A DNA stretch of 64,000 nt. It comes from Sphingobacteriia bacterium (GTDB lineage Bacteria > Bacteroidota > Bacteroidia > Bacteroidales > UBA7960). Where the stretch lies: NCBI GenBank assembly GCA_011390575.1, contig JAABSE010000007.1, positions 2,684 to 66,683 of the forward strand, given 5' to 3'. The notes under the pieces are model-generated. The model had not been told where the DNA came from. It was given only the letters and a program-made list of their open reading frames with translations, and searched no databases. Positions 1 through 64,000 of the stretch are shown here, piece after piece. Position numbers and translations under genes: made by a program. How positions within the stretch are numbered: position 1 is the first letter of the stretch; every line of letters starts with the position of its first letter.

Positions 1-763
1 AATGGTGCCAGTCAAAATCGCGCGCACGGTCGGCAGGAGAGGCATATGGCTCATCAATATCGGGAGGCAACTCAATGTCGCTAAACGCATTGTACTGTGT
101 TGCCCAGACTTTATTGAGTGCATAGATGTCAGCATATTGGTTTTGCAGCCAGGCTGCAAATCGTTGCTTTACCTCTCCACCATAGTCCGCCTGATGAGCA
201 AGCCATGAGAAAAGGCCAATTTCATTACAAATCTGCATCATAATAACCGAACCTTCTTTCCCGACTTCATTCTTGCTGATGAAGGGCATGATTTTGTCGT
301 ACCATTTTGTTACTTTTTCCAGGTAAGTGGGATGGAATAAATTCACTCCTTCGCTGGAAACTCTTTCCCCATTTCGGTTGCGCATCCTGACCTGGTCTTC
401 GTATTGGCTCAGGAACCATTCCGGTAACCCTGCACCACGATACTCTGCCAGGATGTACGGGCCAGGCTTTACAATGGCTTTCAGGCCATGTTCTTTGCAT
501 TTTTGCAGCCATCCGGCAAGGTCGCGCTCAGGCAGGGTGCTGCCATCCAAATCAAAAACCCCCTCTTCAGGTTCATGCCAGTCCCAGGGCACATAGCTGC
601 TTACTGCCATGAGGCCTGCTTCACGGGCTGCGGCCAGGTGAAGGTCCCAATGCTCGCGTTTTATCCTGAAATAGTGAATCTCTCCGGAATTGAGAAAGAC
701 TTCCTTTCCGTCCAGGATGAACTGATTGCCACGGGTTGTGAAGATGGGTTTATTTGCTGTCAT
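1..763 (-). CDS. Glycoside hydrolase family 35-like enzyme (beta-galactosidase family). This is the N-terminal 254 aa; the rest lies beyond the window edge.
   Basis: The ORF track omits it because it runs off the window. Hand translation of the reverse strand from the ATG (complement of 761-763) gives MTANKPIFTTRGNQFILDGKEVFLNSGEIHYFRIKREHWDLHLAAAREAGLMAVSSYVPWDWHEPEEGVFDL...IVKPGPYILAEYRGAGLPEWF...MMQICNEIG. These match GH35 hallmarks as I recall them (GxIHYFR, HEPxxGxF, PGPYIxAE, NE[YI]G acid/base). There is no signal peptide. The start lies 2 nt after the stop of the upstream transporter. Confidence 0.8.
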   Translation of the reverse strand, partial: MTANKPIFTTRGNQFILDGKEVFLNSGEIHYFRIKREHWDLHLAAAREAGLMAVSSYVPWDWHEPEEGVFDLDGSTLPERDLAGWLQKCKEHGLKAIVKPGPYILAEYRGAGLPEWFLSQYEDQVRMRNRNGERVSSEGVNLFHPTYLEKVTKWYDKIMPFISKNEVGKEGSVIMMQICNEIGLFSWLAHQADYGGEVKQRFAAWLQNQYADIYALNKVWATQYNAFSDIELPPDIDEPYASPADRARDFDWHH

Positions 764-765
764 GT

Positions 766-2823
766 TTATTGATCCTTTAGTTCTGATTGTTCTCGTTTTG
801 CGTTTCTTGCTTTCAATAGTTGTTTGATTTCCTGCAGCCGTTCTTCGGTAAGAGAATACCTTGTTACAAAGAACAATGAGAAAAGGCTCAGCAGGATGGG
901 TAATCCGATTTCTACCACCCTCATCATCAGGAGTGTATAAGATGATTGTCGTTTCAGGGGCACAATCCTTTCCTCCAGTTCGAGCATTTCTGTTTCAAGT
1001 GCTTGCAGCGAAACGGAAGTATCGAGAGAAGAAAGATCGCTTCGCATGGAAGCTATTTTTTCAAGCAGCTCCCGGTAGTGTTCTTCACTTTTTTCAGATT
1101 CATGGGCGCGGGTTTTCAAATGGGATTCCAGATGGAAGGCATTCACCTCTGCTTTTATTTGTTTTACCCTGAGAGAAAGAGCTGTGGCTTCTTCTGTAAG
1201 GCTATTTGTTTTTTCCTGTGAGTCAGCAACAAGTATTTCTTCCATGACATTTTCCAGACCATGCACAGTTGTCTGCATATCATGGATGGCTTTGGAGAAA
1301 AACTCTACCCTGTTTCTTTGTTCTTCGCTGTCCGTTTCGATGCGTGCTGCTTCTTTTTCCAGGTAAACCAGGTATTCCCGCCCTTCCTCCAGTGCTGCGG
1401 CGGTTCTTGTTTCAAGAACGGGAAATGCGACAGTCTCTGCATCTGAAGCTACTTCTGCATTTTGAAATACCTGCACTTCATTTCTCATTTCTTTGATGCT
1501 GCCTTCAATGGCATCTACGCGGGTAACCTGGGTTTGATCAAACATGGTGAACACGATCAGGGCTCCGGCCACAAAGCTTGCCAGTGCGGTTCCCATTTTG
1601 ATGAACCACCAGAATATGGAATAGAAGCTACCTTCGGTGCGTTTTCCGGTATTCAGATCGTCTTCATCACAAATGTCGCCTACCATTGAGGCTCCCAGGG
1701 TAAAGAAAAATAGCATACCTGCTGATAGCAGCATGGTGGGAATGATGATCAAATAAGGGTATTGGGGGTTGTAAAAAAATATTTTCGATATCTGTGCCGC
1801 TGCCATGAGTCCAATGGCCAGCATAAGGGTTTTTCTTTTGCCCAGCCTGGGGCTGATCCAGTTGAGCGGAAATACTGCTGCCAGGCCGGTTACGGCCCAT
1901 ACCGTTCCATTGATGCCCAGCAGATAAGCCCCTGCTACTTTGTCTCCTCCAAAAATATAAAAGATGGGTATGTAAGAGCCCAGCAGGTTTACAAAATTGA
2001 ACCCCATAGCCAGAGTGAAGATGGTAAGGGTTAGTTTGATGAAGTTTTTATTGCTGGCAGCATGTTTCATGTTTTTCCAGAAGGGGGTCTTTTCCTGCTT
2101 TACTACCCTCTTGAAGGCGGGTTCCCGAAGAGAGAAAAACCACCAGAAAGACAGAGGGATGATGATGGCAGCTACCAGGAGGGAAACATAGCGCATGCCA
2201 TCCACCTCGGTTCCTCCCGGCCCTTTGAAAAACTCCATGCTGGCCAGGGCAAAGAGCCAGGGGGTGCTCATAGCAAAGAGATTTCCCACAAAACTTTTTG
2301 CACTAAACAAGCGGGTACGCATATGCTGGTCGGAAGTCATTTCCATGCCCAGCGCACCATGCGGAATTTCGAATATGGTACAGGCAGTAAAGAAAAGCAG
2401 CAAAGAAATAAGAATATATCCCAGCTGAAAAGCCTGATAACCGGCTTCTGAAGGGAACCAAACCCTTACCATATCGCCTTTGGGAATCCACCACATCATC
2501 ACAAAAAACACAGCAACCAGAATCCCGCCTACCAACAGAAATGGGCGTCGCCGTCCCCAACGGGTGCGGGCGTTGTCGGATAAATGGCCGATAATCGGGT
2601 CCGATACTGCATCCCACAACCTGGGAATAATAAGAATGACCCCCAGCCAGAATGCACTAAGGCCCAGGCTGATATTTCCCATCAATCCTACCAGGATGCC
2701 CGCCACATTGAATAGCGCAATGGGAATGATACCCCCGGAGCCAAAAGCTGCCAGTTGCGAAAACTTTATCCGATCCTCGGCAAGTGTTTTGTTTTTATAC
2801 TGAGAAGATTGCTGCTCTTCCAT
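766..2823 (-). CDS. Glycoside-pentoside-hexuronide (GPH/MFS) cation symporter with a ~190-aa helical insertion between TM11 and TM12
   Basis: 685-aa ORF with 12 hydrophobic segments. It has a GPH-type TM2 motif (PRLWDAVSDPIIGHLSD) and a canonical last helix plus tail (VEIGLPILLSLFSLFFVTRYSLTEERLQEI). A charged, heptad-like segment (aa ~435-625) interrupts the last loop. Confidence 0.85.
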   Translation of the reverse strand: MEEQQSSQYKNKTLAEDRIKFSQLAAFGSGGIIPIALFNVAGILVGLMGNISLGLSAFWLGVILIIPRLWDAVSDPIIGHLSDNARTRWGRRRPFLLVGGILVAVFFVMMWWIPKGDMVRVWFPSEAGYQAFQLGYILISLLLFFTACTIFEIPHGALGMEMTSDQHMRTRLFSAKSFVGNLFAMSTPWLFALASMEFFKGPGGTEVDGMRYVSLLVAAIIIPLSFWWFFSLREPAFKRVVKQEKTPFWKNMKHAASNKNFIKLTLTIFTLAMGFNFVNLLGSYIPIFYIFGGDKVAGAYLLGINGTVWAVTGLAAVFPLNWISPRLGKRKTLMLAIGLMAAAQISKIFFYNPQYPYLIIIPTMLLSAGMLFFFTLGASMVGDICDEDDLNTGKRTEGSFYSIFWWFIKMGTALASFVAGALIVFTMFDQTQVTRVDAIEGSIKEMRNEVQVFQNAEVASDAETVAFPVLETRTAAALEEGREYLVYLEKEAARIETDSEEQRNRVEFFSKAIHDMQTTVHGLENVMEEILVADSQEKTNSLTEEATALSLRVKQIKAEVNAFHLESHLKTRAHESEKSEEHYRELLEKIASMRSDLSSLDTSVSLQALETEMLELEERIVPLKRQSSYTLLMMRVVEIGLPILLSLFSLFFVTRYSLTEERLQEIKQLLKARNAKREQSELKDQ

Positions 2824-2892
2824 TAAATTGCTTTTAATGTAATTGAGTCTGATTGGATTAATTTTTTCGGGTGCACGAATAGCTGCTGTATG

Positions 2893-4278
2893 CTATTCCA
2901 TATATTCAAAACCCAGTTTGTCCAGACCTTTTTGTATGATTGGGTCTTGCATTACATATTCCCAGATGAGCCCGCTGCGAAAATTTTCAATCGATATCAG
3001 CATCGGACCCTGTGCCACGCCGATATAATCGTCATTTACCCATCCGGCAGTTTCATTAAAAGCATCATAAAAACCATAAGGTCCCCAGATGCTGTCTCCT
3101 TTATTTTCTAACATATACCGGGCGGTAGGAAAAACTATTTCGGGAGCGAAAGGAAGCGATGACAATGCTCCATAAGGGGCAATGGTACCATCATCGAAGT
3201 AGTTGTAATCGGGTCCGGCTGCTCCTCTTCCTGCATACCCCAGGAACTCATGGCCATCAAAATTGTACTCTTCTCCGGGGCCATCGCAAGCTGTAATACC
3301 CCAGCAAAATTCACCATATCCTTTCCAACCATAGGGGTTTTCAATGGCATACTGTTGTTGGGTAAGGGTAGCACGACGCGAGTTTTCAAAGTAATCTATC
3401 CCTTTCTCTTTCATGTAAGGATCAGCCAGTCCTCGGAAGTCGATAAAGGCATGAGAGAACTGATGCCCGAAAAGAGGAGGGAAGGCCGCGTGAGAGAGAC
3501 CCGGATAAGGTGTATTCCAGGTATAGGTAGACAGCCAGGCCTCATAGCTTTCCTCAACGTTTTCCATTCCGGTACCTGCAGCCAGAATGTAAAGAAAAAG
3601 GCCTTCGTTGTACCCGAACCAGCCCCAGTTGATAAGACCGTCTTCAGGCTTCCAGCCCATGGAGATGGTTTTGGGATGGTTGGTTTCCGGACCCATATCA
3701 AAAATGCTCCAGTCAAGCCGGGTCAGAAGAACTTCTGCCATTTCACGTATCTCGCGTTCCGTTTCATTCTCTCTGTCATAATAATTTCTGGCGAAAATTA
3801 CTCCCATCAGCAGCAGTCCTGTATCGATGGATGATAATTCGCAATCCCATGTTCGTTTTCCGGTTTCCATGTCCAGAAAATGATAATAAAACCCTTTATA
3901 TCCTGTTGCATTTGGTGCATCGCTTTGTTCGGAGTTGATCAGAAAATCAAGTGCATTGAAGGTTAATCCTGCAGCTTCTTCACGGAGCATCCAGTTTCGT
4001 TTCACTGCTACAGCAAGCGAGGGAAGGGCAAAGCCAGTGGATGCAATGCTGGAAGGGGCGTCCTCCCGGGCACGATCCATAAACAAACCTTTTTCGGGGT
4101 TTACTTTGTCCCGGAAAAACAGAAATGTTTGATACTGAATGGAGTCAAGTAAAGCATTATCTTCGGTTGTAACGGGATAATCAACTTTTCCGTGGGAAAT
4201 GAATTCATTGGTTTGCTGTGGTTCACTGCAAGCACCCAAGAACAGAACAGCCAGGATTAAAACACCTTTAAGTTTCAT
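2893..4278 (-). CDS. GH144-like / PF10091 'putative glucoamylase' family (alpha/alpha)6 lipoprotein, copy B
   Basis: 461 aa with a lipoprotein signal (LAVLFLGAC). It is a divergent paralogue of 8869-10245, sharing blocks such as QTFLFF/QTLKYF, ASTGFAL/GGTGFGI and GFYYHFLD/GAWSHWID. The family call is from memory of motif blocks, not an HMM. Confidence 0.55.
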   Translation of the reverse strand: MKLKGVLILAVLFLGACSEPQQTNEFISHGKVDYPVTTEDNALLDSIQYQTFLFFRDKVNPEKGLFMDRAREDAPSSIASTGFALPSLAVAVKRNWMLREEAAGLTFNALDFLINSEQSDAPNATGYKGFYYHFLDMETGKRTWDCELSSIDTGLLLMGVIFARNYYDRENETEREIREMAEVLLTRLDWSIFDMGPETNHPKTISMGWKPEDGLINWGWFGYNEGLFLYILAAGTGMENVEESYEAWLSTYTWNTPYPGLSHAAFPPLFGHQFSHAFIDFRGLADPYMKEKGIDYFENSRRATLTQQQYAIENPYGWKGYGEFCWGITACDGPGEEYNFDGHEFLGYAGRGAAGPDYNYFDDGTIAPYGALSSLPFAPEIVFPTARYMLENKGDSIWGPYGFYDAFNETAGWVNDDYIGVAQGPMLISIENFRSGLIWEYVMQDPIIQKGLDKLGFEYME

Positions 4279-4412
4279 GATATCAACGTTTTAGTTGCAT
4301 GAGCAACGGTTTTTAAAAGGGTAGAACCTACCCGGAAAACCTCTGGTTTTCAAAAAAAATGTGTTGTCAGATACCAAAATTTTCCGGGCAGGACCTGCCA
4401 GGGAATCAGAAC

Positions 4413-5249
4413 TTATTCAGGCTTCTCACCATCATAAATCGTTTGCACTTGTTCTTCAGTCAGGGCTACATTGAAAATTCTCAGGTCATCCAGGTCACCT
4501 TCGTAGTTGCCGAGCCATTCATGTACTGTGTTGGGGTTCATTCCGATATAAAAAGCACCGGCACTTTCTGGTACAGTTACAGGCCCCATGGGGGTTTCTC
4601 CGGCAACAAGGGTATCCCTTGATAATTGGGTTCCATCCATGTAAATATCTCTTATGCTGGTTGCCCCGTCATAAGCATATACAAAGTGAAACCACTTGGA
4701 GGGTGGGAAAAATACATCGCGCAATACACCTGCGTCGGTATCTGTCCATCCGTAAATGTCAGAACTCTGATGGCGTGTAAAAGCTTTATAGCGCAAAGTA
4801 TCGCCTCTGGCACTTCCTTCCTGCCATATACCGTAACCGGCATTCCAGTCGATGTCCGGATCAATAAAGGAAAGGATAAAATTGGTGCCGCCCGGCATCT
4901 GCTGTGCACGCAGCCACATACTGAAAGTCATGCTGCCCATGCGGAAATTGTCAGTATCATCGATTCTGACAAATGCTGTTTCAGAACCTTTGTATGCAGC
5001 GTTGGCTTCGAAATGGCGATCAAGGGTGTAGGTAACTCCATCACTTGCTGTTTCATGACCCTGTTCGTCGGTAACATCTCCATCAAATTTGAAATAGGCC
5101 ACGAGGTTGTTAATCGCTACGGTGTCAGCAGGGTTGATGTCGTCACCATTTCCGTTGTCGTCATCGGGGTCATCATCGTCTTTTGAACAGGCTGCCAAAG
5201 AAACCATTGCAGCAACAAAAATCCACGTTAAAAATTTCAAGGTTTTCAT
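4413..5249 (-). CDS. LamG/concanavalin-A-like (Laminin_G_3) lipoprotein, a candidate surface glycan-binding protein
   Basis: 278 aa. The lipoprotein signal SLAAC is followed by an acidic stretch (SKDDDDPDDDNGNGDD). The C-terminal signature is GDLDDLRIFNVALTEEQV, and FSMWLRA is typical of Laminin_G_3 domains. Confidence 0.7.
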   Translation of the reverse strand: MKTLKFLTWIFVAAMVSLAACSKDDDDPDDDNGNGDDINPADTVAINNLVAYFKFDGDVTDEQGHETASDGVTYTLDRHFEANAAYKGSETAFVRIDDTDNFRMGSMTFSMWLRAQQMPGGTNFILSFIDPDIDWNAGYGIWQEGSARGDTLRYKAFTRHQSSDIYGWTDTDAGVLRDVFFPPSKWFHFVYAYDGATSIRDIYMDGTQLSRDTLVAGETPMGPVTVPESAGAFYIGMNPNTVHEWLGNYEGDLDDLRIFNVALTEEQVQTIYDGEKPE

Positions 5250-5350
5250 AATTGTGTTGTTTTTAGTTAATAAATAGGGGTTAAAAGAAAAAAGGAGCTT
5301 ATGATTTGTATGAAAATTTAATACTTATAAGGCTTTTGTAAATTAGAGTG

Positions 5351-8300
5351 TTATTGCACCAGAAGTTTTTTTACCAGGATGCCATCTTTACTTTGCACCC
5401 TTACCAGGTAAACCCCACTCTTCAATCCGGAAATATCCAAAAGGGTTTGTTCTTGTTTGCTTTCTTGATTTATGAGTAATTTGCCTTTGAGGTTAATAAT
5501 GGAAATAACTGCTTTAGCCGGAGTAGAAATGGAAACAGTTTGGGATGCGGGATTGGGGAATATCGTAAAATTACCGGTTGGTTCCCATTGGGGAACGGAG
5601 ACTTCTCCGGCACTGAATCCTACCATGTCTACCTGAATTATGGCCTGCTCGGGAGTGGTGTTACCGGTTTCCATCAGCACGTCGACCCTCTGGATATGAC
5701 TCATATCGGGAAGGTTTTCCGCCCAGTCCATCACTGTAAATTCATTGAGGGGAATTTCTACTTTCTGCCAGTCAGTGCCTGCATTGAAATATGTATAGGC
5801 TGCCCCATCACTACCCTGAATCCCATCCGTATCAAAAACCTGCAGGAGGATATCCTCAACCGGTTCACTGGCTCTTACGTATAAGACAATATGATCGAAC
5901 CCGCTGATGTCGGCCATAGGAAAAGCCCACAACCAATAGCCTGTCAGATCATCGGTAAGTGACAGATCGTAATCCAGTTCCAGCACTACTCCCCCAAATT
6001 CGCCTTCCCCGGTTACATCAATAGCGGTGATGCTTCCCTGAGCCCATTCCGGCACCTCTCTGAATCCCTCCACGTTGGTTAGGCCGGGAATGGTAAAGTC
6101 ACTGTAAATAAAATAGTCTGAAGGGTCTGATCCCGAGCCCGTTAGAGGGATGTGAATATCCTGTACAGAGAGAACTGCATTTCTGTCTCCTGGTTGAATG
6201 GGCGAAAAAGAAACGGTAAATGTTGCCGTTTGAAAAGTGCCCAACTCTGTTGTCTCTTCTAAATTCTGAAGGTCAAAATCAGAAGAATGCTCTCCGGAAA
6301 GACTGATATCTGCAGGAGAAACAGTTAATGTTCCTCCTCCTGTATTTCTGATGGTAAACTGAATAGGTTCGGAGGTGTTTCCAATGGTCTCCTGTCCGAA
6401 ATCTCCGGTGGCAGGTGTAACTTCTATAATCGGTGTATCACCGGGTTCGGAAAGAAGAATATCATCGATGTCCCACTGGGTAATGTTATCGGTAATTCCG
6501 TCAAAAATCCAGGCCAGTTTGAAGCTTTCACTGCCAACTCCATGACTCTGGCTGTCTATAAGGCTGACAAATTCAGTCGCTGAAATGCTTTCAGGGTTTT
6601 CCCATTGATGAATGATGTATTCTGTTTCATCCGCGATGGCTACCACTTTGAGCGTATATTGTCCCGGACCACCAAAATTGTTTACCCTGTGTTTAAAAGA
6701 AAGTACAAGTGTGTCCAGGTCAGTCGTTTCAATTTCCGGGGATGTCAGGTAGAATTGCCCGGTACTTTCGGGTTGCCACCAGAACACCATTTCCGGAGCT
6801 TCACCGCCGGCATTGGCAGTGTTGAAGGCACCCCAGTTTACAGAACTGCGTGTCCAGCCCAGAGGAATTCCTCCTCCTTCCATTGCGCTGAATTCTTCCA
6901 GCCAGGGCAAAGAAGTAATGGTGGGATCAAAACCTAACCCTTCGATGGGAATTTCAATGTCCAGAATCGTGAGGCTTGCAGTTTTTAATCCTTCTGTTTG
7001 CGGATGAAAGACGAGGCTGATTTCCGCTGTTTCCAGGTATTCCAGTTCTGCATTTTCCTGCAGGCCGGTAAGTGTAAAGGCTGCAGCATCTTCCCCTGAA
7101 AGAACAATGTCTTCGGGTGAAATCACAAGCGTGCCCCCTCCTACATTGGAGAGTGTAAATGTTTGAGCTTCGGATTCAGTATTGACAACCTGTGGCTCGA
7201 AAGTGAAAGCCTCCGGATTAACATCCAGTGCAGGTTCGGCTGAAAGAGCAATATCATCAATGGCCCACCGGGTGAGGTTGTCACTTACACCGTCAAATAT
7301 CCAGACAAACTGTACTATCCCTTCTCCGATGCCATGCTCTGCGCTGTTGATTTGTAAGGTGATTTCTTCTGCCGGAATACTGGCCGGATCAAACCACTGC
7401 TGGATGATAAATTCTTCTTCTCCTGCCATAACTGCTAAAGTGAGATCATAAATGCCGGGGTCTCCGAAGTTATCCACTACATGTTTGAATGACAGGTTCA
7501 TGCTGTCAAGTCCGGCTGTGTTGATTTGCGGAGTTTTGATCCATAGCTGACCTTCCTGAACCGGTTGCCACCAGAATACCATTTCCGGTGCTTCGCCACC
7601 TGCATAAAAGGAATTAAAGGCGCCCCAGTTTTCAGCGTTGCGCTCCCAGCCAAAGGGCATTGTTCCGTTGTCAAGTTCGTCAAATTCCTCTGACCACGGG
7701 AATGTGTAAATGGTAGCATCGTAACCTTCTCCGGTCAATGGTACCTGCTCACCATCAATCTGGAGCAAGGCATCATGCATACCGGTAACAAAAGGGGCAA
7801 AGACAAGACTTATCTCAGTGCTTTCACCGGCTTGTAAATCAATGGGTTCGGTTATATTTTCAAGAAGGAAAGCATCAGCATCGGTCAGAATATTAAAATT
7901 GGCCAATACTCCAAAATGGTCTGAACCATAAATGCCGCTGTCATTGGGCTCATCCAGCACTACTTCTGCCGATGTTGGTACAAAGGTTGCCTGCATGGCT
8001 TTGTTAAAGAAAACATAGTCGATTCTTCTCTGCTGGTGACCCAGATGGTAGTTCAGTGTGCCATGTTCAGGGTCAAGATGGTTTTCGTGGAAAAGAGGGT
8101 AGACGTCCTGAAAATCTTCATTCATAAGCTCCATTTCTTCCCAGTCGGGGTTGGCATTGAAGTCTCCGGTAACCAGTTTATAATCATTGGAGGATGTTTC
8201 TTCAATAAAATCCAGCATATCGAGAATCTGCTCTTCACGAATGTGTGTGTTAGCAGCTGTGTTGTGCAAATGGGTGTTGTAAACATCAATGGTATTGCCC

Positions 8301-8854
8301 TCTACATTGATCTTTACATGTGCTGCCGTACGATAGTCGTTGAGAGGTTGCAGGGCCCGCCAGTTGGATTCTTCGATAGGAAACCGCGAAAGGATTGCAT
8401 TCCCGAATCGTTGGGGAGAAGTTTCGCTATCCACAGAAGAAAAATAGAAGTAATAGCCCAGTGAGTCGGCAAGCATTTGTGCCTGGTTGTCAAGATTTGC
8501 CCGTTGAATAACCTCCTGTAGCCCGATAATATCCGGATTCAGATCTCTTATTTCACTGAGCATATGGGCAAAACGAGCCGGCCAGTTCTGATTATCGAAC
8601 CAGATATTGTAAGTAAGAACCGAAAGACTGACGGATTGTGCATTTTGCGAAACAACCTGAATTTGTTCCGGATCGAGGGTTATGGTCGATGCTCCCTGGT
8701 TTTCAATGGTAAAAACAACAGGTTCTGATTGGGTGTTAATTTGCCGGGGTTCAAAGTCCCAGGTGGCCGGACTTACATTGATTTGTGCCCTGGCTGAACC
8801 TGTTACAAGAAAAACAATAAGGAGAATAATGTGTGACATCTTTTTTGATTCCAT
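5351..8854 (-). CDS. T9SS-secreted multidomain protein: an EEP domain nested in an Ig-like domain, two [MAM/cleaved-adhesin-like + Ig-like] modules, a beta-sandwich-like domain and a type-A T9SS C-terminal sorting domain
   Basis: 1167 aa. The signal peptide ends ...GSARA|QINV. EEP motifs are present (LTYNIW, GLQEV, NTHL, GDFN, SDHFGV). Internal repeats share GGEAPEMVFWWQP and W(A/D)IDDI(A/L)LS. The C-terminus (FPNPASQTVSIS...SGVYLVRVQSKDGILVKKLLVQ) matches T9SS sorting domains. Confidence 0.8.
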   Translation of the reverse strand: MESKKMSHIILLIVFLVTGSARAQINVSPATWDFEPRQINTQSEPVVFTIENQGASTITLDPEQIQVVSQNAQSVSLSVLTYNIWFDNQNWPARFAHMLSEIRDLNPDIIGLQEVIQRANLDNQAQMLADSLGYYFYFSSVDSETSPQRFGNAILSRFPIEESNWRALQPLNDYRTAAHVKINVEGNTIDVYNTHLHNTAANTHIREEQILDMLDFIEETSSNDYKLVTGDFNANPDWEEMELMNEDFQDVYPLFHENHLDPEHGTLNYHLGHQQRRIDYVFFNKAMQATFVPTSAEVVLDEPNDSGIYGSDHFGVLANFNILTDADAFLLENITEPIDLQAGESTEISLVFAPFVTGMHDALLQIDGEQVPLTGEGYDATIYTFPWSEEFDELDNGTMPFGWERNAENWGAFNSFYAGGEAPEMVFWWQPVQEGQLWIKTPQINTAGLDSMNLSFKHVVDNFGDPGIYDLTLAVMAGEEEFIIQQWFDPASIPAEEITLQINSAEHGIGEGIVQFVWIFDGVSDNLTRWAIDDIALSAEPALDVNPEAFTFEPQVVNTESEAQTFTLSNVGGGTLVISPEDIVLSGEDAAAFTLTGLQENAELEYLETAEISLVFHPQTEGLKTASLTILDIEIPIEGLGFDPTITSLPWLEEFSAMEGGGIPLGWTRSSVNWGAFNTANAGGEAPEMVFWWQPESTGQFYLTSPEIETTDLDTLVLSFKHRVNNFGGPGQYTLKVVAIADETEYIIHQWENPESISATEFVSLIDSQSHGVGSESFKLAWIFDGITDNITQWDIDDILLSEPGDTPIIEVTPATGDFGQETIGNTSEPIQFTIRNTGGGTLTVSPADISLSGEHSSDFDLQNLEETTELGTFQTATFTVSFSPIQPGDRNAVLSVQDIHIPLTGSGSDPSDYFIYSDFTIPGLTNVEGFREVPEWAQGSITAIDVTGEGEFGGVVLELDYDLSLTDDLTGYWLWAFPMADISGFDHIVLYVRASEPVEDILLQVFDTDGIQGSDGAAYTYFNAGTDWQKVEIPLNEFTVMDWAENLPDMSHIQRVDVLMETGNTTPEQAIIQVDMVGFSAGEVSVPQWEPTGNFTIFPNPASQTVSISTPAKAVISIINLKGKLLINQESKQEQTLLDISGLKSGVYLVRVQSKDGILVKKLLVQ

Positions 8855-8868
8855 AATTTTTAGTTTGT

Positions 8869-10245
8869 TTATTCATAAAAAAATCCCAGCGATTCCAGTC
8901 CCTGGTTTACTTCTTCATTTTTCATAAATACATCCCAAAGCAGCCCGGTTCTGTGGTTCTCAATCATTACTACAATGGGACCCTGATCAATGGCCAGGTA
9001 GCTCGATGCAAACCATTCTTCAGAAAGGTTGAAGGCATCTTTGAAGCCATAGTTTCCCCACAGATCATCATGGAGATAATAATAAAAAGTGCGCAGCGCT
9101 TTCATACTTTCTTCGGGTGTGTAGGGCATAGAGGATAATGCAGCGGTGGGCGTGATGGTTCCGTTGTCGTTTCCATGGAAGCCAAAGGGAGCATGGGCCT
9201 GATACCCAACAATGGGGTCATCACTGGCAGTTAATCCCCACAATGAATCGCTGTAGTGGCAGAAGTTCCCGGGATTGGAAATGGCATACCTGTGATTGAT
9301 GAGGCTGTGTATTCTGTTTTGCTCCCAGTAGCTGGCATATTGATCCTGCAAGCCCCTGGGGTCGAGGCCCAGGAAAGAGTAGTGTGCAAAGAACAAAGGG
9401 CCGCCAAAATCAACTCCCAGAGGCAGTTGCAAATCGTAAAAATTCCTTCCGTTTGCCATGTTACCGTTGCGAGCCCACCCCTGATGGTAAACATCCGGTG
9501 TGATGGGGTAGGTGGGCGATGATGCGGCCAATACATAAACAATCAGTGATTCGTTCCAACCGCTGATTTGCATGTTCATTTCAAAATCGTAATCAGCTGA
9601 CCAGTGCCAGTACAGCACATTTTCACCCTGGGTATACCATTGCCAGTTTACTCCATGCCACAGGGTATCAACCAGCACCCTGAGAGAATCTTCCAGGGGT
9701 GTTCCGGCGTCAAAATATTCTCTTGCCGCAATGAGCCCCTGTACCAGGAATGCTGTTTCTACCAAATCTCCTCCGTTATCTTTCTGGCTAAAGGGCAGTG
9801 CCTGACCTGTTGTCCCATCTATCCAGTGCGACCAGGCACCATGAAACCGGTCTGCGTCTTTCAGAAAATTGCTGATTTGCAGCATTCTTTGCAACACTTC
9901 TTCTCTTTCCAGCCAACCTCTTTCTGCTCCTGCCAGCATGGCCATGATGCCAAAGCCTGTCCCTCCGGTGGTAACCAGATTGCCCGAGGTGTTTCGCTCC
10001 CGGGCCATGCCACTGTTGGGCTCGGCAAAATCCCAGAAATATTTCAGGGTTTGCTGTTGCACCAGGTCGAGCAAAGCATCTTCTTCAAGTTCTTCTTCAA
10101 TTACCCTGGAGAGGACCGGACATCCGTTGGTATCGTCAATGGTATCATTGCCATTGTCGTCCGGAACTTCCACGTCGTCGCCACAGGCAATGAGTGAAAA
10201 AGAGAATATCAAGATGATTATATGAACAGGGAGTCTAAAGTGCAT
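8869..10245 (-). CDS. GH144-like / PF10091 'putative glucoamylase' family (alpha/alpha)6 lipoprotein, copy A
   Basis: 458 aa. The lipoprotein signal SLIAC is followed by acidic GDDVEVPDDNGND. It is a paralogue of 2893-4278 and lies immediately downstream of SusD. Same caveat on the family call as copy B. Confidence 0.55.
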   Translation of the reverse strand: MHFRLPVHIIILIFSFSLIACGDDVEVPDDNGNDTIDDTNGCPVLSRVIEEELEEDALLDLVQQQTLKYFWDFAEPNSGMARERNTSGNLVTTGGTGFGIMAMLAGAERGWLEREEVLQRMLQISNFLKDADRFHGAWSHWIDGTTGQALPFSQKDNGGDLVETAFLVQGLIAAREYFDAGTPLEDSLRVLVDTLWHGVNWQWYTQGENVLYWHWSADYDFEMNMQISGWNESLIVYVLAASSPTYPITPDVYHQGWARNGNMANGRNFYDLQLPLGVDFGGPLFFAHYSFLGLDPRGLQDQYASYWEQNRIHSLINHRYAISNPGNFCHYSDSLWGLTASDDPIVGYQAHAPFGFHGNDNGTITPTAALSSMPYTPEESMKALRTFYYYLHDDLWGNYGFKDAFNLSEEWFASSYLAIDQGPIVVMIENHRTGLLWDVFMKNEEVNQGLESLGFFYE

Positions 10246-10285
10246 TGTGATTCGTTATTTGGTTTATAAAAACCGGGTATTGGAA

Positions 10286-11734
10286 TTAATATCCGGGATT
10301 TTGGGTCAATACTCCGTCGCTGAGGTCAATCTGTGTCTGAGGGATGGGAAATACTTCATTTTTTCCTGTTTGAAACCCCAGACTGCCCAACTCCTGTGAA
10401 GCCCTTCCCGTTCTGATCAAATCGAAGAAACGGTGCTTTTCCATGGCCAGTTCAGCGCGTCTTTCATCCCAGACATCTTCCAGCGTGGGGCTGTTGATAG
10501 GATCTAGTCCGGCTCTTTGCCTTACGAGGTTGAGGGGTGTAGCCGCATCTCCTCCTGCATTAAGGGCTGCTTCCGCATTCATCAGCAAAACTTCTGCATA
10601 ACGAATGTAACGTATGTTGTGGTCGAGAGCATAATCGATGGTATTATAGCGTAATTCTGTATAAACCTTGTAGTTGTAATAAGGATTGGGGCAGTTGGCG
10701 TTGATGGAATCGCCTTCAGGAGTTCTGAATCCCCGGGGTAATACAGTGGCAAATTTGCGGATTTCATCGTCGCGGCTGTCAAAAAAATCAATGAGCTTCT
10801 CCGAAGGTACATTGAAACCCCAACCTTGCATACGGGCAAAATTGTTGCGGGGGCCTTGCACGAATCCATATTCGCATCGGTATCTTCCCTGATCGCGTGA
10901 GGTAAGCTGTAGTTCGAAAACTGACTCGGAGGAGTTTTGTCCAATAACACGGAACAGGCTGTAAAAATCGGGATACAAAGAATAGGTGTTGGAAAGGATG
11001 ATTTCGTCGGTCTGGAATTTTACCTCAGCCCATCTGTCCTGATACATGTATGCTCTGGCAAGTAATGCCCGGGCGGCGCCACGGGTAGCCCGGCCTGCTT
11101 CCTCCAGGGGATAATTTGCAGGAAGCTGCTCTATGGCGTACAACAGATCTGTTTCTATAAAGTCATACACTTCTTCTCTGGTAGAACGGGGAATTTTGGC
11201 AAACTCTTCAGCGGTGAGGGTGGTATCAACTATGGGCACCCCGCCAAAAGCCAGATTGAGCCTGAGATAAAGAAAAGCCCTGAGAAACCTGGCTTCTGCC
11301 ACCAGGGGATCCCTTACTGCTTCATCGTCAAAATTAAGATCGAGTAAAGTATTGATGGCAAAATTTGCATTGCCGATTACACTGTAATGGTCATTCCAAA
11401 AACTCAGAAACAAATCATTTTCGGGTCCGTAAGTAAAGGCATTTAATTCGATCATGGCTGGTGAATCATCAGGAGTACTGCCTTTATCGGCATCGTCGCT
11501 GGTTATTTCAAACATGCCTATGTAGGGAAAAACACTGACACCCCAGCTTCTCATGCCGCCGTATACAGCACTTACATAACGGAATCCTTCTTCAGCTGTG
11601 GGCTCTCTTTCATAATCGATGGGTAGTTCTCCCTCAGGAGAAACGTCCAGAAAATCATCGCAAGCACTGAAGCTGAAAGCAACAGTGAAAATGATAATGA
11701 AAACGGATGCTATTTTGAATTGTATTTTTTGCAT
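10286..11734 (-). CDS. susD: SusD/RagB-family outer-membrane glycan-binding lipoprotein
   Basis: 482 aa with lipoprotein signal FSFSAC-DD, directly downstream of SusC. It has the SusD-like C-terminal block ERRAELAMEKHRFFDLIRTGRA. Confidence 0.9.
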   Translation of the reverse strand: MQKIQFKIASVFIIIFTVAFSFSACDDFLDVSPEGELPIDYEREPTAEEGFRYVSAVYGGMRSWGVSVFPYIGMFEITSDDADKGSTPDDSPAMIELNAFTYGPENDLFLSFWNDHYSVIGNANFAINTLLDLNFDDEAVRDPLVAEARFLRAFLYLRLNLAFGGVPIVDTTLTAEEFAKIPRSTREEVYDFIETDLLYAIEQLPANYPLEEAGRATRGAARALLARAYMYQDRWAEVKFQTDEIILSNTYSLYPDFYSLFRVIGQNSSESVFELQLTSRDQGRYRCEYGFVQGPRNNFARMQGWGFNVPSEKLIDFFDSRDDEIRKFATVLPRGFRTPEGDSINANCPNPYYNYKVYTELRYNTIDYALDHNIRYIRYAEVLLMNAEAALNAGGDAATPLNLVRQRAGLDPINSPTLEDVWDERRAELAMEKHRFFDLIRTGRASQELGSLGFQTGKNEVFPIPQTQIDLSDGVLTQNPGY

Positions 11735-11800
11735 GGCTGATGTTTTTTAACTGTTTGACATTTTTTGTTCGAAACCAATGTTTTGCTGTGTATTGTATTG

Positions 11801-14800
11801 TTAAAATGTCACATTGATTCCGGCAGTAAAGGTTGCGCTGAGCGGATAGGTGTCGTTGTCAATCCCTGTAGCGATTGGTGAACCTCCAATTTCGGGTGTG
11901 TATCCGTTGTATGCGAAAAGGGTAAGAGGGTTTTGTGCCGAAACATACACCCTGAGGCTTTGCATGCGAAGAGTTTGTCTTATATTCTCAGGCAGGGTAT
12001 ATCCAATCTGAATATTCCTTATCCTGACATAACTTCCTGACTCCACAAAAAAGGAATTGGGGAAAATGTTCCGTCGTGTAAGAGCCGCTGAAGGGTAGGT
12101 GTTTGATGTACCGCTTCCCTGCCAGTAGTTGTCGTAAAAATCTTTGTCATAGTTGGCATCGGGAAAAATATTACGGATAGTGCGTTTGGCATTATAAATT
12201 TTGTTGCCATAAACCCCCTGGATTACTACAGAAGCATCCCATTGCCTGTAATTAAAGTTGGCTGTAAAACCATAAGTGAAAGTGGGAATAGGACTGCCCA
12301 GCATCATACGGTCTTCGTCGTCAATGCGGTCATCTCCGTTCACATTTTCAAAAATAAAGTCACCGGGCAGAGCATCGGGTTGTAATATGACACCATTGTC
12401 GCTGGTATATTCATTTATTTCGGTGAGGCTTTGAAATACACCTATTACGTTGTAACCGAAAAAAGCTCCTACAGGCTGTCCGACAGTCGCACGGGTAAGA
12501 AACTGTCCGTTGGACAAGGCTCCGAAAAGTACACCGGATTCATTTCTTATTTCCAGCACTTCATTATCAACGGTGGAGATGTTTCCACTGAAAGAGTATT
12601 TGAATTCGCTTGAAGTGTTGCTGTTATTCCAGCCCATGGAAAGGTCAATGCCCCGGTTTCTGATTTTTCCGTTGTTGCCCAGCAATTCCACTGTGCCTGA
12701 TACTCCCGGGATAGTGAGCGTAAAAACAGCATTGTCAGTAATACGGTTGTAAAAGTCAAGTTCAATACTCAGCCTGTTAGAAAAGGTGAATATTTCCAAA
12801 CCTGCATTGAACTCTTCTATGGTTTCCCATATCAGGAAGTTGTTGTAAACGGTCTGGAAAGTAAGTCCCGGCACAGGGTTGTTGCTTCCAAAAATTCCGG
12901 TAGTTCCGGGTCCGGGGCTTCCTGTAATCTGAACTGAATTGGCGGGAACATTGTTATTGCCCAGTTGTCCCCAGCTACCTCTCAGTTTCAGGTAATCGAA
13001 AGTATTCTGATTGCTCATAAAATCTTCCTGGCTGATAACCCATCCCAGACCCAGAGAAGGAAAGTACCCCCAGGGGTCATTGTATCTGGAAGAACCGTCT
13101 GCCCTTATGGTGGCCGTGGCCATGTATTTTGAGTCGTAATTGTAGCTTACCCTGGAAAAAAAGGAAGCTACTCTGCTTTTAAATCCTCCATCATTTCCAT
13201 CCCTGCTAGTGTCGTCACCCAATCGAATGTAGGGTTTTTCATCAGGAAGTTGCGGAACATTGAATCCGGTAGCAGTGAGATAGTTGGAAAAAAACTCCTG
13301 TAAAGAGGATCCTGCCATAATTTTCAGGCTGTGCCTGGTAAAGAGCCTGCTGTATTCAAGGGTGTTGTCAAACTGCAGGTTTCTGCTGAAATCGTTGTTT
13401 TTGTTCAGCGAACTGGTGGTATTGGCCTGTAAGCCTGAAACGTAGTAGGTTGGGTTGAAGTTTTCGCGCTGGCCAAATGATAAGTTGGCACTCAGGCTGC
13501 TTCTGAAATTGAAATATTCCCCGAAATCGGCCGAAAGGTAGGTGCTGGGGATGAGTTTGTATTCTTCATTTACAACATCGTGGTAATAGGCGCTTGCCAT
13601 AGGGTTGGCAAATGGACCGGAAAAGCCCAGTGCTGTGGGGTCGGTCCACTCTCCGTTATCCTGGCGTGCTTCAAAAGCCGGAGGGGCAACATAACCCTGA
13701 AACAGGGCGTAATTGTAAGCAGGGGTGCTGTTGTTTTTAGAAAAAATCAGGTTATAGCCGATATCTAAATTATTAAAATAGTAATCGTTCTTTGCCCGGA
13801 AGTTGAGCCTGTTGAAATTATTGTTATTATCGGGGTTGTGTGAGTCCAGGATGCCATCCTGGTAAAGATAACCTAGCCCGTAGCTGTAGGAAGAGTTGTC
13901 GGTGCCTCCTGAGATGCTTACTTCGTGACTGGTTATCAAGGCAGCCCGGGTAAGTTCTTCGTACCAGTTGGTACTCAGAGTGTGCATTGAGGGGTCAATC
14001 ATGTTGCCCACACCTGTCAAGCCTGTACGCTGATTCAATAGTTCAATATATTGGTCAGTATTGGCCATTTCCATTATATTGGTGGCCTGTTGAAATCCGG
14101 TATAAGATGAAAAGTTTACCTGTGTATCTCCTTTTTTTCCTTCTTTGGTTGTAACCAGAATAACTCCGTTGGCGGCCTGCACTCCGTAAATTGCCCCGGC
14201 TGAAGCATCCTTCAAAATGGTGTAGGACTCTATGTCGTTGTTGTTGAGGAAATTGATGTTTTCAACAATTACTCCATCCACCACCCACAAAGGGCCGCCG
14301 CCATCGCCAAATACTGTGCTTATTCCCCTTATTCTGATTAGGGGCTGGCTGCCCGGCTCGCCGGAATTGGTTACCTGCAGCCCTGCTACTTTACCTTGCA
14401 GTGCCTGGGCAGGGTTGGAGGTAATCTGGCGCGAAATCTCTTCTGAGCGTATCGTGGTTATGGGGGCTGTTAAGTCTTGTCTCGTTCCGGTTCCGTAACC
14501 TATAAAAACAACTTCCTGCAGATTGGTAATATCTGCGCCCAGGGCAACGTTGATAATGTTTCGGCCATCAACCGGTTCTTCATGGCTGGCCATCCCGATA
14601 AATGAGAAGATCAATACAGCGTCCTCATTCGCTGTTAGTTCATAGCGCCCGTCCATATTGGTTTGGGTCCCCTGGGTGGTGTTTTTGATCTTAACGGTAA
14701 CCCCGGGCAGGGTAGACCCGTCAGCAGCATCTGTAACAACACCGCTGATTTGGATCTGCCCATATCCCGTGAAAACAACACCTATGAAAAGTAAGTAAGC

Positions 14801-14821
14801 AATGAGTAGTTTTTTCTTCAT
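11801..14821 (-). CDS. susC: SusC/RagA-family TonB-dependent outer-membrane transporter
   Basis: 1006 aa. The signal peptide ends GYG|QIQ. It has an N-terminal carboxypeptidase-regulatory-like domain (ISGVVTDAADGSTLPGVTVKIKN...MDGRYEL), a plug region, and a long barrel ending in an aromatic residue (...AGINVTF). Confidence 0.95.
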   Translation of the reverse strand: MKKKLLIAYLLFIGVVFTGYGQIQISGVVTDAADGSTLPGVTVKIKNTTQGTQTNMDGRYELTANEDAVLIFSFIGMASHEEPVDGRNIINVALGADITNLQEVVFIGYGTGTRQDLTAPITTIRSEEISRQITSNPAQALQGKVAGLQVTNSGEPGSQPLIRIRGISTVFGDGGGPLWVVDGVIVENINFLNNNDIESYTILKDASAGAIYGVQAANGVILVTTKEGKKGDTQVNFSSYTGFQQATNIMEMANTDQYIELLNQRTGLTGVGNMIDPSMHTLSTNWYEELTRAALITSHEVSISGGTDNSSYSYGLGYLYQDGILDSHNPDNNNNFNRLNFRAKNDYYFNNLDIGYNLIFSKNNSTPAYNYALFQGYVAPPAFEARQDNGEWTDPTALGFSGPFANPMASAYYHDVVNEEYKLIPSTYLSADFGEYFNFRSSLSANLSFGQRENFNPTYYVSGLQANTTSSLNKNNDFSRNLQFDNTLEYSRLFTRHSLKIMAGSSLQEFFSNYLTATGFNVPQLPDEKPYIRLGDDTSRDGNDGGFKSRVASFFSRVSYNYDSKYMATATIRADGSSRYNDPWGYFPSLGLGWVISQEDFMSNQNTFDYLKLRGSWGQLGNNNVPANSVQITGSPGPGTTGIFGSNNPVPGLTFQTVYNNFLIWETIEEFNAGLEIFTFSNRLSIELDFYNRITDNAVFTLTIPGVSGTVELLGNNGKIRNRGIDLSMGWNNSNTSSEFKYSFSGNISTVDNEVLEIRNESGVLFGALSNGQFLTRATVGQPVGAFFGYNVIGVFQSLTEINEYTSDNGVILQPDALPGDFIFENVNGDDRIDDEDRMMLGSPIPTFTYGFTANFNYRQWDASVVIQGVYGNKIYNAKRTIRNIFPDANYDKDFYDNYWQGSGTSNTYPSAALTRRNIFPNSFFVESGSYVRIRNIQIGYTLPENIRQTLRMQSLRVYVSAQNPLTLFAYNGYTPEIGGSPIATGIDNDTYPLSATFTAGINVTF

Positions 14822-15193
14822 AGCAAAGTGTTTTGAATTTTATGATATAAGGGTTGATGTTTTGAAGTATGATAAAAATTCCTGACGCTGAGGAATATGC
14901 ATCATAAATGTACTGTTTCCGACATGGGCAAGTCAACTTTTTGACCGTAAATCAGTTTCACATAATTCCGAAAACGTTTGCGGACACCTTAACTTTACCC
15001 TAACAGAGTAGATTAAAGTATTGAAAAGCAAGGCGATAAGAAAATTAAACCGTACTTTTTTTATCGAAGTTTTTTAAGGATGGAGAGGTCAGGGAAATGG
15101 GAAAAACGTAGATAAGGCATAGAACTCCGCAGACAAAACATTTTTGTTAGTAAGGAAGGATAAGGTGTTGGTTGAAAGCTTTGCTCAAATTGT

Positions 15194-17995
15194 TTAATCC
15201 GTATGATTAAACTCTTCTTTCATGAGAAATTCTACGAGGTTTTCTTCCTGCGATAAGTTCAGTTTTTTTCTTAACCGGTGTCTGCTGACTTCCACGCCGC
15301 GTGCAGAAATATTTAACAGCTGGGCAATTTCCTTGGTGTTGAAATTCATGCGCAGATAGGAGCAAAGTCTCAGGTCGTTGGGAGTGAGACTGGGATAACT
15401 TTCCTTCAATACCTTAAAAAATCCTTGCTGAGATAATTTCAGATTGTTCATGGCATTTTCCCATTCCACACTTTGTGTTCCCAAACCCTGCTCAATAACT
15501 TTTTCCATGTTTTTGATGTGCTTTACGGGATATTTTGCGGATTGTTCTTTGAGGGTGGTAATCTGCTTTTTCAAATCATTGAGAATGTTGTCTTTGAGCA
15601 ACAGGTGCCGCATGGTAAGCATAAGTTCATAGCTTTTATAATCAAGCTCTTTTTCCAGGCTGTTTTGTTTTACTTCCATGGCCACCAGTTCTCTCTGCCG
15701 GCTGATTTCAAAACGGAAAAATTTGAAAAGTCCCCAGATAAGCGCCAACAGGGCAATTACATAAATAACAATCGCAGTGTTGGAGATAAAAAAGGGTTTG
15801 GCAATGGTGAAGTTAGTTTTTATAACTTCCTGGGCATCACTCATAATTTCAAGCGTGTATTTTCCATGTTTCAGATCCAGATAGGTAAACTGATTAAGGG
15901 TTGTTATCTGCCACGCCAGATCAAGTTCCCGGATACGGAAATACCAGGTTCTGGGAAACTGGCTAAAATTGGATGGGTCTGCAAAAAATACGGTAAGATT
16001 ATTGGAATATGAGGGAATCTTGCCTTCGGGAAATGATTTGAACCAGGATAGTGTGTCCCGTTTTCCGTAGAATATCAGATTTTCGAATTGCAACCGGCTG
16101 ATTTCATTTCGCTGCTCTGCTATAGCGACATTAAAAGCATTGAAATTCTGAGGGCTTGGAATCAAAAGGGTGTTTTTTTCCAGGGAGACCAGCTGGATTT
16201 TCCGTTGAGGGAGGTTGATGTTTTCCTGGGGTATTTCCATGATTTTTGTAGCTGAAAAGTCCAGGTTGATTTCGAACAGAGCAATTTTATCGTTTCTGAA
16301 AAACCAGTATAGATTTCTGTGAAAGTGGCTTATTTGTGCAGCAAGTGCAAAGTCTTCAAGGTCATGGGTAAGGGTTTCAAAAGGGATGATCTGATTTCTG
16401 ACAAAATCCCAGGTATAAAGATTTTCTCCGGTAGTAAAAACCACTCTGTTGTTGATTTTGAATACTTTGATGTTGTGGGTAATTTTTTCTATTTCGGAGA
16501 AATGTTCTATGTCGGCCACCGAATCAAGGTCTTCGGTTAGCTCGATTTTGTAAACCCCTTTCTGATGGTGTGAGGCCCATACATAGCCCAGGTAATCTGT
16601 TTCAAGATACCTGATGGGTTCCTGAAATCCTTCGATTTTGTTTCGAAATTGCCATTGGTCCTTTTGACCCTTTTCAAGAACTACGATGCCGGTATAGGTA
16701 CCCCCGATTACGTATTCTCCCAATGGAGTGAAAGCCCAGCCCCCGGTTACAGATGAAACCAATTCCAGGTGATTGTCCCGGACAATAAAAGTTCCTTCAT
16801 TGTGGCCGCAGATGATTTGACCGTCAATTTCTTCCAGGGTCCATACCTGGCCCTGGCTTCCGGAGATAAAATCGAGATTGTAGAAGCTGAAAATGTGACC
16901 CTTTTTCTGAATTTCCGTTTTGAAAAGTCCGTGATTGGTGCCAATGTATAAAATGTTGTCTTTCTCAAGCAGCGCATAAATGGTGCCCAGTGTACCTCCC
17001 AGGCTTTTGTAAAATGTAAAGGGTGAGAGCAGGTCAATATAACTGGCTCCTTCGTCAAGCCCGGTCCACAAACCCATGTCGGCATCCAGCAGCATGGATA
17101 AAACGGTATTGTTGTTGAGTCCGTTATTGGTATTATACCGGCGTTGAATGTTTCCACTGTTATCGGTGATAATGACCCCGTTAAGTATCGACCCAAAAGC
17201 ATATGTGCTGTCGCTGAGCTGTTTTGCTGTATTACAATTGTAGTTTTCCAGGAATTCAGAAGCTTCAGACCGGAAATAGCTGAACCGGTTCCCGTCGTAA
17301 AGATATAAACCTGCATTATCGGTTCCGATTAACCATTGGTTTGCTCCGTAAGGTATAATGGCGTGCACTTTCTCTCCGGCAAATAATTCGCTGTTTTCAA
17401 TGAAGTCGAATTCTCCGTTTTCAAACCAGAACAATCCGGTATCAATAATCTGAACGATAAACCGATCCGTAACCTGATGCATAAAAAGCATGGTATAGGG
17501 AGCCTTTACCTGCTCAATCTGTTCATTGTTGTAAATGTATATCGATGTAAAGGATTGGAAATAAATCTTTCCTTCACGGGTGAAAATTTTCCAGATTTCA
17601 TCGTTTTTATCCGGTTTTTTCAAATAAGAAAGAGATCTGTAGGCGAGTTCTCCGGTTGTTGAACGCTCCCAGTATCCAAACTCTTCAAAAGAACCCGTAT
17701 AGATTCTTCCATTCTCATGGGCCAACACCGATCTCACCGGAAGATTTTCCTGTAAAGTGTAGGTTTTTCTGCTGATGCCATTGAATTCAATCAATCCTTC
17801 AGAGTTGGCAAAATAAATAAAATGGGTTTCAGGGCTTTGGGAGATGGCCCAGTTTTGATTGCGCAGGTCCAGGGTTTGATTGAGGTAGGCATGAATTTCC
17901 GGGAGCTCCATTTTAAGCGCCTTCACAGAGAAAGAGACAAAAAGCCCCAAAAGAAGTAGTGACAAGCTTGCTATGGAAAACTTATGCCTGGTCAT
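15194..17995 (-). CDS. Membrane-bound one-component regulator: a periplasmic beta-propeller/Y_Y_Y sensor (HTCS-like), one TM helix and a C-terminal LuxR-type HTH, with no kinase or receiver domain
   Basis: 933 aa. It has an N-terminal signal/anchor and repeated propeller-like blocks (NAGLYLYDGNRF, GLWTGLDEGASYI, LYIGTNHGLFK). A Y_Y_Y-like segment is present (WYFRIRELDLAW...KHGKYTLEI), followed by a TM helix (AIVIYVIALLALIWGLF). The C-terminal HTH reads LTPNDLRLCSYLRMNFNTKEIAQLLNISARGVEVSRHRLRKKL. Confidence 0.75.
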   Translation of the reverse strand: MTRHKFSIASLSLLLLGLFVSFSVKALKMELPEIHAYLNQTLDLRNQNWAISQSPETHFIYFANSEGLIEFNGISRKTYTLQENLPVRSVLAHENGRIYTGSFEEFGYWERSTTGELAYRSLSYLKKPDKNDEIWKIFTREGKIYFQSFTSIYIYNNEQIEQVKAPYTMLFMHQVTDRFIVQIIDTGLFWFENGEFDFIENSELFAGEKVHAIIPYGANQWLIGTDNAGLYLYDGNRFSYFRSEASEFLENYNCNTAKQLSDSTYAFGSILNGVIITDNSGNIQRRYNTNNGLNNNTVLSMLLDADMGLWTGLDEGASYIDLLSPFTFYKSLGGTLGTIYALLEKDNILYIGTNHGLFKTEIQKKGHIFSFYNLDFISGSQGQVWTLEEIDGQIICGHNEGTFIVRDNHLELVSSVTGGWAFTPLGEYVIGGTYTGIVVLEKGQKDQWQFRNKIEGFQEPIRYLETDYLGYVWASHHQKGVYKIELTEDLDSVADIEHFSEIEKITHNIKVFKINNRVVFTTGENLYTWDFVRNQIIPFETLTHDLEDFALAAQISHFHRNLYWFFRNDKIALFEINLDFSATKIMEIPQENINLPQRKIQLVSLEKNTLLIPSPQNFNAFNVAIAEQRNEISRLQFENLIFYGKRDTLSWFKSFPEGKIPSYSNNLTVFFADPSNFSQFPRTWYFRIRELDLAWQITTLNQFTYLDLKHGKYTLEIMSDAQEVIKTNFTIAKPFFISNTAIVIYVIALLALIWGLFKFFRFEISRQRELVAMEVKQNSLEKELDYKSYELMLTMRHLLLKDNILNDLKKQITTLKEQSAKYPVKHIKNMEKVIEQGLGTQSVEWENAMNNLKLSQQGFFKVLKESYPSLTPNDLRLCSYLRMNFNTKEIAQLLNISARGVEVSRHRLRKKLNLSQEENLVEFLMKEEFNHTD

Positions 17996-18071
17996 AATCG
18001 TAGTTCAGTGGTGTTTGTATTAGCATGGTTGCAGCGACCGTATTTCAGGTGGCTGCTGGCTAAGATATGTA

Positions 18072-18935
18072 TTATTTCAATTGTAAAACAGCTTTTATGG
18101 GCCAGTGGTCCGAAATAAAAAAACCATCATCCTTAACCTGGTCCACGCTGAAGTTTTTTACCTCAAATTGGTTGTCTGTAAAAATAAAATCGATAACCCT
18201 GGGATCGGTGTCATCTCTGAATGCATTAAAGGTATTGTCAGCATTAACGACCGGCTGTTGAGAATAATATTCCACATTCCGTAACCCGTTGTTTTGTTCC
18301 AGGTGGTCAATCATGTAATCGTAAAGTGGCGACCCTTTGGTTATGTTAAAGTCACCGGTAACAATTACCGGAAACTCTCCTGCAATCTTTTGGATTTGAT
18401 CCGACATGAACTCCATGCTTTTCTCCCGGGCAAGATCGCTGACGTGGCTGAAGTGAGTGTTGAAAACAACCATTTCTCTTTCGCTTTCACGATGCTTCAG
18501 TTTAGCCCAGCTCACTACCCTGGGTAATATTGCTTCCCAGCCAATACTTCCGGGAATATCAGGAGTTTCTGATAGCCAGAATTGTCCGTGTTCCATCAAT
18601 GTAAATGTTTGGGTGCGGTAAAAAACCGGGGAAAACTCTCCGCTTCTTAGCCCGTCATCACGACCGGTGCCAACGTAGGCATATCCGCTCATGATTTGCA
18701 AAAGGTCTTCATTCTGATGGTGAAGGCTTTCCTGAACGCCCAGAATATCGGGCATTTCTTCGGCCATATATGTTTCCATTAAGGGTATACGATGCTCCCA
18801 CGCGTTGATACCATCGGCAGGATTATCGAATCTGACATTAAGACTCATGACCTTGATTTCGTGACCAGGTGGTTCGGAAGAGCAAAAATTGAATAATAAA
18901 AGAAAAAGTGGTGCCAGAAGAAAGAGTACTTTCAT
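18072..18935 (-). CDS. Endonuclease/exonuclease/phosphatase (EEP) family metal-dependent hydrolase, exported
   Basis: 287 aa with a signal peptide/lipobox-like LLFNFC. EEP motifs are present (MSLNVRF, LGVQE, NTHFSH, GDFN, SDHWP). Confidence 0.75.
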   Translation of the reverse strand: MKVLFLLAPLFLLLFNFCSSEPPGHEIKVMSLNVRFDNPADGINAWEHRIPLMETYMAEEMPDILGVQESLHHQNEDLLQIMSGYAYVGTGRDDGLRSGEFSPVFYRTQTFTLMEHGQFWLSETPDIPGSIGWEAILPRVVSWAKLKHRESEREMVVFNTHFSHVSDLAREKSMEFMSDQIQKIAGEFPVIVTGDFNITKGSPLYDYMIDHLEQNNGLRNVEYYSQQPVVNADNTFNAFRDDTDPRVIDFIFTDNQFEVKNFSVDQVKDDGFFISDHWPIKAVLQLK

Positions 18936-19184
18936 AATAATGTCAATGGAATTGTAATATTTGATTCATTCTCACGGTCAGCAAAAGGGTTTGTCTGGCT
19001 CAAATATAACCAAAATCCCGTATAGTATTTTACTTAAATTCTGTAATTCAGCTTTGTTTTGTGCGACTTAAGAATATGAATACCCCCGTTGGGCAACTTA
19101 TTTTTCGAAATAAACACCCCCTTTTGTTTCTTTGCTGAAATCATTATTGTTGTGAATCTGAAATATACTTAAAGTCTGAAAAAC

Positions 19185-20423
19185 ATGAATACAACCTATC
19201 AACCTGTTCAACGACAAGAACGTGTAGAAATTCTTGACTTACTACGAGGTTTTGCACTGCTTGGAATCTTTATGGTAAATATGCCGTTGATGAATGCTCC
19301 CTTCCTTACTGAGATGGGAGAATTTGCCCTGTGGACCGATCCGGTGAATGAAAAAGCAAGTTGGGTTATTGATTTCTTTTTTACCGGTAAGTTTTACACC
19401 CTGTTTTCCATGTTGTTTGGCATTGGTTTCTACTTCTTTATGAAGAAAGCCGATGAAACAGGGAATTCAGTGCTGGGACTTTTCCGGCGCAGACTGGGCT
19501 GGTTGCTGGCCATTGGAGTGCTGCATGTAGTGCTGTTGTGGTACGGCGATATCCTGGTGTTTTATGCCCTGTTTGGATTTTTGATGATCCTGTTTCGCAA
19601 AAAATCCAACAAATCGTTGATAATCTGGGCTGTTTGTATCCTGATGCTCCCTGTATTGTTTTCCACTGTTTTAGTATTGCTCTTTAAGCTGGCACTATCG
19701 ATGCCCGAAGTTGCCGAAGAGATTCTGGCTGATTTTGAAGCCACCAGCATGCAGATGCATCAGCTTTTCGATCATATCATTGAAGTATACTCTACCGGTA
19801 GTTTTATAGAAATTGTAAATATCAGACTTGAGGAATACAAAAACATTCTTGGTGGAATCTTTTTCTTCTTCCCCAACGTGCTGGCCATGTTTCTGGTAGG
19901 GATGGTGCTGGCGCGCAAGAAAGTATTTGAAGATTTGGAAGCCAATAAACCATTTTTCAGAAAATTGTTTCTCTACAGTTTGCCGGTAGCACTGGCAGGT
20001 AACTGGCTTTATGCATACTATACAGCTCAAAGTTCATATATAAGCATAGATTGGGAAATGGTATTGTCTCTTATAGGTCATGGCTTTGGAGGACCTGCCA
20101 TGACTTTTGTTTATATTTCGCTTATTGCATTTTGTTTTCAAAAGGGTTATGTACAGTGGCTTACCCGGGCTATACAAAGAACCGGCAGAATGGCCCTTAC
20201 CAATTACCTGATGCAGTCCGTTATAGCTACTACTATTTTCTTTTCCTACGGACTGGGATTGTACGGGCAGGTAGATATAGTGCAGGGGATGATGCTTACG
20301 GTGGGTATTTATGGTGTACAGGTGGTATGGAGCTATTTCTGGTTGAAGTATTACCGGTTTGGTCCTATGGAGTGGCTCTGGCGAACCCTCACTTACGGCA
20401 AGAAGCAGAAGATGAGGTTATGA
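19185..20423 (+). CDS. DUF418 (YeiB-like) polytopic membrane protein
   Basis: 412 aa and multi-TM. It has an N-terminal R(V/I)xxLDxLRGFAL motif and the C-terminal GPMEWLWRTLTYGK block typical of DUF418/YeiB. Confidence 0.75.
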   Translation: MNTTYQPVQRQERVEILDLLRGFALLGIFMVNMPLMNAPFLTEMGEFALWTDPVNEKASWVIDFFFTGKFYTLFSMLFGIGFYFFMKKADETGNSVLGLFRRRLGWLLAIGVLHVVLLWYGDILVFYALFGFLMILFRKKSNKSLIIWAVCILMLPVLFSTVLVLLFKLALSMPEVAEEILADFEATSMQMHQLFDHIIEVYSTGSFIEIVNIRLEEYKNILGGIFFFFPNVLAMFLVGMVLARKKVFEDLEANKPFFRKLFLYSLPVALAGNWLYAYYTAQSSYISIDWEMVLSLIGHGFGGPAMTFVYISLIAFCFQKGYVQWLTRAIQRTGRMALTNYLMQSVIATTIFFSYGLGLYGQVDIVQGMMLTVGIYGVQVVWSYFWLKYYRFGPMEWLWRTLTYGKKQKMRL

Positions 20424-20439
20424 ATTTCAGTGAATGACC

Positions 20440-20482
20440 AAAAAAAAAGAAGCTGTCAGGATTGATCCCTGACAGCTTTTTC
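20440..20482. terminator. Bidirectional rho-independent terminator between the convergent DUF418 and Lrp genes
   Basis: An A-run precedes an 11-bp perfect stem, AAGCTGTCAGG (20450-20460) / CCTGACAGCTT (20468-20478), with a 7-nt loop and a following T-run. Confidence 0.75.
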
Positions 20483-20508
20483 GGTTGAAGGAGGTATTGA
20501 TAATCTAA

Positions 20509-21000
20509 CTAAAAACTCGTGATGTCGCCCATATTAACAGGGAGGTTTCGGGTAAAGCCTTCTTCCAGCGAGATAAAAGTTTCGGTACTGGTAACTTCTA
20601 CGATGGACTGAATATGCTCTACGATAACTTTTTTCAGGTGTTCGTTGTTTTTGGTGTACACCTTCACAAATAAGGAATATTTACCGGAGATATGGTGGCA
20701 TTCAATTATTTCGGGTATTTCCATGATTTTCTGAAATACTTCCTGGTGGGTTGAATTGGCGTTGAGGTTTACCTGTATGCCAATGTATGCGCAGGTTTGG
20801 TATCCCAATCCCTTAGGGTTGAGGTTAAACTGTGACCCTTTAATGATGCCTGCATCCATAAGTTTTTGCACCCTTTGGTGCACGGCAGCACCACTTATTC
20901 CGCATATCCTGGCAACTTCCAGGAACGCCATCCGGGCATTTTCTGTAAGAATTTCAAGAATCTTCTGGTCGGTTTTGTCAATTTGAAAGTTGCCGTTCAT
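20509..21000 (-). CDS. Lrp/AsnC-family transcriptional regulator
   Basis: 163 aa with an AsnC-type HTH (DQKILEILTENARMAFLEVARICGISGAAVHQRVQKL) plus a C-terminal RAM-like domain. Confidence 0.9.
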   Translation of the reverse strand: MNGNFQIDKTDQKILEILTENARMAFLEVARICGISGAAVHQRVQKLMDAGIIKGSQFNLNPKGLGYQTCAYIGIQVNLNANSTHQEVFQKIMEIPEIIECHHISGKYSLFVKVYTKNNEHLKKVIVEHIQSIVEVTSTETFISLEEGFTRNLPVNMGDITSF

Positions 21001-21122
21001 TTTTTTATGGGGTTAGGTAATAATATGATGCAAAAATACAATAAAAAGATTTAAACTGTAAGCTGAAAAAAAGAAAAAGGTAAATATTTTCTGCTTATTG
21101 AGGGTTTATGTTGTAAAATTAT

Positions 21123-21130
21123 TATTTTTG
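21123..21130 (+). promoter_or_regulatory. Candidate Bacteroidota -7 box (TAnnTTTG) for the PLP-enzyme gene
   Basis: TATTTTTG at 21123-21130, with a TTG at 21098-21100 (22-nt spacing), 47 nt upstream of the ATG at 21177. This is a motif match only. Confidence 0.35.
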
Positions 21131-21176
21131 TCCATCTCAAAACGCTTTTAATTTAATAACCCAAAAGTCCTTTATC

Positions 21177-22376
21177 ATGAAATTTGACCCGGCATCTAAC
21201 ATTCAGGATTTACAACAGTTCGGAGAATTCGGAGATGTAAATCCTTCCATCACAGATTCAGCAACATACACTTTTTTACAAGCCAACACGATGGTAGATA
21301 CCTTCCATGGTGAGCAGGAGGGTTGCTTTCTGTATTCGCGTCACTGGAATCCCTCCAACCGTTATCTTGCAGATGCGCTTGCCGCCATGGAAGGCACTGA
21401 AAGTGCATGGGTAACTGCCTCTGGAATGGCAGCTATCACCTCTGCTATTCTGCAACTTTGCAACTGCGGGTCACACATCGTTTCTTCTGTAACCACCTAC
21501 GGAGGTACATTCGCTTTCCTGGCCAATTATCTGAAGAAATTCCAGATTGAGGTAACCTTTGTTGACCCCACCAACCTGCAGTCTGTTAAAGATGCTGTAA
21601 GGCCCAACACCCGGCTTATCTACACCGAAACCATGACCAATCCCCTGTTGCAGATTTGCGATATTGAAGCGCTGGCAAAAATAGCCGACGACAATGGAAT
21701 AAAACTGCTGGTTGACAATACCTTTACCCCTATGATTGTAGCTCCTGCAAAATTAGGCGCACACATCGTGGTGTATAGCATGACCAAGTTTATCAATGGA
21801 AAGAATGACTGTGTAGCCGGAGCCATTTGCGCTGATGAGCAGTTTATCAACGACCTGGCCGATGTAAATACCGGTACGGCGATGTTGCTGGGTCCTGTAC
21901 TTGACCCCTTGCGCTCCTCAAGCATCCACAAAAACCTGCATACTTTGCACATCCGCATGAAGCAGCATAGTCACAATGCCATGTACCTGGCCAAAAAGTT
22001 CAAAGAAATCGGGTTGAAATTCAACTATCCCGGTATGCCTGAACATCCGCAGCATGAACTGTTCAAGAAAATTATGAACCCCGACTTTGGCTTCGGAGGT
22101 ATGATAGCCATTGATATGGAAACCGCCGAAAGAGCCAGCCTGTTAATGGAGAAAATGCAGGAGAAGGGGGTAGGTTACCTGGCTGTTAGTCTTGGATATT
22201 TCAAAACTCTGTTTAGCAACTCCGGTAAAAGTACTTCCAGCGAAGTGCCCGAAGAGGTGCAAAAAGAAATGGGAATGTCTGATGGACTTGTTCGTTTCTC
22301 AGTAGGACTGGATAATGATATTGAACGCACCTATACCATGATACACGATTCGCTGAAGGAACTTAAGTTCGTTTAA
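21177..22376 (+). CDS. Cys/Met-metabolism PLP-dependent enzyme (trans-sulfuration family; methionine gamma-lyase/cystathionine gamma-synthase-like)
   Basis: 399 aa. It has YSRHWNPSN (compare YSRxxNPT) and the PLP-lysine block YSMTKFINGKNDCVAGA (compare SxTK[YF]xxGHxD). It is divergent from an Lrp regulator. Confidence 0.7.
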   Translation: MKFDPASNIQDLQQFGEFGDVNPSITDSATYTFLQANTMVDTFHGEQEGCFLYSRHWNPSNRYLADALAAMEGTESAWVTASGMAAITSAILQLCNCGSHIVSSVTTYGGTFAFLANYLKKFQIEVTFVDPTNLQSVKDAVRPNTRLIYTETMTNPLLQICDIEALAKIADDNGIKLLVDNTFTPMIVAPAKLGAHIVVYSMTKFINGKNDCVAGAICADEQFINDLADVNTGTAMLLGPVLDPLRSSSIHKNLHTLHIRMKQHSHNAMYLAKKFKEIGLKFNYPGMPEHPQHELFKKIMNPDFGFGGMIAIDMETAERASLLMEKMQEKGVGYLAVSLGYFKTLFSNSGKSTSSEVPEEVQKEMGMSDGLVRFSVGLDNDIERTYTMIHDSLKELKFV

Positions 22377-22449
22377 CCATAAACAAAAAAGGATTTCCTT
22401 TTTTTCTCCTGCACCCTTTTAAAACACCTATATTATCAAAACAACACGC

Positions 22450-22484
22450 AACCTTCGGGCTTTCTGGCCCGGAGGTTTTTATTT
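22450..22484 (+). terminator. Rho-independent terminator after the PLP-enzyme gene
   Basis: Stem AACCTTCGGGC (22450-22460) / GCCCGGAGGTT (22467-22477), 11 bp with one G-U pair and a 6-nt loop, then TTTATTT. Confidence 0.7.
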
Positions 22485-23390
22485 ATGGTGTCTTTTGTAT
22501 TGTTTCAGAGCGCTTTTGTAAGTGCTTACAATCTCTTCTATCAGATGGGGTGGTTCGATAACTTCTACACTGTCGCCGAATGAAAGGATTTCCATGAGCA
22601 AATCATGGGTAATGAAAAGTGTCAGTTTTATGCGAAGCTCATTTTCGTCGTCGGTAATGATCTCCTGTGTTTCATGAAGAGGAAGGGTTTTGACATATTT
22701 TCCCTGCAGTGGAGTAAATGAAAGAATAATCTCTTCGGGTTCTTTGTTGTTGGGGCTGATAATGCCAAAACAATATTTAAAATGTTTATGCATATCAAAA
22801 TCCTGAACCGTACCGAATTTCTTTGTGGTGATATCAAGGTCTGTTAACCTGTCAAGAGCAAAGCTTTTGATTTGATTATCGCTCAGGTTCTTGCCCATGA
22901 TGTACCAGCGGTTTCTGAATTCTTTTAATGCATAAGGGTGCACCTCACGCACCGTAGGATTGTCTTCCCAGAACTTATGATGGACGAAGGATATTTGCAG
23001 GCGGTTGCGAATGGCATGGAGCAAACCATACAAATTTTCTGTCCCCTGGGGTCTTCTTTTTTCCAGGTGAATGTAGTCGGCCAGGTTTTCTCTTACATTC
23101 AGGGCGTTGAATGTATCAAATGCTTCCAGCAGGCGTTCATTGATTTCCGAGCTTTGATCCAGCTCAACGTAATATACTCTTCTTTTAATATCGTAGCGGA
23201 TATCGATGTTGTAGATGCTCCTTATATCGTTCAAATCGCGCTGAAAGGTTCGCTTGGAGATGGTAAAATCATAGGCCTGAATTTCGGACTCACGCTCCAG
23301 GTAATCAGAAATTTCTTCAAAAGAACACGGGGTTCGCTTTACTTTGCTGATAATAAGGTTATGACGGGTAATGGATTCTCTTTTGGTCAT
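22479..23390 (-). CDS. HTH + WYL-domain transcriptional regulator
   Basis: The track ORF runs to 23660, but the homologous part starts at the internal Met (MTKRESITRHNLIISKVKR..., ATG = complement of 23388-23390), giving 303 aa. The WYL-type core reads FRNRWYIMGKN and SFALDRL. Confidence 0.65.
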   Translation of the reverse strand: MTKRESITRHNLIISKVKRTPCSFEEISDYLERESEIQAYDFTISKRTFQRDLNDIRSIYNIDIRYDIKRRVYYVELDQSSEINERLLEAFDTFNALNVRENLADYIHLEKRRPQGTENLYGLLHAIRNRLQISFVHHKFWEDNPTVREVHPYALKEFRNRWYIMGKNLSDNQIKSFALDRLTDLDITTKKFGTVQDFDMHKHFKYCFGIISPNNKEPEEIILSFTPLQGKYVKTLPLHETQEIITDDENELRIKLTLFITHDLLMEILSFGDSVEVIEPPHLIEEIVSTYKSALKQYKRHHK

Positions 23391-23788
23391 GATACGGTAA
23401 GTTTTGGAGTTCACAAATATAGGCAGGTATAGCGACAAAATACGGCTGAGCCTGATGTTTTTTTTGGGAATTCTTATTATGGTGTCCGGTAGGATAATTT
23501 CAGGTACTTCGCTTTGTTCAGCAAAATATGCTTTGGAGCCGCCATCAAATACTTTCCTGTAATAATTTTTTAATATGCAATTATTGTACATACAAAGCGA
23601 AACGCACTGAAATGAAGCATCCATCCCCTGTTGTATGTGATAAAAAAAAATATTCCGCATATTACTTGGAAAATTTGTTCTTATACTATATTTTTGGTGA
23701 TTATATTATCAGGCAATAACTGTTATCTTTCGACCAGATGATGTTCTGTTGGTTTTAATCCTATGTTTTACCATAAAAATCAAAACCC

Positions 23789-25459
23789 ATGAAGCATTTT
23801 ACCTTTTTTGCAGCCATGTTGTTTGTGTGGCAAACAACCATTTCCAACCCTTTGTGGACCCGCGTGCTGGATCAGCAATCCTTCAATAAGTCATACCCGG
23901 CAGACATGGCGTTGGTTCATGACTCTTTAATAATGGTAACAGGGTATACCGAATCCTTTGGATGTTCCACCAACAGGCTTTTTGCTTTCGACACACAGGG
24001 AGAATTGATGTGGGATAAAGGAACCATGGAAAAGTACAACATGGGCGGAAACTTTGATCTGGTTCATGCCCGGGATGGTTTTATTTATACTGCCGGGTTC
24101 CTTTATGCTGACGATACATATTACGGAACAGAACCCGTTGTAATTTCTAAACTGCAAACTGACGGGAATATTGAATACCATACGCAATACCGTGGAGACG
24201 AATGGACGGAGTATTACATGTTTTCCCCTGTCAGCATGGATGTAGATCCCACAGGGAAGCTGATGCTCGCTGGAGGAGAAGCTCCTGATTTCAATTCAGT
24301 TGTAATGGTTGATGCCAATGGAGACATTGTATGGGAGAAGGAGTATGAATTTGCTATTGAGCAGGTTTTGTTTCTGAATGATGAGCGTTTTCTGATAAGG
24401 AGCAATGATAACTTATATGTGGCCAACATGGACGGGGAGATTCTGGATACTTATTCATCCGACAACCCGGTTGTTGATATCATTGTCCATAACTCATGGG
24501 TTTATCTTCTATCCGCTTCCGGGCTGGAGAAAGCAGATCCGGACTTTGAAACAGTGGTAGTATTGCTGGAAGATGAGCTGGCAGATCTGGAACGAATAAA
24601 AGTTTTCGATGATTCTCTCTGGATAATGGGAAAAGAGAACAATCAGATTGTGATGATAAATCCGGAAGCCGCAAAAGAAAACAGTCATTTGTACTTTGAA
24701 GAGTATGTTGAGAATGTTGATTTTGTTGTCGTCGGCAATCAGATAGTTTTTTCAGGCACCTCACTTTCAGGACAAATTGGATTGTATGCCTTTCCTTCGG
24801 GCGAGCAGGATGATGTGGCTTACCCATGGCCCGATATTGAATTGCTTGATTTTGAGATAAGCAATATTGTTATTAACTACCAGGATTTTGGGGGTGAAAC
24901 CATTGCCACAAGTTTTGATTTTGATGCTTCTTTGACCATACGTAACAATGGAGAGGAGCCTGTACATGCCCTTTCTGTATTTTCACCCAGGAGTGGTGGT
25001 ACAAATTGTGCAAAACAGTTTTTCTATGAGAATTATAATGGCCTTGACATCATGCCTGGCGGGGAGTTTATACTTGATGTGGGCAGCAGCAATGAATATG
25101 CTCCTCCCACCTCCTCAAACGAGTTGTGTTTTGAAATTCTGGCACCCAATTCATCTCTTGAATTTAACACCGGAACCAACTCTCTTTGCAAATCATTCTT
25201 TATCACTCATGCATCTGACTATTCACAACAAGAACTTCTGGTTTATCCGAACCCTGTAAAGGATTTGTTGTTTATCTCTGCTTTAGACGGGACAACCTAT
25301 GGGTATACCATAACCGATGTGGCCGGCAGGGTAATGGTTCAAGCAGAGCATGAGGGATTAACTGCGGGTGTTGATGTTTCTTTACTGGCCCCCGGCGTTT
25401 ATTTCCTGCAGGTAATTGAGCATAACAAGATGTATAGCAGTAAGTTTATAAAGGAATAA
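23789..25459 (+). CDS. Secreted protein of unknown function with a T9SS type-A C-terminal sorting domain
   Basis: 556 aa with an N-terminal signal peptide. The N-terminal two-thirds look like a repetitive beta-propeller. The C-terminus (LLVYPNPVKDLLFIS...APGVYFLQVIEHNKMYSSKFIKE) matches T9SS CTDs. Confidence 0.7.
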   Translation: MKHFTFFAAMLFVWQTTISNPLWTRVLDQQSFNKSYPADMALVHDSLIMVTGYTESFGCSTNRLFAFDTQGELMWDKGTMEKYNMGGNFDLVHARDGFIYTAGFLYADDTYYGTEPVVISKLQTDGNIEYHTQYRGDEWTEYYMFSPVSMDVDPTGKLMLAGGEAPDFNSVVMVDANGDIVWEKEYEFAIEQVLFLNDERFLIRSNDNLYVANMDGEILDTYSSDNPVVDIIVHNSWVYLLSASGLEKADPDFETVVVLLEDELADLERIKVFDDSLWIMGKENNQIVMINPEAAKENSHLYFEEYVENVDFVVVGNQIVFSGTSLSGQIGLYAFPSGEQDDVAYPWPDIELLDFEISNIVINYQDFGGETIATSFDFDASLTIRNNGEEPVHALSVFSPRSGGTNCAKQFFYENYNGLDIMPGGEFILDVGSSNEYAPPTSSNELCFEILAPNSSLEFNTGTNSLCKSFFITHASDYSQQELLVYPNPVKDLLFISALDGTTYGYTITDVAGRVMVQAEHEGLTAGVDVSLLAPGVYFLQVIEHNKMYSSKFIKE

Positions 25460-25537
25460 ATGCCCAAGTGTTGTGGGTTACATAGTCAATCTGCCTGCTG
25501 ATAATTGGTACATTGTAGCCGGTACATAGTATTGTGC

Positions 25538-26236
25538 CTATTCATTGAGCCCGTGCTCGACAGCAAAATTTACCAATCCTGCAATACTGTGCAAGCCCAG
25601 TTTTTTCATAATATTTTTCCGGTGATTGTTTACTGTGTGGAAACTTAAATCCAGCATTTCAGCGATGTCTCTGGTTTTATAACCATTGGCATAATAGCGC
25701 GTCAATTCCCTTTCGCGTTTTGTTAGTTGCTCAATAATGGGTTTGTTGCTTTGCTTTAGTTGTTCGCGTGATACCACTTTCAGATTCTTGCCATAACTGA
25801 TCTCGTTGGAAAAATTGATGGAAACCCCCACCATCTCAAATACCGAGTCGTCAGCATTACGTCTGAATACATTGGCCGCAGAGCAAAGCCAAATATATTT
25901 ACCCTTATGGTTGCGAAACTTGAAAATGGCAGTATAGGTTCCTTTCTTGTTTTTTTTGAAATACTTCTTCATTTCAGCCATCAAATCCCTGTCGTCGGGA
26001 TGATAGATGTCCAGTAAAACGTCTTCCGGAATCTTATCTGTGGAATTATTGTAGCCCAGAATTTTTTTAAAAGCATGATTGACCCATAGCATTTGGTAAT
26101 GATTGAGATCAAAAACAAAAACAATGGCATTAAGGGTAGAAAATATCTTTTCGTAGAAATGCAATCGCTCTTTACAGGTTAGACCCGAATGAGTTGAATC
26201 GTCATCTTCCGGATTTGATGTTTTCTTTACAACCAT
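25538..26236 (-). CDS. PAS-domain LuxR-family transcriptional regulator
   Basis: 232 aa. It has a PAS-like N-terminal half and the C-terminal HTH LTKRERELTRYYANGYKTRDIAEMLDLSFHTVNNHRKNIMKKLGL. Confidence 0.8.
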   Translation of the reverse strand: MVVKKTSNPEDDDSTHSGLTCKERLHFYEKIFSTLNAIVFVFDLNHYQMLWVNHAFKKILGYNNSTDKIPEDVLLDIYHPDDRDLMAEMKKYFKKNKKGTYTAIFKFRNHKGKYIWLCSAANVFRRNADDSVFEMVGVSINFSNEISYGKNLKVVSREQLKQSNKPIIEQLTKRERELTRYYANGYKTRDIAEMLDLSFHTVNNHRKNIMKKLGLHSIAGLVNFAVEHGLNE

Positions 26237-26774
26237 CTTAAGTTTTTTTTGTGTATGGAATAGCAGTCTGTTTAAATATGTTGATTGTTAAGTATCAGTA
26301 TTGTCAGGCAAAAATCGAATTGATAAAATAGGTGTAATTGAGATTGGCTTCGCCACCATCAACCCTCACCCCTTAAAAAAAACCGCAAACGTCTTGTCAT
26401 TTCAACCGGCGGGAGATCGCGAAGTAGCCGGTAAGCCAAATCTTAAAGAATTTACCGGGCAACAATGATTTCGTATTTGCAAAATCCCAATAATACGACA
26501 CTCTTTCTATGAAATCATTACACATAAAAGTACAAAAAATTTAAAACCTTCGGGCAGGTTCTTAAACCTCTTGTTGATCAGGTAGTTCTGCTTGATTCAC
26601 TAAAAAGGATACTTCGTACGTCTCTCATTTTAAGGAAATCCCCCATCGCAAAACAAATAATTGTTAACTTCAGGACATATTTGGTAAATTATATTTAGGT
26701 TTGTAAGTATAATAAGGATAAATCCCCAAAACTGACTTGATTATTAACCTGATTTTGAATATTATTCCCTCGAT

Positions 26775-27770
26775 ATGATAAAAATGATGTATGTTTTATT
26801 GCCCGTGATTTTATTGTTGGCGGGTTGTGGCAGCGATAGTGTGGATAATAACGATGAAGCACAGGATGAAAACCCATCCGCAACGGCTCCTGTGATACCT
26901 GTATTTAATGCTGATTCCGCTTATTATTTTGTAGAACAACAAGTGGCTTTTGGTCCACGTGTTCCTAATACAGATGCCCACATAGCTTGTGGTGACTGGC
27001 TGGAAGAAAATCTGAAAAGTTTTGCGGACACTGTGTATGTTCAGAATACAAGGTTACGGGCATTTGATGGAACTGTATTAAATGCGCGAAACTTTATTGG
27101 CAGTTTTCAGCCGGAAAAGAGAAACAGGATATTGCTTTGTGCCCATTGGGATTCACGACCCTGGGCCGATCATGATTCTGATCCCGATAATCATTACCAG
27201 CCTATTGATGGTGCCAACGATGGCGCCAGTGGTGTGGGGGTGCTGTTAGAAGTTGCACGCTTGCTGAGCCAATCTAAACCCGATGTAGGAGTAGATATTA
27301 TATTCTTTGATGCAGAAGATTATGGAAAACACAGGCTGATTAATGCACCTGATCCGGACAGCTGGGCATTGGGAAGTCAGTTTTGGGCCAGCAATCCCCA
27401 TAAATCTGATTACTTTGCTCGGTTCGGGATTTTACTGGATATGGTGGGGGCAGAAAATGCGTCCTTCTCCCATGAAGGATATTCCATGATGTATGCGCCC
27501 AATATTGTCAGAAAAGTATGGAGTATAGCCCGGCGGGAAGGATTTGGACATTTTTTTATCGACCGCAAAGGTGGGTATATAATAGATGATCACTATTACG
27601 TTAACAAAATACGCAACATACCTGTTATCAATATTATTGATCAACGAGAGAATACTCCTCACGGTTTTTTCGATTACTGGCACACGGTAGATGATACCAT
27701 GGATAACATTGATAAAAGCACACTGCATGCCGTAGGCCAAACTGTACTATCGGTTGTGTATCGCGAATAA
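26775..27770 (+). CDS. Glutaminyl-peptide cyclotransferase (M28-fold, type II QC) lipoprotein
   Basis: 331 aa with lipobox LLAGC. M28/QC blocks are present: LLCAHWDSRPWAD, DGANDGASGVGVLLEVAR, IIFFDAEDYG and LLDMVG. The size and layout match Bacteroidota QCs as I recall them. Confidence 0.7.
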   Translation: MIKMMYVLLPVILLLAGCGSDSVDNNDEAQDENPSATAPVIPVFNADSAYYFVEQQVAFGPRVPNTDAHIACGDWLEENLKSFADTVYVQNTRLRAFDGTVLNARNFIGSFQPEKRNRILLCAHWDSRPWADHDSDPDNHYQPIDGANDGASGVGVLLEVARLLSQSKPDVGVDIIFFDAEDYGKHRLINAPDPDSWALGSQFWASNPHKSDYFARFGILLDMVGAENASFSHEGYSMMYAPNIVRKVWSIARREGFGHFFIDRKGGYIIDDHYYVNKIRNIPVINIIDQRENTPHGFFDYWHTVDDTMDNIDKSTLHAVGQTVLSVVYRE

Positions 27771-27875
27771 GGTTCTGATTTCTCAGCTGGAGAGATGACC
27801 TGCAGTTTAATCTCCACCCGCTGGCAAACCTTGCGATACCGGACAAGTATTTGGGTTGTTTATAACCTCCGCCGT

Positions 27876-29267
27876 TTACAGGCTGTTGGCCAGGTTGGCC
27901 AGCTCCGACCTTTCTCCTTTCTCTAACCTTATATGGGCATAAATTTTATTTCCTTTCACCCTGTCGATAAGATAGGATAGTCCGTTGCTCTGAGAGTCAA
28001 GGTATGGAGTGTCGATTTGGAAAATATCGCCGGTAAAAATCATTTTGGTATTCTCCCCCGCGCGGGTAATAATGGTTTTCACTTCGTGGGGGGTAAGGTT
28101 TTGAGCCTCATCTATAATAAAGATGATGTTGGATAAGCTCCTCCCTCTTATATAGGCAAGCGGAGCCACAACAATTTGTTCTTTCTCAAGTGCTTCGGTA
28201 ATATTTTTGTGCTCCTTGTCTTTTTCCCGGTATTGCGAATGGATGAACTTCAGATTATCGTAAAGGGGTTCCATGTAAGGGCTGATTTTTGAATTTACAT
28301 CCCCGGGAAGGAATCCGATGTCACGGTTGGATAAAGGTATAATGGGTCTGGCCACAAACAGTTGCTCATAATTATTGCGTTGCTCCAGCGCACCGGCCAG
28401 GGCAAGCAGGGTTTTGCCTGTTCCTGCCACGCCCTGAAGGGTTACCAGCTTGATGTCGGGATTAAGGATGGCATCAAGGGCAAAAACCTGTTCTGCATTG
28501 CGGGGGGTGATTTTTTGAATGGTTCGTTTGTCAACTCTTTCCAGCAGATTGGTATTCGGGTTGTAGCAGGCCAATACCGAGCTGGTGTCGCTTTTAATAA
28601 TAAAGTAATGGTAAGGGACAGGGTTTTTCAGACCTGCCAGTGAGGGTTTGGCACTTCCTTTTTCATAGAGTTGTTCAATAACTGTATTGTCTTTGAGGAT
28701 TAATTCGCTTTTCCCGGTATATAGTTCATCAACATTTTTTACTTTCCCGGTTTCAAAATCCTCCGCGGCAATATTCAGCGATTTGGCTTTGAGACGCAAG
28801 TTGATGTCTTTGGTCACAAGCACTATCCTGCGCTCAGGATTTTCTCTGGCAAGAAAAAGTGCTGAGTTGAGGATGCGGTGATCCGGTTTATCTTCACCAA
28901 AAACCTGCGTTGCATCCAGTCCGTTGGGTTTATTCATCACCACCTTGATTCTACCTCCTTTGGGATTTCCAATGGGTACCCATTCCTGCAAAGGAGTTGT
29001 CCTGGAAAGTTTGTCGAGCTGGCGTGTAAACTCCCTGGCCTCAAAATTTTTGATATCGTTTCCTTTTTTAAACTGATCAAGCTCTTCCAGCACGGTAATG
29101 GGCACAGCAACATCGTTGTCCTCAAAACTCATGATGGCATCATGATTATACAGTATCACTGAGGTGTCAATGACGAAGATCTTTGCTTCTCCTTGTTTTT
29201 TGGTGATTTTGGAGGTCGTACTTTTGGCCCTGGGGGTACTCTTTTTTGCTGTTTTTGCTTTTTCCAT
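27876..29267 (-). CDS. PIN-domain PhoH-like ATPase (YlaK-type)
   Basis: 463 aa. It has an N-terminal PIN domain (FVIDTSVIL...VPITVLEELD), Walker A (GVAGTGKT) and a PhoH C-terminal block (IIFIIDEAQNLTPHEVKTIITRAGE). Confidence 0.9.
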   Translation of the reverse strand: MEKAKTAKKSTPRAKSTTSKITKKQGEAKIFVIDTSVILYNHDAIMSFEDNDVAVPITVLEELDQFKKGNDIKNFEAREFTRQLDKLSRTTPLQEWVPIGNPKGGRIKVVMNKPNGLDATQVFGEDKPDHRILNSALFLARENPERRIVLVTKDINLRLKAKSLNIAAEDFETGKVKNVDELYTGKSELILKDNTVIEQLYEKGSAKPSLAGLKNPVPYHYFIIKSDTSSVLACYNPNTNLLERVDKRTIQKITPRNAEQVFALDAILNPDIKLVTLQGVAGTGKTLLALAGALEQRNNYEQLFVARPIIPLSNRDIGFLPGDVNSKISPYMEPLYDNLKFIHSQYREKDKEHKNITEALEKEQIVVAPLAYIRGRSLSNIIFIIDEAQNLTPHEVKTIITRAGENTKMIFTGDIFQIDTPYLDSQSNGLSYLIDRVKGNKIYAHIRLEKGERSELANLANSL

Positions 29268-29600
29268 AAAATATGGCTTATTTTATAACGTTTAATGGAT
29301 GTAAGCTTGCTATTTTCATTCCATCATAAAAAAAACATTGCTCTAAAGTTATGGAAGAAAAGAGGAGCATCTTGGCCGGGGCAACAATTCTTTTTAACCA
29401 TTTGCTGTTAATATCGCTGTAATCGTCAGTTTATCAGGCTTCAGCAGAAGACAATTAATTTCAGCAGAAGCTTCAGAAACGTTGAAAAAACAATTAAGGG
29501 GGCGAAAGGTAAAAATTCAGTGTTTATTAGTTATGTTTCAATTTTTTTGTATTTTAGCAGCCTGAAAAACGTATCCTATTTGAGGCACAATATAAACAAA

Positions 29601-29688
29601 GGAGAGATGGCCGAGTGGTCGAAGGCGCACGCCTGGAAAGTGTGTATACCTCACAAGGGTATCGAGGGTTCGAATCCCTCTCTCTCCG
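29601..29688 (+). tRNA. tRNA-Ser (anticodon GGA), class II with a long variable arm
   Basis: The cloverleaf was folded by hand. Acceptor stem GGAGAGA/TCTCTCC, D stem GCC/GGC, anticodon stem CACGC/GTGTG with loop CTGGAAA. The variable arm is ATACC-TCACAA-GGTAT, the T arm GAGGG-TTCGAAT-CCCTC, and the discriminator is G. Confidence 0.95.
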
Positions 29689-29764
29689 CAAGATTTCTAA
29701 TTTTTAATCATTTCAATCTATAATAATTAACTTTACAGTCAAAACAAAACCAATTGAATCTACT

Positions 29765-30580
29765 ATGAAAAAATTATTTGTCTTTTTGACCATAGCAGGA
29801 ATGCTGACTTTCGGCCTAAATTCAACCGTGTATGCGCAAGAAGAGCAGGCACCTGAAACAGAAGTTGCTGATACTACTGAAACAGAAGAAGAGGTTTCAC
29901 CTGCTGAGACAGCCGTCATGGCTGAAGAAACTGATGAGGAAGCGGAAGACCAAAACTTCCACTACGTACTGAAAGAGCGTTTTATTGAAGGTGATGCCAG
30001 ATTTATGGGTATCGTTCTTTTGACGCTGATTCTTGGTCTTGCATTGTGTATTGAAAGGATCATTTACCTGAACCTTGCCAGTACCAATACTACCAAACTA
30101 CTTAATAAGGTAGAAGATGCCATTCAAAGTGGTGGTGTAGATGCTGCCAAGGACCTTTGCAAAAACACACGTGGCCCTGTTGCAAGCATTTTCTACCAGG
30201 CACTCGATCGCTACAATGAAGGTATGGAAGTGGTTGAAAAATCAGTTGTTTCCTACGGCAGTGTTCAAATGGGAAAACTTGAAATGAACCTTACATGGAT
30301 TTCACTCTTTATCGCCATTGCTCCTATGCTTGGATTTATGGGTACGGTAATCGGTATGATCTCTGCTTTTGATGCGATTGCACAAGCCGGTGATATTTCT
30401 CCTACCATTGTTGCCGACGGTATTAAGGTGGCTCTTTTGACTACAGTATTTGGTCTTATCGTTGCTGTTATCCTTCAGATTTTCTACAACTACATTGTAT
30501 CTAAAATCGACTCTATTGTTAACGGCATGGAAGATGCTACCATCTCTTTCATGGATATTCTTATCAAGTATAATAAATAA
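29765..30580 (+). CDS. exbB: MotA/TolQ/ExbB-family proton channel
   Basis: 271 aa. The signal peptide ends VYA|QEEQ, followed by an acidic linker and three TM helices with the conserved block APMLGFMGTVIGMISAF. Confidence 0.9.
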   Translation: MKKLFVFLTIAGMLTFGLNSTVYAQEEQAPETEVADTTETEEEVSPAETAVMAEETDEEAEDQNFHYVLKERFIEGDARFMGIVLLTLILGLALCIERIIYLNLASTNTTKLLNKVEDAIQSGGVDAAKDLCKNTRGPVASIFYQALDRYNEGMEVVEKSVVSYGSVQMGKLEMNLTWISLFIAIAPMLGFMGTVIGMISAFDAIAQAGDISPTIVADGIKVALLTTVFGLIVAVILQIFYNYIVSKIDSIVNGMEDATISFMDILIKYNK

Positions 30581-30591
30581 AAAACTGTACT

Positions 30592-30921
30592 ATGAGTGAC
30601 TCTTTGATAAATATTGGCCTCGTGGCGGCTTATGTCCTTTTGGGCCTGTCAGCCCTGGGGGTCATCTTGTTCTCAATATATCAACTAATTGTAAACTTTA
30701 AAAAAGCTAAAGGTGCTCTTATTGGTATTATTGCTCTGGTAGCAGTGTTTCTTGTCGGTTATGCGATGGCAACCTCAGAGCTTTACCTTGATGTAGCGAT
30801 TCCTGTTTCTTCTGAAACCGTTTCAAGGATTATTGGTGGCGGAATTCATGCAACATTCCTGTTCATAGGTCTGGCCATCATCGCTACTGTTTATACAGAA
30901 GTATCTAAATTATTCAGATAA
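30592..30921 (+). CDS. Small integral membrane protein (three predicted TM helices), function unknown
   Basis: 109-aa ORF, 11 nt after exbB and 22 nt before exbD. Its hydrophobic segments are consistent with a membrane protein. I recognise no family. Confidence 0.5.
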   Translation: MSDSLINIGLVAAYVLLGLSALGVILFSIYQLIVNFKKAKGALIGIIALVAVFLVGYAMATSELYLDVAIPVSSETVSRIIGGGIHATFLFIGLAIIATVYTEVSKLFR

Positions 30922-30943
30922 TAAAAAATTAGGAGAACTCTCT

Positions 30944-31519
30944 ATGGCAAGAATGAACCCAGAAATCAATGCCGGTTCTATGGCAGACATTGCCTTTCTT
31001 TTGCTGGTTTTCTTCCTTGTAACTACTACAATGGATGTTGACACCGGAATCAGAAGGCTGTTGCCTCCTCCCATCGACCCCAATCAACCCCCACCACCTC
31101 CGGTACGTGAGCGTAACGTGTTTGTGGTACTGGTTGATCAAAACGACAGGTTGCTGGTGGAGGGAGAACTTAGTACTGTTCGCAATTTGCGCGAACAGAC
31201 CAGAAACTGGCTCCTGAATCCTGAAAATGATCCCACCAAGCCTGTGAGAGAGATGCGTGATATCGATAACCTTGGCGAAGTAGAAGTTTCAAGGGGAGTT
31301 ATTTCCCTGCAAAACGACAGAGGTACTTCGTACGAAATGTATATTGCAGTTCAAAATGAACTGGCTGCAGCTATCAACGATATACGCAACGAACTGTCCC
31401 AGGAGAAATTCGGGATAAGATTCGAACAACTCACAGATCAGGATCTTGTAACTGCTATCAGGACTGCGGTCCCCATGGCAATTTCAGAAGCAGAACCAAA
31501 AGATATAGGAGGTGAATAA
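30944..31519 (+). CDS. exbD: ExbD/TolR-family biopolymer transport protein (long form)
   Basis: 191 aa. It has an N-terminal ExbD TM block (MADIAFLLLVFFLVTTTM) and a proline-rich linker (LLPPPIDPNQPPPPPV). Confidence 0.85.
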   Translation: MARMNPEINAGSMADIAFLLLVFFLVTTTMDVDTGIRRLLPPPIDPNQPPPPPVRERNVFVVLVDQNDRLLVEGELSTVRNLREQTRNWLLNPENDPTKPVREMRDIDNLGEVEVSRGVISLQNDRGTSYEMYIAVQNELAAAINDIRNELSQEKFGIRFEQLTDQDLVTAIRTAVPMAISEAEPKDIGGE

Positions 31520-31998
31520 TGTTAATTAAAGGAAGATTTAAAAAAGATTCGGCCCCTGCGTCGCAAAAAATCAATACGGCTTCTTTGCCCGATATTATTT
31601 TTATGCTCCTCTTCTTCTTCATGGTAACTACTACAATGCGCGAAACAACGCTTTTTGTAAGAAATACCCTGCCCCCTGCAACCGAGATTCAAAAACTCGA
31701 ACGCAAATCATTGGTCAGCTTTATTTATATTGGTACTCCCCTTCAAACCAATGTTTTTGGGACAGAACCACGAATTCAGCTCAATGATACCTTTGCCAGT
31801 CTCAAGGAAATTGCGTCATTCGTTGAATCTGAAAGACAGGCCAGGCCCGAAAACGAAAGACCGATCATGATTTTCTCTATGAAAGTTGATCGCGAAACTA
31901 AAATGGGTATCGTTACCGATGTGAAACAGGAACTCAGACTTGTAAATGCCCTTAACATCAATTACTCTACCACCAGAGGTGAAGTGAGAGGGATGTAA
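31519..31998 (+). CDS. exbD: ExbD/TolR-family biopolymer transport protein
   Basis: 159 aa with TM block LPDIIFMLLFFFMVTTTM. Its start overlaps the preceding stop (TAATG). Confidence 0.85.
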   Translation: MLIKGRFKKDSAPASQKINTASLPDIIFMLLFFFMVTTTMRETTLFVRNTLPPATEIQKLERKSLVSFIYIGTPLQTNVFGTEPRIQLNDTFASLKEIASFVESERQARPENERPIMIFSMKVDRETKMGIVTDVKQELRLVNALNINYSTTRGEVRGM

Positions 31999-32027
31999 GC
32001 TTTTACTTATACTGATACTAAGCTATA

Positions 32028-32054
32028 GCCCGGCACAAACTGCCGGGCTTTTTT
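32028..32054 (+). terminator. Rho-independent terminator after the exbB-exbD-exbD cluster
   Basis: GCCCGGCA (32028-32035), loop CAAAC, TGCCGGGC (32041-32048), then TTTTTT. Confidence 0.8.
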
Positions 32055-32172
32055 GTGTAAAATAAATAAACCTCATCGCGCCAATTATTCTTGTTATTAT
32101 GGTGTTGGTTTTGAAAGGGTTTTATAATTTTGCAACAATAACTTGTTTTCTTCCAAATCAGAACCTTTTCTA

Positions 32173-33921
32173 ATGAAGCGCCTTTCTCTTGATCTATTGT
32201 TTGTTACCATTGCCGCACTCTTATTCTCTGTTTTTCTTCTCGCCTCACCCGTTGTGAAGGGGCAAAATACTCCTTCTGTTAGTCTGCAGGATGGCGAACT
32301 TGTAGGGCAGGGACCCTATAGTGAGGGAGAGAAACACGGATTCTGGCAATACCATAACCATGATAACCAATTACAAAAACAGGGTCATTACGACATGGGT
32401 AAAATGGTGGGCAAATGGGAGTATTTCGTAGATGATGAAGTAAAAGCCTATGAGGTAGATTATGACAATGATATCTTTACAGGATTCTATCCTGATGGCA
32501 TTGTAAGTCACCAGGGAGGATGGAGCAGAAACGGTAAAACCGGGGAATGGACCTATTTTTATGAAAATGGAAATAAAAAGGAAGTAGGTGTATACGACGA
32601 GGACGAAAGGGTAGGATTGTGGTTGTTTTATTTTGAGTCAGGCTCTCGCGAAGAATCCCTGAATTACGATACCCATGAATACAAAGCCTGGTATCCCAAC
32701 GGCAATCTAAGGGAAGAAGGAAAGAAAACCGATGGATTGAAAAACGGAGAGTACGCGTATTATTATATGACAGGCCAGCTCTGGTCGGAGGGAGTATATG
32801 AAAATGATGAAAAACAAGGTTTGTGGAAGTTTTGGTATGAAGATGGTGAAAGATGGGCTGAGCTTGAGCATGATACTGGCACCAGCCGTACCTGGTTTCC
32901 TGATGGGCAGATAGAAATGCAGGGGGGCATAAAAGAGGGTATGAAAGATGGGAAATGGGAGTTTTTCTATGAAGATGGTTCACCCAAAGAAATAACCTTT
33001 TTTCAACGCGATTTGCGCCATGGTTCATCTGAAAAATATTTTGAGGAGGGTGTAAAAGAGTTTGAAGGCGGCTATATTGAAAACGATCTGGACGGGTATG
33101 CACGCTATTGGTTTGAAAACGGAGAAAAGGAAATGGAAGGTAAATTCATTGAAAATCTTCGCGACAGTACCTGGATCTTTTATTTTGAAAATGGCCAGAT
33201 AGCCAGTAAAGGAGATTTTGAGCAAGGAGTTCAGCATGGTGCCTGGACTTATTTTTACCTCACCGGGGAAAAATTGCGGCAGGGTTCCTTTGATAACGGG
33301 AAGAGAGAAGGAATGTGGACCGTCTGGTTTGAATCGGGCAGCAAAAGTCATGAAGGGCCATTTGTCAATGACAAGGAACATGGAATATGGACAAGCTGGT
33401 ATGAAAACGGAAACATGCGGGATCGTGGCAGGTTTGATCAGGCCCGGATGGACAGTGTATGGGAAGGATGGCACGAAAACGGACGTAAACGCTACGAAGT
33501 TGGCTATCGTATTATCCCCGACTCACTGGTAAGTATTCGTCACGGTAAATCAACCCACTGGCTGGAGGATGGCAACCGCAACCGGGAGGCTCATTACCAG
33601 GATGGTTTGCTGCATGGCCCTATGAAGCAATGGTATGCCAACGGACAGTTGATGGAGGAAGGAAATTATGAGAACAATATGAAACAAGGGCTTTGGTATT
33701 TCTATGATGAAAGAGGAAGGAAAATCCGGGAACAATATTTCCGGGATAACCGTATGCATGGCAACTTTGTTTCGTTCTACGAAAATGGCAGAAAGAAAGA
33801 AGAGGGGATTTATGAAGAAGGAGTTAAAGAAGGAAACTGGGTGATTTACGATGAACAAGGTAACCGGATTCGGCGCCTTACCTTTCAGAAGGGCAGAATT
33901 ACTGAAATGAAGGAGGACTGA
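32173..33921 (+). CDS. MORN-repeat-variant (YwqK-like) repeat protein with an N-terminal signal/anchor
   Basis: The track ORF starts at a TTG at 32143. The ATG at 32173 (MKRLSLDLLFVTIAALLF...) is more plausible. There are more than 20 tandem repeats of the G.W..(Y/F)(Y/F)E(N/D)G type. Confidence 0.8.
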   Translation: MKRLSLDLLFVTIAALLFSVFLLASPVVKGQNTPSVSLQDGELVGQGPYSEGEKHGFWQYHNHDNQLQKQGHYDMGKMVGKWEYFVDDEVKAYEVDYDNDIFTGFYPDGIVSHQGGWSRNGKTGEWTYFYENGNKKEVGVYDEDERVGLWLFYFESGSREESLNYDTHEYKAWYPNGNLREEGKKTDGLKNGEYAYYYMTGQLWSEGVYENDEKQGLWKFWYEDGERWAELEHDTGTSRTWFPDGQIEMQGGIKEGMKDGKWEFFYEDGSPKEITFFQRDLRHGSSEKYFEEGVKEFEGGYIENDLDGYARYWFENGEKEMEGKFIENLRDSTWIFYFENGQIASKGDFEQGVQHGAWTYFYLTGEKLRQGSFDNGKREGMWTVWFESGSKSHEGPFVNDKEHGIWTSWYENGNMRDRGRFDQARMDSVWEGWHENGRKRYEVGYRIIPDSLVSIRHGKSTHWLEDGNRNREAHYQDGLLHGPMKQWYANGQLMEEGNYENNMKQGLWYFYDERGRKIREQYFRDNRMHGNFVSFYENGRKKEEGIYEEGVKEGNWVIYDEQGNRIRRLTFQKGRITEMKED

Positions 33922-34066
33922 TTTTTACAAATAGTTTTCTTGTGTTGGGTATAAACAAATCGGATCATTTAAGTGTTAGGGTTGTGTTCTGTATGCAGAT
34001 AAAATGCATGAGAATACTGGCAAAATAAGCCATTGTAGAATTAATAACCTTAAAAAACAGACGACC

Positions 34067-34495
34067 ATGAGTAAACATCATGCCAATGCATATTGGGAAG
34101 GAAATCTCCCCAAAGGAAACGGGAAATATACCCTTAAAACGAGTGGCTATAGCGGCTCTCTGAATTTTTCATCACGCTTTGAAGACGACAAATCGGCCTC
34201 CAGTCCTGAGGAATTGATTGGTGCTGCGCACGCATCCTGCTTTTCAATGGCTTTGTCACATGCACTGGACCAGGGAGGTTTTACTCCCCATAAGGTTGAA
34301 ACGGAAGCAGAAGTTACACTTGGTAAAGTGGATGGAGGGTTTGCTATTACGGGTATATTACTCAAAACCAGGGTGAAGGTAAGTGAGATAGCAGATGACA
34401 AGTTTAAAGAAATCACCCATGCAGCCAAAGAAAACTGTCCTGTTTCAAAAGCCCTTGCAGGGGTGAAAATTGAGCTGGAGGCAGAAAAATTATAA
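34067..34495 (+). CDS. osmC: OsmC-family peroxiredoxin
   Basis: 142 aa from the internal Met (MSKHHANAYWEGNL...). It is near-colinear with E. coli OsmC as I recall it (PEELIGAAHASCFSMALS, KENCPVSKAL). Confidence 0.9.
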   Translation: MSKHHANAYWEGNLPKGNGKYTLKTSGYSGSLNFSSRFEDDKSASSPEELIGAAHASCFSMALSHALDQGGFTPHKVETEAEVTLGKVDGGFAITGILLKTRVKVSEIADDKFKEITHAAKENCPVSKALAGVKIELEAEKL

Positions 34496-34528
34496 TTCGG
34501 GGAGTAAAGCCCTTATCTTATTGTTGAG

Positions 34529-34564
34529 CAAGCTGTTGAGAATTGGTTCTCAGCAGCTTGTTTT
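34529..34564. terminator. Terminator hairpin between the convergent osmC and ABC permease genes
   Basis: A 14-bp stem, CAAGCTGTTGAGAA / TTCTCAGCAGCTTG, with one G-U pair and a 4-nt loop (TTGG), followed by TTTT on the plus strand. Confidence 0.7.
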
Positions 34565-34642
34565 GCATTATCACCCCCTCTTCTGATTTCCATACAATCT
34601 TTCCATTCCCATGAATCGATACCACCGGGAGCCCCCCACTTT

Positions 34643-37048
34643 TTACTCAGATCTTAACGTGTCAACAGGATTCATCCGGGCGGTTTTCAGGGTGTGATAG
34701 CTGACGGTAACCATTGCAATCACTATGGCAGACAATGATGCTATAAGCAAGGGCAAAGGTGTCATGGTGATTCTGTAAATGAAACCATCGAGCCAGTTGT
34801 CAAGCAAAAACCATGAAACAGGAGCAGCAATGAGGATGGCTGTCAGAATCAATATGGCAAATTCCCGGATAAAAAGTGCCAGGATACCTCTTCCCGATGA
34901 GCCCAGGACTTTGCGTATACCTACTTCCCGACGTCTTTGTTCTGCCATGAATGAAGATAACCCAAACAATCCCAGGAAGGAAACAAGAATACAAACCAAA
35001 GCAAAAATACCAAATATAGCACCCAGTTTCTCTTCATACGAAAATGATTCAGAATAGCCTTGCCGGATAAACTGAATATTAGGCAATAAGTCAGGTTCTT
35101 CCCTGCGCAGATAGTCCTCAAGGTATTGAATCACCTCCTGGCTTTTCCCTTCAGCATGATGAATATTGAGATAGTTGTAACTTTCTTCTTCGTTGGGTAA
35201 TTGAAGCATCAGCGGAGTAACAGGGTTGTTGAGATTCAGGAAATTATGGTCCTGCATTATTCCTATTACCTTTAATTCTGTCTGAGGAATTCCATGCTGA
35301 TCAAACTGCCATTTGATAGTTTTTCCCAGGGCATTATCATGCCATCCAAAATATTTTGCTGCCGTCTGGTTGATGATGGCTGTATTTGCGTGATCGCCAG
35401 GGGTGTCTTCGTGGAAATTTCGTCCTTCGATGATCTGTATCTCAAAAAAGTCAATAAACTTTTCATCGACAATATTGGTAGTGATTTTGGCATCATAATT
35501 TCCGGCATCTGCTTCAGCGTGTACCGCAACGGTATTGAAGCCTCCACCAGGTATCGAACTTGATTTTGAGGTCGACAGGATATGAGGATTCTCTGCGATG
35601 TTGTCCTGTATTCGTTTGATTCTTTCGTTCCCGGGCTCTCCGTTTAGTATCAGTGCCAGGCGGTTCTCTAAAGAAATACCCTTGTCTTTATTGTCTAAAA
35701 AATCCAGTTGCTCTCTTACTGTCAGTGTTCCGGTAATCAGTATTACGGATATGGCAAACTGAAAAACCACCAGTATTTTTCTTAGCAAAGCCGAACCTCC
35801 TGTTTTATGATGTACAGGTTTTAAAATACGCGCCGGGTTCATTCGGCTCAGAATAAAAGATGGGTAGGCTCCGGCCATCAAACCGGTAATGGTAGTTATC
35901 ATAATTAACTGTAACAGAATATAAGGTTGAAGTACATCTGTTATTGTGAAAGCTTTATCCGTAAGGGTGTTGAATCCCGGCAGGACTATCTCGATCAAAA
36001 GCAGGGATAATAGTAAAGCCAGGAACGCCATCAGAAGAGACTCACAAAGAAATTGCCACAGTATTTGTGAGCTGGTGGCCCCTGCAGATTTTCTCACCCC
36101 AATTTCCTTTGCCCTGAGTGTGGTTCGGGCAGTGGCAAGGTTGGTGTAGTTTACCGCTGCAATAACCACCAGGAAAGCGGCAACAACCAGCAAAATCATC
36201 AGTGAGGTTTTGCTGGCTGCAGGGGGCGACATCTGTATGACCTTAAACCTTATGTCAGTCAGAGGCGTGCCTGTAAACGATGCTTTAGCTGACAAAAGCG
36301 ATCCGGAGGGTTCAATGTACTTTCTGTTAAAGTCATCCATGTTCTCCAGAATGCTTTCTATGGTTACATCATCATATAATTGCAGATAAGTATAGTTAAC
36401 CGATATGCTCCAGAAATAGTTGGGATGTATTGTATAGGCGTTTTCAAGGGTAGCAATGGAGATCAATCCGTCGAAAAGCAGGTGCGAATTCAGGGGTACA
36501 TCTTCAATGACAGCAGTGACTGTATAGTTCTCGTTGTTGATCCTGATAATTTCTCCTGTGGCTTGTGTAGTGCCGAAAAATTTGTTGCTGGCAGATGAGG
36601 TGAGCACAACGGTATTGGGTTGAGAAAGGGCTCCCCGGGGTTGTCCGGAGACAAATTTGTAAGTAAATACATCAAATACAGTAGAGTCAGTATAAAAAAA
36701 GTTGTTTTCGATAAAATCTGCCTCTTGTGTTCTTACAGATAGGTTTGGGGTATCATGAAACCTAACGTAGTTTTTCACTCCACTGAACTCTTCCTTTAAA
36801 GCGGGGGCAAGCGGTGGGGCTGTAATGGCAAAATGATCGGTGCTTCCCCCCAACGTGTAATGCCCCTCAATACGGTATATGTTTTGGTGATTCAGATGAT
36901 ATTTGTCGTAGGAGAGTTCATGATTGAGCAGCAAGGCTATCAATATGGCTCCTGTAATACCCACCGAAAGGCAGAAAATATTAATAGCAGCATATAATTT
37001 GCTGCGCATAATGTTTCGTAAGGTGGTAAGAATGTAGTTTTTAATCAT
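34643..37048 (-). CDS. FtsX/MacB-type ABC transporter permease (double FtsX domain)
   Basis: 801 aa. The N-terminal TM helix is followed by a large periplasmic domain and a 3-TM unit, and this pattern repeats, which is typical of Bacteroidota MacB-like permeases. Confidence 0.85.
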   Translation of the reverse strand: MIKNYILTTLRNIMRSKLYAAINIFCLSVGITGAILIALLLNHELSYDKYHLNHQNIYRIEGHYTLGGSTDHFAITAPPLAPALKEEFSGVKNYVRFHDTPNLSVRTQEADFIENNFFYTDSTVFDVFTYKFVSGQPRGALSQPNTVVLTSSASNKFFGTTQATGEIIRINNENYTVTAVIEDVPLNSHLLFDGLISIATLENAYTIHPNYFWSISVNYTYLQLYDDVTIESILENMDDFNRKYIEPSGSLLSAKASFTGTPLTDIRFKVIQMSPPAASKTSLMILLVVAAFLVVIAAVNYTNLATARTTLRAKEIGVRKSAGATSSQILWQFLCESLLMAFLALLLSLLLIEIVLPGFNTLTDKAFTITDVLQPYILLQLIMITTITGLMAGAYPSFILSRMNPARILKPVHHKTGGSALLRKILVVFQFAISVILITGTLTVREQLDFLDNKDKGISLENRLALILNGEPGNERIKRIQDNIAENPHILSTSKSSSIPGGGFNTVAVHAEADAGNYDAKITTNIVDEKFIDFFEIQIIEGRNFHEDTPGDHANTAIINQTAAKYFGWHDNALGKTIKWQFDQHGIPQTELKVIGIMQDHNFLNLNNPVTPLMLQLPNEEESYNYLNIHHAEGKSQEVIQYLEDYLRREEPDLLPNIQFIRQGYSESFSYEEKLGAIFGIFALVCILVSFLGLFGLSSFMAEQRRREVGIRKVLGSSGRGILALFIREFAILILTAILIAAPVSWFLLDNWLDGFIYRITMTPLPLLIASLSAIVIAMVTVSYHTLKTARMNPVDTLRSE

Positions 37049-37139
37049 TTTCTGAGAAGAAAAAGATCTGCAAAATCAGATCTTTTACCTTCGCCGGGGG
37101 TTGTCTGGAAGGAATGACAACCCCAGGCGAGGATAATAA

Positions 37140-37847
37140 TTATTGTTGTGATACAGATGTAAGGACAAACTCCGTGGTTTTGTCTTCTGTAACGATTTGT
37201 CCGTCAAAGAGCCTGATAATTCTCTGGGCATAAGAGGCGTCTCGCTGCGAGTGGGTAACCATAATAATGGTAGTACCGTTTTTATTGAGTTCCTCCAGAA
37301 GATTCATTACTTCATCCCCATGGGTGGAGTCAAGGTTACCTGTAGGCTCATCGGCAAGGATAATGTGGGGCTTGGCCACGACCGCTCTGCTCACGGCCAC
37401 CCTTTGCTGCTGACCTCCCGAAAGCTGCAGGGGAAAATGATTTTTGCGGTGCATGATTTGCATCTGGGTCAACACTTCTTCTACTCTTTTCTTTCTTTCA
37501 GACGAGCTGTATCCCAGGTATATCAATGGAAGCTCAACATTTTCATATACGCTAAGCTCATCTATAAGATTGAAATTCTGAAATACAAAGCCGATGTTCT
37601 TTTTTCTCAGGTTGGCTCTTTGTTTCTCCGAATAGGAGGATACCTCATTGTCAAGAAAGTGGTACTGGCCATTGGAGGGATTGTCCAGCAGCCCCAGGAT
37701 ATTGAGCAAAGTTGATTTTCCGCAGCCGGAAGGACCCATGATAGCTACGAACTCTCCTTCTTTGATTTCAAAAGAAACCTTGTTCAGAGCGGTAGTTTCT
37801 ACCTCCTCCGTACGAAAAACCTTGGTTAAATCTACAGTTTTAATCAT
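37140..37847 (-). CDS. ABC transporter ATP-binding protein (MacB/LolD-like)
   Basis: 235 aa with Walker A (GPSGCGKST), signature (LSGGQQQRV) and Walker B (ILADEPTGNLD). Confidence 0.95.
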   Translation of the reverse strand: MIKTVDLTKVFRTEEVETTALNKVSFEIKEGEFVAIMGPSGCGKSTLLNILGLLDNPSNGQYHFLDNEVSSYSEKQRANLRKKNIGFVFQNFNLIDELSVYENVELPLIYLGYSSSERKKRVEEVLTQMQIMHRKNHFPLQLSGGQQQRVAVSRAVVAKPHIILADEPTGNLDSTHGDEVMNLLEELNKNGTTIIMVTHSQRDASYAQRIIRLFDGQIVTEDKTTEFVLTSVSQQ

Positions 37848-37908
37848 GATATTGTTTTTTGTGTGAGAAAACTTTAAAGTAGTAAAAATTTATGGAATTC
37901 TGAATGCT

Positions 37909-39159
37909 TTATTTGAAAATCAATCTTTCTTTGTCACCAAACATATCATAAGAAGAAACAATGACCTGTTCGCCGGGCATTAATCCCTCCAGAACTTCGT
38001 AATGATGTATGTTTTGCCTTCCTATGCGTATGTTTCTTTTGGTTGCCTGCTCGCCCGACGGGTCGAGTACATATATCCAGTTGCCACCGGTTTCCTGGTA
38101 GAAGCCTCCGCGCGGAATTATTATGGCTTCAGCCACCCCGCTAAACTCAAGGCGCAGCTGCAAAGTCTGGCCTCTTCTTATTCCGTTGGGAACACTATCG
38201 GTAAAAAACAGATCCACCTCAAAGGCTCCTGCAGTAATATTGCTGTAAATCTTCTGAATTTCCAGCTGATAGTTTTGACCGGCGTAATCAAACTGTGCTT
38301 TTTGCCCAATAAATGTACGGTTTACGTATCGCTCATCGATGCGTGCCCTGAGTTTGAATCCATCCAGTACGTCTATCTGTCCCAGGTTTTCACCCGAATG
38401 CCGTGTTTCGCCAATCTCAGGATGAAAGGAGGAGAGTTGGCCTGTTATAGGTGCAGTGATGGTAAGATTTTTAAGGTTTTCGGTTAACACGTTCAGGTTG
38501 TCCTGCATACGATCGATCGATTCCCTGATTTGCACCATCTGGGTGTGGGTATACACAGAGTCATGCTGCATAGCCCGGTATGCGATGTCATATCGCTTAT
38601 TGGCTATTCTGAATTCCCGTTCAGTGTTTTCATATTCCTCATCGGAAATATGTCCCTTTTCAAAAAGCTCTTTTTTCCTGTTGTAGTCAGCGGTAGCTAT
38701 CTCTTTCTGGTATTCAAGATCTGCCATTTGCCGTTCCAGGGTAAACTTATTGCGTTCAAGGTTCAGCCGGGTGTTCTGGTAGTTGTTTAAAACCTCCAGT
38801 GCCTGGTTTTCCTGGAACATATAGTCTTTTTCAATGGTGGCATTGCTAAGGCGAAGAATGGGGTCTCCTTTATCTACCATGGCCCCGTCGCGGACAAATA
38901 TTTCTTCTACCCTTCCGCCAAAAACGGCATCCAGGTAAATGGTAACGATGGGCTGTACCACACCGTCAACAGGAATGAATTCCTGAAAATTTGACTGCTC
39001 GGCAGCAGCAATGCTGATTTTGTCTTTTTCTACATACAATCGACTGCTTCTGTCACGCAAAAAAAGCAGGTAAATGATAAAAATAAAAAGAACACCCATT
39101 GCCGCTATAGAGCCAATTTTGCGTGGAGTCCATTTTTTTTTCTTAATTATCTTATCCAT
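37909..39159 (-). CDS. HlyD-family periplasmic adaptor (membrane fusion protein)
   Basis: 416 aa with an N-terminal anchor, a lipoyl-like/beta-barrel segment and a central coiled-coil hairpin. It sits upstream of the ABC ATPase and permease on the same strand. Confidence 0.85.
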   Translation of the reverse strand: MDKIIKKKKWTPRKIGSIAAMGVLFIFIIYLLFLRDRSSRLYVEKDKISIAAAEQSNFQEFIPVDGVVQPIVTIYLDAVFGGRVEEIFVRDGAMVDKGDPILRLSNATIEKDYMFQENQALEVLNNYQNTRLNLERNKFTLERQMADLEYQKEIATADYNRKKELFEKGHISDEEYENTEREFRIANKRYDIAYRAMQHDSVYTHTQMVQIRESIDRMQDNLNVLTENLKNLTITAPITGQLSSFHPEIGETRHSGENLGQIDVLDGFKLRARIDERYVNRTFIGQKAQFDYAGQNYQLEIQKIYSNITAGAFEVDLFFTDSVPNGIRRGQTLQLRLEFSGVAEAIIIPRGGFYQETGGNWIYVLDPSGEQATKRNIRIGRQNIHHYEVLEGLMPGEQVIVSSYDMFGDKERLIFK

Positions 39160-39507
39160 ATCAATCGGGGAGTCTAAAATTTTACTTTTTTCTGCTTTTA
39201 AAAGCTAATTCTGTGCCATGAGTTTTTAGCCTCAGTAATACAGCGAGTTATGATTATTTTGATTCATTCCGGAAAGGATTACTGTTCGCTTTCGTTCACC
39301 GCTTGTATTAAAACCGAACAAGTAAAATATGTGTAAAATCAAGTAAATACTACGGCTTAAAAGCCCAATTAAATCTATAAATTTGTAAATTGCTAAAATT
39401 AATATTCCAAATGGGGTTCATCACAGTTTTTTTTGTGAACGCCTGGGTGGGTCAAACTGGCATGATTAATGATTTTTGGGGAGCAGTAGCACATTAACTA
39501 TAAACTG

Positions 39508-42500
39508 GTGGAAAAGGAAAGTCATAAAAACCGGATTATTCTGGGGTTGTCTCGCAGCCTGGTTATTAATGATGCTGTCATCATAAGAAAGGTCATTTCC
39601 GAAAATCTTAAGGAAATTGCAACCGTTTTTGAGGCTGACCGGGCCTTGATTTTTCTCACAGATCCGGGGTTTGCTGCTTTTTCAGTTGCCTTCGAGTGGC
39701 ATCAGGAGGGTCTTGCTTCTGTTCAGAGCAGTTTGAAACAACTCAACCTCCGGGATTATATGATTTGGGGGAAGTTTAGTACTCCTGAAGCCTGTTTCCA
39801 GATTGCCAATACCAATAATATCCCCGATAGTTACCCTTACGACAGCAAATTGTTTCGCGATACCGGTTGCCAGTCCTTTATTCAAAAAGCACTTTCTTTT
39901 GAAAGCAATAAAACCGGTTTTGTTGCATTGCTCAGCAGCAAGGCAGGGCAGAGCTGGAATTCGTCGCTGGAAGATTTCCTGGAAATAACATCCGAGTTGC
40001 TCAAAAACCTCATCATCAGGTTGCACACGCTTCAGGCTGCTGTACCTGCCAAAACTATATCTGTTTCCCAGAACTTCCTCCGGATGTCAGGCAAAACGGA
40101 AAAAGAGATTGAAGAGATTTTTGAAAAATTGTACGGAGGTCTTCACCATGGTGTCCTGGTTTTTGATGTCGCTTTGAAAGATTTTATATTCTCCAATAAT
40201 AAAGCTGCTGAATATTTGGGCTTTACCAGCAATCCCACATCGGTTAAAAATAGTGTTTTCGCTGTTTTTAAAAGTAACGAGTATGCCCCTCATGATTTTT
40301 TCTCTCCCGGCAAACTCCTTGAAGTAAAGGACTTTGCTTTCAGTCATCAGGGAAAATATTTGCAAGGAACGGTCAGCCCCGTGAAAAAGTCCAGTTGGGT
40401 AGTGATGAGTATTTCGGATATTACCCCTATTGCGAGGTATGAAAAAACGGAAAAGAATTTTAACAAACAACTCCGGATATTGAATGAGGCGGCCATAGAG
40501 CTTATCGTTTCCCACACATCTGAAAAAGAGATGTTTAAATTTATTGGGGAGACAGGATATTCGCTTTTTGAAAACTGTGTGGTTTTGGTGAATAAGTATA
40601 ACCGGGATGAAGGTTGCCTTCAAACTGTTTTCGCCAAAGGATTTGGAGATACCGTTGACCTTGTTGCCAGACTTATAGGTAAGCATCCCTTCAGTAAGAA
40701 TTATCCGCTGGAATATGGGGATGAGATGTATGAAGAAATTATTACCCTCAGAACAATAGAAGCAACCCAGGGTTTGCACCAACTTACTTTTGGAGTTATT
40801 GCAGAACCCATTACCCGCAAAATAGAAAAAGTGCTGAATGTAAATCGTTTCTTTTCCTGCGGATTGTATGCCGGGAAAAAACTTTATGGCACCATCTCTT
40901 TTTTGATGAGACCCGGTTCAGAAATCAATGGCTGGATTCTGGATGCATACGGGCGTATGGTTTCCAATGCGTTATACGGGCTTGATATGAGGACCAGGCT
41001 GACCAAAACCTCCAAAATGCTCTCAGATGCAGCAAGTCTGGCCAAAATAGCTTATTGGGAATATGATTTTAACAGCCATTCTTTCCGTTTTGGCAAGAGG
41101 CTAATGGAGAAACTTGAACCTGTCGTTTTGGAGGGAAACAGAAAGGATGTTGTCATGTCTCTCAATGATTTCCTTGCAAAATATACCCCTCATGAGGAAG
41201 CGGCAAAAATCAGAAATGTGTTGCAGGCGGCATCCCGGCATAAGAAGAATATAAGCTACGAAATGGAACTGGAGTTCAGGCTTGCCACCGCCGATCATAA
41301 AACTATGTTTGTTTTTACCCGGGGGGCCATACAGAAAGATGGTAAACTCATTGGAGTAGCCCAGGACATCAGTGAGATAAAAAAGGTGCAGCGCAATCTT
41401 ACAGAAAGTGAGCTTAAATTCGAAAATCTGGTTGAGCAATCCCTTGATGCGATTGTGGTTGTAAAAGATGATGGTACCATTACAGGGTGGAATCCCAGTG
41501 CTGAAAACATTACCGGACTTAGCGGTGAAAATGTTACAGGAAAATATGCATGGGAGGTCGAATCGAGCATGATTTTTACCCCGTCATTACAAAAACAACA
41601 TCCACAACAATCCCCGGACAAATTAAAAGAGCGGTTTTTCCAGTTTTTCAATTCAAGCAATGCAAGAGAGCCTTTTGTATCAGAGATAAGCATCAGGAAT
41701 CAATCCGGAAAGTTGGTTCATCTTTTTGTTACAAGCTTCGTGTTTACAGCCAATCAGAGTAAGTTCCTTTGCCGAATTTGCAAGGATATTACCCTGGAAA
41801 AGCTAAAGCAGGAGCAACAAAAGCAAGAGGAAATCCTGCAAAAAACAGCCAAAGCCAAAGAGCTGTTTCTCGACAATATGAGCCACGAAATGCGCACACC
41901 CCTGAGTGGAATCATTGGCATGACCGATATCCTGATGCATACACGCCTGAGCGACCAACAGGAGGAGATGCTGAAGGTGGTAAAAGAATCTTCTGACAGC
42001 TTGCTGGATCTTATCAGCAATATTCATGAGCTTTCCAGGCTGGAGACTGAGGGAATGACTATACGCAAAAAACCCTTCCACCTGGAAGTGATGATGGAAA
42101 AAACCATAAATATCTTCAAAGCGTCGGCTATTCAGAAAAGCATTCAGCTCAACATAGAGAATCAAATCGACTATAAGGAAATGTTTATGGGCGATGAGTT
42201 CAGGCTCAGGCAGGTAGTAAGCAATATGCTGGCCAATGCCATAAAATTCACCCTCCCGGGAGGAAAAGTGGACTTGATTGCAAAAGGAAAACTTATCGCG
42301 ACGAACGCCATGGAGGTCAAACTGGAAATCAGGGATACCGGTATTGGCGTGGAAAAAGAGAAAATACCCATTTTGTTCGAAAAGTTTACCCAGGCCGACG
42401 AATCGTATACCCGTGAATATGAAGGAGTAGGTATTGGATTGTCAATCAGCAGAGAACTCATAAGACTTATGGGGGGAGATATTGGGGTGGAGAGTGAACC

Positions 42501-42561
42501 GCGCAAAGGCTCTACCTTCTGGATCAAACTCACCCTTCCTTTGGCAAAGAAAACGGGTTAA
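39508..42561 (+). CDS. Cytoplasmic multi-sensor (GAF/PAS) histidine kinase without a receiver domain
   Basis: 1017 aa with a GTG start (uncertain). It has an H-box (MSHEMRTPLSGIIGM), N-box (NMLANAIKFT), G1 (RDTGIGV) and G2 (GVGIGLSIS). No TM helix is present. Confidence 0.85.
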   Translation: MEKESHKNRIILGLSRSLVINDAVIIRKVISENLKEIATVFEADRALIFLTDPGFAAFSVAFEWHQEGLASVQSSLKQLNLRDYMIWGKFSTPEACFQIANTNNIPDSYPYDSKLFRDTGCQSFIQKALSFESNKTGFVALLSSKAGQSWNSSLEDFLEITSELLKNLIIRLHTLQAAVPAKTISVSQNFLRMSGKTEKEIEEIFEKLYGGLHHGVLVFDVALKDFIFSNNKAAEYLGFTSNPTSVKNSVFAVFKSNEYAPHDFFSPGKLLEVKDFAFSHQGKYLQGTVSPVKKSSWVVMSISDITPIARYEKTEKNFNKQLRILNEAAIELIVSHTSEKEMFKFIGETGYSLFENCVVLVNKYNRDEGCLQTVFAKGFGDTVDLVARLIGKHPFSKNYPLEYGDEMYEEIITLRTIEATQGLHQLTFGVIAEPITRKIEKVLNVNRFFSCGLYAGKKLYGTISFLMRPGSEINGWILDAYGRMVSNALYGLDMRTRLTKTSKMLSDAASLAKIAYWEYDFNSHSFRFGKRLMEKLEPVVLEGNRKDVVMSLNDFLAKYTPHEEAAKIRNVLQAASRHKKNISYEMELEFRLATADHKTMFVFTRGAIQKDGKLIGVAQDISEIKKVQRNLTESELKFENLVEQSLDAIVVVKDDGTITGWNPSAENITGLSGENVTGKYAWEVESSMIFTPSLQKQHPQQSPDKLKERFFQFFNSSNAREPFVSEISIRNQSGKLVHLFVTSFVFTANQSKFLCRICKDITLEKLKQEQQKQEEILQKTAKAKELFLDNMSHEMRTPLSGIIGMTDILMHTRLSDQQEEMLKVVKESSDSLLDLISNIHELSRLETEGMTIRKKPFHLEVMMEKTINIFKASAIQKSIQLNIENQIDYKEMFMGDEFRLRQVVSNMLANAIKFTLPGGKVDLIAKGKLIATNAMEVKLEIRDTGIGVEKEKIPILFEKFTQADESYTREYEGVGIGLSISRELIRLMGGDIGVESEPRKGSTFWIKLTLPLAKKTG

Positions 42562-42619
42562 AACAACTATCCCAGTCCCCATCCCTGATTTTCTTGAGTA
42601 CCTTCATGCTATTGTTTGT

Positions 42620-42627
42620 TACCTTTG
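42620..42627 (+). promoter_or_regulatory. Candidate -7 box (TAnnTTTG) upstream of mazG
   Basis: TACCTTTG at 42620-42627, with a TTG at 42594-42596 (23-nt spacing), 104 nt upstream of the ATG. Motif match only. Confidence 0.3.
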
Positions 42628-42730
42628 CAAAAAGGATTCCCTGGTTTACTGCCGGGTAACAATTTAAGGCAGGAAATATAACATACTTCCTGAAAACAAA
42701 CGAAAATAACTCAGGTAAAATCTATTCCAC

Positions 42731-43534
42731 ATGACTGATCCGAGATTGAATGCTTTTGCAGACCTACTTACTATTATGGACGAACTCAGGGCCAAATGCC
42801 CCTGGGATAAAAAACAAACCCTTGAAAGTTTGCGGCATCTGACCATTGAAGAAACTTACGAACTTGGAGATGCTATACTCGACAACGACCTTCAGGAGAT
42901 TAAAAATGAACTGGGCGACTTGCTGCTGCATATCGTGTTTTATGCCAAAATAGGAGAAGAGAAAAAAGCTTTTGATATCAAGGATGTGATAGAGGGAATC
43001 AATAAGAAGCTTATCAATCGTCATCCGCATATATACGGAGATGTAAAGGTGGCCGACGATGAAGAGGTTAAGGAAAACTGGGAGAAAATAAAAATGAAGG
43101 AAGGTCGCAAGAAGGTATTGGCCGGGGTACCCCGTTCTTTGCCTGCCATGGTAAAAGCGTATCGAATTCAGGATAAGGTAAGGGGTGTGGGCTTTGACTG
43201 GGAAAAACCTCACCAGGTATGGGATAAGGTGCAGGAAGAACTCAATGAACTGAAACATGAGGTTGAAAACAACGGCTCGGCCACCAGGGTGGAGGAGGAG
43301 TTTGGAGATTTGCTCTTCGCCCTTATCAATTATGCCCGTTTCATTGATGTAAATCCGGAAAGTGCCCTGGAGCGCACCAACAAAAAGTTTGTCAGGCGGT
43401 TTGAATATCTTGAACAAAAAACGCAGGCGGCCAATAAGGATATGCACAGAATGTCGCTTGACGAAATGGATGTCTTCTGGAATGAAGCCAAACAAATGGA
43501 AACAAACTCCGAACTGATCAAAAAGAAAGAGTAG
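42731..43534 (+). CDS. mazG: Nucleoside triphosphate pyrophosphohydrolase MazG
   Basis: 267 aa with tandem MazG domains. The motifs are CPWDKKQT, EETYELGDA, ELGDLLLH, EELNELK and EFGDLLFAL. Confidence 0.9.
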   Translation: MTDPRLNAFADLLTIMDELRAKCPWDKKQTLESLRHLTIEETYELGDAILDNDLQEIKNELGDLLLHIVFYAKIGEEKKAFDIKDVIEGINKKLINRHPHIYGDVKVADDEEVKENWEKIKMKEGRKKVLAGVPRSLPAMVKAYRIQDKVRGVGFDWEKPHQVWDKVQEELNELKHEVENNGSATRVEEEFGDLLFALINYARFIDVNPESALERTNKKFVRRFEYLEQKTQAANKDMHRMSLDEMDVFWNEAKQMETNSELIKKKE

Positions 43535-43560
43535 CACGAGAATTATTTTTTCATCATGCT

Positions 43561-43952
43561 ATCTATTGCCGTCGTGCTTAGCCGACGGTTTAAAGCAGGC
43601 AGTAAAAAAAAGCGCTGTGCAAAAGCCATGAGAAGTGAACGGCATTTGAGGACAGCGCAATTACAACTTTAGGTTGATAGCCCTGAAAAGAAATATCTAT
43701 TGCCGTCGTGCCTTAGCCGACGGTTTAAAGCAGGCAGTAAAAAATGCGCTGTGAAAAAGCCATGAGAGATGAAGGGCATTTTATGAAGGCGCAATTATAA
43801 CTTTAGGTTGATGGCCCTGGAAAAAGAAATATCTATTGCCGTCGTGCTTTAGCCGACGGTTTAAAGCAGGTAGTAAAAAAATGCGCTGTGAAGAAGCCAT
43901 GAGAATTGAACGGCATTTGAGGACAGCGCAATTACCACTCTGGGTTGATAGC
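43561..43952 (-). repeat. Three tandem direct repeats of ~122-136 bp. On the minus strand each carries a terminator-like hairpin plus T-run and a second short hairpin.
   Basis: The units span 43561-43694, 43695-43830 and 43831-~43952, at roughly 90% identity by eye. The long hairpins are at 43612-43658, 43746-43792 and 43883-43929, each followed on the minus strand by a run of 6-8 T. The short hairpin CCGTCG-N8/9-CGACGG sits at the start of each unit. Confidence 0.9.
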
Positions 43953-43971
43953 AAATGGGACTTTTATTTAC

Positions 43972-45297
43972 TTACTTCACTATTTGTCCGGTAAAAAGAG
44001 GCGTATTAAATTTATTTTCTTTCAGGATAAAAATGAAAGGTCTGTCGGCAACAAAACGTTTGGGCTGAAAATCTGGCGGATCGACAGGCATGGAAGTGGT
44101 AACCACGATAACCGCAGTGGCGGCCGCTGCTTCCGAACCCTTTTCGTCAATCTCAAAAAATACCTTCTGCAAAACAGCGCTGATGTGTAAATCTCGTTCT
44201 CCGCTAATGCCCGAAAAATCCGCTCTGTCATCAAAAGCTTCTTCAATACCTGCTTCCCGCAGGGGGTCGGTGAGCGAAAAAGATGATTCCAGTTTAAAGG
44301 AAGGTATCTCCATTTCTACATCTTCCTGCCTGAATTCTCTGATTATCGTATTGTAGGTGGCAGCATCCGGAATATACCGGGTAATATCGGTTACGTTTCG
44401 GTCGTTGGGTTTGATAAGAATAAGAGATAAATCGGGGGTAGTGTAGGGGAGCTCCATGGCAGTAAAGCCCTCTCCTTCGTACCATGGAATGCCACTTTGG
44501 CGCTGCATCATAAAATCCCTGGGGATTTCTTCTCCGGCAAGGGTTCTGAATCTTTTTTCGCGGGTCATCTCCTTTTCGAAGGGGTGTTTCCAGTCTGATT
44601 TTATATAAATGGCATTTACCAGTACCAGACGTGTAAGGTCTGACAAGGAACCAGAAGGAATCAGATCCTGTATCCGGTTGCGGGTGAGATCTTCTACCCA
44701 TGAATTGATCCTCTCTTCTGCCATGCGGGGATTGTTGCGGAAGTCTGTTTTCTCGAAGGCTCCGCCATGCCATTGCTCCACATCGTTTTTATACTGCTGA
44801 AGCACAGCATAGGATTGTTCGAGAAACACCCTGTTGGCCAGGTTAAAATCCACCAGGGTATCCTTGCTTATCTCCATAAGTTCTGAAAAGTAGTTGTGAT
44901 AAGCAGGATGAAAATCCGAATGCCGGGGGTCAAAACCGAATACATTGCTCAATTGTCTTTGGGTTTCTTCTCTGGCGCCGGAATACACGATAGCCATGGC
45001 CATATTCAAAGATGCCGGCGAAAAGGCGATATTCTCAGAAGCATTGTTGCCACTGAGCTCCCTGAAAAATTCCAGGGAAAAACTATTCATATTGTGCAAC
45101 ATATCGTTCGTTTGCTGGGGTTCCGTAGTCAAGTTTTCCTGGGTTGATTCATCTCCTTCATAAGGGTTGCTTATAAAAAGGCCATCGCCACCTCCTATAG
45201 GTTCAGCGACAGTTGCGGTTTCTGTGGTTTTTGTTGACCTGCATGCGGTAAGGCCTGCAATCAGAATTAACAAGGCGTAATATATCTTTCTGCACAT
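43972..45297 (-). CDS. Serpin-family protease inhibitor, lipoprotein
   Basis: 441 aa with lipobox GLTAC. The inhibitory-type hinge is EKGSEAAAATAV, and the serpin C-terminal signature is FVADRPFIFILKENKFNTPLFTGQIVK. Confidence 0.85.
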   Translation of the reverse strand: MCRKIYYALLILIAGLTACRSTKTTETATVAEPIGGGDGLFISNPYEGDESTQENLTTEPQQTNDMLHNMNSFSLEFFRELSGNNASENIAFSPASLNMAMAIVYSGAREETQRQLSNVFGFDPRHSDFHPAYHNYFSELMEISKDTLVDFNLANRVFLEQSYAVLQQYKNDVEQWHGGAFEKTDFRNNPRMAEERINSWVEDLTRNRIQDLIPSGSLSDLTRLVLVNAIYIKSDWKHPFEKEMTREKRFRTLAGEEIPRDFMMQRQSGIPWYEGEGFTAMELPYTTPDLSLILIKPNDRNVTDITRYIPDAATYNTIIREFRQEDVEMEIPSFKLESSFSLTDPLREAGIEEAFDDRADFSGISGERDLHISAVLQKVFFEIDEKGSEAAAATAVIVVTTSMPVDPPDFQPKRFVADRPFIFILKENKFNTPLFTGQIVK

Positions 45298-45472
45298 AAT
45301 TATTGTTTTTTTTGTAAAGATAAAGATTCCTGATGTATCCCTTATGAATAAGGTAAGGAAATTATTCTACTTCCTCCTTGCCATAGAATAGTGATAATTA
45401 TCTATCAAATACAGGGCCGCAAAGTTTACGTAGTTTTTTGTTTTGCAGGTTTTTTTGTTGGAAAAAAGGTTG

Positions 45473-45480
45473 TATTTTTG
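45473..45480 (+). promoter_or_regulatory. Candidate -7 box (TAnnTTTG) upstream of gcvH
   Basis: TATTTTTG lies 47 nt upstream of the ATG at 45527. The upstream TTG elements are not at ideal spacing. Motif match only. Confidence 0.3.
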
Positions 45481-45526
45481 GCCCACCAAGAAAACATCAA
45501 TACTTATCTACTAAAAAGAATATATC

Positions 45527-45901
45527 ATGAACATTCCCGACAATTTAAAGTACACCAAAGACCATGAGTGGATCAAAGTAGAAGGAGGAATAGCAACTGT
45601 AGGAATTACCGATTATGCTCAAAATGAGCTGGGCGATATTGTTTATATCGAAGTGAATACAGTAGGTGAAACACTGGAACAGGAAGAGACTTTTGGCACT
45701 ATTGAGGCGGTAAAAACTGTTTCTGACATGTTTATGCCTGTTACTGGTGAAATTACAGAGTTTAACGAGGAGCTGGAAAGCAATCCTGAAATCGCGAACA
45801 AAGATCCTTACAACGAAGGATGGATTGTTAAGATTAAAATGTCAGATCCCTCAGAAGTGGATGCGCTGCTGGATGCAGAGGCTTACAAAGAACTGCTCTG
45901 A
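45527..45901 (+). CDS. gcvH: Glycine cleavage system protein H
   Basis: 124 aa with the motifs [23 protein letters not shown] and the lipoyl-lysine block IEAVKTVSD. Confidence 0.95.
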
Positions 45902-45972
45902 TTCGGATTGTTATCTTATTTTTCTTTTCAGACGCAGGTTGCTTTTATGAATGAAGCCAAAGCGTTATTATT

Positions 45973-46365
45973 ATGAAATTCAAATATCTGCTTCCGGTAA
46001 TACTATGGTCATTGATAATACTATGGCTCATCAGTATTCCCGGGAGTAACATGCCCAAGACTCCGCTCCTTGCCATACCCCATCTCGACAAGCTGGTTCA
46101 TTTTGGCATTTTTGTCGTGTTTGCTTTCCTGCTTAACTATGGTCTTAGCAAACAGGCTTCTGTGTTTTGTCGAAAACAACAGTACACTATTTCCCTTTTG
46201 ATAGGCGTTATATATAGTGCAGGGACCGAATTGCTCCAGTACATATTTATTTCCGCCCGTTCTGGCGAATTCTGGGATTTCATGGCCAATACGATCGGAT
46301 GTATGGTGGGCGTACTTGTTTTTAAGCACGGAAAAAAATATTTACCCGCTTTTTTATATTATTGA
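45973..46365 (+). CDS. VanZ-family membrane protein
   Basis: 130 aa with four hydrophobic helices. DKLVHFGIF and TELLQ are blocks typical of VanZ-like proteins. Confidence 0.65.
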   Translation: MKFKYLLPVILWSLIILWLISIPGSNMPKTPLLAIPHLDKLVHFGIFVVFAFLLNYGLSKQASVFCRKQQYTISLLIGVIYSAGTELLQYIFISARSGEFWDFMANTIGCMVGVLVFKHGKKYLPAFLYY

Positions 46366-46469
46366 AGAAGCGGTTTTAAGAGTTGTTAAAAATTTCGTAT
46401 ATTAGCAGACTTGAATCCTTATAGTTGAAAAAACCCATAACTGTCTAAAAACCAATATAAATAAACCTT

Positions 46470-47144
46470 ATGGAAGCAAAAAAAACACCAAAAGCAGATC
46501 TTGAAAACAAGAAGCGGATATTCCTTCAGATAGGAATGATCATCGCTTTGGTATTTGTCTGGATGGCTTTTGAATACAAGCAGTACGAAAGACAGGTCAT
46601 TGATCTGGGCCAGCTTGACATTGAAATCATTGAAGAGGAGGATATTCCAATTACCCGTCAGGAAACCCCTCCGCCCCCACCACCCCCGGAGCCATCTCAG
46701 GAACTTGTTATTGTAGATGATGATGTGGAGATTGAAGAAGAATTTATGATTGATACTGAAGCCACTGTCAATACAGAGGTGCAGGAGTTTACTCCTATCG
46801 TGGTAGAAGAAGAAGAGGTTGAAGAGGAGCAAATTTTTACCATTGTGGAAGATGATCCTGAGTTTCCCGGAGGTCAGGCTGCTTTGATGCAGTACCTGCA
46901 GGGTAACCTCAAGTATCCTACCATGGCCCGTGAAGCCGGAATTCAGGGTACCGTATTTGTTACCTTCGTTGTAGAACGCGATGGAAGCATTACCGATGTG
47001 AGAATTCTCAGAGGTGTTGGTGGTGGACTTGATGAAGAAGCCATCAGGGTTGTGCAAAACATGCCCAACTGGACCCCTGGTCGTCAGAGAGGACAAGCCG
47101 TTAGGGTACAGTTTAACCTGCCTATCCGCTTCGTACTTAACTAA
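46470..47144 (+). CDS. tonB: Energy transducer TonB
   Basis: 224 aa with an N-terminal anchor and a Pro-rich linker (ETPPPPPPPEP). The TonB C-terminal domain reads PEFPGGQAALMQYL...AREAGIQGTVFVTFVVERDGSITDVRIL. Confidence 0.85.
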   Translation: MEAKKTPKADLENKKRIFLQIGMIIALVFVWMAFEYKQYERQVIDLGQLDIEIIEEEDIPITRQETPPPPPPPEPSQELVIVDDDVEIEEEFMIDTEATVNTEVQEFTPIVVEEEEVEEEQIFTIVEDDPEFPGGQAALMQYLQGNLKYPTMAREAGIQGTVFVTFVVERDGSITDVRILRGVGGGLDEEAIRVVQNMPNWTPGRQRGQAVRVQFNLPIRFVLN

Positions 47145-47163
47145 GCTGATAAAAATATTTTAT

Positions 47164-47201
47164 AAAAAGCCGCTGCAAGAGGAATTTGCAGCGGCTTTTT
47201 T
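47164..47201. terminator. Bidirectional rho-independent terminator between the convergent tonB and recG genes
   Basis: AAAAAGCCGCTGCAA (47164-47178), a 7-nt loop, then TTGCAGCGGCTTTTTT (47186-47201). Confidence 0.85.
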
Positions 47202-47209
47202 GTGCGCGG

Positions 47210-49321
47210 TTAACTGATTTTGCTCCAGGTAATGTTGCTGCCTTTCTCTTTCTGCTGCAGCGTGCGTGCGAGCATCTCGTTTTCGGGGAGCTTAAGATCC
47301 GGGTCCTTTTCAAGTATTTCTTCTGCTTTCATGCGGGCGTATTTGAGAATTTTTTCGTCTTTGGTGATGCTTGCAATTTTCAAATCCAGCAGTCCGCTTT
47401 GCTGGGTACCGTGAATGTCGCCCGGGCCGCGCAATTTCATGTCGGTTTCGGCAATCACAAACCCATCGTTGGTGCTTACCATGGTTTCCATTCTTTTGCG
47501 GGCATCAGATGAAAGCTTAAAGTCGGTCATAAGGATGCACCACGACTGGTCGGCACCACGCCCCACTCGACCACGCAGCTGATGCAGTTGCGACAATCCA
47601 AAGCGTTGGGCACTCTCAATCACCATTACACTGGCATTGGGAACATTGATGCCAACTTCAATAACCGTAGTGGCTACCATAATCTGGGTTTCACCCTTTA
47701 CAAAACGCTGCATCTCGTAATCTTTATCGGCCGGTTTCATCTTGCCATGTACGATGCTTACGGCGTAATCGGGCAGCGGAAAATCCCTCACAATACTTTC
47801 ATAGCCATCCTGCAAGTCTTTCAGGTCAAGGGTTTCTGACTCCTTTATGATGGGGTACACCACATAAACCTGCCTGCCCAGCTTTATCTGTTCGCGCATA
47901 AAACCAAAAACCTTGAGCCGGTTGCTGTCGTATTGATGCAGGGTTTTGATGGGTTTGCGACCGGGAGGCAATTCATCGATAACGGAAATATCCAAATCGC
48001 CATACAGGGTCATGGCCAGGGTGCGGGGGATGGGCGTAGCGGTCATTACCAATACGTGGGGTGATATATGATTCTTTTTCCATAGTTTGGCGCGCTGTGC
48101 CACCCCGAAGCGATGCTGTTCGTCTATTACCACCATGCCCAGGTTTTTGAAAACCACAATGTCTTCAATCAATGCATGGGTTCCGATGAGGATATGCAAA
48201 CTACCGTCCAGCAAATCGCCATGAATTACTTTTCTTTTGGCTTTGCGGGTAGAGCCCGTTAGGAGTTCGATTTTCAGGTTCATGCCTCCGAGCATGTTGC
48301 TCAGGGATTCGAAATGCTGATTGGCAAGCACTTCGGTGGGTGCCATCAGACAGGCCTGGAAACCATTGTCGATGGCAATGAGCATGGTCATGAGTGCCAC
48401 AATGGTTTTGCCGCTTCCCACGTCTCCCTGCAACAGGCGGTTCATTTGTTTTCCACTCAGGGTGTTAGACCTGATTTCTTTGATTACTCTTTTTTGAGCA
48501 CCCGTGAGTTCGAAGTTAAGGTGTTGATGGTAAAATTCATTAAAGTGTTCGCCTACCGTTTTGAAAATTTGTCCTCTCGATTGAGAAACACGTTCATGTT
48601 TGAGCCGTAGTAAACCCAGCTGGATAAAAAACAGCTCTTCAAACTTGAGTCTTGCCCGTGCCCTTGAAAGAATCTGGGGTGTTTCGGGAAAGTGAACACT
48701 GACCAATGATTGCCGACGAGGGGGGAGTTTTAGTTCTTCCCGCAGGTATTCGGGGAGGTTTTCGTTTATATGATCCTTTATCTGAGGCAAAAGCGTTGTA
48801 AGCAAACGGCTGATTCCTTTGCTGTCCAATGCTCTTGATTTTAGTTTTTCGGTAGAAGGATAAACCGGGTGCATGCTCGATTGCTGGGTAATGGCTACCG
48901 GGCTTACCGCTTCCACCTCAGGGTGGGCAATGCTGTATTTGCGGCCAAAGCGGGCAGGCTTGCCAAAAACGATGTATTCCTGCCCCGGGACGAATAAGTT
49001 TTTGAGGAATTTGAAGCCGTTAAACCAGATTAGCTCAAGCGAGCTGCCCTGGTCGTCGGTGAGCAGAGCGGTCATGCGTGTGGTTCGTTTCTGTCCGTGG
49101 AGCTGGATGTTGCTTATGTACCCGCGAATCTGCACATATGGCATGTCTTCGGTTATTTCACGGATTTTGTAAAACCTGCTTTTGTCAATATAGCGGAAAG
49201 GGTAAAAATGCAGCAAGTCCTCAAAAGTAAACAGCTGAACTTCTTTTTTCAGCAATTCTGCTCTTTGAGGACCTACTCCTTTGAGAAACTCTATGGGGGT
49301 TTTCAGAATATCAGAAGGCAT
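47210..49321 (-). CDS. recG: ATP-dependent DNA helicase RecG
   Basis: 703 aa with an N-terminal wedge/OB region, Walker A (GDVGSGKT), DEQH (VIDEQHRFG) and helicase C motifs (QLHQLRGRVGRG). Confidence 0.95.
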   Translation of the reverse strand: MPSDILKTPIEFLKGVGPQRAELLKKEVQLFTFEDLLHFYPFRYIDKSRFYKIREITEDMPYVQIRGYISNIQLHGQKRTTRMTALLTDDQGSSLELIWFNGFKFLKNLFVPGQEYIVFGKPARFGRKYSIAHPEVEAVSPVAITQQSSMHPVYPSTEKLKSRALDSKGISRLLTTLLPQIKDHINENLPEYLREELKLPPRRQSLVSVHFPETPQILSRARARLKFEELFFIQLGLLRLKHERVSQSRGQIFKTVGEHFNEFYHQHLNFELTGAQKRVIKEIRSNTLSGKQMNRLLQGDVGSGKTIVALMTMLIAIDNGFQACLMAPTEVLANQHFESLSNMLGGMNLKIELLTGSTRKAKRKVIHGDLLDGSLHILIGTHALIEDIVVFKNLGMVVIDEQHRFGVAQRAKLWKKNHISPHVLVMTATPIPRTLAMTLYGDLDISVIDELPPGRKPIKTLHQYDSNRLKVFGFMREQIKLGRQVYVVYPIIKESETLDLKDLQDGYESIVRDFPLPDYAVSIVHGKMKPADKDYEMQRFVKGETQIMVATTVIEVGINVPNASVMVIESAQRFGLSQLHQLRGRVGRGADQSWCILMTDFKLSSDARKRMETMVSTNDGFVIAETDMKLRGPGDIHGTQQSGLLDLKIASITKDEKILKYARMKAEEILEKDPDLKLPENEMLARTLQQKEKGSNITWSKIS

Positions 49322-49410
49322 ACCTTTTTACCAAAAAAGCTTATGGCATAAAGGTAAAAAATGCATTTGTAAAAACAAAGTGCCCGGGCAGGGCTGGTTG
49401 TCTTTTACAG

Positions 49411-49983
49411 TTATTCTGCGATCTTTTTGGCGTTGATTTCTACTTTGAGCAGGAAAAACTGTGTGTCGGCATCAAAGGGAAGAAACTGGTAAACCAGCTT
49501 ATTGCGCGTTTTTCGGGCAATTTCTATCAGTCCCAGTCCGGCACCGCCCTTTTCTGATAAGGTGCCTTCGGTAATTTGCCTGCGGTACATTTCCTTCAGC
49601 TCTTCTTTGGTAGCGCCATTGACTTGCTCTACAGCCTTTTCGAGGTCCATCTTTTTTTCATTGGTAACCTTGTTGGAGGTGATAATGTAATAAGTACCAT
49701 CTTTCTTTCCAATCATAAACAACCCTTTGCCTATATTGTACTTATCTGTTATCTCATCGGAGTGTTTGGCCATGTTTTGCAGTGTTTCCACCATTACGGC
49801 ATAAACTTTTCTGATTATGGATTTTTCTTCATCTTTTCTGTCCATGTCTTCCTCAGCCATGGAGGTGAACATTTTGGTGATCTGATGGTGAAACTCGCCC
49901 AGGTAAACGATATTTATGCCGTTTTCCGACATCTCATCGTAAACATTCAACACTGACTTGATAAATCCTACATTTAGCTTCAT
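49411..49983 (-). CDS. GHKL-fold ATP-binding protein, SiaB-like/anti-sigma-type protein kinase (DUF6272-like)
   Basis: 190 aa with an N-box-like block (ETLQNMAKHS) and a G2-like block (GGAGLGLIEIARK). The family call is from memory. Confidence 0.5.
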   Translation of the reverse strand: MKLNVGFIKSVLNVYDEMSENGINIVYLGEFHHQITKMFTSMAEEDMDRKDEEKSIIRKVYAVMVETLQNMAKHSDEITDKYNIGKGLFMIGKKDGTYYIITSNKVTNEKKMDLEKAVEQVNGATKEELKEMYRRQITEGTLSEKGGAGLGLIEIARKTRNKLVYQFLPFDADTQFFLLKVEINAKKIAE

Positions 49984-50277
49984 AAGAAAAGCGTTTTTTT
50001 AAATTATACTTAAGAGCAACAATAAGGTTGCTAAATTAATTAAAAAAACTCTCCCTGTATTACGTATAACGCCTAAACTTAACAAAACAAAAATAAGCGA
50101 AACCCTGAAAATGGAATGTCCGCAATCGGACATTTGTGTGTTATGGCGAACAGTGGCTGGCTTTCCTTATCCCATGGCAAATGTGTTTCAGCACCTTAAA
50201 GCGCACAAAATGAAATGAATACGCTTTGTGGCACAGGTTTGGTTAAAGACGGGCATCCTCATCAAATTCTAAAAAAA

Positions 50278-52614
50278 ATGAAAATTTGGATTCGTTGTAT
50301 TGCTTTTGCATACGTTGTTTTAATTTACCATGCTTCCGTGGCGCAGGGAAATGCAGTGCTGAAAGGAAATTTGCGTGATGCCGCCACAGGAGAAGATCTT
50401 ATTGGAGCCACCGTGTATATTAATGAGCTGAAAACCGGCACTACTGCCAATGTTTATGGTTTTTACAGTTTGAATTTGCCTGCAGGGAATTACACCGTAA
50501 GGTTCTCCTACACCGGATATAGCACAAAAATTATTGAGGTTGAACTTGATGAAAACAAGGTGCTGAATGTTGAACTGGAAAGTGCATTTCAGCAACTTGG
50601 GGAAGTTGTAGTGACCGGGGAGAAGCCTGATGAGAATGTTAAGCAGGTTCGGATGAGTACCAATAACCTGCAAATGGAAACGATAAAGTCCCTTCCTTCA
50701 TTCATGGGAGAGGTGGACGTGATGAAGTCACTGGTGCTCCTGCCCGGAATCAGTGCGGGTGGCGAAGGTTCAACAGGAATTTTTGTCAGAGGAGGCAATG
50801 TGGATCAGAATCTGCTTTTGCTGGATGAGGCTACTGTTTATAATGCTTCCCATTTAATGGGCTTTTTCAGCGTATTCAATGCCGATGCCATAAAAGATGT
50901 CCAGGTTTACAAAGGAGGCATACCAGCACAATACGGTGGCAGGCTTTCTTCGGTAGTGGATATGCGCATGAAAGACGGAAACTCAAAGAAGTTTTCTGCC
51001 ACCGGCGGATTGGGCTCCATTGCCAGCAGGTTGACGGTGGAAGGCCCTATTCAGCGTGACGTGAGCAGCTTCATTGTTTCGGGAAGAAGAACCTATTTTG
51101 ATATGTTTCTCCCTTTCTCGGCCGACACCAACCTGCGCAACAGCCGCCTGTATTTTTATGATTTGAATGCCAAGGCCAATTACCGGTTCAGCGACAAAGA
51201 CCGGGTTTTTCTCAGTGCTTACACAGGGAGAGATTACCTGAAAATCAACAATGAATTTAACATGGGCTGGGGCAACGAAACCGCATCCCTGCGCTGGAAC
51301 CATATTTTCAACAGCCGTATTTTTTCCAACTTCACCCTTATTTACTCTCATTATAATTATAATCTGGGTTTCAACTACGGGATAAATTCCTTTGACTGGT
51401 TTTCGCACATTAGGGAGATGTCTTTCAAAGGAGATTTTACCTGGTATTTCAATCCGGATTTTACCGTACGGTTTGGTTTGCAAAATCAGCACCATCGGTT
51501 TAATCCCGGGCAGGTCAGGGGTAAGGGCGATCAGTCTGCTGTGAATGATAACGATATGCCCCTGAGTTACGGTTTACAGCATGCAGCCTATCTTTCTGCC
51601 GAACATAAGCTTTCAGAAGAATTTACCATGGAGTATGGGGTTCGTTATTCCCTTTTTCAGAAAATGGGCGAAAGCACTGTGTTTTCTGTCAATGAAAATT
51701 ATCAGGTCACCGATACATTGTATTATGGCAAGGGTGAAATATTCCACTCCGATCATGGTCCGGAGCCTCGACTGGGTCTGGTTTACAGCCCGGCTGCATT
51801 TCACAGCTTTAAAGCCAGCTACAACCGCACCCGTCAATACCTGCAGCAAACCAATATTTCTGCCTCCGGTACTCCGCTGGATATCTGGTTTCCTGCCAGT
51901 CCCAATGTAAAGGGGCAGGTGGCCGACCAGTGGGCCTTAGGGTATTTCCGCAACTTTCTGGATAACACACTCGAAAGCTCGCTGGAAGTATATTACAAGG
52001 ACATGAAAAATCAACTGGATTTTCGCGATCACGCCAATATTTTACTCAACACCCATATGGAGGCCGATCTGCGTGTGGGTAAAGCATGGTCTTATGGCGT
52101 AGAGTTTATGTTTAACAAAACCAAAGGAGATTTTACCGGTTGGTTCAGCTATACATGGTCGAGGGCATGGCAGCAAATTGATGAGATTAACCAGGGAGAA
52201 AAATACCCGGCAGTTTTTGATCGTCCGCACGATTTGTCGCTGGTTTTGGCATATGATTTGAGCCCGCGGGTAAATGTAGCTGCAAACTGGGTATATCAGT
52301 CGGGCCGGCCGGTGACTTTGCCCGTTGGAAGGTACGAATATGGCGGGGTTTTCATACCGGTATACGGCTCCAGAAACTCTTCGCGCTATCCTGACTATCA
52401 CAGGTTGGATCTTTCTCTTACCTGGAAAACACGGGAGAAGCCCGGCAGAAGTTGGCAGAGTAGCTGGGATGTGTCGGTTTATAATGCATACATGCGCAAA
52501 AATGCTTTTGCCTATTCTTTCCGCCAAAGCAATGACAATATTTACCAGACTGATGCTTATATGATTTACCTGTTTAGCATTGTGCCATCGGTAACCTACA
52601 ACTTTAAATTTTAG
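50278..52614 (+). CDS. TonB-dependent receptor with an N-terminal carboxypeptidase-regulatory-like domain
   Basis: The track ORF starts at 50215, but the Met at 50278 gives a proper signal peptide (MKIWIRCIAFAYVVLIYHASVA|QG). A plug and barrel follow, ending ...SVTYNFKF. Confidence 0.9.
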   Translation: MKIWIRCIAFAYVVLIYHASVAQGNAVLKGNLRDAATGEDLIGATVYINELKTGTTANVYGFYSLNLPAGNYTVRFSYTGYSTKIIEVELDENKVLNVELESAFQQLGEVVVTGEKPDENVKQVRMSTNNLQMETIKSLPSFMGEVDVMKSLVLLPGISAGGEGSTGIFVRGGNVDQNLLLLDEATVYNASHLMGFFSVFNADAIKDVQVYKGGIPAQYGGRLSSVVDMRMKDGNSKKFSATGGLGSIASRLTVEGPIQRDVSSFIVSGRRTYFDMFLPFSADTNLRNSRLYFYDLNAKANYRFSDKDRVFLSAYTGRDYLKINNEFNMGWGNETASLRWNHIFNSRIFSNFTLIYSHYNYNLGFNYGINSFDWFSHIREMSFKGDFTWYFNPDFTVRFGLQNQHHRFNPGQVRGKGDQSAVNDNDMPLSYGLQHAAYLSAEHKLSEEFTMEYGVRYSLFQKMGESTVFSVNENYQVTDTLYYGKGEIFHSDHGPEPRLGLVYSPAAFHSFKASYNRTRQYLQQTNISASGTPLDIWFPASPNVKGQVADQWALGYFRNFLDNTLESSLEVYYKDMKNQLDFRDHANILLNTHMEADLRVGKAWSYGVEFMFNKTKGDFTGWFSYTWSRAWQQIDEINQGEKYPAVFDRPHDLSLVLAYDLSPRVNVAANWVYQSGRPVTLPVGRYEYGGVFIPVYGSRNSSRYPDYHRLDLSLTWKTREKPGRSWQSSWDVSVYNAYMRKNAFAYSFRQSNDNIYQTDAYMIYLFSIVPSVTYNFKF

Positions 52615-52686
52615 AGTGGCATGGTGCTGTAGCACTCGCAGTCGAATAATCAGTAAATTAAAACATAATCCTAAAATCACACGAAA

Positions 52687-53508
52687 ATGAAAACCATAGA
52701 ATCTGTTTTGAAACTCATTGTTGTAGCCTTGACTTTGCTGCTGGTTTCCTGCGAAGAAAAAATTGAACTGCGGGTAGGAGAAAAATCAGAACCTTATCTC
52801 GTGGTGGATGGGATGATCACCTCTGAAGCGACGGAGCACGTTGTAAACCTGAGTCTCAGTGGCGGTTTTTATCTTGATGGTGAAACGCCCAGGGTCAGTG
52901 ATGCACATGTATCTATCCATGATAACCTGGGAAATGAATACCCTTTGCGTGAAACTTTTCCGGGAAGATACGTAACCGAAAGTGATGTCGCCGGCGAGGT
53001 GGGTGTTACCTATACGCTGACAGTTGATTATGATGGCCGGATCTACGAGGCCTCGAGCACCATGAAAAGGGTGCCTGAAATTGATTCTCTTTCCTATCGC
53101 TGGGACAATTATTTTAAGTCTTACCGAATATTGCTCTATGGCCAGGAGCCCGAGGGTAAAGGGGATAACTATATGTGGCACCTGTATAAAAATGGTGAGC
53201 ATGTTACCCCTGTCCTGAATTTGGTTCAGGTTGTCAATGATGAATTTCTGGATGGGAATTATATTAAAGGGTTCGAAGTGGAAACTTGGGAACATAATTT
53301 TGAATTTCAGAAAGGAGATACAATTGAGGTGGCAATGCATTCTATCACCCGGGAAGCATTTGATTTCATTTCGGGAGTTTTTGTCGAGTATAACAGCGGG
53401 CAGCTGGGTACCCGGCCTCCGGCCAATATTCCTTCCAATGTAAGCCAGGGGGCTTTGGGTTTGTTTCACGCTTCTGCCGTTACCCGCAAAAGCATTGTTA
53501 TTGAATAG
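52687..53508 (+). CDS. DUF4249-family lipoprotein (usual partner of this TonB-dependent receptor class)
   Basis: 273 aa with lipobox LLLVSC, located 72 nt downstream of the receptor gene. The family call rests on context and memory. Confidence 0.6.
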   Translation: MKTIESVLKLIVVALTLLLVSCEEKIELRVGEKSEPYLVVDGMITSEATEHVVNLSLSGGFYLDGETPRVSDAHVSIHDNLGNEYPLRETFPGRYVTESDVAGEVGVTYTLTVDYDGRIYEASSTMKRVPEIDSLSYRWDNYFKSYRILLYGQEPEGKGDNYMWHLYKNGEHVTPVLNLVQVVNDEFLDGNYIKGFEVETWEHNFEFQKGDTIEVAMHSITREAFDFISGVFVEYNSGQLGTRPPANIPSNVSQGALGLFHASAVTRKSIVIE

Positions 53509-53542
53509 AAGAGTAAGTTTGATACACTGATTTTCTTTTTTT

Positions 53543-53596
53543 CCTGTGTTTCTATGGGGTAGATTTTACCCATAGAAGCACAGGATTTCTTTTTTT
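53543..53596 (+). terminator. Rho-independent terminator after the receptor/DUF4249 pair
   Basis: A 16-bp stem, CCTGTGTTTCTATGGG / CCCATAGAAGCACAGG, with one G-U pair and a 10-nt loop, then ATTTCTTTTTTT. Confidence 0.85.
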
Positions 53597-53784
53597 CTGC
53601 AAATTTCTCTCTCTTGATTTACATCCTGAAATCCCTGAACTGATCAAAAAGATGACAGTTGTCCTAAAATAGGTCATGCGTTTTGCAGGGATGTCATAAA
53701 ACGGAACGAATAAGAAGTGATTCTGATCGGTTTGTTTTTCCGTAAAAAAGCCTAAGTAACACAAAAATAGCGCTATAGGTCTTT

Positions 53785-53800
53785 TGGAACACCTGTTGTT
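53785..53800 (+). promoter_or_regulatory. Candidate sigma-54 (-24/-12) promoter upstream of abfD
   Basis: TGGAACACCTGTTGTT compared with the consensus TGGCACG-N4-TTGCW. GG and the TTG are correctly spaced, but the -12 C is a T. The motif ends 46 nt upstream of the ATG at 53847, and a sigma-54 activator gene follows the operon. Confidence 0.3.
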
Positions 53801-53846
53801 AAGCTTGTAACAACTGAGTTTAGCATCACCCTTAAACCCCAATATT

Positions 53847-55307
53847 ATGACCAGCGAACAATATATAGAAAGCTTGCGCAAAATGAACCTGAAAGTTTTT
53901 CTTTTTGGTGAACTTGTTGAAAACCCTGTAGACCACCCCATGATTCGGCCTTCCATGAATTCGGTTGCTATGACTTATAAGCTTGCGGAAATGGAAGAAT
54001 ACAAGGATATCATGACCGCTAAATCGCATCTTACCGGGAAAACCGTAAACCGTTTTTGTCACCTGCACCAGAGTACCGAAGACCTTATAAAAAAGGTAAA
54101 GATGCAGCGGCTGCTGGGCCAGAAAACCGGAGCCTGTTTCCAGCGCTGTGTGGGTATGGACGCCTTTAATGCATTGTATTCCACTACTTATGAGATAGAT
54201 CAGAAATACAATACGCAATATCATGAGCGTTTTGTGGAGTATATGAAATTTGTGCAGGAAAACGACCTTACTGTGGATGGCGCCATGACCGACCCCAAAG
54301 GCGATCGGGGTCTGTCTCCTTCGCAGCAAACCGATCCTGATATGTATGTGCATATCGTTGAAGAGCGAAAGGACGGTATCGTGGTGCGTGGTGCCAAAGC
54401 CCACCAGACCGGAGCCGTAAACTCACACGAACATCTTATCATGCCTACCATAGCCATGAAAGAAGCGGATAAAGATTACGCAGTGGCTTTTGCCATTCCT
54501 TCTGATGCAGAAGGGCTTTTTATGATTTACGGTCGCCAGTCGTGCGACACCCGTAAAATGGAACCGGGTGCAGATATCGACCTGGGCAATGCTGAATTTG
54601 GCGGACACGAAGCACTGGTGATTTTTGAAGATGTTTTTGTGCCCTGGGAAAGAGTGTTTTTGTGCAAAGAATATGATTTTGCCGGTATGATGGTAGAAAG
54701 ATTTGCAGGTTATCACCGGCAATCGTATGGCGGCTGTAAGGTGGGGGTGGGTGACGTGCTAATTGGAGCCTCCGCCCTGGCAGCCGACTATAACGGAGCA
54801 GCCAAAGCTTCGCACATCAAAGACAAGCTCATCGAAATGGCCCACCTCAATGAAACGCTTTACTCATGCGGTATTGCATGTTCATGTGAAGGAAAAGTTA
54901 CCAAAGCAGGAAACTATGAAATTGATCTCTTACTGGCCAATGTTTGCAAGCAAAACATCACCCGTTTCCCTTACGAAATTTCCAGGCTTGCCGAAGATAT
55001 CGCTGGCGGTGTTATGGTAACCATGCCTTCAGAAGCAGACTACAGGAATGAAAAAATCGGCCCTTACATTGACAAATACCTCAAGGGGGTACACAGTGTA
55101 AAAACAGAAGATCGCATGAGGGTGTTGCGACTCATTGAGAATATTACGCTGGGAACGGCAGCGGTTGGGTACAGAACAGAGTCTATGCATGGTGCCGGTT
55201 CACCCCAGGCCCAGAGGATTATGATTGCCCGCCAGTGTAATATGGAAGAGAAAAAGAGCTTTGCCCGAAACCTGGCCCGTATTAATCCGGACGAGGAGGT
55301 CAGATAA
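53847..55307 (+). CDS. abfD: 4-hydroxybutyryl-CoA dehydratase / vinylacetyl-CoA delta-isomerase
   Basis: 486 aa. It belongs to the 4-hydroxyphenylacetate-hydroxylase-like fold and has the AbfD Fe-S ligand pattern (CFQRC, then H...C in GYHRQSYGGCKVG). The size and N-terminus match clostridial and Porphyromonas AbfD as I recall them. Confidence 0.85.
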   Translation: MTSEQYIESLRKMNLKVFLFGELVENPVDHPMIRPSMNSVAMTYKLAEMEEYKDIMTAKSHLTGKTVNRFCHLHQSTEDLIKKVKMQRLLGQKTGACFQRCVGMDAFNALYSTTYEIDQKYNTQYHERFVEYMKFVQENDLTVDGAMTDPKGDRGLSPSQQTDPDMYVHIVEERKDGIVVRGAKAHQTGAVNSHEHLIMPTIAMKEADKDYAVAFAIPSDAEGLFMIYGRQSCDTRKMEPGADIDLGNAEFGGHEALVIFEDVFVPWERVFLCKEYDFAGMMVERFAGYHRQSYGGCKVGVGDVLIGASALAADYNGAAKASHIKDKLIEMAHLNETLYSCGIACSCEGKVTKAGNYEIDLLLANVCKQNITRFPYEISRLAEDIAGGVMVTMPSEADYRNEKIGPYIDKYLKGVHSVKTEDRMRVLRLIENITLGTAAVGYRTESMHGAGSPQAQRIMIARQCNMEEKKSFARNLARINPDEEVR

Positions 55308-55421
55308 AAAATAATCCCCGTTTTTTATATCCATTACCAGGACGCAGGCTTTCTTTTGCCATTCGGAAAACCTGCTTCCCCCTCCCGGGGTACATTCTTA
55401 AAGTTAAAAAACAATATTGAT

Positions 55422-56762
55422 ATGAACTGGAGAGACTTATATAAAACCAAACTCAGTACACCGGAACAAGCCATCCGGGCGATTAAAAACAACGATCGCG
55501 TGGTGCTGGGTCATGCCGCTGCTGTGCCGGTTGACACCCTTCAGGCCCTGGTGGCAAATAAAGAAAATTATCATAATGTGGAAATTGCTCACATGTACTG
55601 CCTGGGGGAAGGAGCCTACATGCTACCCGAAATGCATGGCCATTTCCGCCACAATGCTGTATTCGTGGGAGGCAATGCACGCCTGGCCATTGATGAAAAC
55701 CGGGCTGATTACACCCCTTGCTTTTTCCATGAGATTCCCGGCCTGTTCACTGAGGGGCCTTTGCATCCCGATGTGGCCATTGTTCAGCTTTCCCTCCCCA
55801 ACATGGAAGGTTTTTGCAGTTTCGGCGTTTCTACCGACTATACCAAACCCGCAGCCCATGCGGCCAAAATTGTTATTGCAGAAATCAATGATCAAATGCC
55901 TTTCATTGGTGGAGATAACCTCATGCATATTTCGGATATTGACTATATCATCGAAACCTCCAATCCCCTGTACGAGCTCCCCGCTCCCCGTATCGGCGAA
56001 ACAGAGCTGGCCATTGGCCGTCATTGTGCAAGCCTGGTGGAAGACGGTTCGACTTTGCAGCTGGGTATCGGTTCCATCCCTGATGCAGTACTCAAATCAT
56101 TGGGCGACAAAAAGCAACTGGGCATTCACACCGAAATGTTTTCAGACGGTGTGGTAGAGCTGGTGGAAAAGGGAGTGATTACCGGAGAAAAGAAAACCCT
56201 GCACAAAGGCAAGCTGGTTGCCACTTTTTTGATGGGTAGCCGCCGGTTGTATGATTTTGTCAACAACAATTCCGACGTGATTATGTATCCCGCCGATTAC
56301 GTAAATGACCCCTATATTATTTCACGCAACTATAAAATGGTTTCCATCAATTCCTGTGTGGAAATTGACCTCATGGGGCAGGTAGTATCCGAATCCATCG
56401 GCACGAAGCAAATCAGTGGGGTAGGTGGACAGGTGGATTATGTGCGGGGTGCGTGTATGGCACGCGATGGAATATCTGTGATGGCCATGCCATCCACCGC
56501 TGCCGGAGGAAAAGTTTCACGTATAGTCCCTTTCCTGGGGCAGGGTGCTGCGGTTACCACTTCACGCAACGACGTAAGATATGTAGTAACTGAATTCGGA
56601 ATTGCCCAATTATGGGGCAAAACGCTGAAGCAAAGGGCCGAAAGCCTCATCGAAATTGCCCATCCCAATTTCAGGGAAGAATTATCCGAAGCCACAGAAA
56701 AAAGATTCCATGTAAAAAATCACTATATAAATAAGGAGGAACTCAGCAATGCAACTGTTTAA
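55422..56762 (+). CDS. abfT: 4-hydroxybutyrate CoA-transferase
   Basis: 446 aa from the ATG at 55422; the track start at 55356 is a TTG. It is colinear with Clostridium aminobutyricum AbfT from memory (GSTLQLGIGSIPDAV, GTKQISGVGGQVDYVRGA, AVTTSRNDVRYVVTEFGIA). Confidence 0.9.
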   Translation: MNWRDLYKTKLSTPEQAIRAIKNNDRVVLGHAAAVPVDTLQALVANKENYHNVEIAHMYCLGEGAYMLPEMHGHFRHNAVFVGGNARLAIDENRADYTPCFFHEIPGLFTEGPLHPDVAIVQLSLPNMEGFCSFGVSTDYTKPAAHAAKIVIAEINDQMPFIGGDNLMHISDIDYIIETSNPLYELPAPRIGETELAIGRHCASLVEDGSTLQLGIGSIPDAVLKSLGDKKQLGIHTEMFSDGVVELVEKGVITGEKKTLHKGKLVATFLMGSRRLYDFVNNNSDVIMYPADYVNDPYIISRNYKMVSINSCVEIDLMGQVVSESIGTKQISGVGGQVDYVRGACMARDGISVMAMPSTAAGGKVSRIVPFLGQGAAVTTSRNDVRYVVTEFGIAQLWGKTLKQRAESLIEIAHPNFREELSEATEKRFHVKNHYINKEELSNATV

Positions 56763-57864
56763 GCTAAAAACCCAAATCAGCAGGTTCGATACCTTTGCGC
56801 AATTCGCTTCCGAATTTACGCTGTCGGAAAAAGACCTGATTATCACCAACGAATTTCTGGCTGAACCCTTTATGAAGGGGTTGAAACTGCCCTGCCATTT
56901 TATCTTTCAGGAGAAATACGGTCAGGGAGAACCCTCCGACGAAATGATGAATGCCATCCTGGCGGATGTTAAAAAGGTGGATTATAACCGCGTGATTGCC
57001 ATTGGCGGAGGTACCGTTATCGACATAGCCAAGCTCTTTGTGCTGAAAAACCTCAACAATGTAGTGGATGCCTTTGAAAGAACCATCCCTCTTGAAAAGG
57101 AAAAACAGTTGGTAGTAATCCCCACTACCTGTGGAACGGGCAGTGAAGTGACCAACATCACCATCGCCGAACTCAAAAGCAAACAAACCAAGATGGGCCT
57201 GGCCGATGAGGCCCTTATGCCCGACCATGCAGTAATCATTCCAGAGTTTCTCAAAGGACTGCCCTTTAAGTTTTATGCTGCCAGTGCTATCGACGCCCTG
57301 ATTCATGCCGTGGAAAGCTATGTTTCTCCCAGGGCCAACAGCTACACCCGTATTTACAGCAAAGCTTCCATAGAAATTATCCTGGATGTATTTATGAAGA
57401 TAGCCCAAAACGGAGAAGAATACCGGATGGAGCGACTGGAAGACATGCTGGTAGCCAGCAATTTTGCCGGTATCGCTTTTGGCAATGCAGGGGTAGGAGC
57501 GGTTCATGCTCTTTCCTATCCACTGGGAGGCACCTACCATGTTCCGCACGGAGAAGCCAATTACCAGTTTTTTACCGCCGTTTTTGAAAAATACCAGGAG
57601 AAAAATCCCGGAGGCGTCATTTGCGAACTCAATGAATTCATGGCTCGCATCCTGGAGGTGCCCGCCAATCAGGTGTATTGTGCACTCGATGCCCTCCTGG
57701 GTAAACTGCTTTCTAAAAAGAAACTACGTGCCTACGGCATGAAAGAAAAAGAGTGCGAAGAGTTTGCCGAGGGTGTACTGCAAAAACAAGGCAGGCTTTT
57801 GGCCAACAACTATGAAGAATTATCCAAAGACGAGATAACAGCCATTTTTTATTCCCTTTACTAA
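56749..57864 (+). CDS. 4hbD: NAD-dependent 4-hydroxybutyrate dehydrogenase (iron-containing alcohol dehydrogenase family)
   Basis: 371 aa with Fe-ADH motifs (IAIGGGTVIDIAK, metal-binding His in IDALIHAVESY and GAVHALSYPLGG...HVPHGEAN). Its start overlaps the abfT stop by 14 nt. Confidence 0.8.
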   Translation: MQLFKLKTQISRFDTFAQFASEFTLSEKDLIITNEFLAEPFMKGLKLPCHFIFQEKYGQGEPSDEMMNAILADVKKVDYNRVIAIGGGTVIDIAKLFVLKNLNNVVDAFERTIPLEKEKQLVVIPTTCGTGSEVTNITIAELKSKQTKMGLADEALMPDHAVIIPEFLKGLPFKFYAASAIDALIHAVESYVSPRANSYTRIYSKASIEIILDVFMKIAQNGEEYRMERLEDMLVASNFAGIAFGNAGVGAVHALSYPLGGTYHVPHGEANYQFFTAVFEKYQEKNPGGVICELNEFMARILEVPANQVYCALDALLGKLLSKKKLRAYGMKEKECEEFAEGVLQKQGRLLANNYEELSKDEITAIFYSLY

Positions 57865-57894
57865 CACAAATTGTAAAACATAAAATATAACGTC

Positions 57895-59247
57895 ATGAAT
57901 ATAGCCGACCTAATGATGCGGGCCAGGGTAGCCCAGATTCAATTCGAAGTAAATTTTAACCAGTGCCAGGTGGATGCCGTTGTAAAAGCTGTTGCGCGCA
58001 CTGTGTACGATAATGCCCAGCTTCTTTCCAGACTTGCTGTGGAAGAGACCGAAATGGGCGTTTACGAAGACAAAGTAGCCAAGTGCAAAGGAAAATCCAA
58101 AGGAGTTTGGTTTGATCTGCGCAGCAAACCCTCTATGGGGGTGATCAGCCATGATCCCATTACCAACCTGATGGAAATTGCAAAGCCTATTGGTGTGGTA
58201 GCAGGTATCACCCCCATGACCAACCCGGTGGTAACCCCTATGTCGAAAATCATGTTTGCCCTGAAAACCAAAAATGCCATCATTATTGCACCTCACCCCA
58301 AGGCAAAAAAATGTTCTTCGCTAACCGTAAAAATGATCAATGAAGCCCTGGTAAAATACAATGTCCCCGAAGGACTGGTGCAGGTGATTGAAGAGCCTTC
58401 TGTGGAGCTTACCCGGGAGTTGATGCAGAACTGCGACGTGGTGGTGGCCACCGGTGGTATGAACATGGTGAAATCGGCCTATTCCTCAGGTAAGCCTTCC
58501 TATGGTGTGGGAGCCGGCAACGTGCAGGTGATTCTGGACAGAGAGATAGACTTTGAGGATGCAGCCCGTAAAATCATCACCGGACGTACTTTCGATAATG
58601 GTATCATCTGTTCCGGAGAGCAAAGCTTTATTTATCACAAAGAAGACCGCGATGCTGTGATGACAGCCTTTGAAAAAAACGGTGCTTTCCTGGTGGACGA
58701 CGCCCGAAAAGCAGATTTGGTGAATGCCATTTTTGAAGACGGACACATGAGAAGAGAAGCTGTAGGAAAATCAGCCTTACACATCGCCCGAATGGCCGGA
58801 ATCGATGTACCCGAAACAACCAGAGTCCTGGTAGTAAATGCACATGGCATAGGACCCGACGACATTGTATGCAAAGAAAAGATGTGTCCCGTGCTGGCAG
58901 CATTTCCTTATCAAACCCTTGACGAAGCCATCTCCATTGCAAAAATTAACCTGCAGATGGAAGGAAACGGCCACACCGCCGGAATCCACTCCAGCAACCA
59001 GGAGCATATTCTCAGGGCAGGAAGCAGTATTTCCGTATCCCGCTTCATCGTGAATGCTCCCTGTGCTACCACTGCCGGAGGCAATATTCAGAACGGGCTT
59101 CCCTTTACCAATACGCTGGGTTGCGGAACATGGGGCAACAACTCCATCTCCGAGAACTTCACCTATAAGCACCTGCTCAACATTACACGGGTGGCATCTT
59201 TATCGCCCAATGTTGAAGTGCCCTCCGACGATGTCATCTGGAGCTGA
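57895..59247 (+). CDS. sucD: CoA-acylating succinate-semialdehyde dehydrogenase
   Basis: 450 aa. It is an acylating aldehyde dehydrogenase with catalytic Cys in FDNGIICSGEQS. The size and context match clostridial and Porphyromonas SucD. Confidence 0.8.
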   Translation: MNIADLMMRARVAQIQFEVNFNQCQVDAVVKAVARTVYDNAQLLSRLAVEETEMGVYEDKVAKCKGKSKGVWFDLRSKPSMGVISHDPITNLMEIAKPIGVVAGITPMTNPVVTPMSKIMFALKTKNAIIIAPHPKAKKCSSLTVKMINEALVKYNVPEGLVQVIEEPSVELTRELMQNCDVVVATGGMNMVKSAYSSGKPSYGVGAGNVQVILDREIDFEDAARKIITGRTFDNGIICSGEQSFIYHKEDRDAVMTAFEKNGAFLVDDARKADLVNAIFEDGHMRREAVGKSALHIARMAGIDVPETTRVLVVNAHGIGPDDIVCKEKMCPVLAAFPYQTLDEAISIAKINLQMEGNGHTAGIHSSNQEHILRAGSSISVSRFIVNAPCATTAGGNIQNGLPFTNTLGCGTWGNNSISENFTYKHLLNITRVASLSPNVEVPSDDVIWS

Positions 59248-59306
59248 TTTTTTTCCATGTCCGGACCGATTGTAAACTTTGGTCCGGCGTGGAAAATCCA
59301 AATGTT

Positions 59307-59314
59307 TATTTTTG
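59307..59314 (+). promoter_or_regulatory. Candidate internal -7 box (TAnnTTTG) upstream of bcd
   Basis: TATTTTTG lies 45 nt upstream of the ATG at 59359, within the 111-bp sucD-bcd spacer. Motif match only. Confidence 0.3.
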
Positions 59315-59358
59315 CAGATTATTTTTTTTAGTGACACACACATAACAACAAGAAAATC

Positions 59359-60498
59359 ATGAACTTTCATTTAACAAAAGAACAAGCACTGTTTGAGCAA
59401 ATGATCAGGAGCTTCGCTGAGAAAGAAGTGAAGCCCCTTGCTGCTGAAGTAGATGAGCAGGAGCGTTTTCCTGAAGAAACCGTAGCAAAAATGGCCCGTG
59501 TGGGGCTGCTGGGAATTCCCGTCCCTTCTGAACTTGGCGGTGCCGGGGGCAATAACGTCATGTATGCACAGGCTGTGGAAGAACTTTCTGTAGCATGCGC
59601 CACAACAGGTGTTATCGTTTCTGCGCACACTTCTTTGTGTATTGCTCCTATCCTGGAAAGTGGTACTCCTGAGCAGAAAAAGAAATACATACCCCGCCTG
59701 GCATCAGGTGAATGGCTGGGCGCATTCGGTCTTACAGAGCCTAATGCCGGAACCGATGCTTCTGCCCAGCAGACTACTGCAGTTGAAGACGGAGACAATT
59801 TTATCATCAACGGCTCCAAAATATTTATTACCAATGCCGAGTATGCCCATGTGTACATCATCTTTGCCATGACCGATAAATCACAGGGAGTAAAAGGTAT
59901 TACCGCTTTTATCATTGAAAAGGGAACCCCCGGCTTCTCCTTTGGTAAGAAGGAAAAGAAAATGGGAATTCGCGGGAGCGCCACCTCAGAATTGATTTTT
60001 GAGAACTGTGTCATCCCCAGGGAGAACATGCTGGGCAAGGTTGGAAAAGGTTTTGGTATTGCCATGAAAACCCTTGATGGCGGACGTATCGGAATTGCGG
60101 CCCAGGCACTGGGCATTGCCCAGGGTGCATTGAATGAAACAGTGAAGTACATCAAGGAGCGCAAGCAGTTTGGCAAACCCCTTTCAGCTTTTCAGAACAC
60201 CCAGTTTCAGATTGCCGATATGCAAACCCGTATCAGTGCCGCAAGAATGCTGGTGCGTTCGGCCGCATTCAAAAAAGACCAGGGAGAGAAATTTTCTGCC
60301 GATGCCGCCATGGCCAAGCTATACGCTGCTGAGGTAGCCATGGAAGTGGCCAGTAAAGCTATCCAGCTGCACGGTGGATACGGTTATACCCGCGAATATC
60401 CTGTGGAGAGAATGCTGCGCGATGCCAAAATCACCGAGATTTATGAAGGGACTTCCGAGGTGCAGAAAATGGTGATTGCTGCCAATCTGCTCAAATAA
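59359..60498 (+). CDS. bcd: Short-chain (butyryl-CoA) acyl-CoA dehydrogenase
   Basis: 379 aa with ACAD motifs (GAFGLTEPNAGTDA, QLHGGYGYTREYPVERMLRDAKITEIYEGTSEVQ). It is followed by etfBA. Confidence 0.9.
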   Translation: MNFHLTKEQALFEQMIRSFAEKEVKPLAAEVDEQERFPEETVAKMARVGLLGIPVPSELGGAGGNNVMYAQAVEELSVACATTGVIVSAHTSLCIAPILESGTPEQKKKYIPRLASGEWLGAFGLTEPNAGTDASAQQTTAVEDGDNFIINGSKIFITNAEYAHVYIIFAMTDKSQGVKGITAFIIEKGTPGFSFGKKEKKMGIRGSATSELIFENCVIPRENMLGKVGKGFGIAMKTLDGGRIGIAAQALGIAQGALNETVKYIKERKQFGKPLSAFQNTQFQIADMQTRISAARMLVRSAAFKKDQGEKFSADAAMAKLYAAEVAMEVASKAIQLHGGYGYTREYPVERMLRDAKITEIYEGTSEVQKMVIAANLLK

Positions 60499-60667
60499 TC
60501 AAGACCAGCCTTCAGGCTTTCAGGAAACGGGCTAGGCTTGTTTCTTTCCCGAATCCCGGAATGCACAGGTTTATATAGCGATAGTTAAATATCTGAACGT
60601 AAAAAAATATCTCAGGAGCCATTCAATATTTCTGTAAACAATGGCCCTGTTGTAAAAAAAATAAGAC

Positions 60668-61450
60668 ATGAATATAGTAGTTTGCATAAAGCAAGTACCT
60701 GATACTACGGAGATAAAAATCAATCCTGCAACAGGTACACTTATCAGGGACGGGGTTCCCAGCATAATCAACCCCGATGACAAAGCAGGTCTGGAACTTG
60801 CTCTGCGCATGAAAGATCTGCATGATGCGCACGTTACCGTTATTACCATGGGACCCCCTCAGGCCGACAATGCCTTGCGCGAAGCCCTGGCCATGGGGGT
60901 AGATGATGCCATCCATCTTACCGACCGCAAATTTGCCGGCGCTGATACCCTGGCAACCTCCCATGCCCTGGCAGGAGCCCTGAGAAACCTGACTTTCGAC
61001 CTTATCATTACAGGACGCCAGGCCATTGATGGCGACACCGCACAGGTAGGACCCCAGATTGCCGAGCATCTTGATATTGCCCAGGTTTCTTACCTGCGCA
61101 AACTCGACTACGATGGCAAAAGAACCTTTACCATTGAAAGATCCATTGAGGACGGGTATGAAATTCTGGAAACAGAAGCTCCCTGTCTGGTAACCGTGTT
61201 GTCTGACGCTTTTCAGGCGCGCTATATGACCGTGAAAGGAATCATGGAGGCCTACGCCAAAGAAGTGAAAGTGTGGGGTTTTAATGAGATAGAAGTGAAA
61301 GAGGAGGATTTAGGGTTGAAAGGGTCTCCCACCAAGGTGCACAAAGCCTTCAGCCGCGGAGTGAAAGCCGCCGGAGAGCTTTATGAACTGGATACGGATG
61401 AAGCGGTAGGTACCATCATCAGCAAGCTGAAAGAAAAATTCATTATTTAA
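60668..61450 (+). CDS. etfB: Electron transfer flavoprotein, beta (small) subunit
   Basis: 260 aa beginning MNIVVCIKQVPD. It contains the block GRQAIDGDTAQVGPQIAEHL. Confidence 0.9.
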   Translation: MNIVVCIKQVPDTTEIKINPATGTLIRDGVPSIINPDDKAGLELALRMKDLHDAHVTVITMGPPQADNALREALAMGVDDAIHLTDRKFAGADTLATSHALAGALRNLTFDLIITGRQAIDGDTAQVGPQIAEHLDIAQVSYLRKLDYDGKRTFTIERSIEDGYEILETEAPCLVTVLSDAFQARYMTVKGIMEAYAKEVKVWGFNEIEVKEEDLGLKGSPTKVHKAFSRGVKAAGELYELDTDEAVGTIISKLKEKFII

Positions 61451-61464
61451 AACTCATTAGAAGC

Positions 61465-62457
61465 ATGGAAAACTCAACATATAAAGGCGTTTACGTTTTT
61501 GCCGAACAACGAAACGGAGAAATTCAAAAGGTAGCCCTTGAACTTGTTGGCAAAGCCAGGGATCTGGCAGCCGATCTCAAAGAGAAAGTGTATGCCATAC
61601 TGCTGGGCCACAATATTGCCGGACAAGCACAGATGCTTATTGAACATGGTGCTGATGTGGTAATTTGTGCCGATGCACCCGAACTGGAAAGCTACCTTAC
61701 CGAACCCTATACCCAGGCCATGTGCCATATCATTGACCTGCACAAGCCCGATATTCTGCTCATTGGTGCTACTACCACCGGGCGCGACCTTGGTCCGCGT
61801 GTTTCGGCAAGGGTAGCTACCGGACTCACCGCCGATTGCACCAAACTGGAAATCGGTGAAGACAAACACCTGCTCATGACCCGTCCTGCCTTTGGAGGCA
61901 ACCTCATGGCAACCATTGTTTGTAAAGAGCATCGCCCCCAGATGAGCACTGTAAGGCCAGGTGTGATGCAAAGCCTTGAAGCCGATACGCAACGCCAGGG
62001 AGAAATAATCATGGTGGATGTGCCTTTTGCAACACAAAAATTCAAGGTGAGACTGGTGAAAAGTGTGAAAGAGAAAACCAGCAAAATAGATATCAGCGAA
62101 GCCAAAATACTGATCTCTGCCGGAAGGGGAATGGGATGCTGTGATGGGTTGAACCTGGTGAAAGAACTGGCGGAAACTCTCGATGCACAGGTGTCTGCAT
62201 CCCGGGCGGTGGTAGATTGCGGGTTGGTGGGTCACGACCAGCAGGTGGGACAAACCGGTAAAACCGTACGCCCTGACCTGTATTTCGCTGCCGGCATTTC
62301 AGGTGCTATTCAGCACCTTGCCGGGATGGAAGAATCCGGATACATTGTGGCCATCAACAAAGATAAATATGCACCCATCTTCCAGGTAGCTGACCTGGGT
62401 ATTGTGGGAGATGCACGACAAATTATCAAAAAACTCAATGACAGACTGAAAAATTGA
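61465..62457 (+). CDS. etfA: Electron transfer flavoprotein, alpha (large) subunit
   Basis: 330 aa with the C-terminal FAD-binding block (VGQTGKTVRPDLYFAAGISGAIQHLAGM). Confidence 0.9.
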   Translation: MENSTYKGVYVFAEQRNGEIQKVALELVGKARDLAADLKEKVYAILLGHNIAGQAQMLIEHGADVVICADAPELESYLTEPYTQAMCHIIDLHKPDILLIGATTTGRDLGPRVSARVATGLTADCTKLEIGEDKHLLMTRPAFGGNLMATIVCKEHRPQMSTVRPGVMQSLEADTQRQGEIIMVDVPFATQKFKVRLVKSVKEKTSKIDISEAKILISAGRGMGCCDGLNLVKELAETLDAQVSASRAVVDCGLVGHDQQVGQTGKTVRPDLYFAAGISGAIQHLAGMEESGYIVAINKDKYAPIFQVADLGIVGDARQIIKKLNDRLKN

Positions 62458-62480
62458 CCCTTGTTGTCAATATGTGTGAG

Positions 62481-62516
62481 AAGCCCGGTGTATTACGCAC
62501 CGGGCTTTGTTATTTT
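62481..62516 (+). terminator. Rho-independent terminator after etfA
   Basis: AAGCCCGGTG (62481-62490), a 7-nt loop, CACCGGGCTT (62498-62507), then TGTTATTTT. Confidence 0.8.
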
Positions 62517-62749
62517 CTGATGGGTGTTGATAACTCTGTTCCACCATCTTCCTTTGCATTCAAAGGCTTGTGAATCGCATGGAGTGCAAATAGTATTGTT
62601 AATCTTTTCACAACCCGTTTTTTATTTGTACTTTTGCAGCTTAATCTGATAAGGACAAGTTGATTAACCCGTTGGAATAATGCAGTGTCGTTTTGTGAGT
62701 CCTCAATCAGGCAAAAATTCAGGTGTAAAAGAATGAAAGGAGTTTTCCC

Positions 62750-64000: not shown

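Follow-up and report, generated by a model that had tools for sequence, protein, structure and literature searches.

A beta-1,2-glucan utilisation locus with two additional phosphoesterases that may remove phosphate-linked decorations

Positions 1 to 18935 of the 64,000-nucleotide stretch of DNA analysed here (the window) hold a beta-1,2-glucan utilisation locus (PUL) of an already recognised type, to which two EEP phosphoesterases have been added. Beta-1,2-glucan is a sugar polymer produced by other bacteria. We consider it reasonably probable that this PUL serves the use of bacterial beta-1,2-glucans (cyclic and proteobacterial osmoregulated periplasmic glucans, OPGs), and that the two extra phosphoesterases strip phosphate-linked decorations off these polymers. 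To our knowledge, the enzymatic removal of such decorations from beta-1,2-glucan is a step that has yet to be described.

Organisation of the locus

The locus comprises ten co-oriented genes on the minus strand, as the initial annotation had proposed. All of the open reading frames were recovered at or near the positions expected, and the family assignments of all ten pass comparison with HMMs or solved structures (Table 1). Gaps between genes range from 2 to 134 nt, with the exception of the region ahead of susC. This sole long gap in the row presumably contains the promoter and the target of the regulator, and a sigma-70 consensus scan of the region gave matches no better than those of shuffled sequences. 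The right border is real, since a divergent DUF418 gene (19185-20423) and then unrelated genes come next. On the left it is the window that ends, not the locus; the relatives L001, L006, L007 and L026 run on into GH35 and GH94 SOGP genes, with a GH3 gene after GH94 in L001.

The SusC/SusD pair bears out the description of this region as a PUL. However, the locus is not built around its phosphoesterases, as had been suggested, but around a widespread GH144 PUL core. The canonical order (regulator)-SusC-SusD-GH144-GH144-GH3 usually occurs without an EEP gene, and among 49 GH144 loci spanning 10 kb or more, an EEP is present in only 4 and absent from the other 45. The EEPs are lineage-specific additions to this core.

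Table 1. Features of the locus, with nucleotide positions in the window or residue ranges in the 1167-aa protein
Feature	Position	Strand	Evidence or description
GH35 gene, IaSGT type, 5' part (254 codons), cut by window edge	1..763	-	PF01301 147 bits
GPH-family (MFS_2) cation symporter, 685 aa	766..2823	-	PF13347 209 bits
GH144 lipoprotein B, 461 aa	2893..4278	-	PF10091 3.5e-71
LamG/concanavalin-like lipoprotein, 278 aa	4413..5249	-	PF13385 55 bits
Large EEP phosphoesterase, 1167 aa	5351..8854	-	PF03372 89 bits (cut-off 24.5), PF18962 53 bits, NF012200 109 bits
Large EEP, N-terminal part	signal 1-23; Ig1 24-70 + 325-382; EEP domain ~71-324		EEP domain nested inside Ig1
Large EEP, middle	M1 383-545; Ig2 546-642; M2 643-806; Ig3 807-906		M1, jelly-roll module
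Large EEP, C-terminal part	907-1092; 1098-1167		CBM11/CIA30-like module; T9SS C-terminal domain
GH144 lipoprotein A, 458 aa	8869..10245	-	PF10091 8e-78
SusD-like lipoprotein, 482 aa	10286..11734	-	PF07980 103 bits, PF14322 88 bits
SusC-like TonB-dependent transporter, 1006 aa	11801..14821	-	TIGR04056 800.7 bits (cut-off 368)
Intergenic region upstream of susC	14822..15193	-	372 nt
One-component regulator, BguR type, 933 aa	15194..17995	-	GerE 28.7 bits, above cut-off
Small EEP phosphoesterase, 287 aa	18072..18935	-	PF03372 45 bits (cut-off 24.5)

Capture, cleavage and uptake of beta-1,2-glucan

The SusC-like protein also matches the TIGR04057 signature, Plug and CarbopepD_reg_2, and its SusD-like partner has an FSAC lipobox followed by DD. 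The LamG lipoprotein (lipobox AAC, then SKDDDDPDDD) is a candidate surface glycan-binding protein. Its homologues sit between both GH144 genes in EEP-less GH144 PULs (L090-L092 and L103) and at other positions in three further loci (L115, L141 and L155).

Both lipoproteins that had been called GH144-like from motifs are confirmed as such by PF10091. Lipoprotein A matches the solved structures 4gl3 (1e-158) and CpSGL 5gzh/5gzk (‘endo-beta-1,2-glucanase’; 4e-144), and carries the Glu (WNES), Phe (PLF) and Tyr (VGYQ) residues of the clan. It is 55-85% identical to the GH144 proteins of 80 canonical GH144 PUL loci from metagenomes. We predict that this close CpSGL homologue is a surface endo-beta-1,2-glucanase, and the acidic run after its lipobox Cys (CGDDVEVPDD) would act as a surface-export cue. 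The best solved structure for lipoprotein B is XCC2207/XcSGL (8xul, 2e-106), an enzyme that hydrolyses beta-1,2-glucan (PMC12102758). Equivalents of E239, F286 and Y367 are conserved in the alignment, and lipoprotein B is likewise predicted to be an XcSGL-like beta-1,2-glucanase, possibly periplasmic.

The symporter is predicted to import beta-1,2-gluco-oligosaccharides across the inner membrane. It scores 154 bits against TIGR00792, under that model's own cut-off, and has a C-terminal, coiled-coil-like extension of ~190 aa as well as a hydrophobic helix at its end. Its orthologues (78-92% identity; L001, L006, L007, L026, L137 and L161) always adjoin a GH35 gene, which in our locus starts 2 nt past the symporter stop, as first noted, with its ATG at 763. 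No signal peptide was found in the GH35 fragment, and the product is probably cytoplasmic. A cytoplasmic GH35 had been thought not to fit a pure glucan. This objection falls away because the fragment is closest (2e-62) to the ‘beta-1,2-glucosyltransferase’ structures 7vkw/7vkx/7vkz of IaSGT, with weaker matches to glucosaminidases (1e-40) and to galactosidases (4e-26 or weaker). The cluster that encodes IaSGT also contains two GH144 genes and one GH94 gene (IaSGT paper). Full-length GH35 orthologues have 810 aa and are followed by GH94 SOGP and GH3.

The regulator consists of a signal peptide, a periplasmic propeller-like sensor, a Y_Y_Y-like region, a transmembrane helix and a cytoplasmic GerE/LuxR HTH. 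Of its proposed propeller/Y_Y_Y-LuxR composition, the GerE part holds, whereas the propeller (Reg_prop, 19.8 versus 20.4 bits) and Y_Y_Y (14.3 versus 26.6 bits) matches stay below threshold. A domain HMM search detected no kinase or receiver domain. The protein shares the architecture of BguR (940 aa), which is described as consistently associated with GH144 PULs (bioRxiv 10.64898/2026.01.10.698779), and has homologues of 54-64% identity at related GH144 loci.

Two phosphoesterases of different type

The small EEP matches the solved structures 3g6s (4e-51), 3mpr (3e-43) and 4c1r (‘mannosyl-6-phosphatase’ BT3783; 5e-43), and contains the EEP motifs LNVRF, GVQES, TGDFN and SDHWP. A signal peptide with Cys18 makes it a probable lipoprotein, and its predicted function is that of a BT3783-like sugar-phosphate monoesterase. 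A study of yeast mannan use by Bacteroides assayed BT3783 and BT2630 as phosphatases and overlaid BT3783 on TDP2 (PMC4978465). Because the small EEP is homologous to this yeast-mannan PUL phosphatase, a phosphoesterase-fold enzyme in a PUL is not without precedent, which qualifies the initial view that no described PUL has such a protein as its largest, secreted component. In L006, L007, L026, L027, L032 and L088, too, the gene is found upstream of the regulator gene (58-68% identity). BT3783-like small EEPs occur independently in the GH144-GH3 interval of other GH144 PULs (L116, L097), and are present at 13 of 28 loci with the large multidomain EEP.

The large EEP ends in a T9SS C-terminal domain (PF18962/TIGR04183), and its NF012200 match corresponds to choice-of-anchor D. 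Its EEP domain is inserted into an Ig domain, such that excision of the EEP yields a gapless Ig alignment (score 189, versus 30.5 +/- 5.7 for shuffles). In the AF2 model (mean pLDDT 87), the EEP domain superimposes on TDP2 with a TM score of 0.80-0.83 and an rmsd of about 3 A at 21-23% identity. Residues N83, E114, D231, N233, D312 and H313 are invariant among 49 homologues and, judged by this alignment, all catalytic residues are retained. The fold does not disclose the substrate: the nearest structures are those of a DNA-end phosphodiesterase (TDP2), and NCBIfam returns only weak xth matches. The view that this protein is decorated with binding modules stands only at the level of fold, as the M modules resemble MAM/CBM4/6/16/22 jelly rolls, but the CBM11/CIA30 similarity of the C-terminal module is sub-threshold. 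Judging by fold, the accessory modules may bind carbohydrate.

EEP and GH144 genes are linked in several lineages

Conserved synteny and direct EEP-GH144 and EEP-GH3 fusions tie the EEPs functionally to the PUL, in agreement with the initial annotation. GH144 lies within 10 kb at 17 of 28 multidomain-EEP loci, against a chance expectation of roughly 1% (a rough estimate). For loci of 15 kb or longer the count is 13 of 17, and the other four (L015, L020, L023 and L024) show no GH144 within 10 kb. Loci with both genes come from soda-lake ‘Bacteroidales’/Sphingobacteriia MAGs, Rhodohalobacter, Cyclonatronaceae and Phaeodactylibacter. Seven proteins (P0101, P0102, P0104-P0107 and P0109) combine an EEP domain 41-49% identical to ours with an XcSGL-like GH144 domain in one chain, and such fusions also occur at Rhodothermales/Salinibacteraceae loci (L045, L047, L062 and L064). 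P0108 and P0130 are EEP-GH3 fusions. GH144 is present at 6/6 loci of the fusion clade. Stand-alone EEP homologues (~40% identical) from Luteimonas, Pseudoxanthomonas, Eisenbacteria and other groups lack neighbouring glycan genes.

In other GH144 PULs, genes of the FGly-type sulfatase family fill the GH144-GH3 slot. This hints that removal of anionic esters recurs in GH144 PULs. Since these co-occurring CxPxR-motif enzymes are formally sulfatases, the anionic group could be sulfate at some loci.

Proposed route and alternatives

In our view the locus is best read as one that removes phosphodiester substituents from beta-1,2-glucans, and a phospho-substituted beta-1,2-glucan would be the most economical substrate. 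The OPG of E. coli bears phosphoglycerol, phosphoethanolamine and succinyl groups (PMC10514313). In the route that we propose, the LamG lipoprotein and SusD would capture the glucan at the cell surface, where the T9SS-exported large EEP, anchored on the polymer via its jelly-roll modules, would cut phosphodiester substituents at glucose O-6, for instance phosphoglycerol or phosphoethanolamine. GH144-A would then cleave the backbone, and SusC would import the oligosaccharides. In the periplasm, GH144-B could shorten these while the small EEP takes off residual phosphomonoesters. The resulting sophoro-oligosaccharides would reach the cytoplasm through the GPH symporter for processing by the IaSGT-like GH35 transferase, joined by a GH94 1,2-beta-oligoglucan phosphorylase and a GH3 that would lie just outside the window. 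The BguR-type regulator might sense periplasmic oligosaccharide and activate the susC operon. The family assignments, the order of the genes, the retained catalytic residues, the synteny and the domain fusions are shown by the data, whereas we infer what each EEP acts on, which P-O bond is cleaved, how the two EEPs share the work, where all the proteins are located, and that the genes are co-regulated. A point against the route is that enterobacteria repress OPG synthesis at high osmolarity, while the relatives occur in hypersaline and soda-lake habitats.

It is also conceivable that the EEPs are access enzymes, the large one being a secreted nuclease or sphingomyelinase/phospholipase-C-type enzyme that would break up cell debris, extracellular DNA or Gram-negative prey membranes and thereby free periplasmic beta-1,2-glucan for the PUL. 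The structural proximity to DNA-end phosphodiesterases and the weak xth/EEP models of NCBIfam would suit such a role, as would T9SS export together with Ig-like/adhesin-like modules, which are frequent among secreted hydrolases of Bacteroidota. Since many producers keep beta-1,2-glucans in the periplasm, lysis would aid access. However, the covalent fusions to GH144 and GH3, and the location of EEP genes inside GH144 operons in several lineages, argue for one shared target molecule, and a second, sugar-phosphatase-like EEP in the same loci suits a glycan-phosphate pathway better. We regard an access role as improbable, and DNA as an unlikely substrate of the large EEP.

About equally improbable is that the target is another, as yet undescribed anionic polymer containing beta-1,2-glucose, for example a phosphoglycan with phosphodiester links in its backbone or a sulfated/phosphorylated glucan, with the large EEP as backbone depolymerase. 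No such polymer is known, the GH144 proteins keep the beta-1,2-glucanase clan residues and need ~5 contiguous beta-1,2-glucose units (subsites -3 to +2), and the cytoplasmic module of IaSGT-like GH35 and SOGP GH94 is specific for sophoro-oligosaccharides. In favour of this reading, no enzyme of the locus is larger or richer in modules than the large EEP, as is typical for a primary depolymerase, and true FGly sulfatase genes recur in GH144 PULs. The carriers also originate from saline environments, in which the supply of OPG is uncertain. Finally, it is very unlikely that the EEP genes are passengers, that is, phosphate-scavenging or unrelated enzymes placed here by chance, or catalytically irrelevant binding proteins. 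Although EEPs are absent from most GH144 PULs and the wider subfamily is found in unrelated contexts, the order of the genes holds across lineages, the gaps being just 14-101 nt, and the fusions and invariant catalytic residues likewise speak against chance.

Comparison with known systems

Canonical GH144 PULs, such as the endo-beta-1,2-glucanase clusters in Chitinophaga pinensis and Bacteroides thetaiotaomicron and marine BguR-type PULs, share the regulator, SusC, SusD and two GH144 genes with our locus, and relatives also have GH3. What differs here is the addition of two EEP phosphoesterases and the joining of the PUL core to a GPH symporter-GH35-GH94 cytoplasmic cassette. The SGL cluster of Ignavibacterium album (IALB_1177-1187) likewise combines two GH144 genes with a GH94 SOGP homologue and a cytoplasmic IaSGT-type GH35, but uses an ABC transporter and lacks a SusC/SusD pair. 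No EEP is mentioned for that cluster in the text of the IaSGT paper, in which ‘phosphatase’ and ‘endonuclease’ occur 0 times each.

The yeast-mannan PULs of B. thetaiotaomicron encode the same kind of TDP2-like EEP, which there removes phosphate from a phosphorylated glycan. Their target is alpha-mannan rather than beta-1,2-glucan, and they have no counterpart of the secreted multidomain EEP. This large protein shares its fold and the catalytic Asn/Glu/Asp/Asn/Asp-His set with TDP2, a Mg-dependent EEP phosphodiesterase. Unlike TDP2, it is bacterial and exported, with its EEP domain nested in an Ig domain and its gene in the context of a glycan locus.

The locus encodes a predicted beta-1,2-glucan PUL

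Open reading frame calls place ten genes in a single orientation in the locus, as the initial annotation had described. Each of its family assignments was also borne out by curated HMMs, with the propeller and Y_Y_Y parts of the regulator remaining below threshold (Reg_prop 19.8 bits against a cut-off of 20.4, Y_Y_Y 14.3 against 26.6). Intergenic gaps are 2-134 nt throughout, the sole exception being 372 nt upstream of susC. The right border is real, being marked by a divergent DUF418 gene followed by Lrp and PLP-enzyme genes; on the left, the locus is cut by the window edge. Scans for sigma-70 promoters and terminators gave signal that did not exceed that of shuffled sequences and were discarded, and an Rfam scan returned a single tRNA, distant from the locus, and nothing else. 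All locus proteins are strongly acidic (Asp+Glu 10-17%, with 13-17% among lipoproteins and exported enzymes), and MAGs from soda lakes and hypersaline sites are the source of the nearest relatives.

Just outside the locus, a gene for a WYL/WCX-domain regulator adjoins one for a protein with a T9SS C-terminal domain. Elsewhere in the window, GC skew rises locally to 0.258, compared with at most 0.13 in every other 2-kb window, and a reading frame with a TTG start underlies this spike.

An adjoining SusC/SusD pair, with GH144 and GH35 genes downstream on the same strand, identifies the locus as a PUL. SusC matches TIGR04056 with 801 bits, SusD matches PF07980 and PF14322, and 66 nt separate the two genes. 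The LamG lipoprotein matches PF13385. The regulator has a GerE helix-turn-helix above the cut-off and, at 933 amino acids, is close in length to BguR (940 amino acids), whose layout of signal peptide, propeller sensor, Y_Y_Y region, single transmembrane helix and C-terminal GerE it may share. An HMM search of the regulator for the phosphorelay domains HisKA, HATPase and receiver found none.

Both lipoproteins of ~460 amino acids carry PF10091 far above its cut-off of 27 bits (GH144-A, 261 bits, 8e-78; GH144-B, 240 bits, 3.5e-71). Among solved structures, GH144-A matches 4gl3 (1e-158) and CpSGL (4e-144), the latter deposited as an endo-beta-1,2-glucanase. For GH144-B the closest is XCC2207/XcSGL (2e-106), a beta-1,2-glucan hydrolase that has been crystallised with sophoro-heptaose (PMC12102758). 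The SGL clan's defining residues are, in XcSGL numbering, the Glu general acid E239, F286 and Y367 (PMC12102758). The GYNEG, PPLF and LGY motifs of GH144-B align with Q225 (the E239Q mutant), F272 and Y353 of the 8xul chain, and WNES, GPLF and VGY of GH144-A align with the matching GH144-B motifs. Both proteins are GH144 members that keep all three clan residues, and both are predicted to hydrolyse beta-1,2-glucan. That they might instead belong to one of the newly defined sister groups of the SGL clan was ruled out, as GH144 members give their best structure matches (1e-106 to 1e-158). Taken as a whole, the locus very probably targets beta-1,2-glucan.

Coordinates of the features discussed, numbered within the sequence named in the first column
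Sequence	Feature	Coordinates	Remark
Window	Locus	1-18935	minus strand
Window	GPH/MFS_2 symporter	766-2823	685 aa
Window	GH144-B	2893-4278	lipoprotein
Window	LamG lipoprotein	4413-5249	
Window	Large EEP protein	5351-8854	1167 aa
Window	GH144-A	8869-10245	lipoprotein
Window	Small EEP protein	18072-18935	287 aa, probable lipoprotein
Window	WYL/WCX-domain regulator	22479-23660	
Window	T9SS-C-terminal-domain protein	23789-25459	556 aa, weak DUF5711 match
Window	GC-skew spike	32000-34000	
Window	Reading frame, TTG start	32143-33921	
L110	Sulfatase-family gene	12493-13899	between GH144 and GH3
L121/L124	Sulfatase-family gene	14607-15947	between GH144 and GH3
L127	Sulfatase-family gene	11536-13017	between GH144 and GH3
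L160	Sulfatase-family gene	3271-4593	between GH144 and GH3
L130	Sulfatase-family gene	11945-13288	after GH3
L156	Sulfatase-family gene	14727-16190	after GH3
L025	Sulfatase-family gene	13482-15098	beside EEPs
L045	Sulfatase-family gene	15769-17058	beside EEPs
L062	Sulfatase-family gene	3143-4462	beside EEPs
L064	Sulfatase-family gene	5828-7126	beside EEPs
L003	Sulfatase-family gene	2060-3481	beside EEPs
L004	GH3 remnant	9292-9642	116 aa
L004	Group II intron reverse transcriptase and integrase	14522-18351	
L044	Stand-alone EEP lipoprotein	9899-10828	
L065	Stand-alone EEP lipoprotein	9893-10792	
L060	Stand-alone EEP lipoprotein	9896-10750	

Cytoplasmic enzymes and the continuation of the locus

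The last gene is a truncated GH35 (PF01301) whose ATG lies 2 nt past the symporter stop. Its closest relative by far is IaSGT, the GH35 beta-1,2-glucosyltransferase of Ignavibacterium album (2e-62, compared with 1e-40 for the GlmA glucosaminidase and 4e-26 or weaker for galactosidases), and a role in galactan or glucosamine metabolism was ruled out on this basis. The ILAEY and CNEIG motifs are kept in the alignment with IaSGT, where they correspond to Leu100/Glu102 and to the acid/base NE motif, residues whose roles have been described (PMC8861115). The fragment ends with the window at codon 254, short of the C-terminal domains and of the equivalent of Glu343, the residue changed in the IaSGT E343Q complex; full-length orthologues in related loci L001 and L006 have 810 amino acids and carry PF22369. 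As judged from its first 254 codons, the window GH35 is a predicted beta-1,2-glucosyltransferase of the IaSGT type. Two GH144 genes and one GH94 gene share a cluster with the gene for IaSGT itself (PMC8861115). Thus, the objection raised in the initial annotation, that a cytoplasmic GH35 would not suit a pure glucan, falls away.

L001, whose large EEP protein is 57% identical to that of the window, has the order GH144, large EEP, GH144, MFS_2 (684 amino acids), GH35, GH94 SOGP and GH3. The whole gene order of the window recurs in L006 and L007 (EEP domain identity 80-81%), followed by GH94. From these relatives we infer that GH94 and GH3 genes lie to the left of the window edge.

The symporter consists of a transporter core of ~440 amino acids, a coiled-coil-like stretch of ~190 amino acids with a weak SMC match, and a terminal hydrophobic helix. 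This extension is kept in orthologues that adjoin a GH35 gene, including that of L001.

The large EEP protein carries its EEP domain within an Ig-like domain

The large EEP protein matches PF03372 with 89 bits, and residues N83, E114, D231, N233, D312 and H313 show no variation across 49 homologues. In its AF2 model (pLDDT 87) the EEP domain superimposes on TDP2 with a TM-score of 0.80-0.83, so that the PF03372 match, the four-layer fold and the catalytic and metal residues of the EEP superfamily are all present. A hydrophobic N-terminus and a type-A T9SS C-terminal domain (residues 1098-1167; PF18962, 53 bits; TIGR04183, 51.5 bits) mark the protein as T9SS cargo. The EEP domain sits in a loop of the first of three Ig-like domains (Ig1-Ig3), which is of the choice-of-anchor-D type and spans residues 24-382. 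Excision of residues 71-324 restores a complete Ig1 that aligns without gaps to Ig2 and Ig3, scoring 189 versus 30.5 +/- 5.7 for shuffled sequences. A Foldseek search with the full-length model returned mostly Ig-repeat proteins such as hydin and reelin and, beyond TDP2, was uninformative about the EEP substrate.

This protein had been described as decorated with binding modules, a view that holds in part. Its two repeated modules of 160 amino acids each, M1 and M2, have a generic jelly-roll fold like that of MAM, CBM4/6/16/22 and cleaved-adhesin domains (TM ~0.6), and they match no Pfam or NCBIfam model even at E=10. The C-terminal module resembles CBM11/CIA30 below threshold (CBM11, 19.3 bits against a cut-off of 27). 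The resemblance to binding modules is one of fold, and no defined CBM family is reached.

The small EEP protein resembles a known PUL phosphatase

The small EEP protein, encoded by the first gene of the locus, matches PF03372 with 45 bits, and the Asn, Glu, Asp, Asn and Asp-His motifs are visible in its sequence. Its matches among solved structures are 3g6s (4e-51), 3mpr (3e-43) and 4c1r (5e-43), the last two being BT3783. A study of yeast-mannan use by B. thetaiotaomicron (PMC4978465) put BT3783 and BT2630 through phosphatase assays with phosphorylated sugars and also overlaid BT3783 on TDP2. Homologues of the small EEP protein occur inside other GH144 PULs, and a BT3783-like EEP lies between GH144 and GH3 in the otherwise canonical PULs L116 and L097. 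By homology and location, the small EEP protein is a putative PUL sugar-phosphate phosphatase of the BT3783 type, with predicted monoesterase activity on a glycan 6-phosphate. BT3783 and BT2630 already provide a mannan-PUL precedent for enzymes of phosphoesterase fold, which corrects the initial interpretation.

EEP domains recur with GH144 in several lineages

GH144-A, used to scan metagenome contigs, recovered 80 loci, 49 of which are at least 10 kb long and were used for composition counts. The commonest arrangement is (regulator)-SusC-SusD-GH144-GH144-GH3; SusC and SusD are found in 43 of the 49 loci, GH3 in 33 and any EEP in 4. Because this pattern is common among relatives, the core of the locus belongs to a known and widespread type, the predicted beta-1,2-glucan PUL. 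The EEP proteins, around which the locus had been thought to be built, are accessories to it.

A protein search recovered ~96 multidomain homologues of the large EEP protein and, besides these, seven proteins that combine the EEP domain (41-49% identical) with an XcSGL-like GH144 domain (P0101, P0102, P0104-P0107 and P0109) and one EEP-GH3 fusion (P0108). A second EEP-GH3 fusion (P0130) came from an exhaustive profile search, which gave only 214 clusters at E 1e-30 or better. A profile scan of species-representative genomes with the EEP domain produced 79 loci, 28 of them with the multidomain form. GH144 lies within the fetched flank of 10 kb in 17 of these 28, and in 13 of the 17 that are at least 15 kb long; the other 4 have no GH144 within 10 kb. 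In the cultured Phaeodactylibacter xiamenensis KD52 (L025), a Y_Y_Y kinase and a LytTR regulator are followed, in order, by a small EEP, a large EEP, a sulfatase, two GH144 genes and GH3. In Rhodothermales/Salinibacteraceae (L045, L047, L062 and L064), an EEP-GH144 fusion stands beside another GH144 and a GH3. Confinement of the association to one lineage was ruled out, given that GH144-linked EEPs fall in three clades of a distance tree and in several named taxa.

Stand-alone EEP lipoproteins with ~40% identity to the EEP domain of the window, from Xanthomonadales, Eisenbacteria and others, lack a glycan context. Three such proteins of ~300 amino acids, from Luteimonas, Pseudoxanthomonas and a deltaproteobacterial MAG (L044, L065 and L060), have no glycan genes within 10 kb. 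It is conceivable that the hosts make periplasmic or cyclic glucans and use these proteins to turn over their own glucan decorations.

In P0098-P0100, P0103 and P0125, a domain of the EEP subfamily forms the C-terminus of proteins of ~680 amino acids. The N-terminal part of P0098 has an HTHSLWSDGD motif and looks PHP-phosphoesterase-like by eye, and Pfam gives the EEP domain only. In more distant members of the subfamily, the fusion partner is an amidase, PIG-L or FIMAH domain. In L004, a GH3 remnant precedes the large EEP gene and mobile-element genes follow it, which suggests a beta-1,2-glucan locus broken up by mobile elements.

Sulfatase-family genes in GH144 PULs

FGly-type sulfatase-family genes (CSPSR/CAPSR motif; PF00884 and SGSH_C) recur in GH144 PULs, as listed in the table; L021-L023 likewise have them beside EEPs. 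They often occupy the GH144-GH3 slot that a BT3783-like EEP holds in L116 and L097. No sulfatase-family gene occurs in the window. We know of no sulfated beta-1,2-glucan, and these proteins may be sulfatase-superfamily phosphodiesterases or a sign of a glucan decoration not yet described. Their recurrence lends support to anionic-ester removal as a general requirement in GH144 PULs.

Possible roles of the EEP proteins

Many Proteobacteria, pathogens and symbionts included, produce beta-1,2-glucans in the form of osmoregulated periplasmic glucans (OPGs) or cyclic glucans, which frequently bear phosphoglycerol, phosphoethanolamine or succinyl decorations. To our knowledge, phosphoglycerol and phosphoethanolamine are the only anionic phospho-substituents described for them, and the cyclic glucans of Rhizobiaceae bear such substituents likewise. 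In E. coli, OPG substituents are phosphoglycerol, phosphoethanolamine and succinyl groups (PMC10514313). The searchable literature yielded no enzyme that removes phospho-substituents from beta-1,2-glucans, and a search for EEP proteins in beta-1,2-glucan loci found nothing relevant.

We propose that the surface-exposed, module-rich large EEP protein would cleave a phosphodiester substituent of the glucan, that the BT3783-like small EEP protein would take off the leftover phosphomonoester, and that the GH144, GPH, GH35, GH94 and GH3 route would then use up the neutral backbone. We hold this full mechanism with moderate confidence. A nuclease or lipase that liberates periplasmic glucan would also suit the TDP2-like fold and export of the large EEP protein, but fits poorly with the fusions to GH144 and GH3, and we regard it as unlikely. 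A substrate that is a phosphoglycan of another, undescribed kind is similarly improbable, as the entire downstream pathway is specific for sophoro-oligosaccharides. That the EEP proteins are passengers or phosphate scavengers is contradicted by synteny, fusions and invariant catalytic residues, and seems very unlikely. We suggest tentatively that the large EEP protein, along with its relatives fused to GH144 or GH3, might constitute a new class of glycan-specific phosphodiesterases. Such enzymes would strip bacterial beta-1,2-glucans of phosphoglycerol or phosphoethanolamine, with a glucose-6-phosphate monoesterase like BT3783 as their partner.

The core PUL type and the presence of a phosphoesterase-fold enzyme in a PUL are already known. 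What is new here is a family of secreted, Ig-nested EEP proteins, predicted to be phosphodiesterases, that is tied to beta-1,2-glucanases by synteny and fusion. Together with the BT3783-like phosphatase, this family and its GH144- and GH3-fused kin supply candidate enzymes for a step of decorated-glucan turnover that has yet to be described, and the cultured carrier P. xiamenensis KD52 makes the natural recycling of decorated periplasmic glucans directly testable. If the proposal is correct, non-CAZyme accessory activities of PULs extend beyond sulfatases, esterases and mannan phosphatases. Considered with the sulfatase-family genes in the same slot, it would also mean that environmental Bacteroidota and Rhodothermota consume anionic proteobacterial glucans, both periplasmic and cyclic, and that this feeding requires dedicated ester-removal modules. 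The step proposed for the small EEP protein parallels the yeast-mannan system, in which a glycosidase uncovers a phosphate that BT3783 then removes.

Follow-up and report, generated by a model that had tools for sequence, protein, structure and literature searches.

A tandem repeat array beside a serpin gene in an uncultured Bacteroidales and its probable origin from a REP-type element

In the genome of an uncultured sediment Bacteroidales, a mazG-family gene and a serpin gene converge on three head-to-tail copies of a structured repeat. The question that this locus raises is whether such an array does something for the genes beside it or is simply a repeat that has landed there. An earlier note on the 64,000-nucleotide stretch of DNA that contains it (the window) offered three alternatives: the units could be small-RNA genes in tandem or sRNAs derived from a 3'-UTR, a duplicated terminator module, or a genome-wide REP/MITE-like element that is clustered at this site. 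We consider it likely that a single copy of a non-autonomous REP-type element of ~122 nt, here called module B, was inserted at this locus and then amplified three-fold in tandem on the spot.

The array between the mazG and serpin genes

Tandem Repeats Finder returned the array as its sole call (43560-43952; period 134, 2.9 copies, 88% matches, score 632), and the three aligned units have a mean column identity of 92%, which agrees with the earlier estimate of three tandem units of ~135 bp and ~90% identity. The units follow one another head-to-tail at periods of 134 and 136 nt and, because neither period is a multiple of three, they have no reading frame in common, so that the short ORFs inside them are indeed not conserved between copies. 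Both genes converge on the array across a spacer of 437 nt (43535-43971) and, if a 10-nt remnant common to the dispersed copies is included, the repeat (43560-43962) takes up 403 of these bases (92%), almost the whole intergenic region, as had been described. A CRISPR array, which the earlier note had also dismissed, was ruled out, as the units abut without unique spacers. The features of the locus are as follows.

42731..43534, plus strand: mazG-family gene, converging on the array (Pfam MazG, 3e-33)
43560..43962, no strand assigned: whole array, three copies of module B head-to-tail, module B being a piece of a dispersed mosaic repeat (Tandem Repeats Finder, alignment with dispersed copies, genome BLAST)
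43560..43693, plus strand: unit 1, REP-first as written
43560..43588, plus strand: REP of unit 1, head TATCTATTG and hairpin CCGTCG/tgcttagc/CGACGG (strict pattern, stem alleles)
43604..43658, minus strand: accessory hairpin of unit 1, GCGCTGTCC...GCACAGCGC (43612-43658), with T8 (43604-43611), terminator-like for the serpin gene (fold)
43694..43829, plus strand: unit 2, outer stem of the large hairpin degraded (fold z = -1.1)
43694..43723, plus strand: REP of unit 2 (strict pattern, stem alleles)
43740..43792, minus strand: accessory hairpin of unit 2, degenerate, with T-run (fold)
43830..43962, plus strand: unit 3, serpin-adjacent, complete module minus the array-specific junction
43830..43859, plus strand: REP of unit 3 (strict pattern, stem alleles)
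43876..43929, minus strand: accessory hairpin of unit 3 with T7, the first reached by serpin transcripts (fold; unit -37.1 kcal/mol, z = -4.0)
43953-43962: module A remnant, last 10 nt of the array (alignment with dispersed copies)
43972..45297, minus strand: serpin gene, stop codon 9 nt from the repeat end (Pfam Serpin, 3e-98)

Read on the serpin strand, every unit contains an interrupted hairpin, GCGCTGT...ACAGCGC, followed by eight, six or seven T (units 1, 2 and 3, respectively) and, downstream of this T-run, a second hairpin, CCGTCG-N8/9-CGACGG. These are the long imperfect hairpin with 6-8 T and the short perfect hairpin of the earlier note. When folded against shuffled controls, unit 1 (z = -2.9) and unit 3 (z = -4.0) do better than the shuffles, and unit 2, whose outer stem is partly lost as was noticed before, folds no better than they do (z = -1.1). 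Unit 3 had been taken to be truncated, a view that does not survive comparison with the family consensus, against which it is a complete module of ~122 nt, minus only a junction segment of 12-14 nt that is peculiar to the array. A consensus terminator scan called none of the accessory hairpins, and that of unit 1 escapes such a simple scan because its stem is interrupted and its loop is long. For the large hairpin RNAalifold gave a covariation term of +0.2 and thus no covariation support; its outer stem is invariant, and therefore the covariation test says nothing either way. Disruptions of this outer stem are tolerated in unit 2 and in the dispersed copies at C4 and C113.

If the units were tandem sRNA genes, or sRNAs derived from the 3'-UTR, with GUAAUUGCGCUGUCCUCAAAU as their common seed, then the invariance of this 21-nt block and the conservation of the 3' arm UCUGCACAGCGC, both of which go beyond what pairing alone demands, would have a ready explanation, as would the terminator-like hairpin that ends each unit. 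However, there is no Rfam match at E<=1-10, the covariation term is that given above, and the Bacteroidota-type promoter motif TAnnTTTG was not seen, by eye, upstream of the units. Moreover, copies elsewhere in the genome lie in either orientation to their neighbour genes, and the family is confined to 4 of the 22 genomes of one genus, so that we regard an sRNA array, the first alternative of the earlier note, as very unlikely. In the individual Rfam searches, the window from 43000 to 44500 gave nothing below E = 3, the transposase locus and two of the composites described below gave nothing relevant, and the family Acido-Lenti-1 did not match; the unit thus stays unmatched to a known RNA family, as in the earlier note.

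On the minus strand at the unit 2/3 boundary (window 43794-43823) there is a sigma-70-like match, TTTCCA-18-TATAAT (10/12), which is probably meaningless in a Bacteroidota genome; the count of such matches is no higher than in shuffles.

A dispersed family with a REP-type palindrome, and its insertion

The earlier note had proposed a BLAST of one unit against the complete genome. With an array unit as query, the metagenome-assembled genome (MAG) from which the window comes (G000; 4.1 Mb, 198 contigs, ~90% complete) yields 18 copies (E<1e-17) at 15 loci on 14 contigs, and the repeat is therefore dispersed. Full copies of module B were found in 3 of the 21 other species of the genus (4 of 22 genomes with G000) and in none of the 20 further genera that were sampled. 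The copies are 77-93% identical and no two are the same, and because of this there is no sign of recent activity.

Alignment of the copies together with their flanks shows that module B (~122 nt) is one piece of a mosaic, in which at several loci a module A of ~125 nt precedes it and a module C of ~115 nt follows it. Module A begins with ATTGCCGTCAGTTTTAACTGACGG, and the end of module B is its inverted relative, CCGTCG...CGACGGCAAT. A+B composites have an inverted REP at each end, with arms ~190 nt apart and no simple long hairpin. Full A+B+C composites of 360 nt occur only three times (C138, C140 and C170), with inverted 11-nt ends TGA(A/T)TATCCGC...GCGGATA(A/T)TCA at each. These matching ends could point to a MITE of a DDE-type IS, with terminal inverted repeats TGAWTATCCGC, moved by cut-and-paste and carrying module B as cargo. 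Such an origin appears extremely unlikely to us, since the three composites show no consistent target-site duplications, module B alone or A+B is far commoner than the full composite, and no transposase gene was seen between ends of this kind. Beside the composite at C140 (10230-10330) there are further small hairpins, aaccactatcgtggtt, aagcctgaaaggctt and ccgcgggttttaacccgtgg, which are missing at the orthologous, empty site of G015 and could be members of still other repeat families.

The part of the unit that connects it to a wider family is the second short hairpin, which, together with the adjacent TATCTATTG, is a REP-type palindrome. Written REP-first on the plus strand, a unit consists of the REP, a spacer of ~22 nt, the larger accessory hairpin and a linker. 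At ~57 sites genome-wide the conserved head (T)TATC(T/C)ATTG precedes a hairpin with the foot CCGT...ACGG, and the strict pattern TATCYATTGCCGT-N12-24-ACGG has at least 53 matches in G000 and none in the reversed control. At least five alleles of the REP stem exist, in all of which pairing is kept:

CCGTCAGT/ACTGACGG: 29 copies, the commonest, contains CGTC
CCGTTGGC/GCCAACGG: 12 copies
CCGTCG/CGACGG: 10 copies, the array's own allele
CCGTTCCG/CGGAACGG: 5 copies
CCGTTGGA/TCCAACGG: 2 copies

The B-type hairpin and the CCGTTGGC allele are one compensated pair and a one-base bulge apart. At C136 (21926-22210) module B is present as two sister copies (tree support 0.998) whose REP alleles differ, CCGTCG in one and CCGTTCCG in the other, which suggests that the palindrome is exchangeable as a cassette and was swapped after duplication.

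Synteny of mazG and the serpin gene holds throughout the genus, and in the three closest species (G007, G012 and G015; MazG 87-89% identical) the spacer is ~70 nt long and has no repeat. In G007 and G012 it contains a hairpin of its own, (a)gaagatg...catcttttt. Since the closest relatives thus have an empty spacer with its own terminator hairpin, the array is a lineage-specific insertion. At a second locus, that of the A+B+C composite at C140, the orthologous site is likewise empty in G015 and G007. In neither of these filled/empty comparisons could the target site and the ends of the element be placed, the spacers being too diverged, and a 9-nt sequence, GCAATCAAC, that is present both where module B starts and in the G012 empty site lies on opposite strands in the two and was treated as chance. 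In G000 the ancestral spacer hairpin has been largely deleted (window 43535-43559), and the inserted repeats now provide the only hairpins of the spacer.

As to how one insertion became three units, a tree built from the non-REP part of 27 module copies places the window units in one clade (support 0.87), and they have array-specific states in common, with CCTGCTTT where other copies have CCTTCTTT; from this clade and these states it follows that the three derive from one founder that was amplified locally. Arrays of this kind recur in the genome, in which 6 of the 33 long-period arrays bear this REP, and one of them (C109:63649-63990; period 133, 2.6 copies) is also head-to-tail and has a different unit in the same layout.

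In a crude gene call from ORFs, every one of the 15 module B loci is intergenic, seven between convergent and eight between tandem genes, with none between divergent genes. At no more than 9-10 of these loci is the hairpin with its T-run turned towards a gene's 3' end, and therefore module B has no strong strand preference. The earlier note had named a common dispersed repeat with neither strand nor context bias as the finding that would tell against it; the strand half of this describes the family and the context half does not, as every copy is intergenic and none is placed between divergent genes. These loci also bear on the possibility that the units form a module, mobile or duplicated, that serves as terminator and mRNA stabiliser and is kept for the transcript of the upstream gene, with the REP a mere vehicle or irrelevant. 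Such a module would fit with the hairpin and T6-T8 run that each of the three units has on the serpin strand, with the lack of copies between divergent genes, with the degraded state in G000 of the ancestral hairpin that G007 and G012 retain, and with the finding that REPs of E. coli serve as partial terminators and stabilisers (bioRxiv 10.64898/2026.03.23.713779). However, gene 3' ends are faced at no more than 9-10 of 15 loci, the outer stem never covaries and is disrupted with impunity in unit 2, C4 and C113, the consensus scan calls no terminator, and one terminator would be enough, three in a row being unneeded. We therefore consider this reading unlikely. Of the duplicated terminator in the earlier note, the hairpin and T-run stand, and the dedicated role gives way to what is at most a side effect. 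More generally, a dedicated sRNA or terminator role is unsupported because there is no Rfam match, no covariation of the large hairpin and no strong strand bias.

Of the original alternatives it is the third, a REP/MITE-like element found genome-wide and clustered locally, that has held up, given the 18 copies, the empty sites in sister species and the presence of the same REP in the flanks of a Y1 transposase gene, described below.

A Y1 transposase gene between inverted copies of the palindrome

Four genes in G000 match Pfam Y1_Tnp (PF01797). One of these, a single-copy gene encoding 145 amino acids (G000:C109:95755-96189), is bracketed by inverted REPs, one on the plus strand at 95628 and one on the minus strand at 96263, with a small hairpin, GGGGCT(T/A)(T/A)AGCCCC, on the inner side of each. 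The array's REP and the two REPs that bracket this gene are thus members of one family, with at least 53 palindromes in the genome, and the arrangement at the gene is REPtron-like. All three REPs of the array are in direct orientation, and it is at the transposase locus that an alternating layout is seen. Gene-less elements of 155 nt with the same two ends, that is, inverted REPs, surround the gene, which lies within ~1.7 kb of nested REP-bearing elements of 155 and 252 nt (C109:94950-96700).

The HUH motif of the C109 protein, DHIH, and its catalytic tyrosine motif, YIHSQEEKH, align with those of ISDra2 TnpA (PDB 2XM3), and a WQ motif is also present. At the sequence level the HUH-Y1 gene is catalytically intact. 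With NCBIfam models the protein scores 55.7 bits for transpos_IS200 (cut-off 55), at the edge of the IS200/IS605 transposases, and 39.3 bits for REP_Tyr_transpos (cut-off 80). It does not match PDB 4ER8, and its tyrosine motif lacks the NP. Judged from its sequence, the enzyme is not a classical RAYT. It fits instead, by motifs and size, TnpA_Y1 subclass 1.2 (Quentin, Siguier, Chandler and Fichant, 2018, PMC6006769), the members of which have ~148 amino acids, the motifs DH[IV]H, WQ and Y---Q--HH and a low copy number, occur in Bacteroidetes and Cyanobacteria, and are listed without REP-like sequences or IS ends (PMC6006769).

Orthologues of the C109 protein with 60-88% identity were found in G009, of the same genus, and in G041, G060, G061 and G063, of four other genera in the same family. 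In G009, G060, G061 and G063 the layout is kept, with a REP and small GC hairpin before the gene and the inverted pair after it; the G041 orthologue (61% identity; Y motif YIKNQEEHH) has flanks that look different. Across the orthologues the palindrome changes along with the protein, for example through a compensatory change in G009 from CCGTCAGT/ACTGACGG to CCGGCAGT/ACTGCCGG. Synteny of the Y1 locus is not conserved between G000 and G009 and, given this, the cassette itself may move like an IS. REPs are also present in genomes in which a close Y1 orthologue was not found, namely G012 (98% complete; 19 REPs, 8 of B-type), G007 (7 REPs), G001, G082, G021 and G015. Co-occurrence of enzyme and REP across 66 genomes is thus imperfect, and it is confounded by MAG incompleteness; because the gene sits in badly assembling repeats, its absence from REP-bearing MAGs is not proven.

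The three further Y1_Tnp genes of G000 lie outside the window at C159:19891-20253, C148:9455-9850 and C48:561-800, and on either side of each lie arrays of a distinct palindrome of its own, an example from around the C159 gene being gccgcattagcggcgacattatggtaga. Two of the three proteins have the Y---Q--HH motif of subclass 1.2, and the paralogue motifs are YILRQEEHH and YIENQQEHH. The C159 and C148 repeats are local; those of the C48 type, 17 copies on 13 contigs, are dispersed.

If the C109 enzyme behaves like the analogous IS200/IS605 TnpA and E. coli TnpA-REP, it would bind the REP hairpin in single-stranded DNA and cut and rejoin the strand beside the conserved head, and modules with a REP would in this way be moved or copied into intergenic DNA. 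Cutting and rejoining at a hairpin and its head in single-stranded DNA is known from the TnpA proteins of IS608 and ISDra2 and from E. coli TnpA-REP (PMC3479197; PMC6006769). Once module B had been inserted between mazG and the serpin gene, the tandem array could have arisen by slippage, by unequal exchange or by repeated action of the enzyme at the resident REP. It is conceivable, though unlikely, that the recurrent head-to-tail arrays with periods of ~133-134 nt are direct products of repeated HUH nick-and-rejoin and not of slippage. Because the ancestral terminator of the spacer has decayed, the accessory hairpin and its U-tract now probably end or stabilise the serpin mRNA, a predicted role that would be a side effect. 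In a further reading, module B would be an exapted 'mobile 3'-end cassette', spread by the transposase, which has replaced the mazG/serpin terminator and gives rise to serpin 3'-UTR RNAs of ~80-130 nt with the 21-nt block as seed. We think this decidedly unlikely; if it were true, transposition would have seeded the genome with related 3'-UTR RNAs that make up a small regulon.

Known systems and meaning

The closest parallel to this arrangement is the REP/BIME system of E. coli with its REPtron, which contains the TnpA-REP/RAYT gene YafM (Nunvar 2010, PMC2817692; Ton-Hoang 2012; Messing 2012, PMC3479197). As there, the palindromes are extragenic, present in tens of copies and in several alleles, have an unpaired head 5' of the stem, form clusters and head-to-tail modules, and lie downstream of genes, and a single-copy PF01797 HUH-Y1 gene sits between inverted copies. 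In contrast, the head is GT[AG]G in E. coli and TATCTATTG here, and class 2 RAYTs have a Y...NP motif whereas the C109 enzyme has the IS200-like Y...Q. Furthermore, the unit is longer here (122-134 nt), includes a second hairpin and has a modest copy number, and where BIMEs have alternating REPs at regular spacing our array has three direct REPs. The A+B composites and the 155-nt elements at C109 resemble REPINs (Bertels and Rainey 2011, PMC3116915), in which two inverted REPs fold into one long hairpin that moves as a unit, in being non-autonomous and in having two inverted REPs, although each array unit has a single REP, repeated in direct orientation, and the arms of the A+B composites are ~190 nt apart.

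With IS200/IS605 elements and their gene-less PATEs the system has in common the lack of target-site duplications, and ISDra2 TnpA (PDB 2XM3) is the closest solved structure to the C109 protein. However, IS200/IS605 elements have distinct left and right ends, whereas here there are inverted copies of one palindrome, a single-copy gene and no tnpB. The CGTC-tagged REPs (Di Nocera 2013, PMC3733652), which occur in Bacteroidetes and have a stem of 8-9 bp, a loop of 4-5 nt, a CCA tail and no known dedicated transposase, resemble our family in their host phylum and in that the commonest allele here contains CGTC. We rejected membership of this superfamily, as the CGTC is here paired in the stem, a CCA tail is missing and the repeats flank a transposase gene.

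As regards the enzyme, the agreement with subclass 1.2 of Quentin et al. (2018, PMC6006769) extends to a size of ~145 amino acids, the HUH motif DH[IV]H, the WQ motif, YIxxQxx[KRH]H, low copy number and a Bacteroidota host. It differs from the published description in that the C109 gene, four of its five orthologues (G009, G060, G061 and G063) and two G000 paralogues sit between hairpin repeats of their own; in the literature we found no published description of a subclass 1.2 gene paired with dispersed hairpin repeats. The system would work like REP/BIME/REPIN with RAYT, yet it fails the GT[AG]G head and the class 2 enzyme, and it is best filed as a Bacteroidales variant in which the enzyme is IS200-like and of subclass 1.2 and the REP modules are long and have two hairpins.

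For the locus itself the outcome removes a false lead, as the tandem repeats downstream of the serpin gene are not an array of sRNA genes. The array is an ordinary by-product of a REP-type system, an ordinary bacterial "junk" repeat. What it leads to is a documented case of an IS200-like subclass 1.2 Y1 gene in a REPtron-like arrangement with dispersed repeats, in an uncultured sediment Bacteroidales. To our knowledge, systems of the REP/RAYT type have been worked out almost wholly in Proteobacteria. Finally, the comparison of empty with filled sites shows REP-type elements remodelling gene 3' ends, in this case at a site whose ancestral terminator has decayed.
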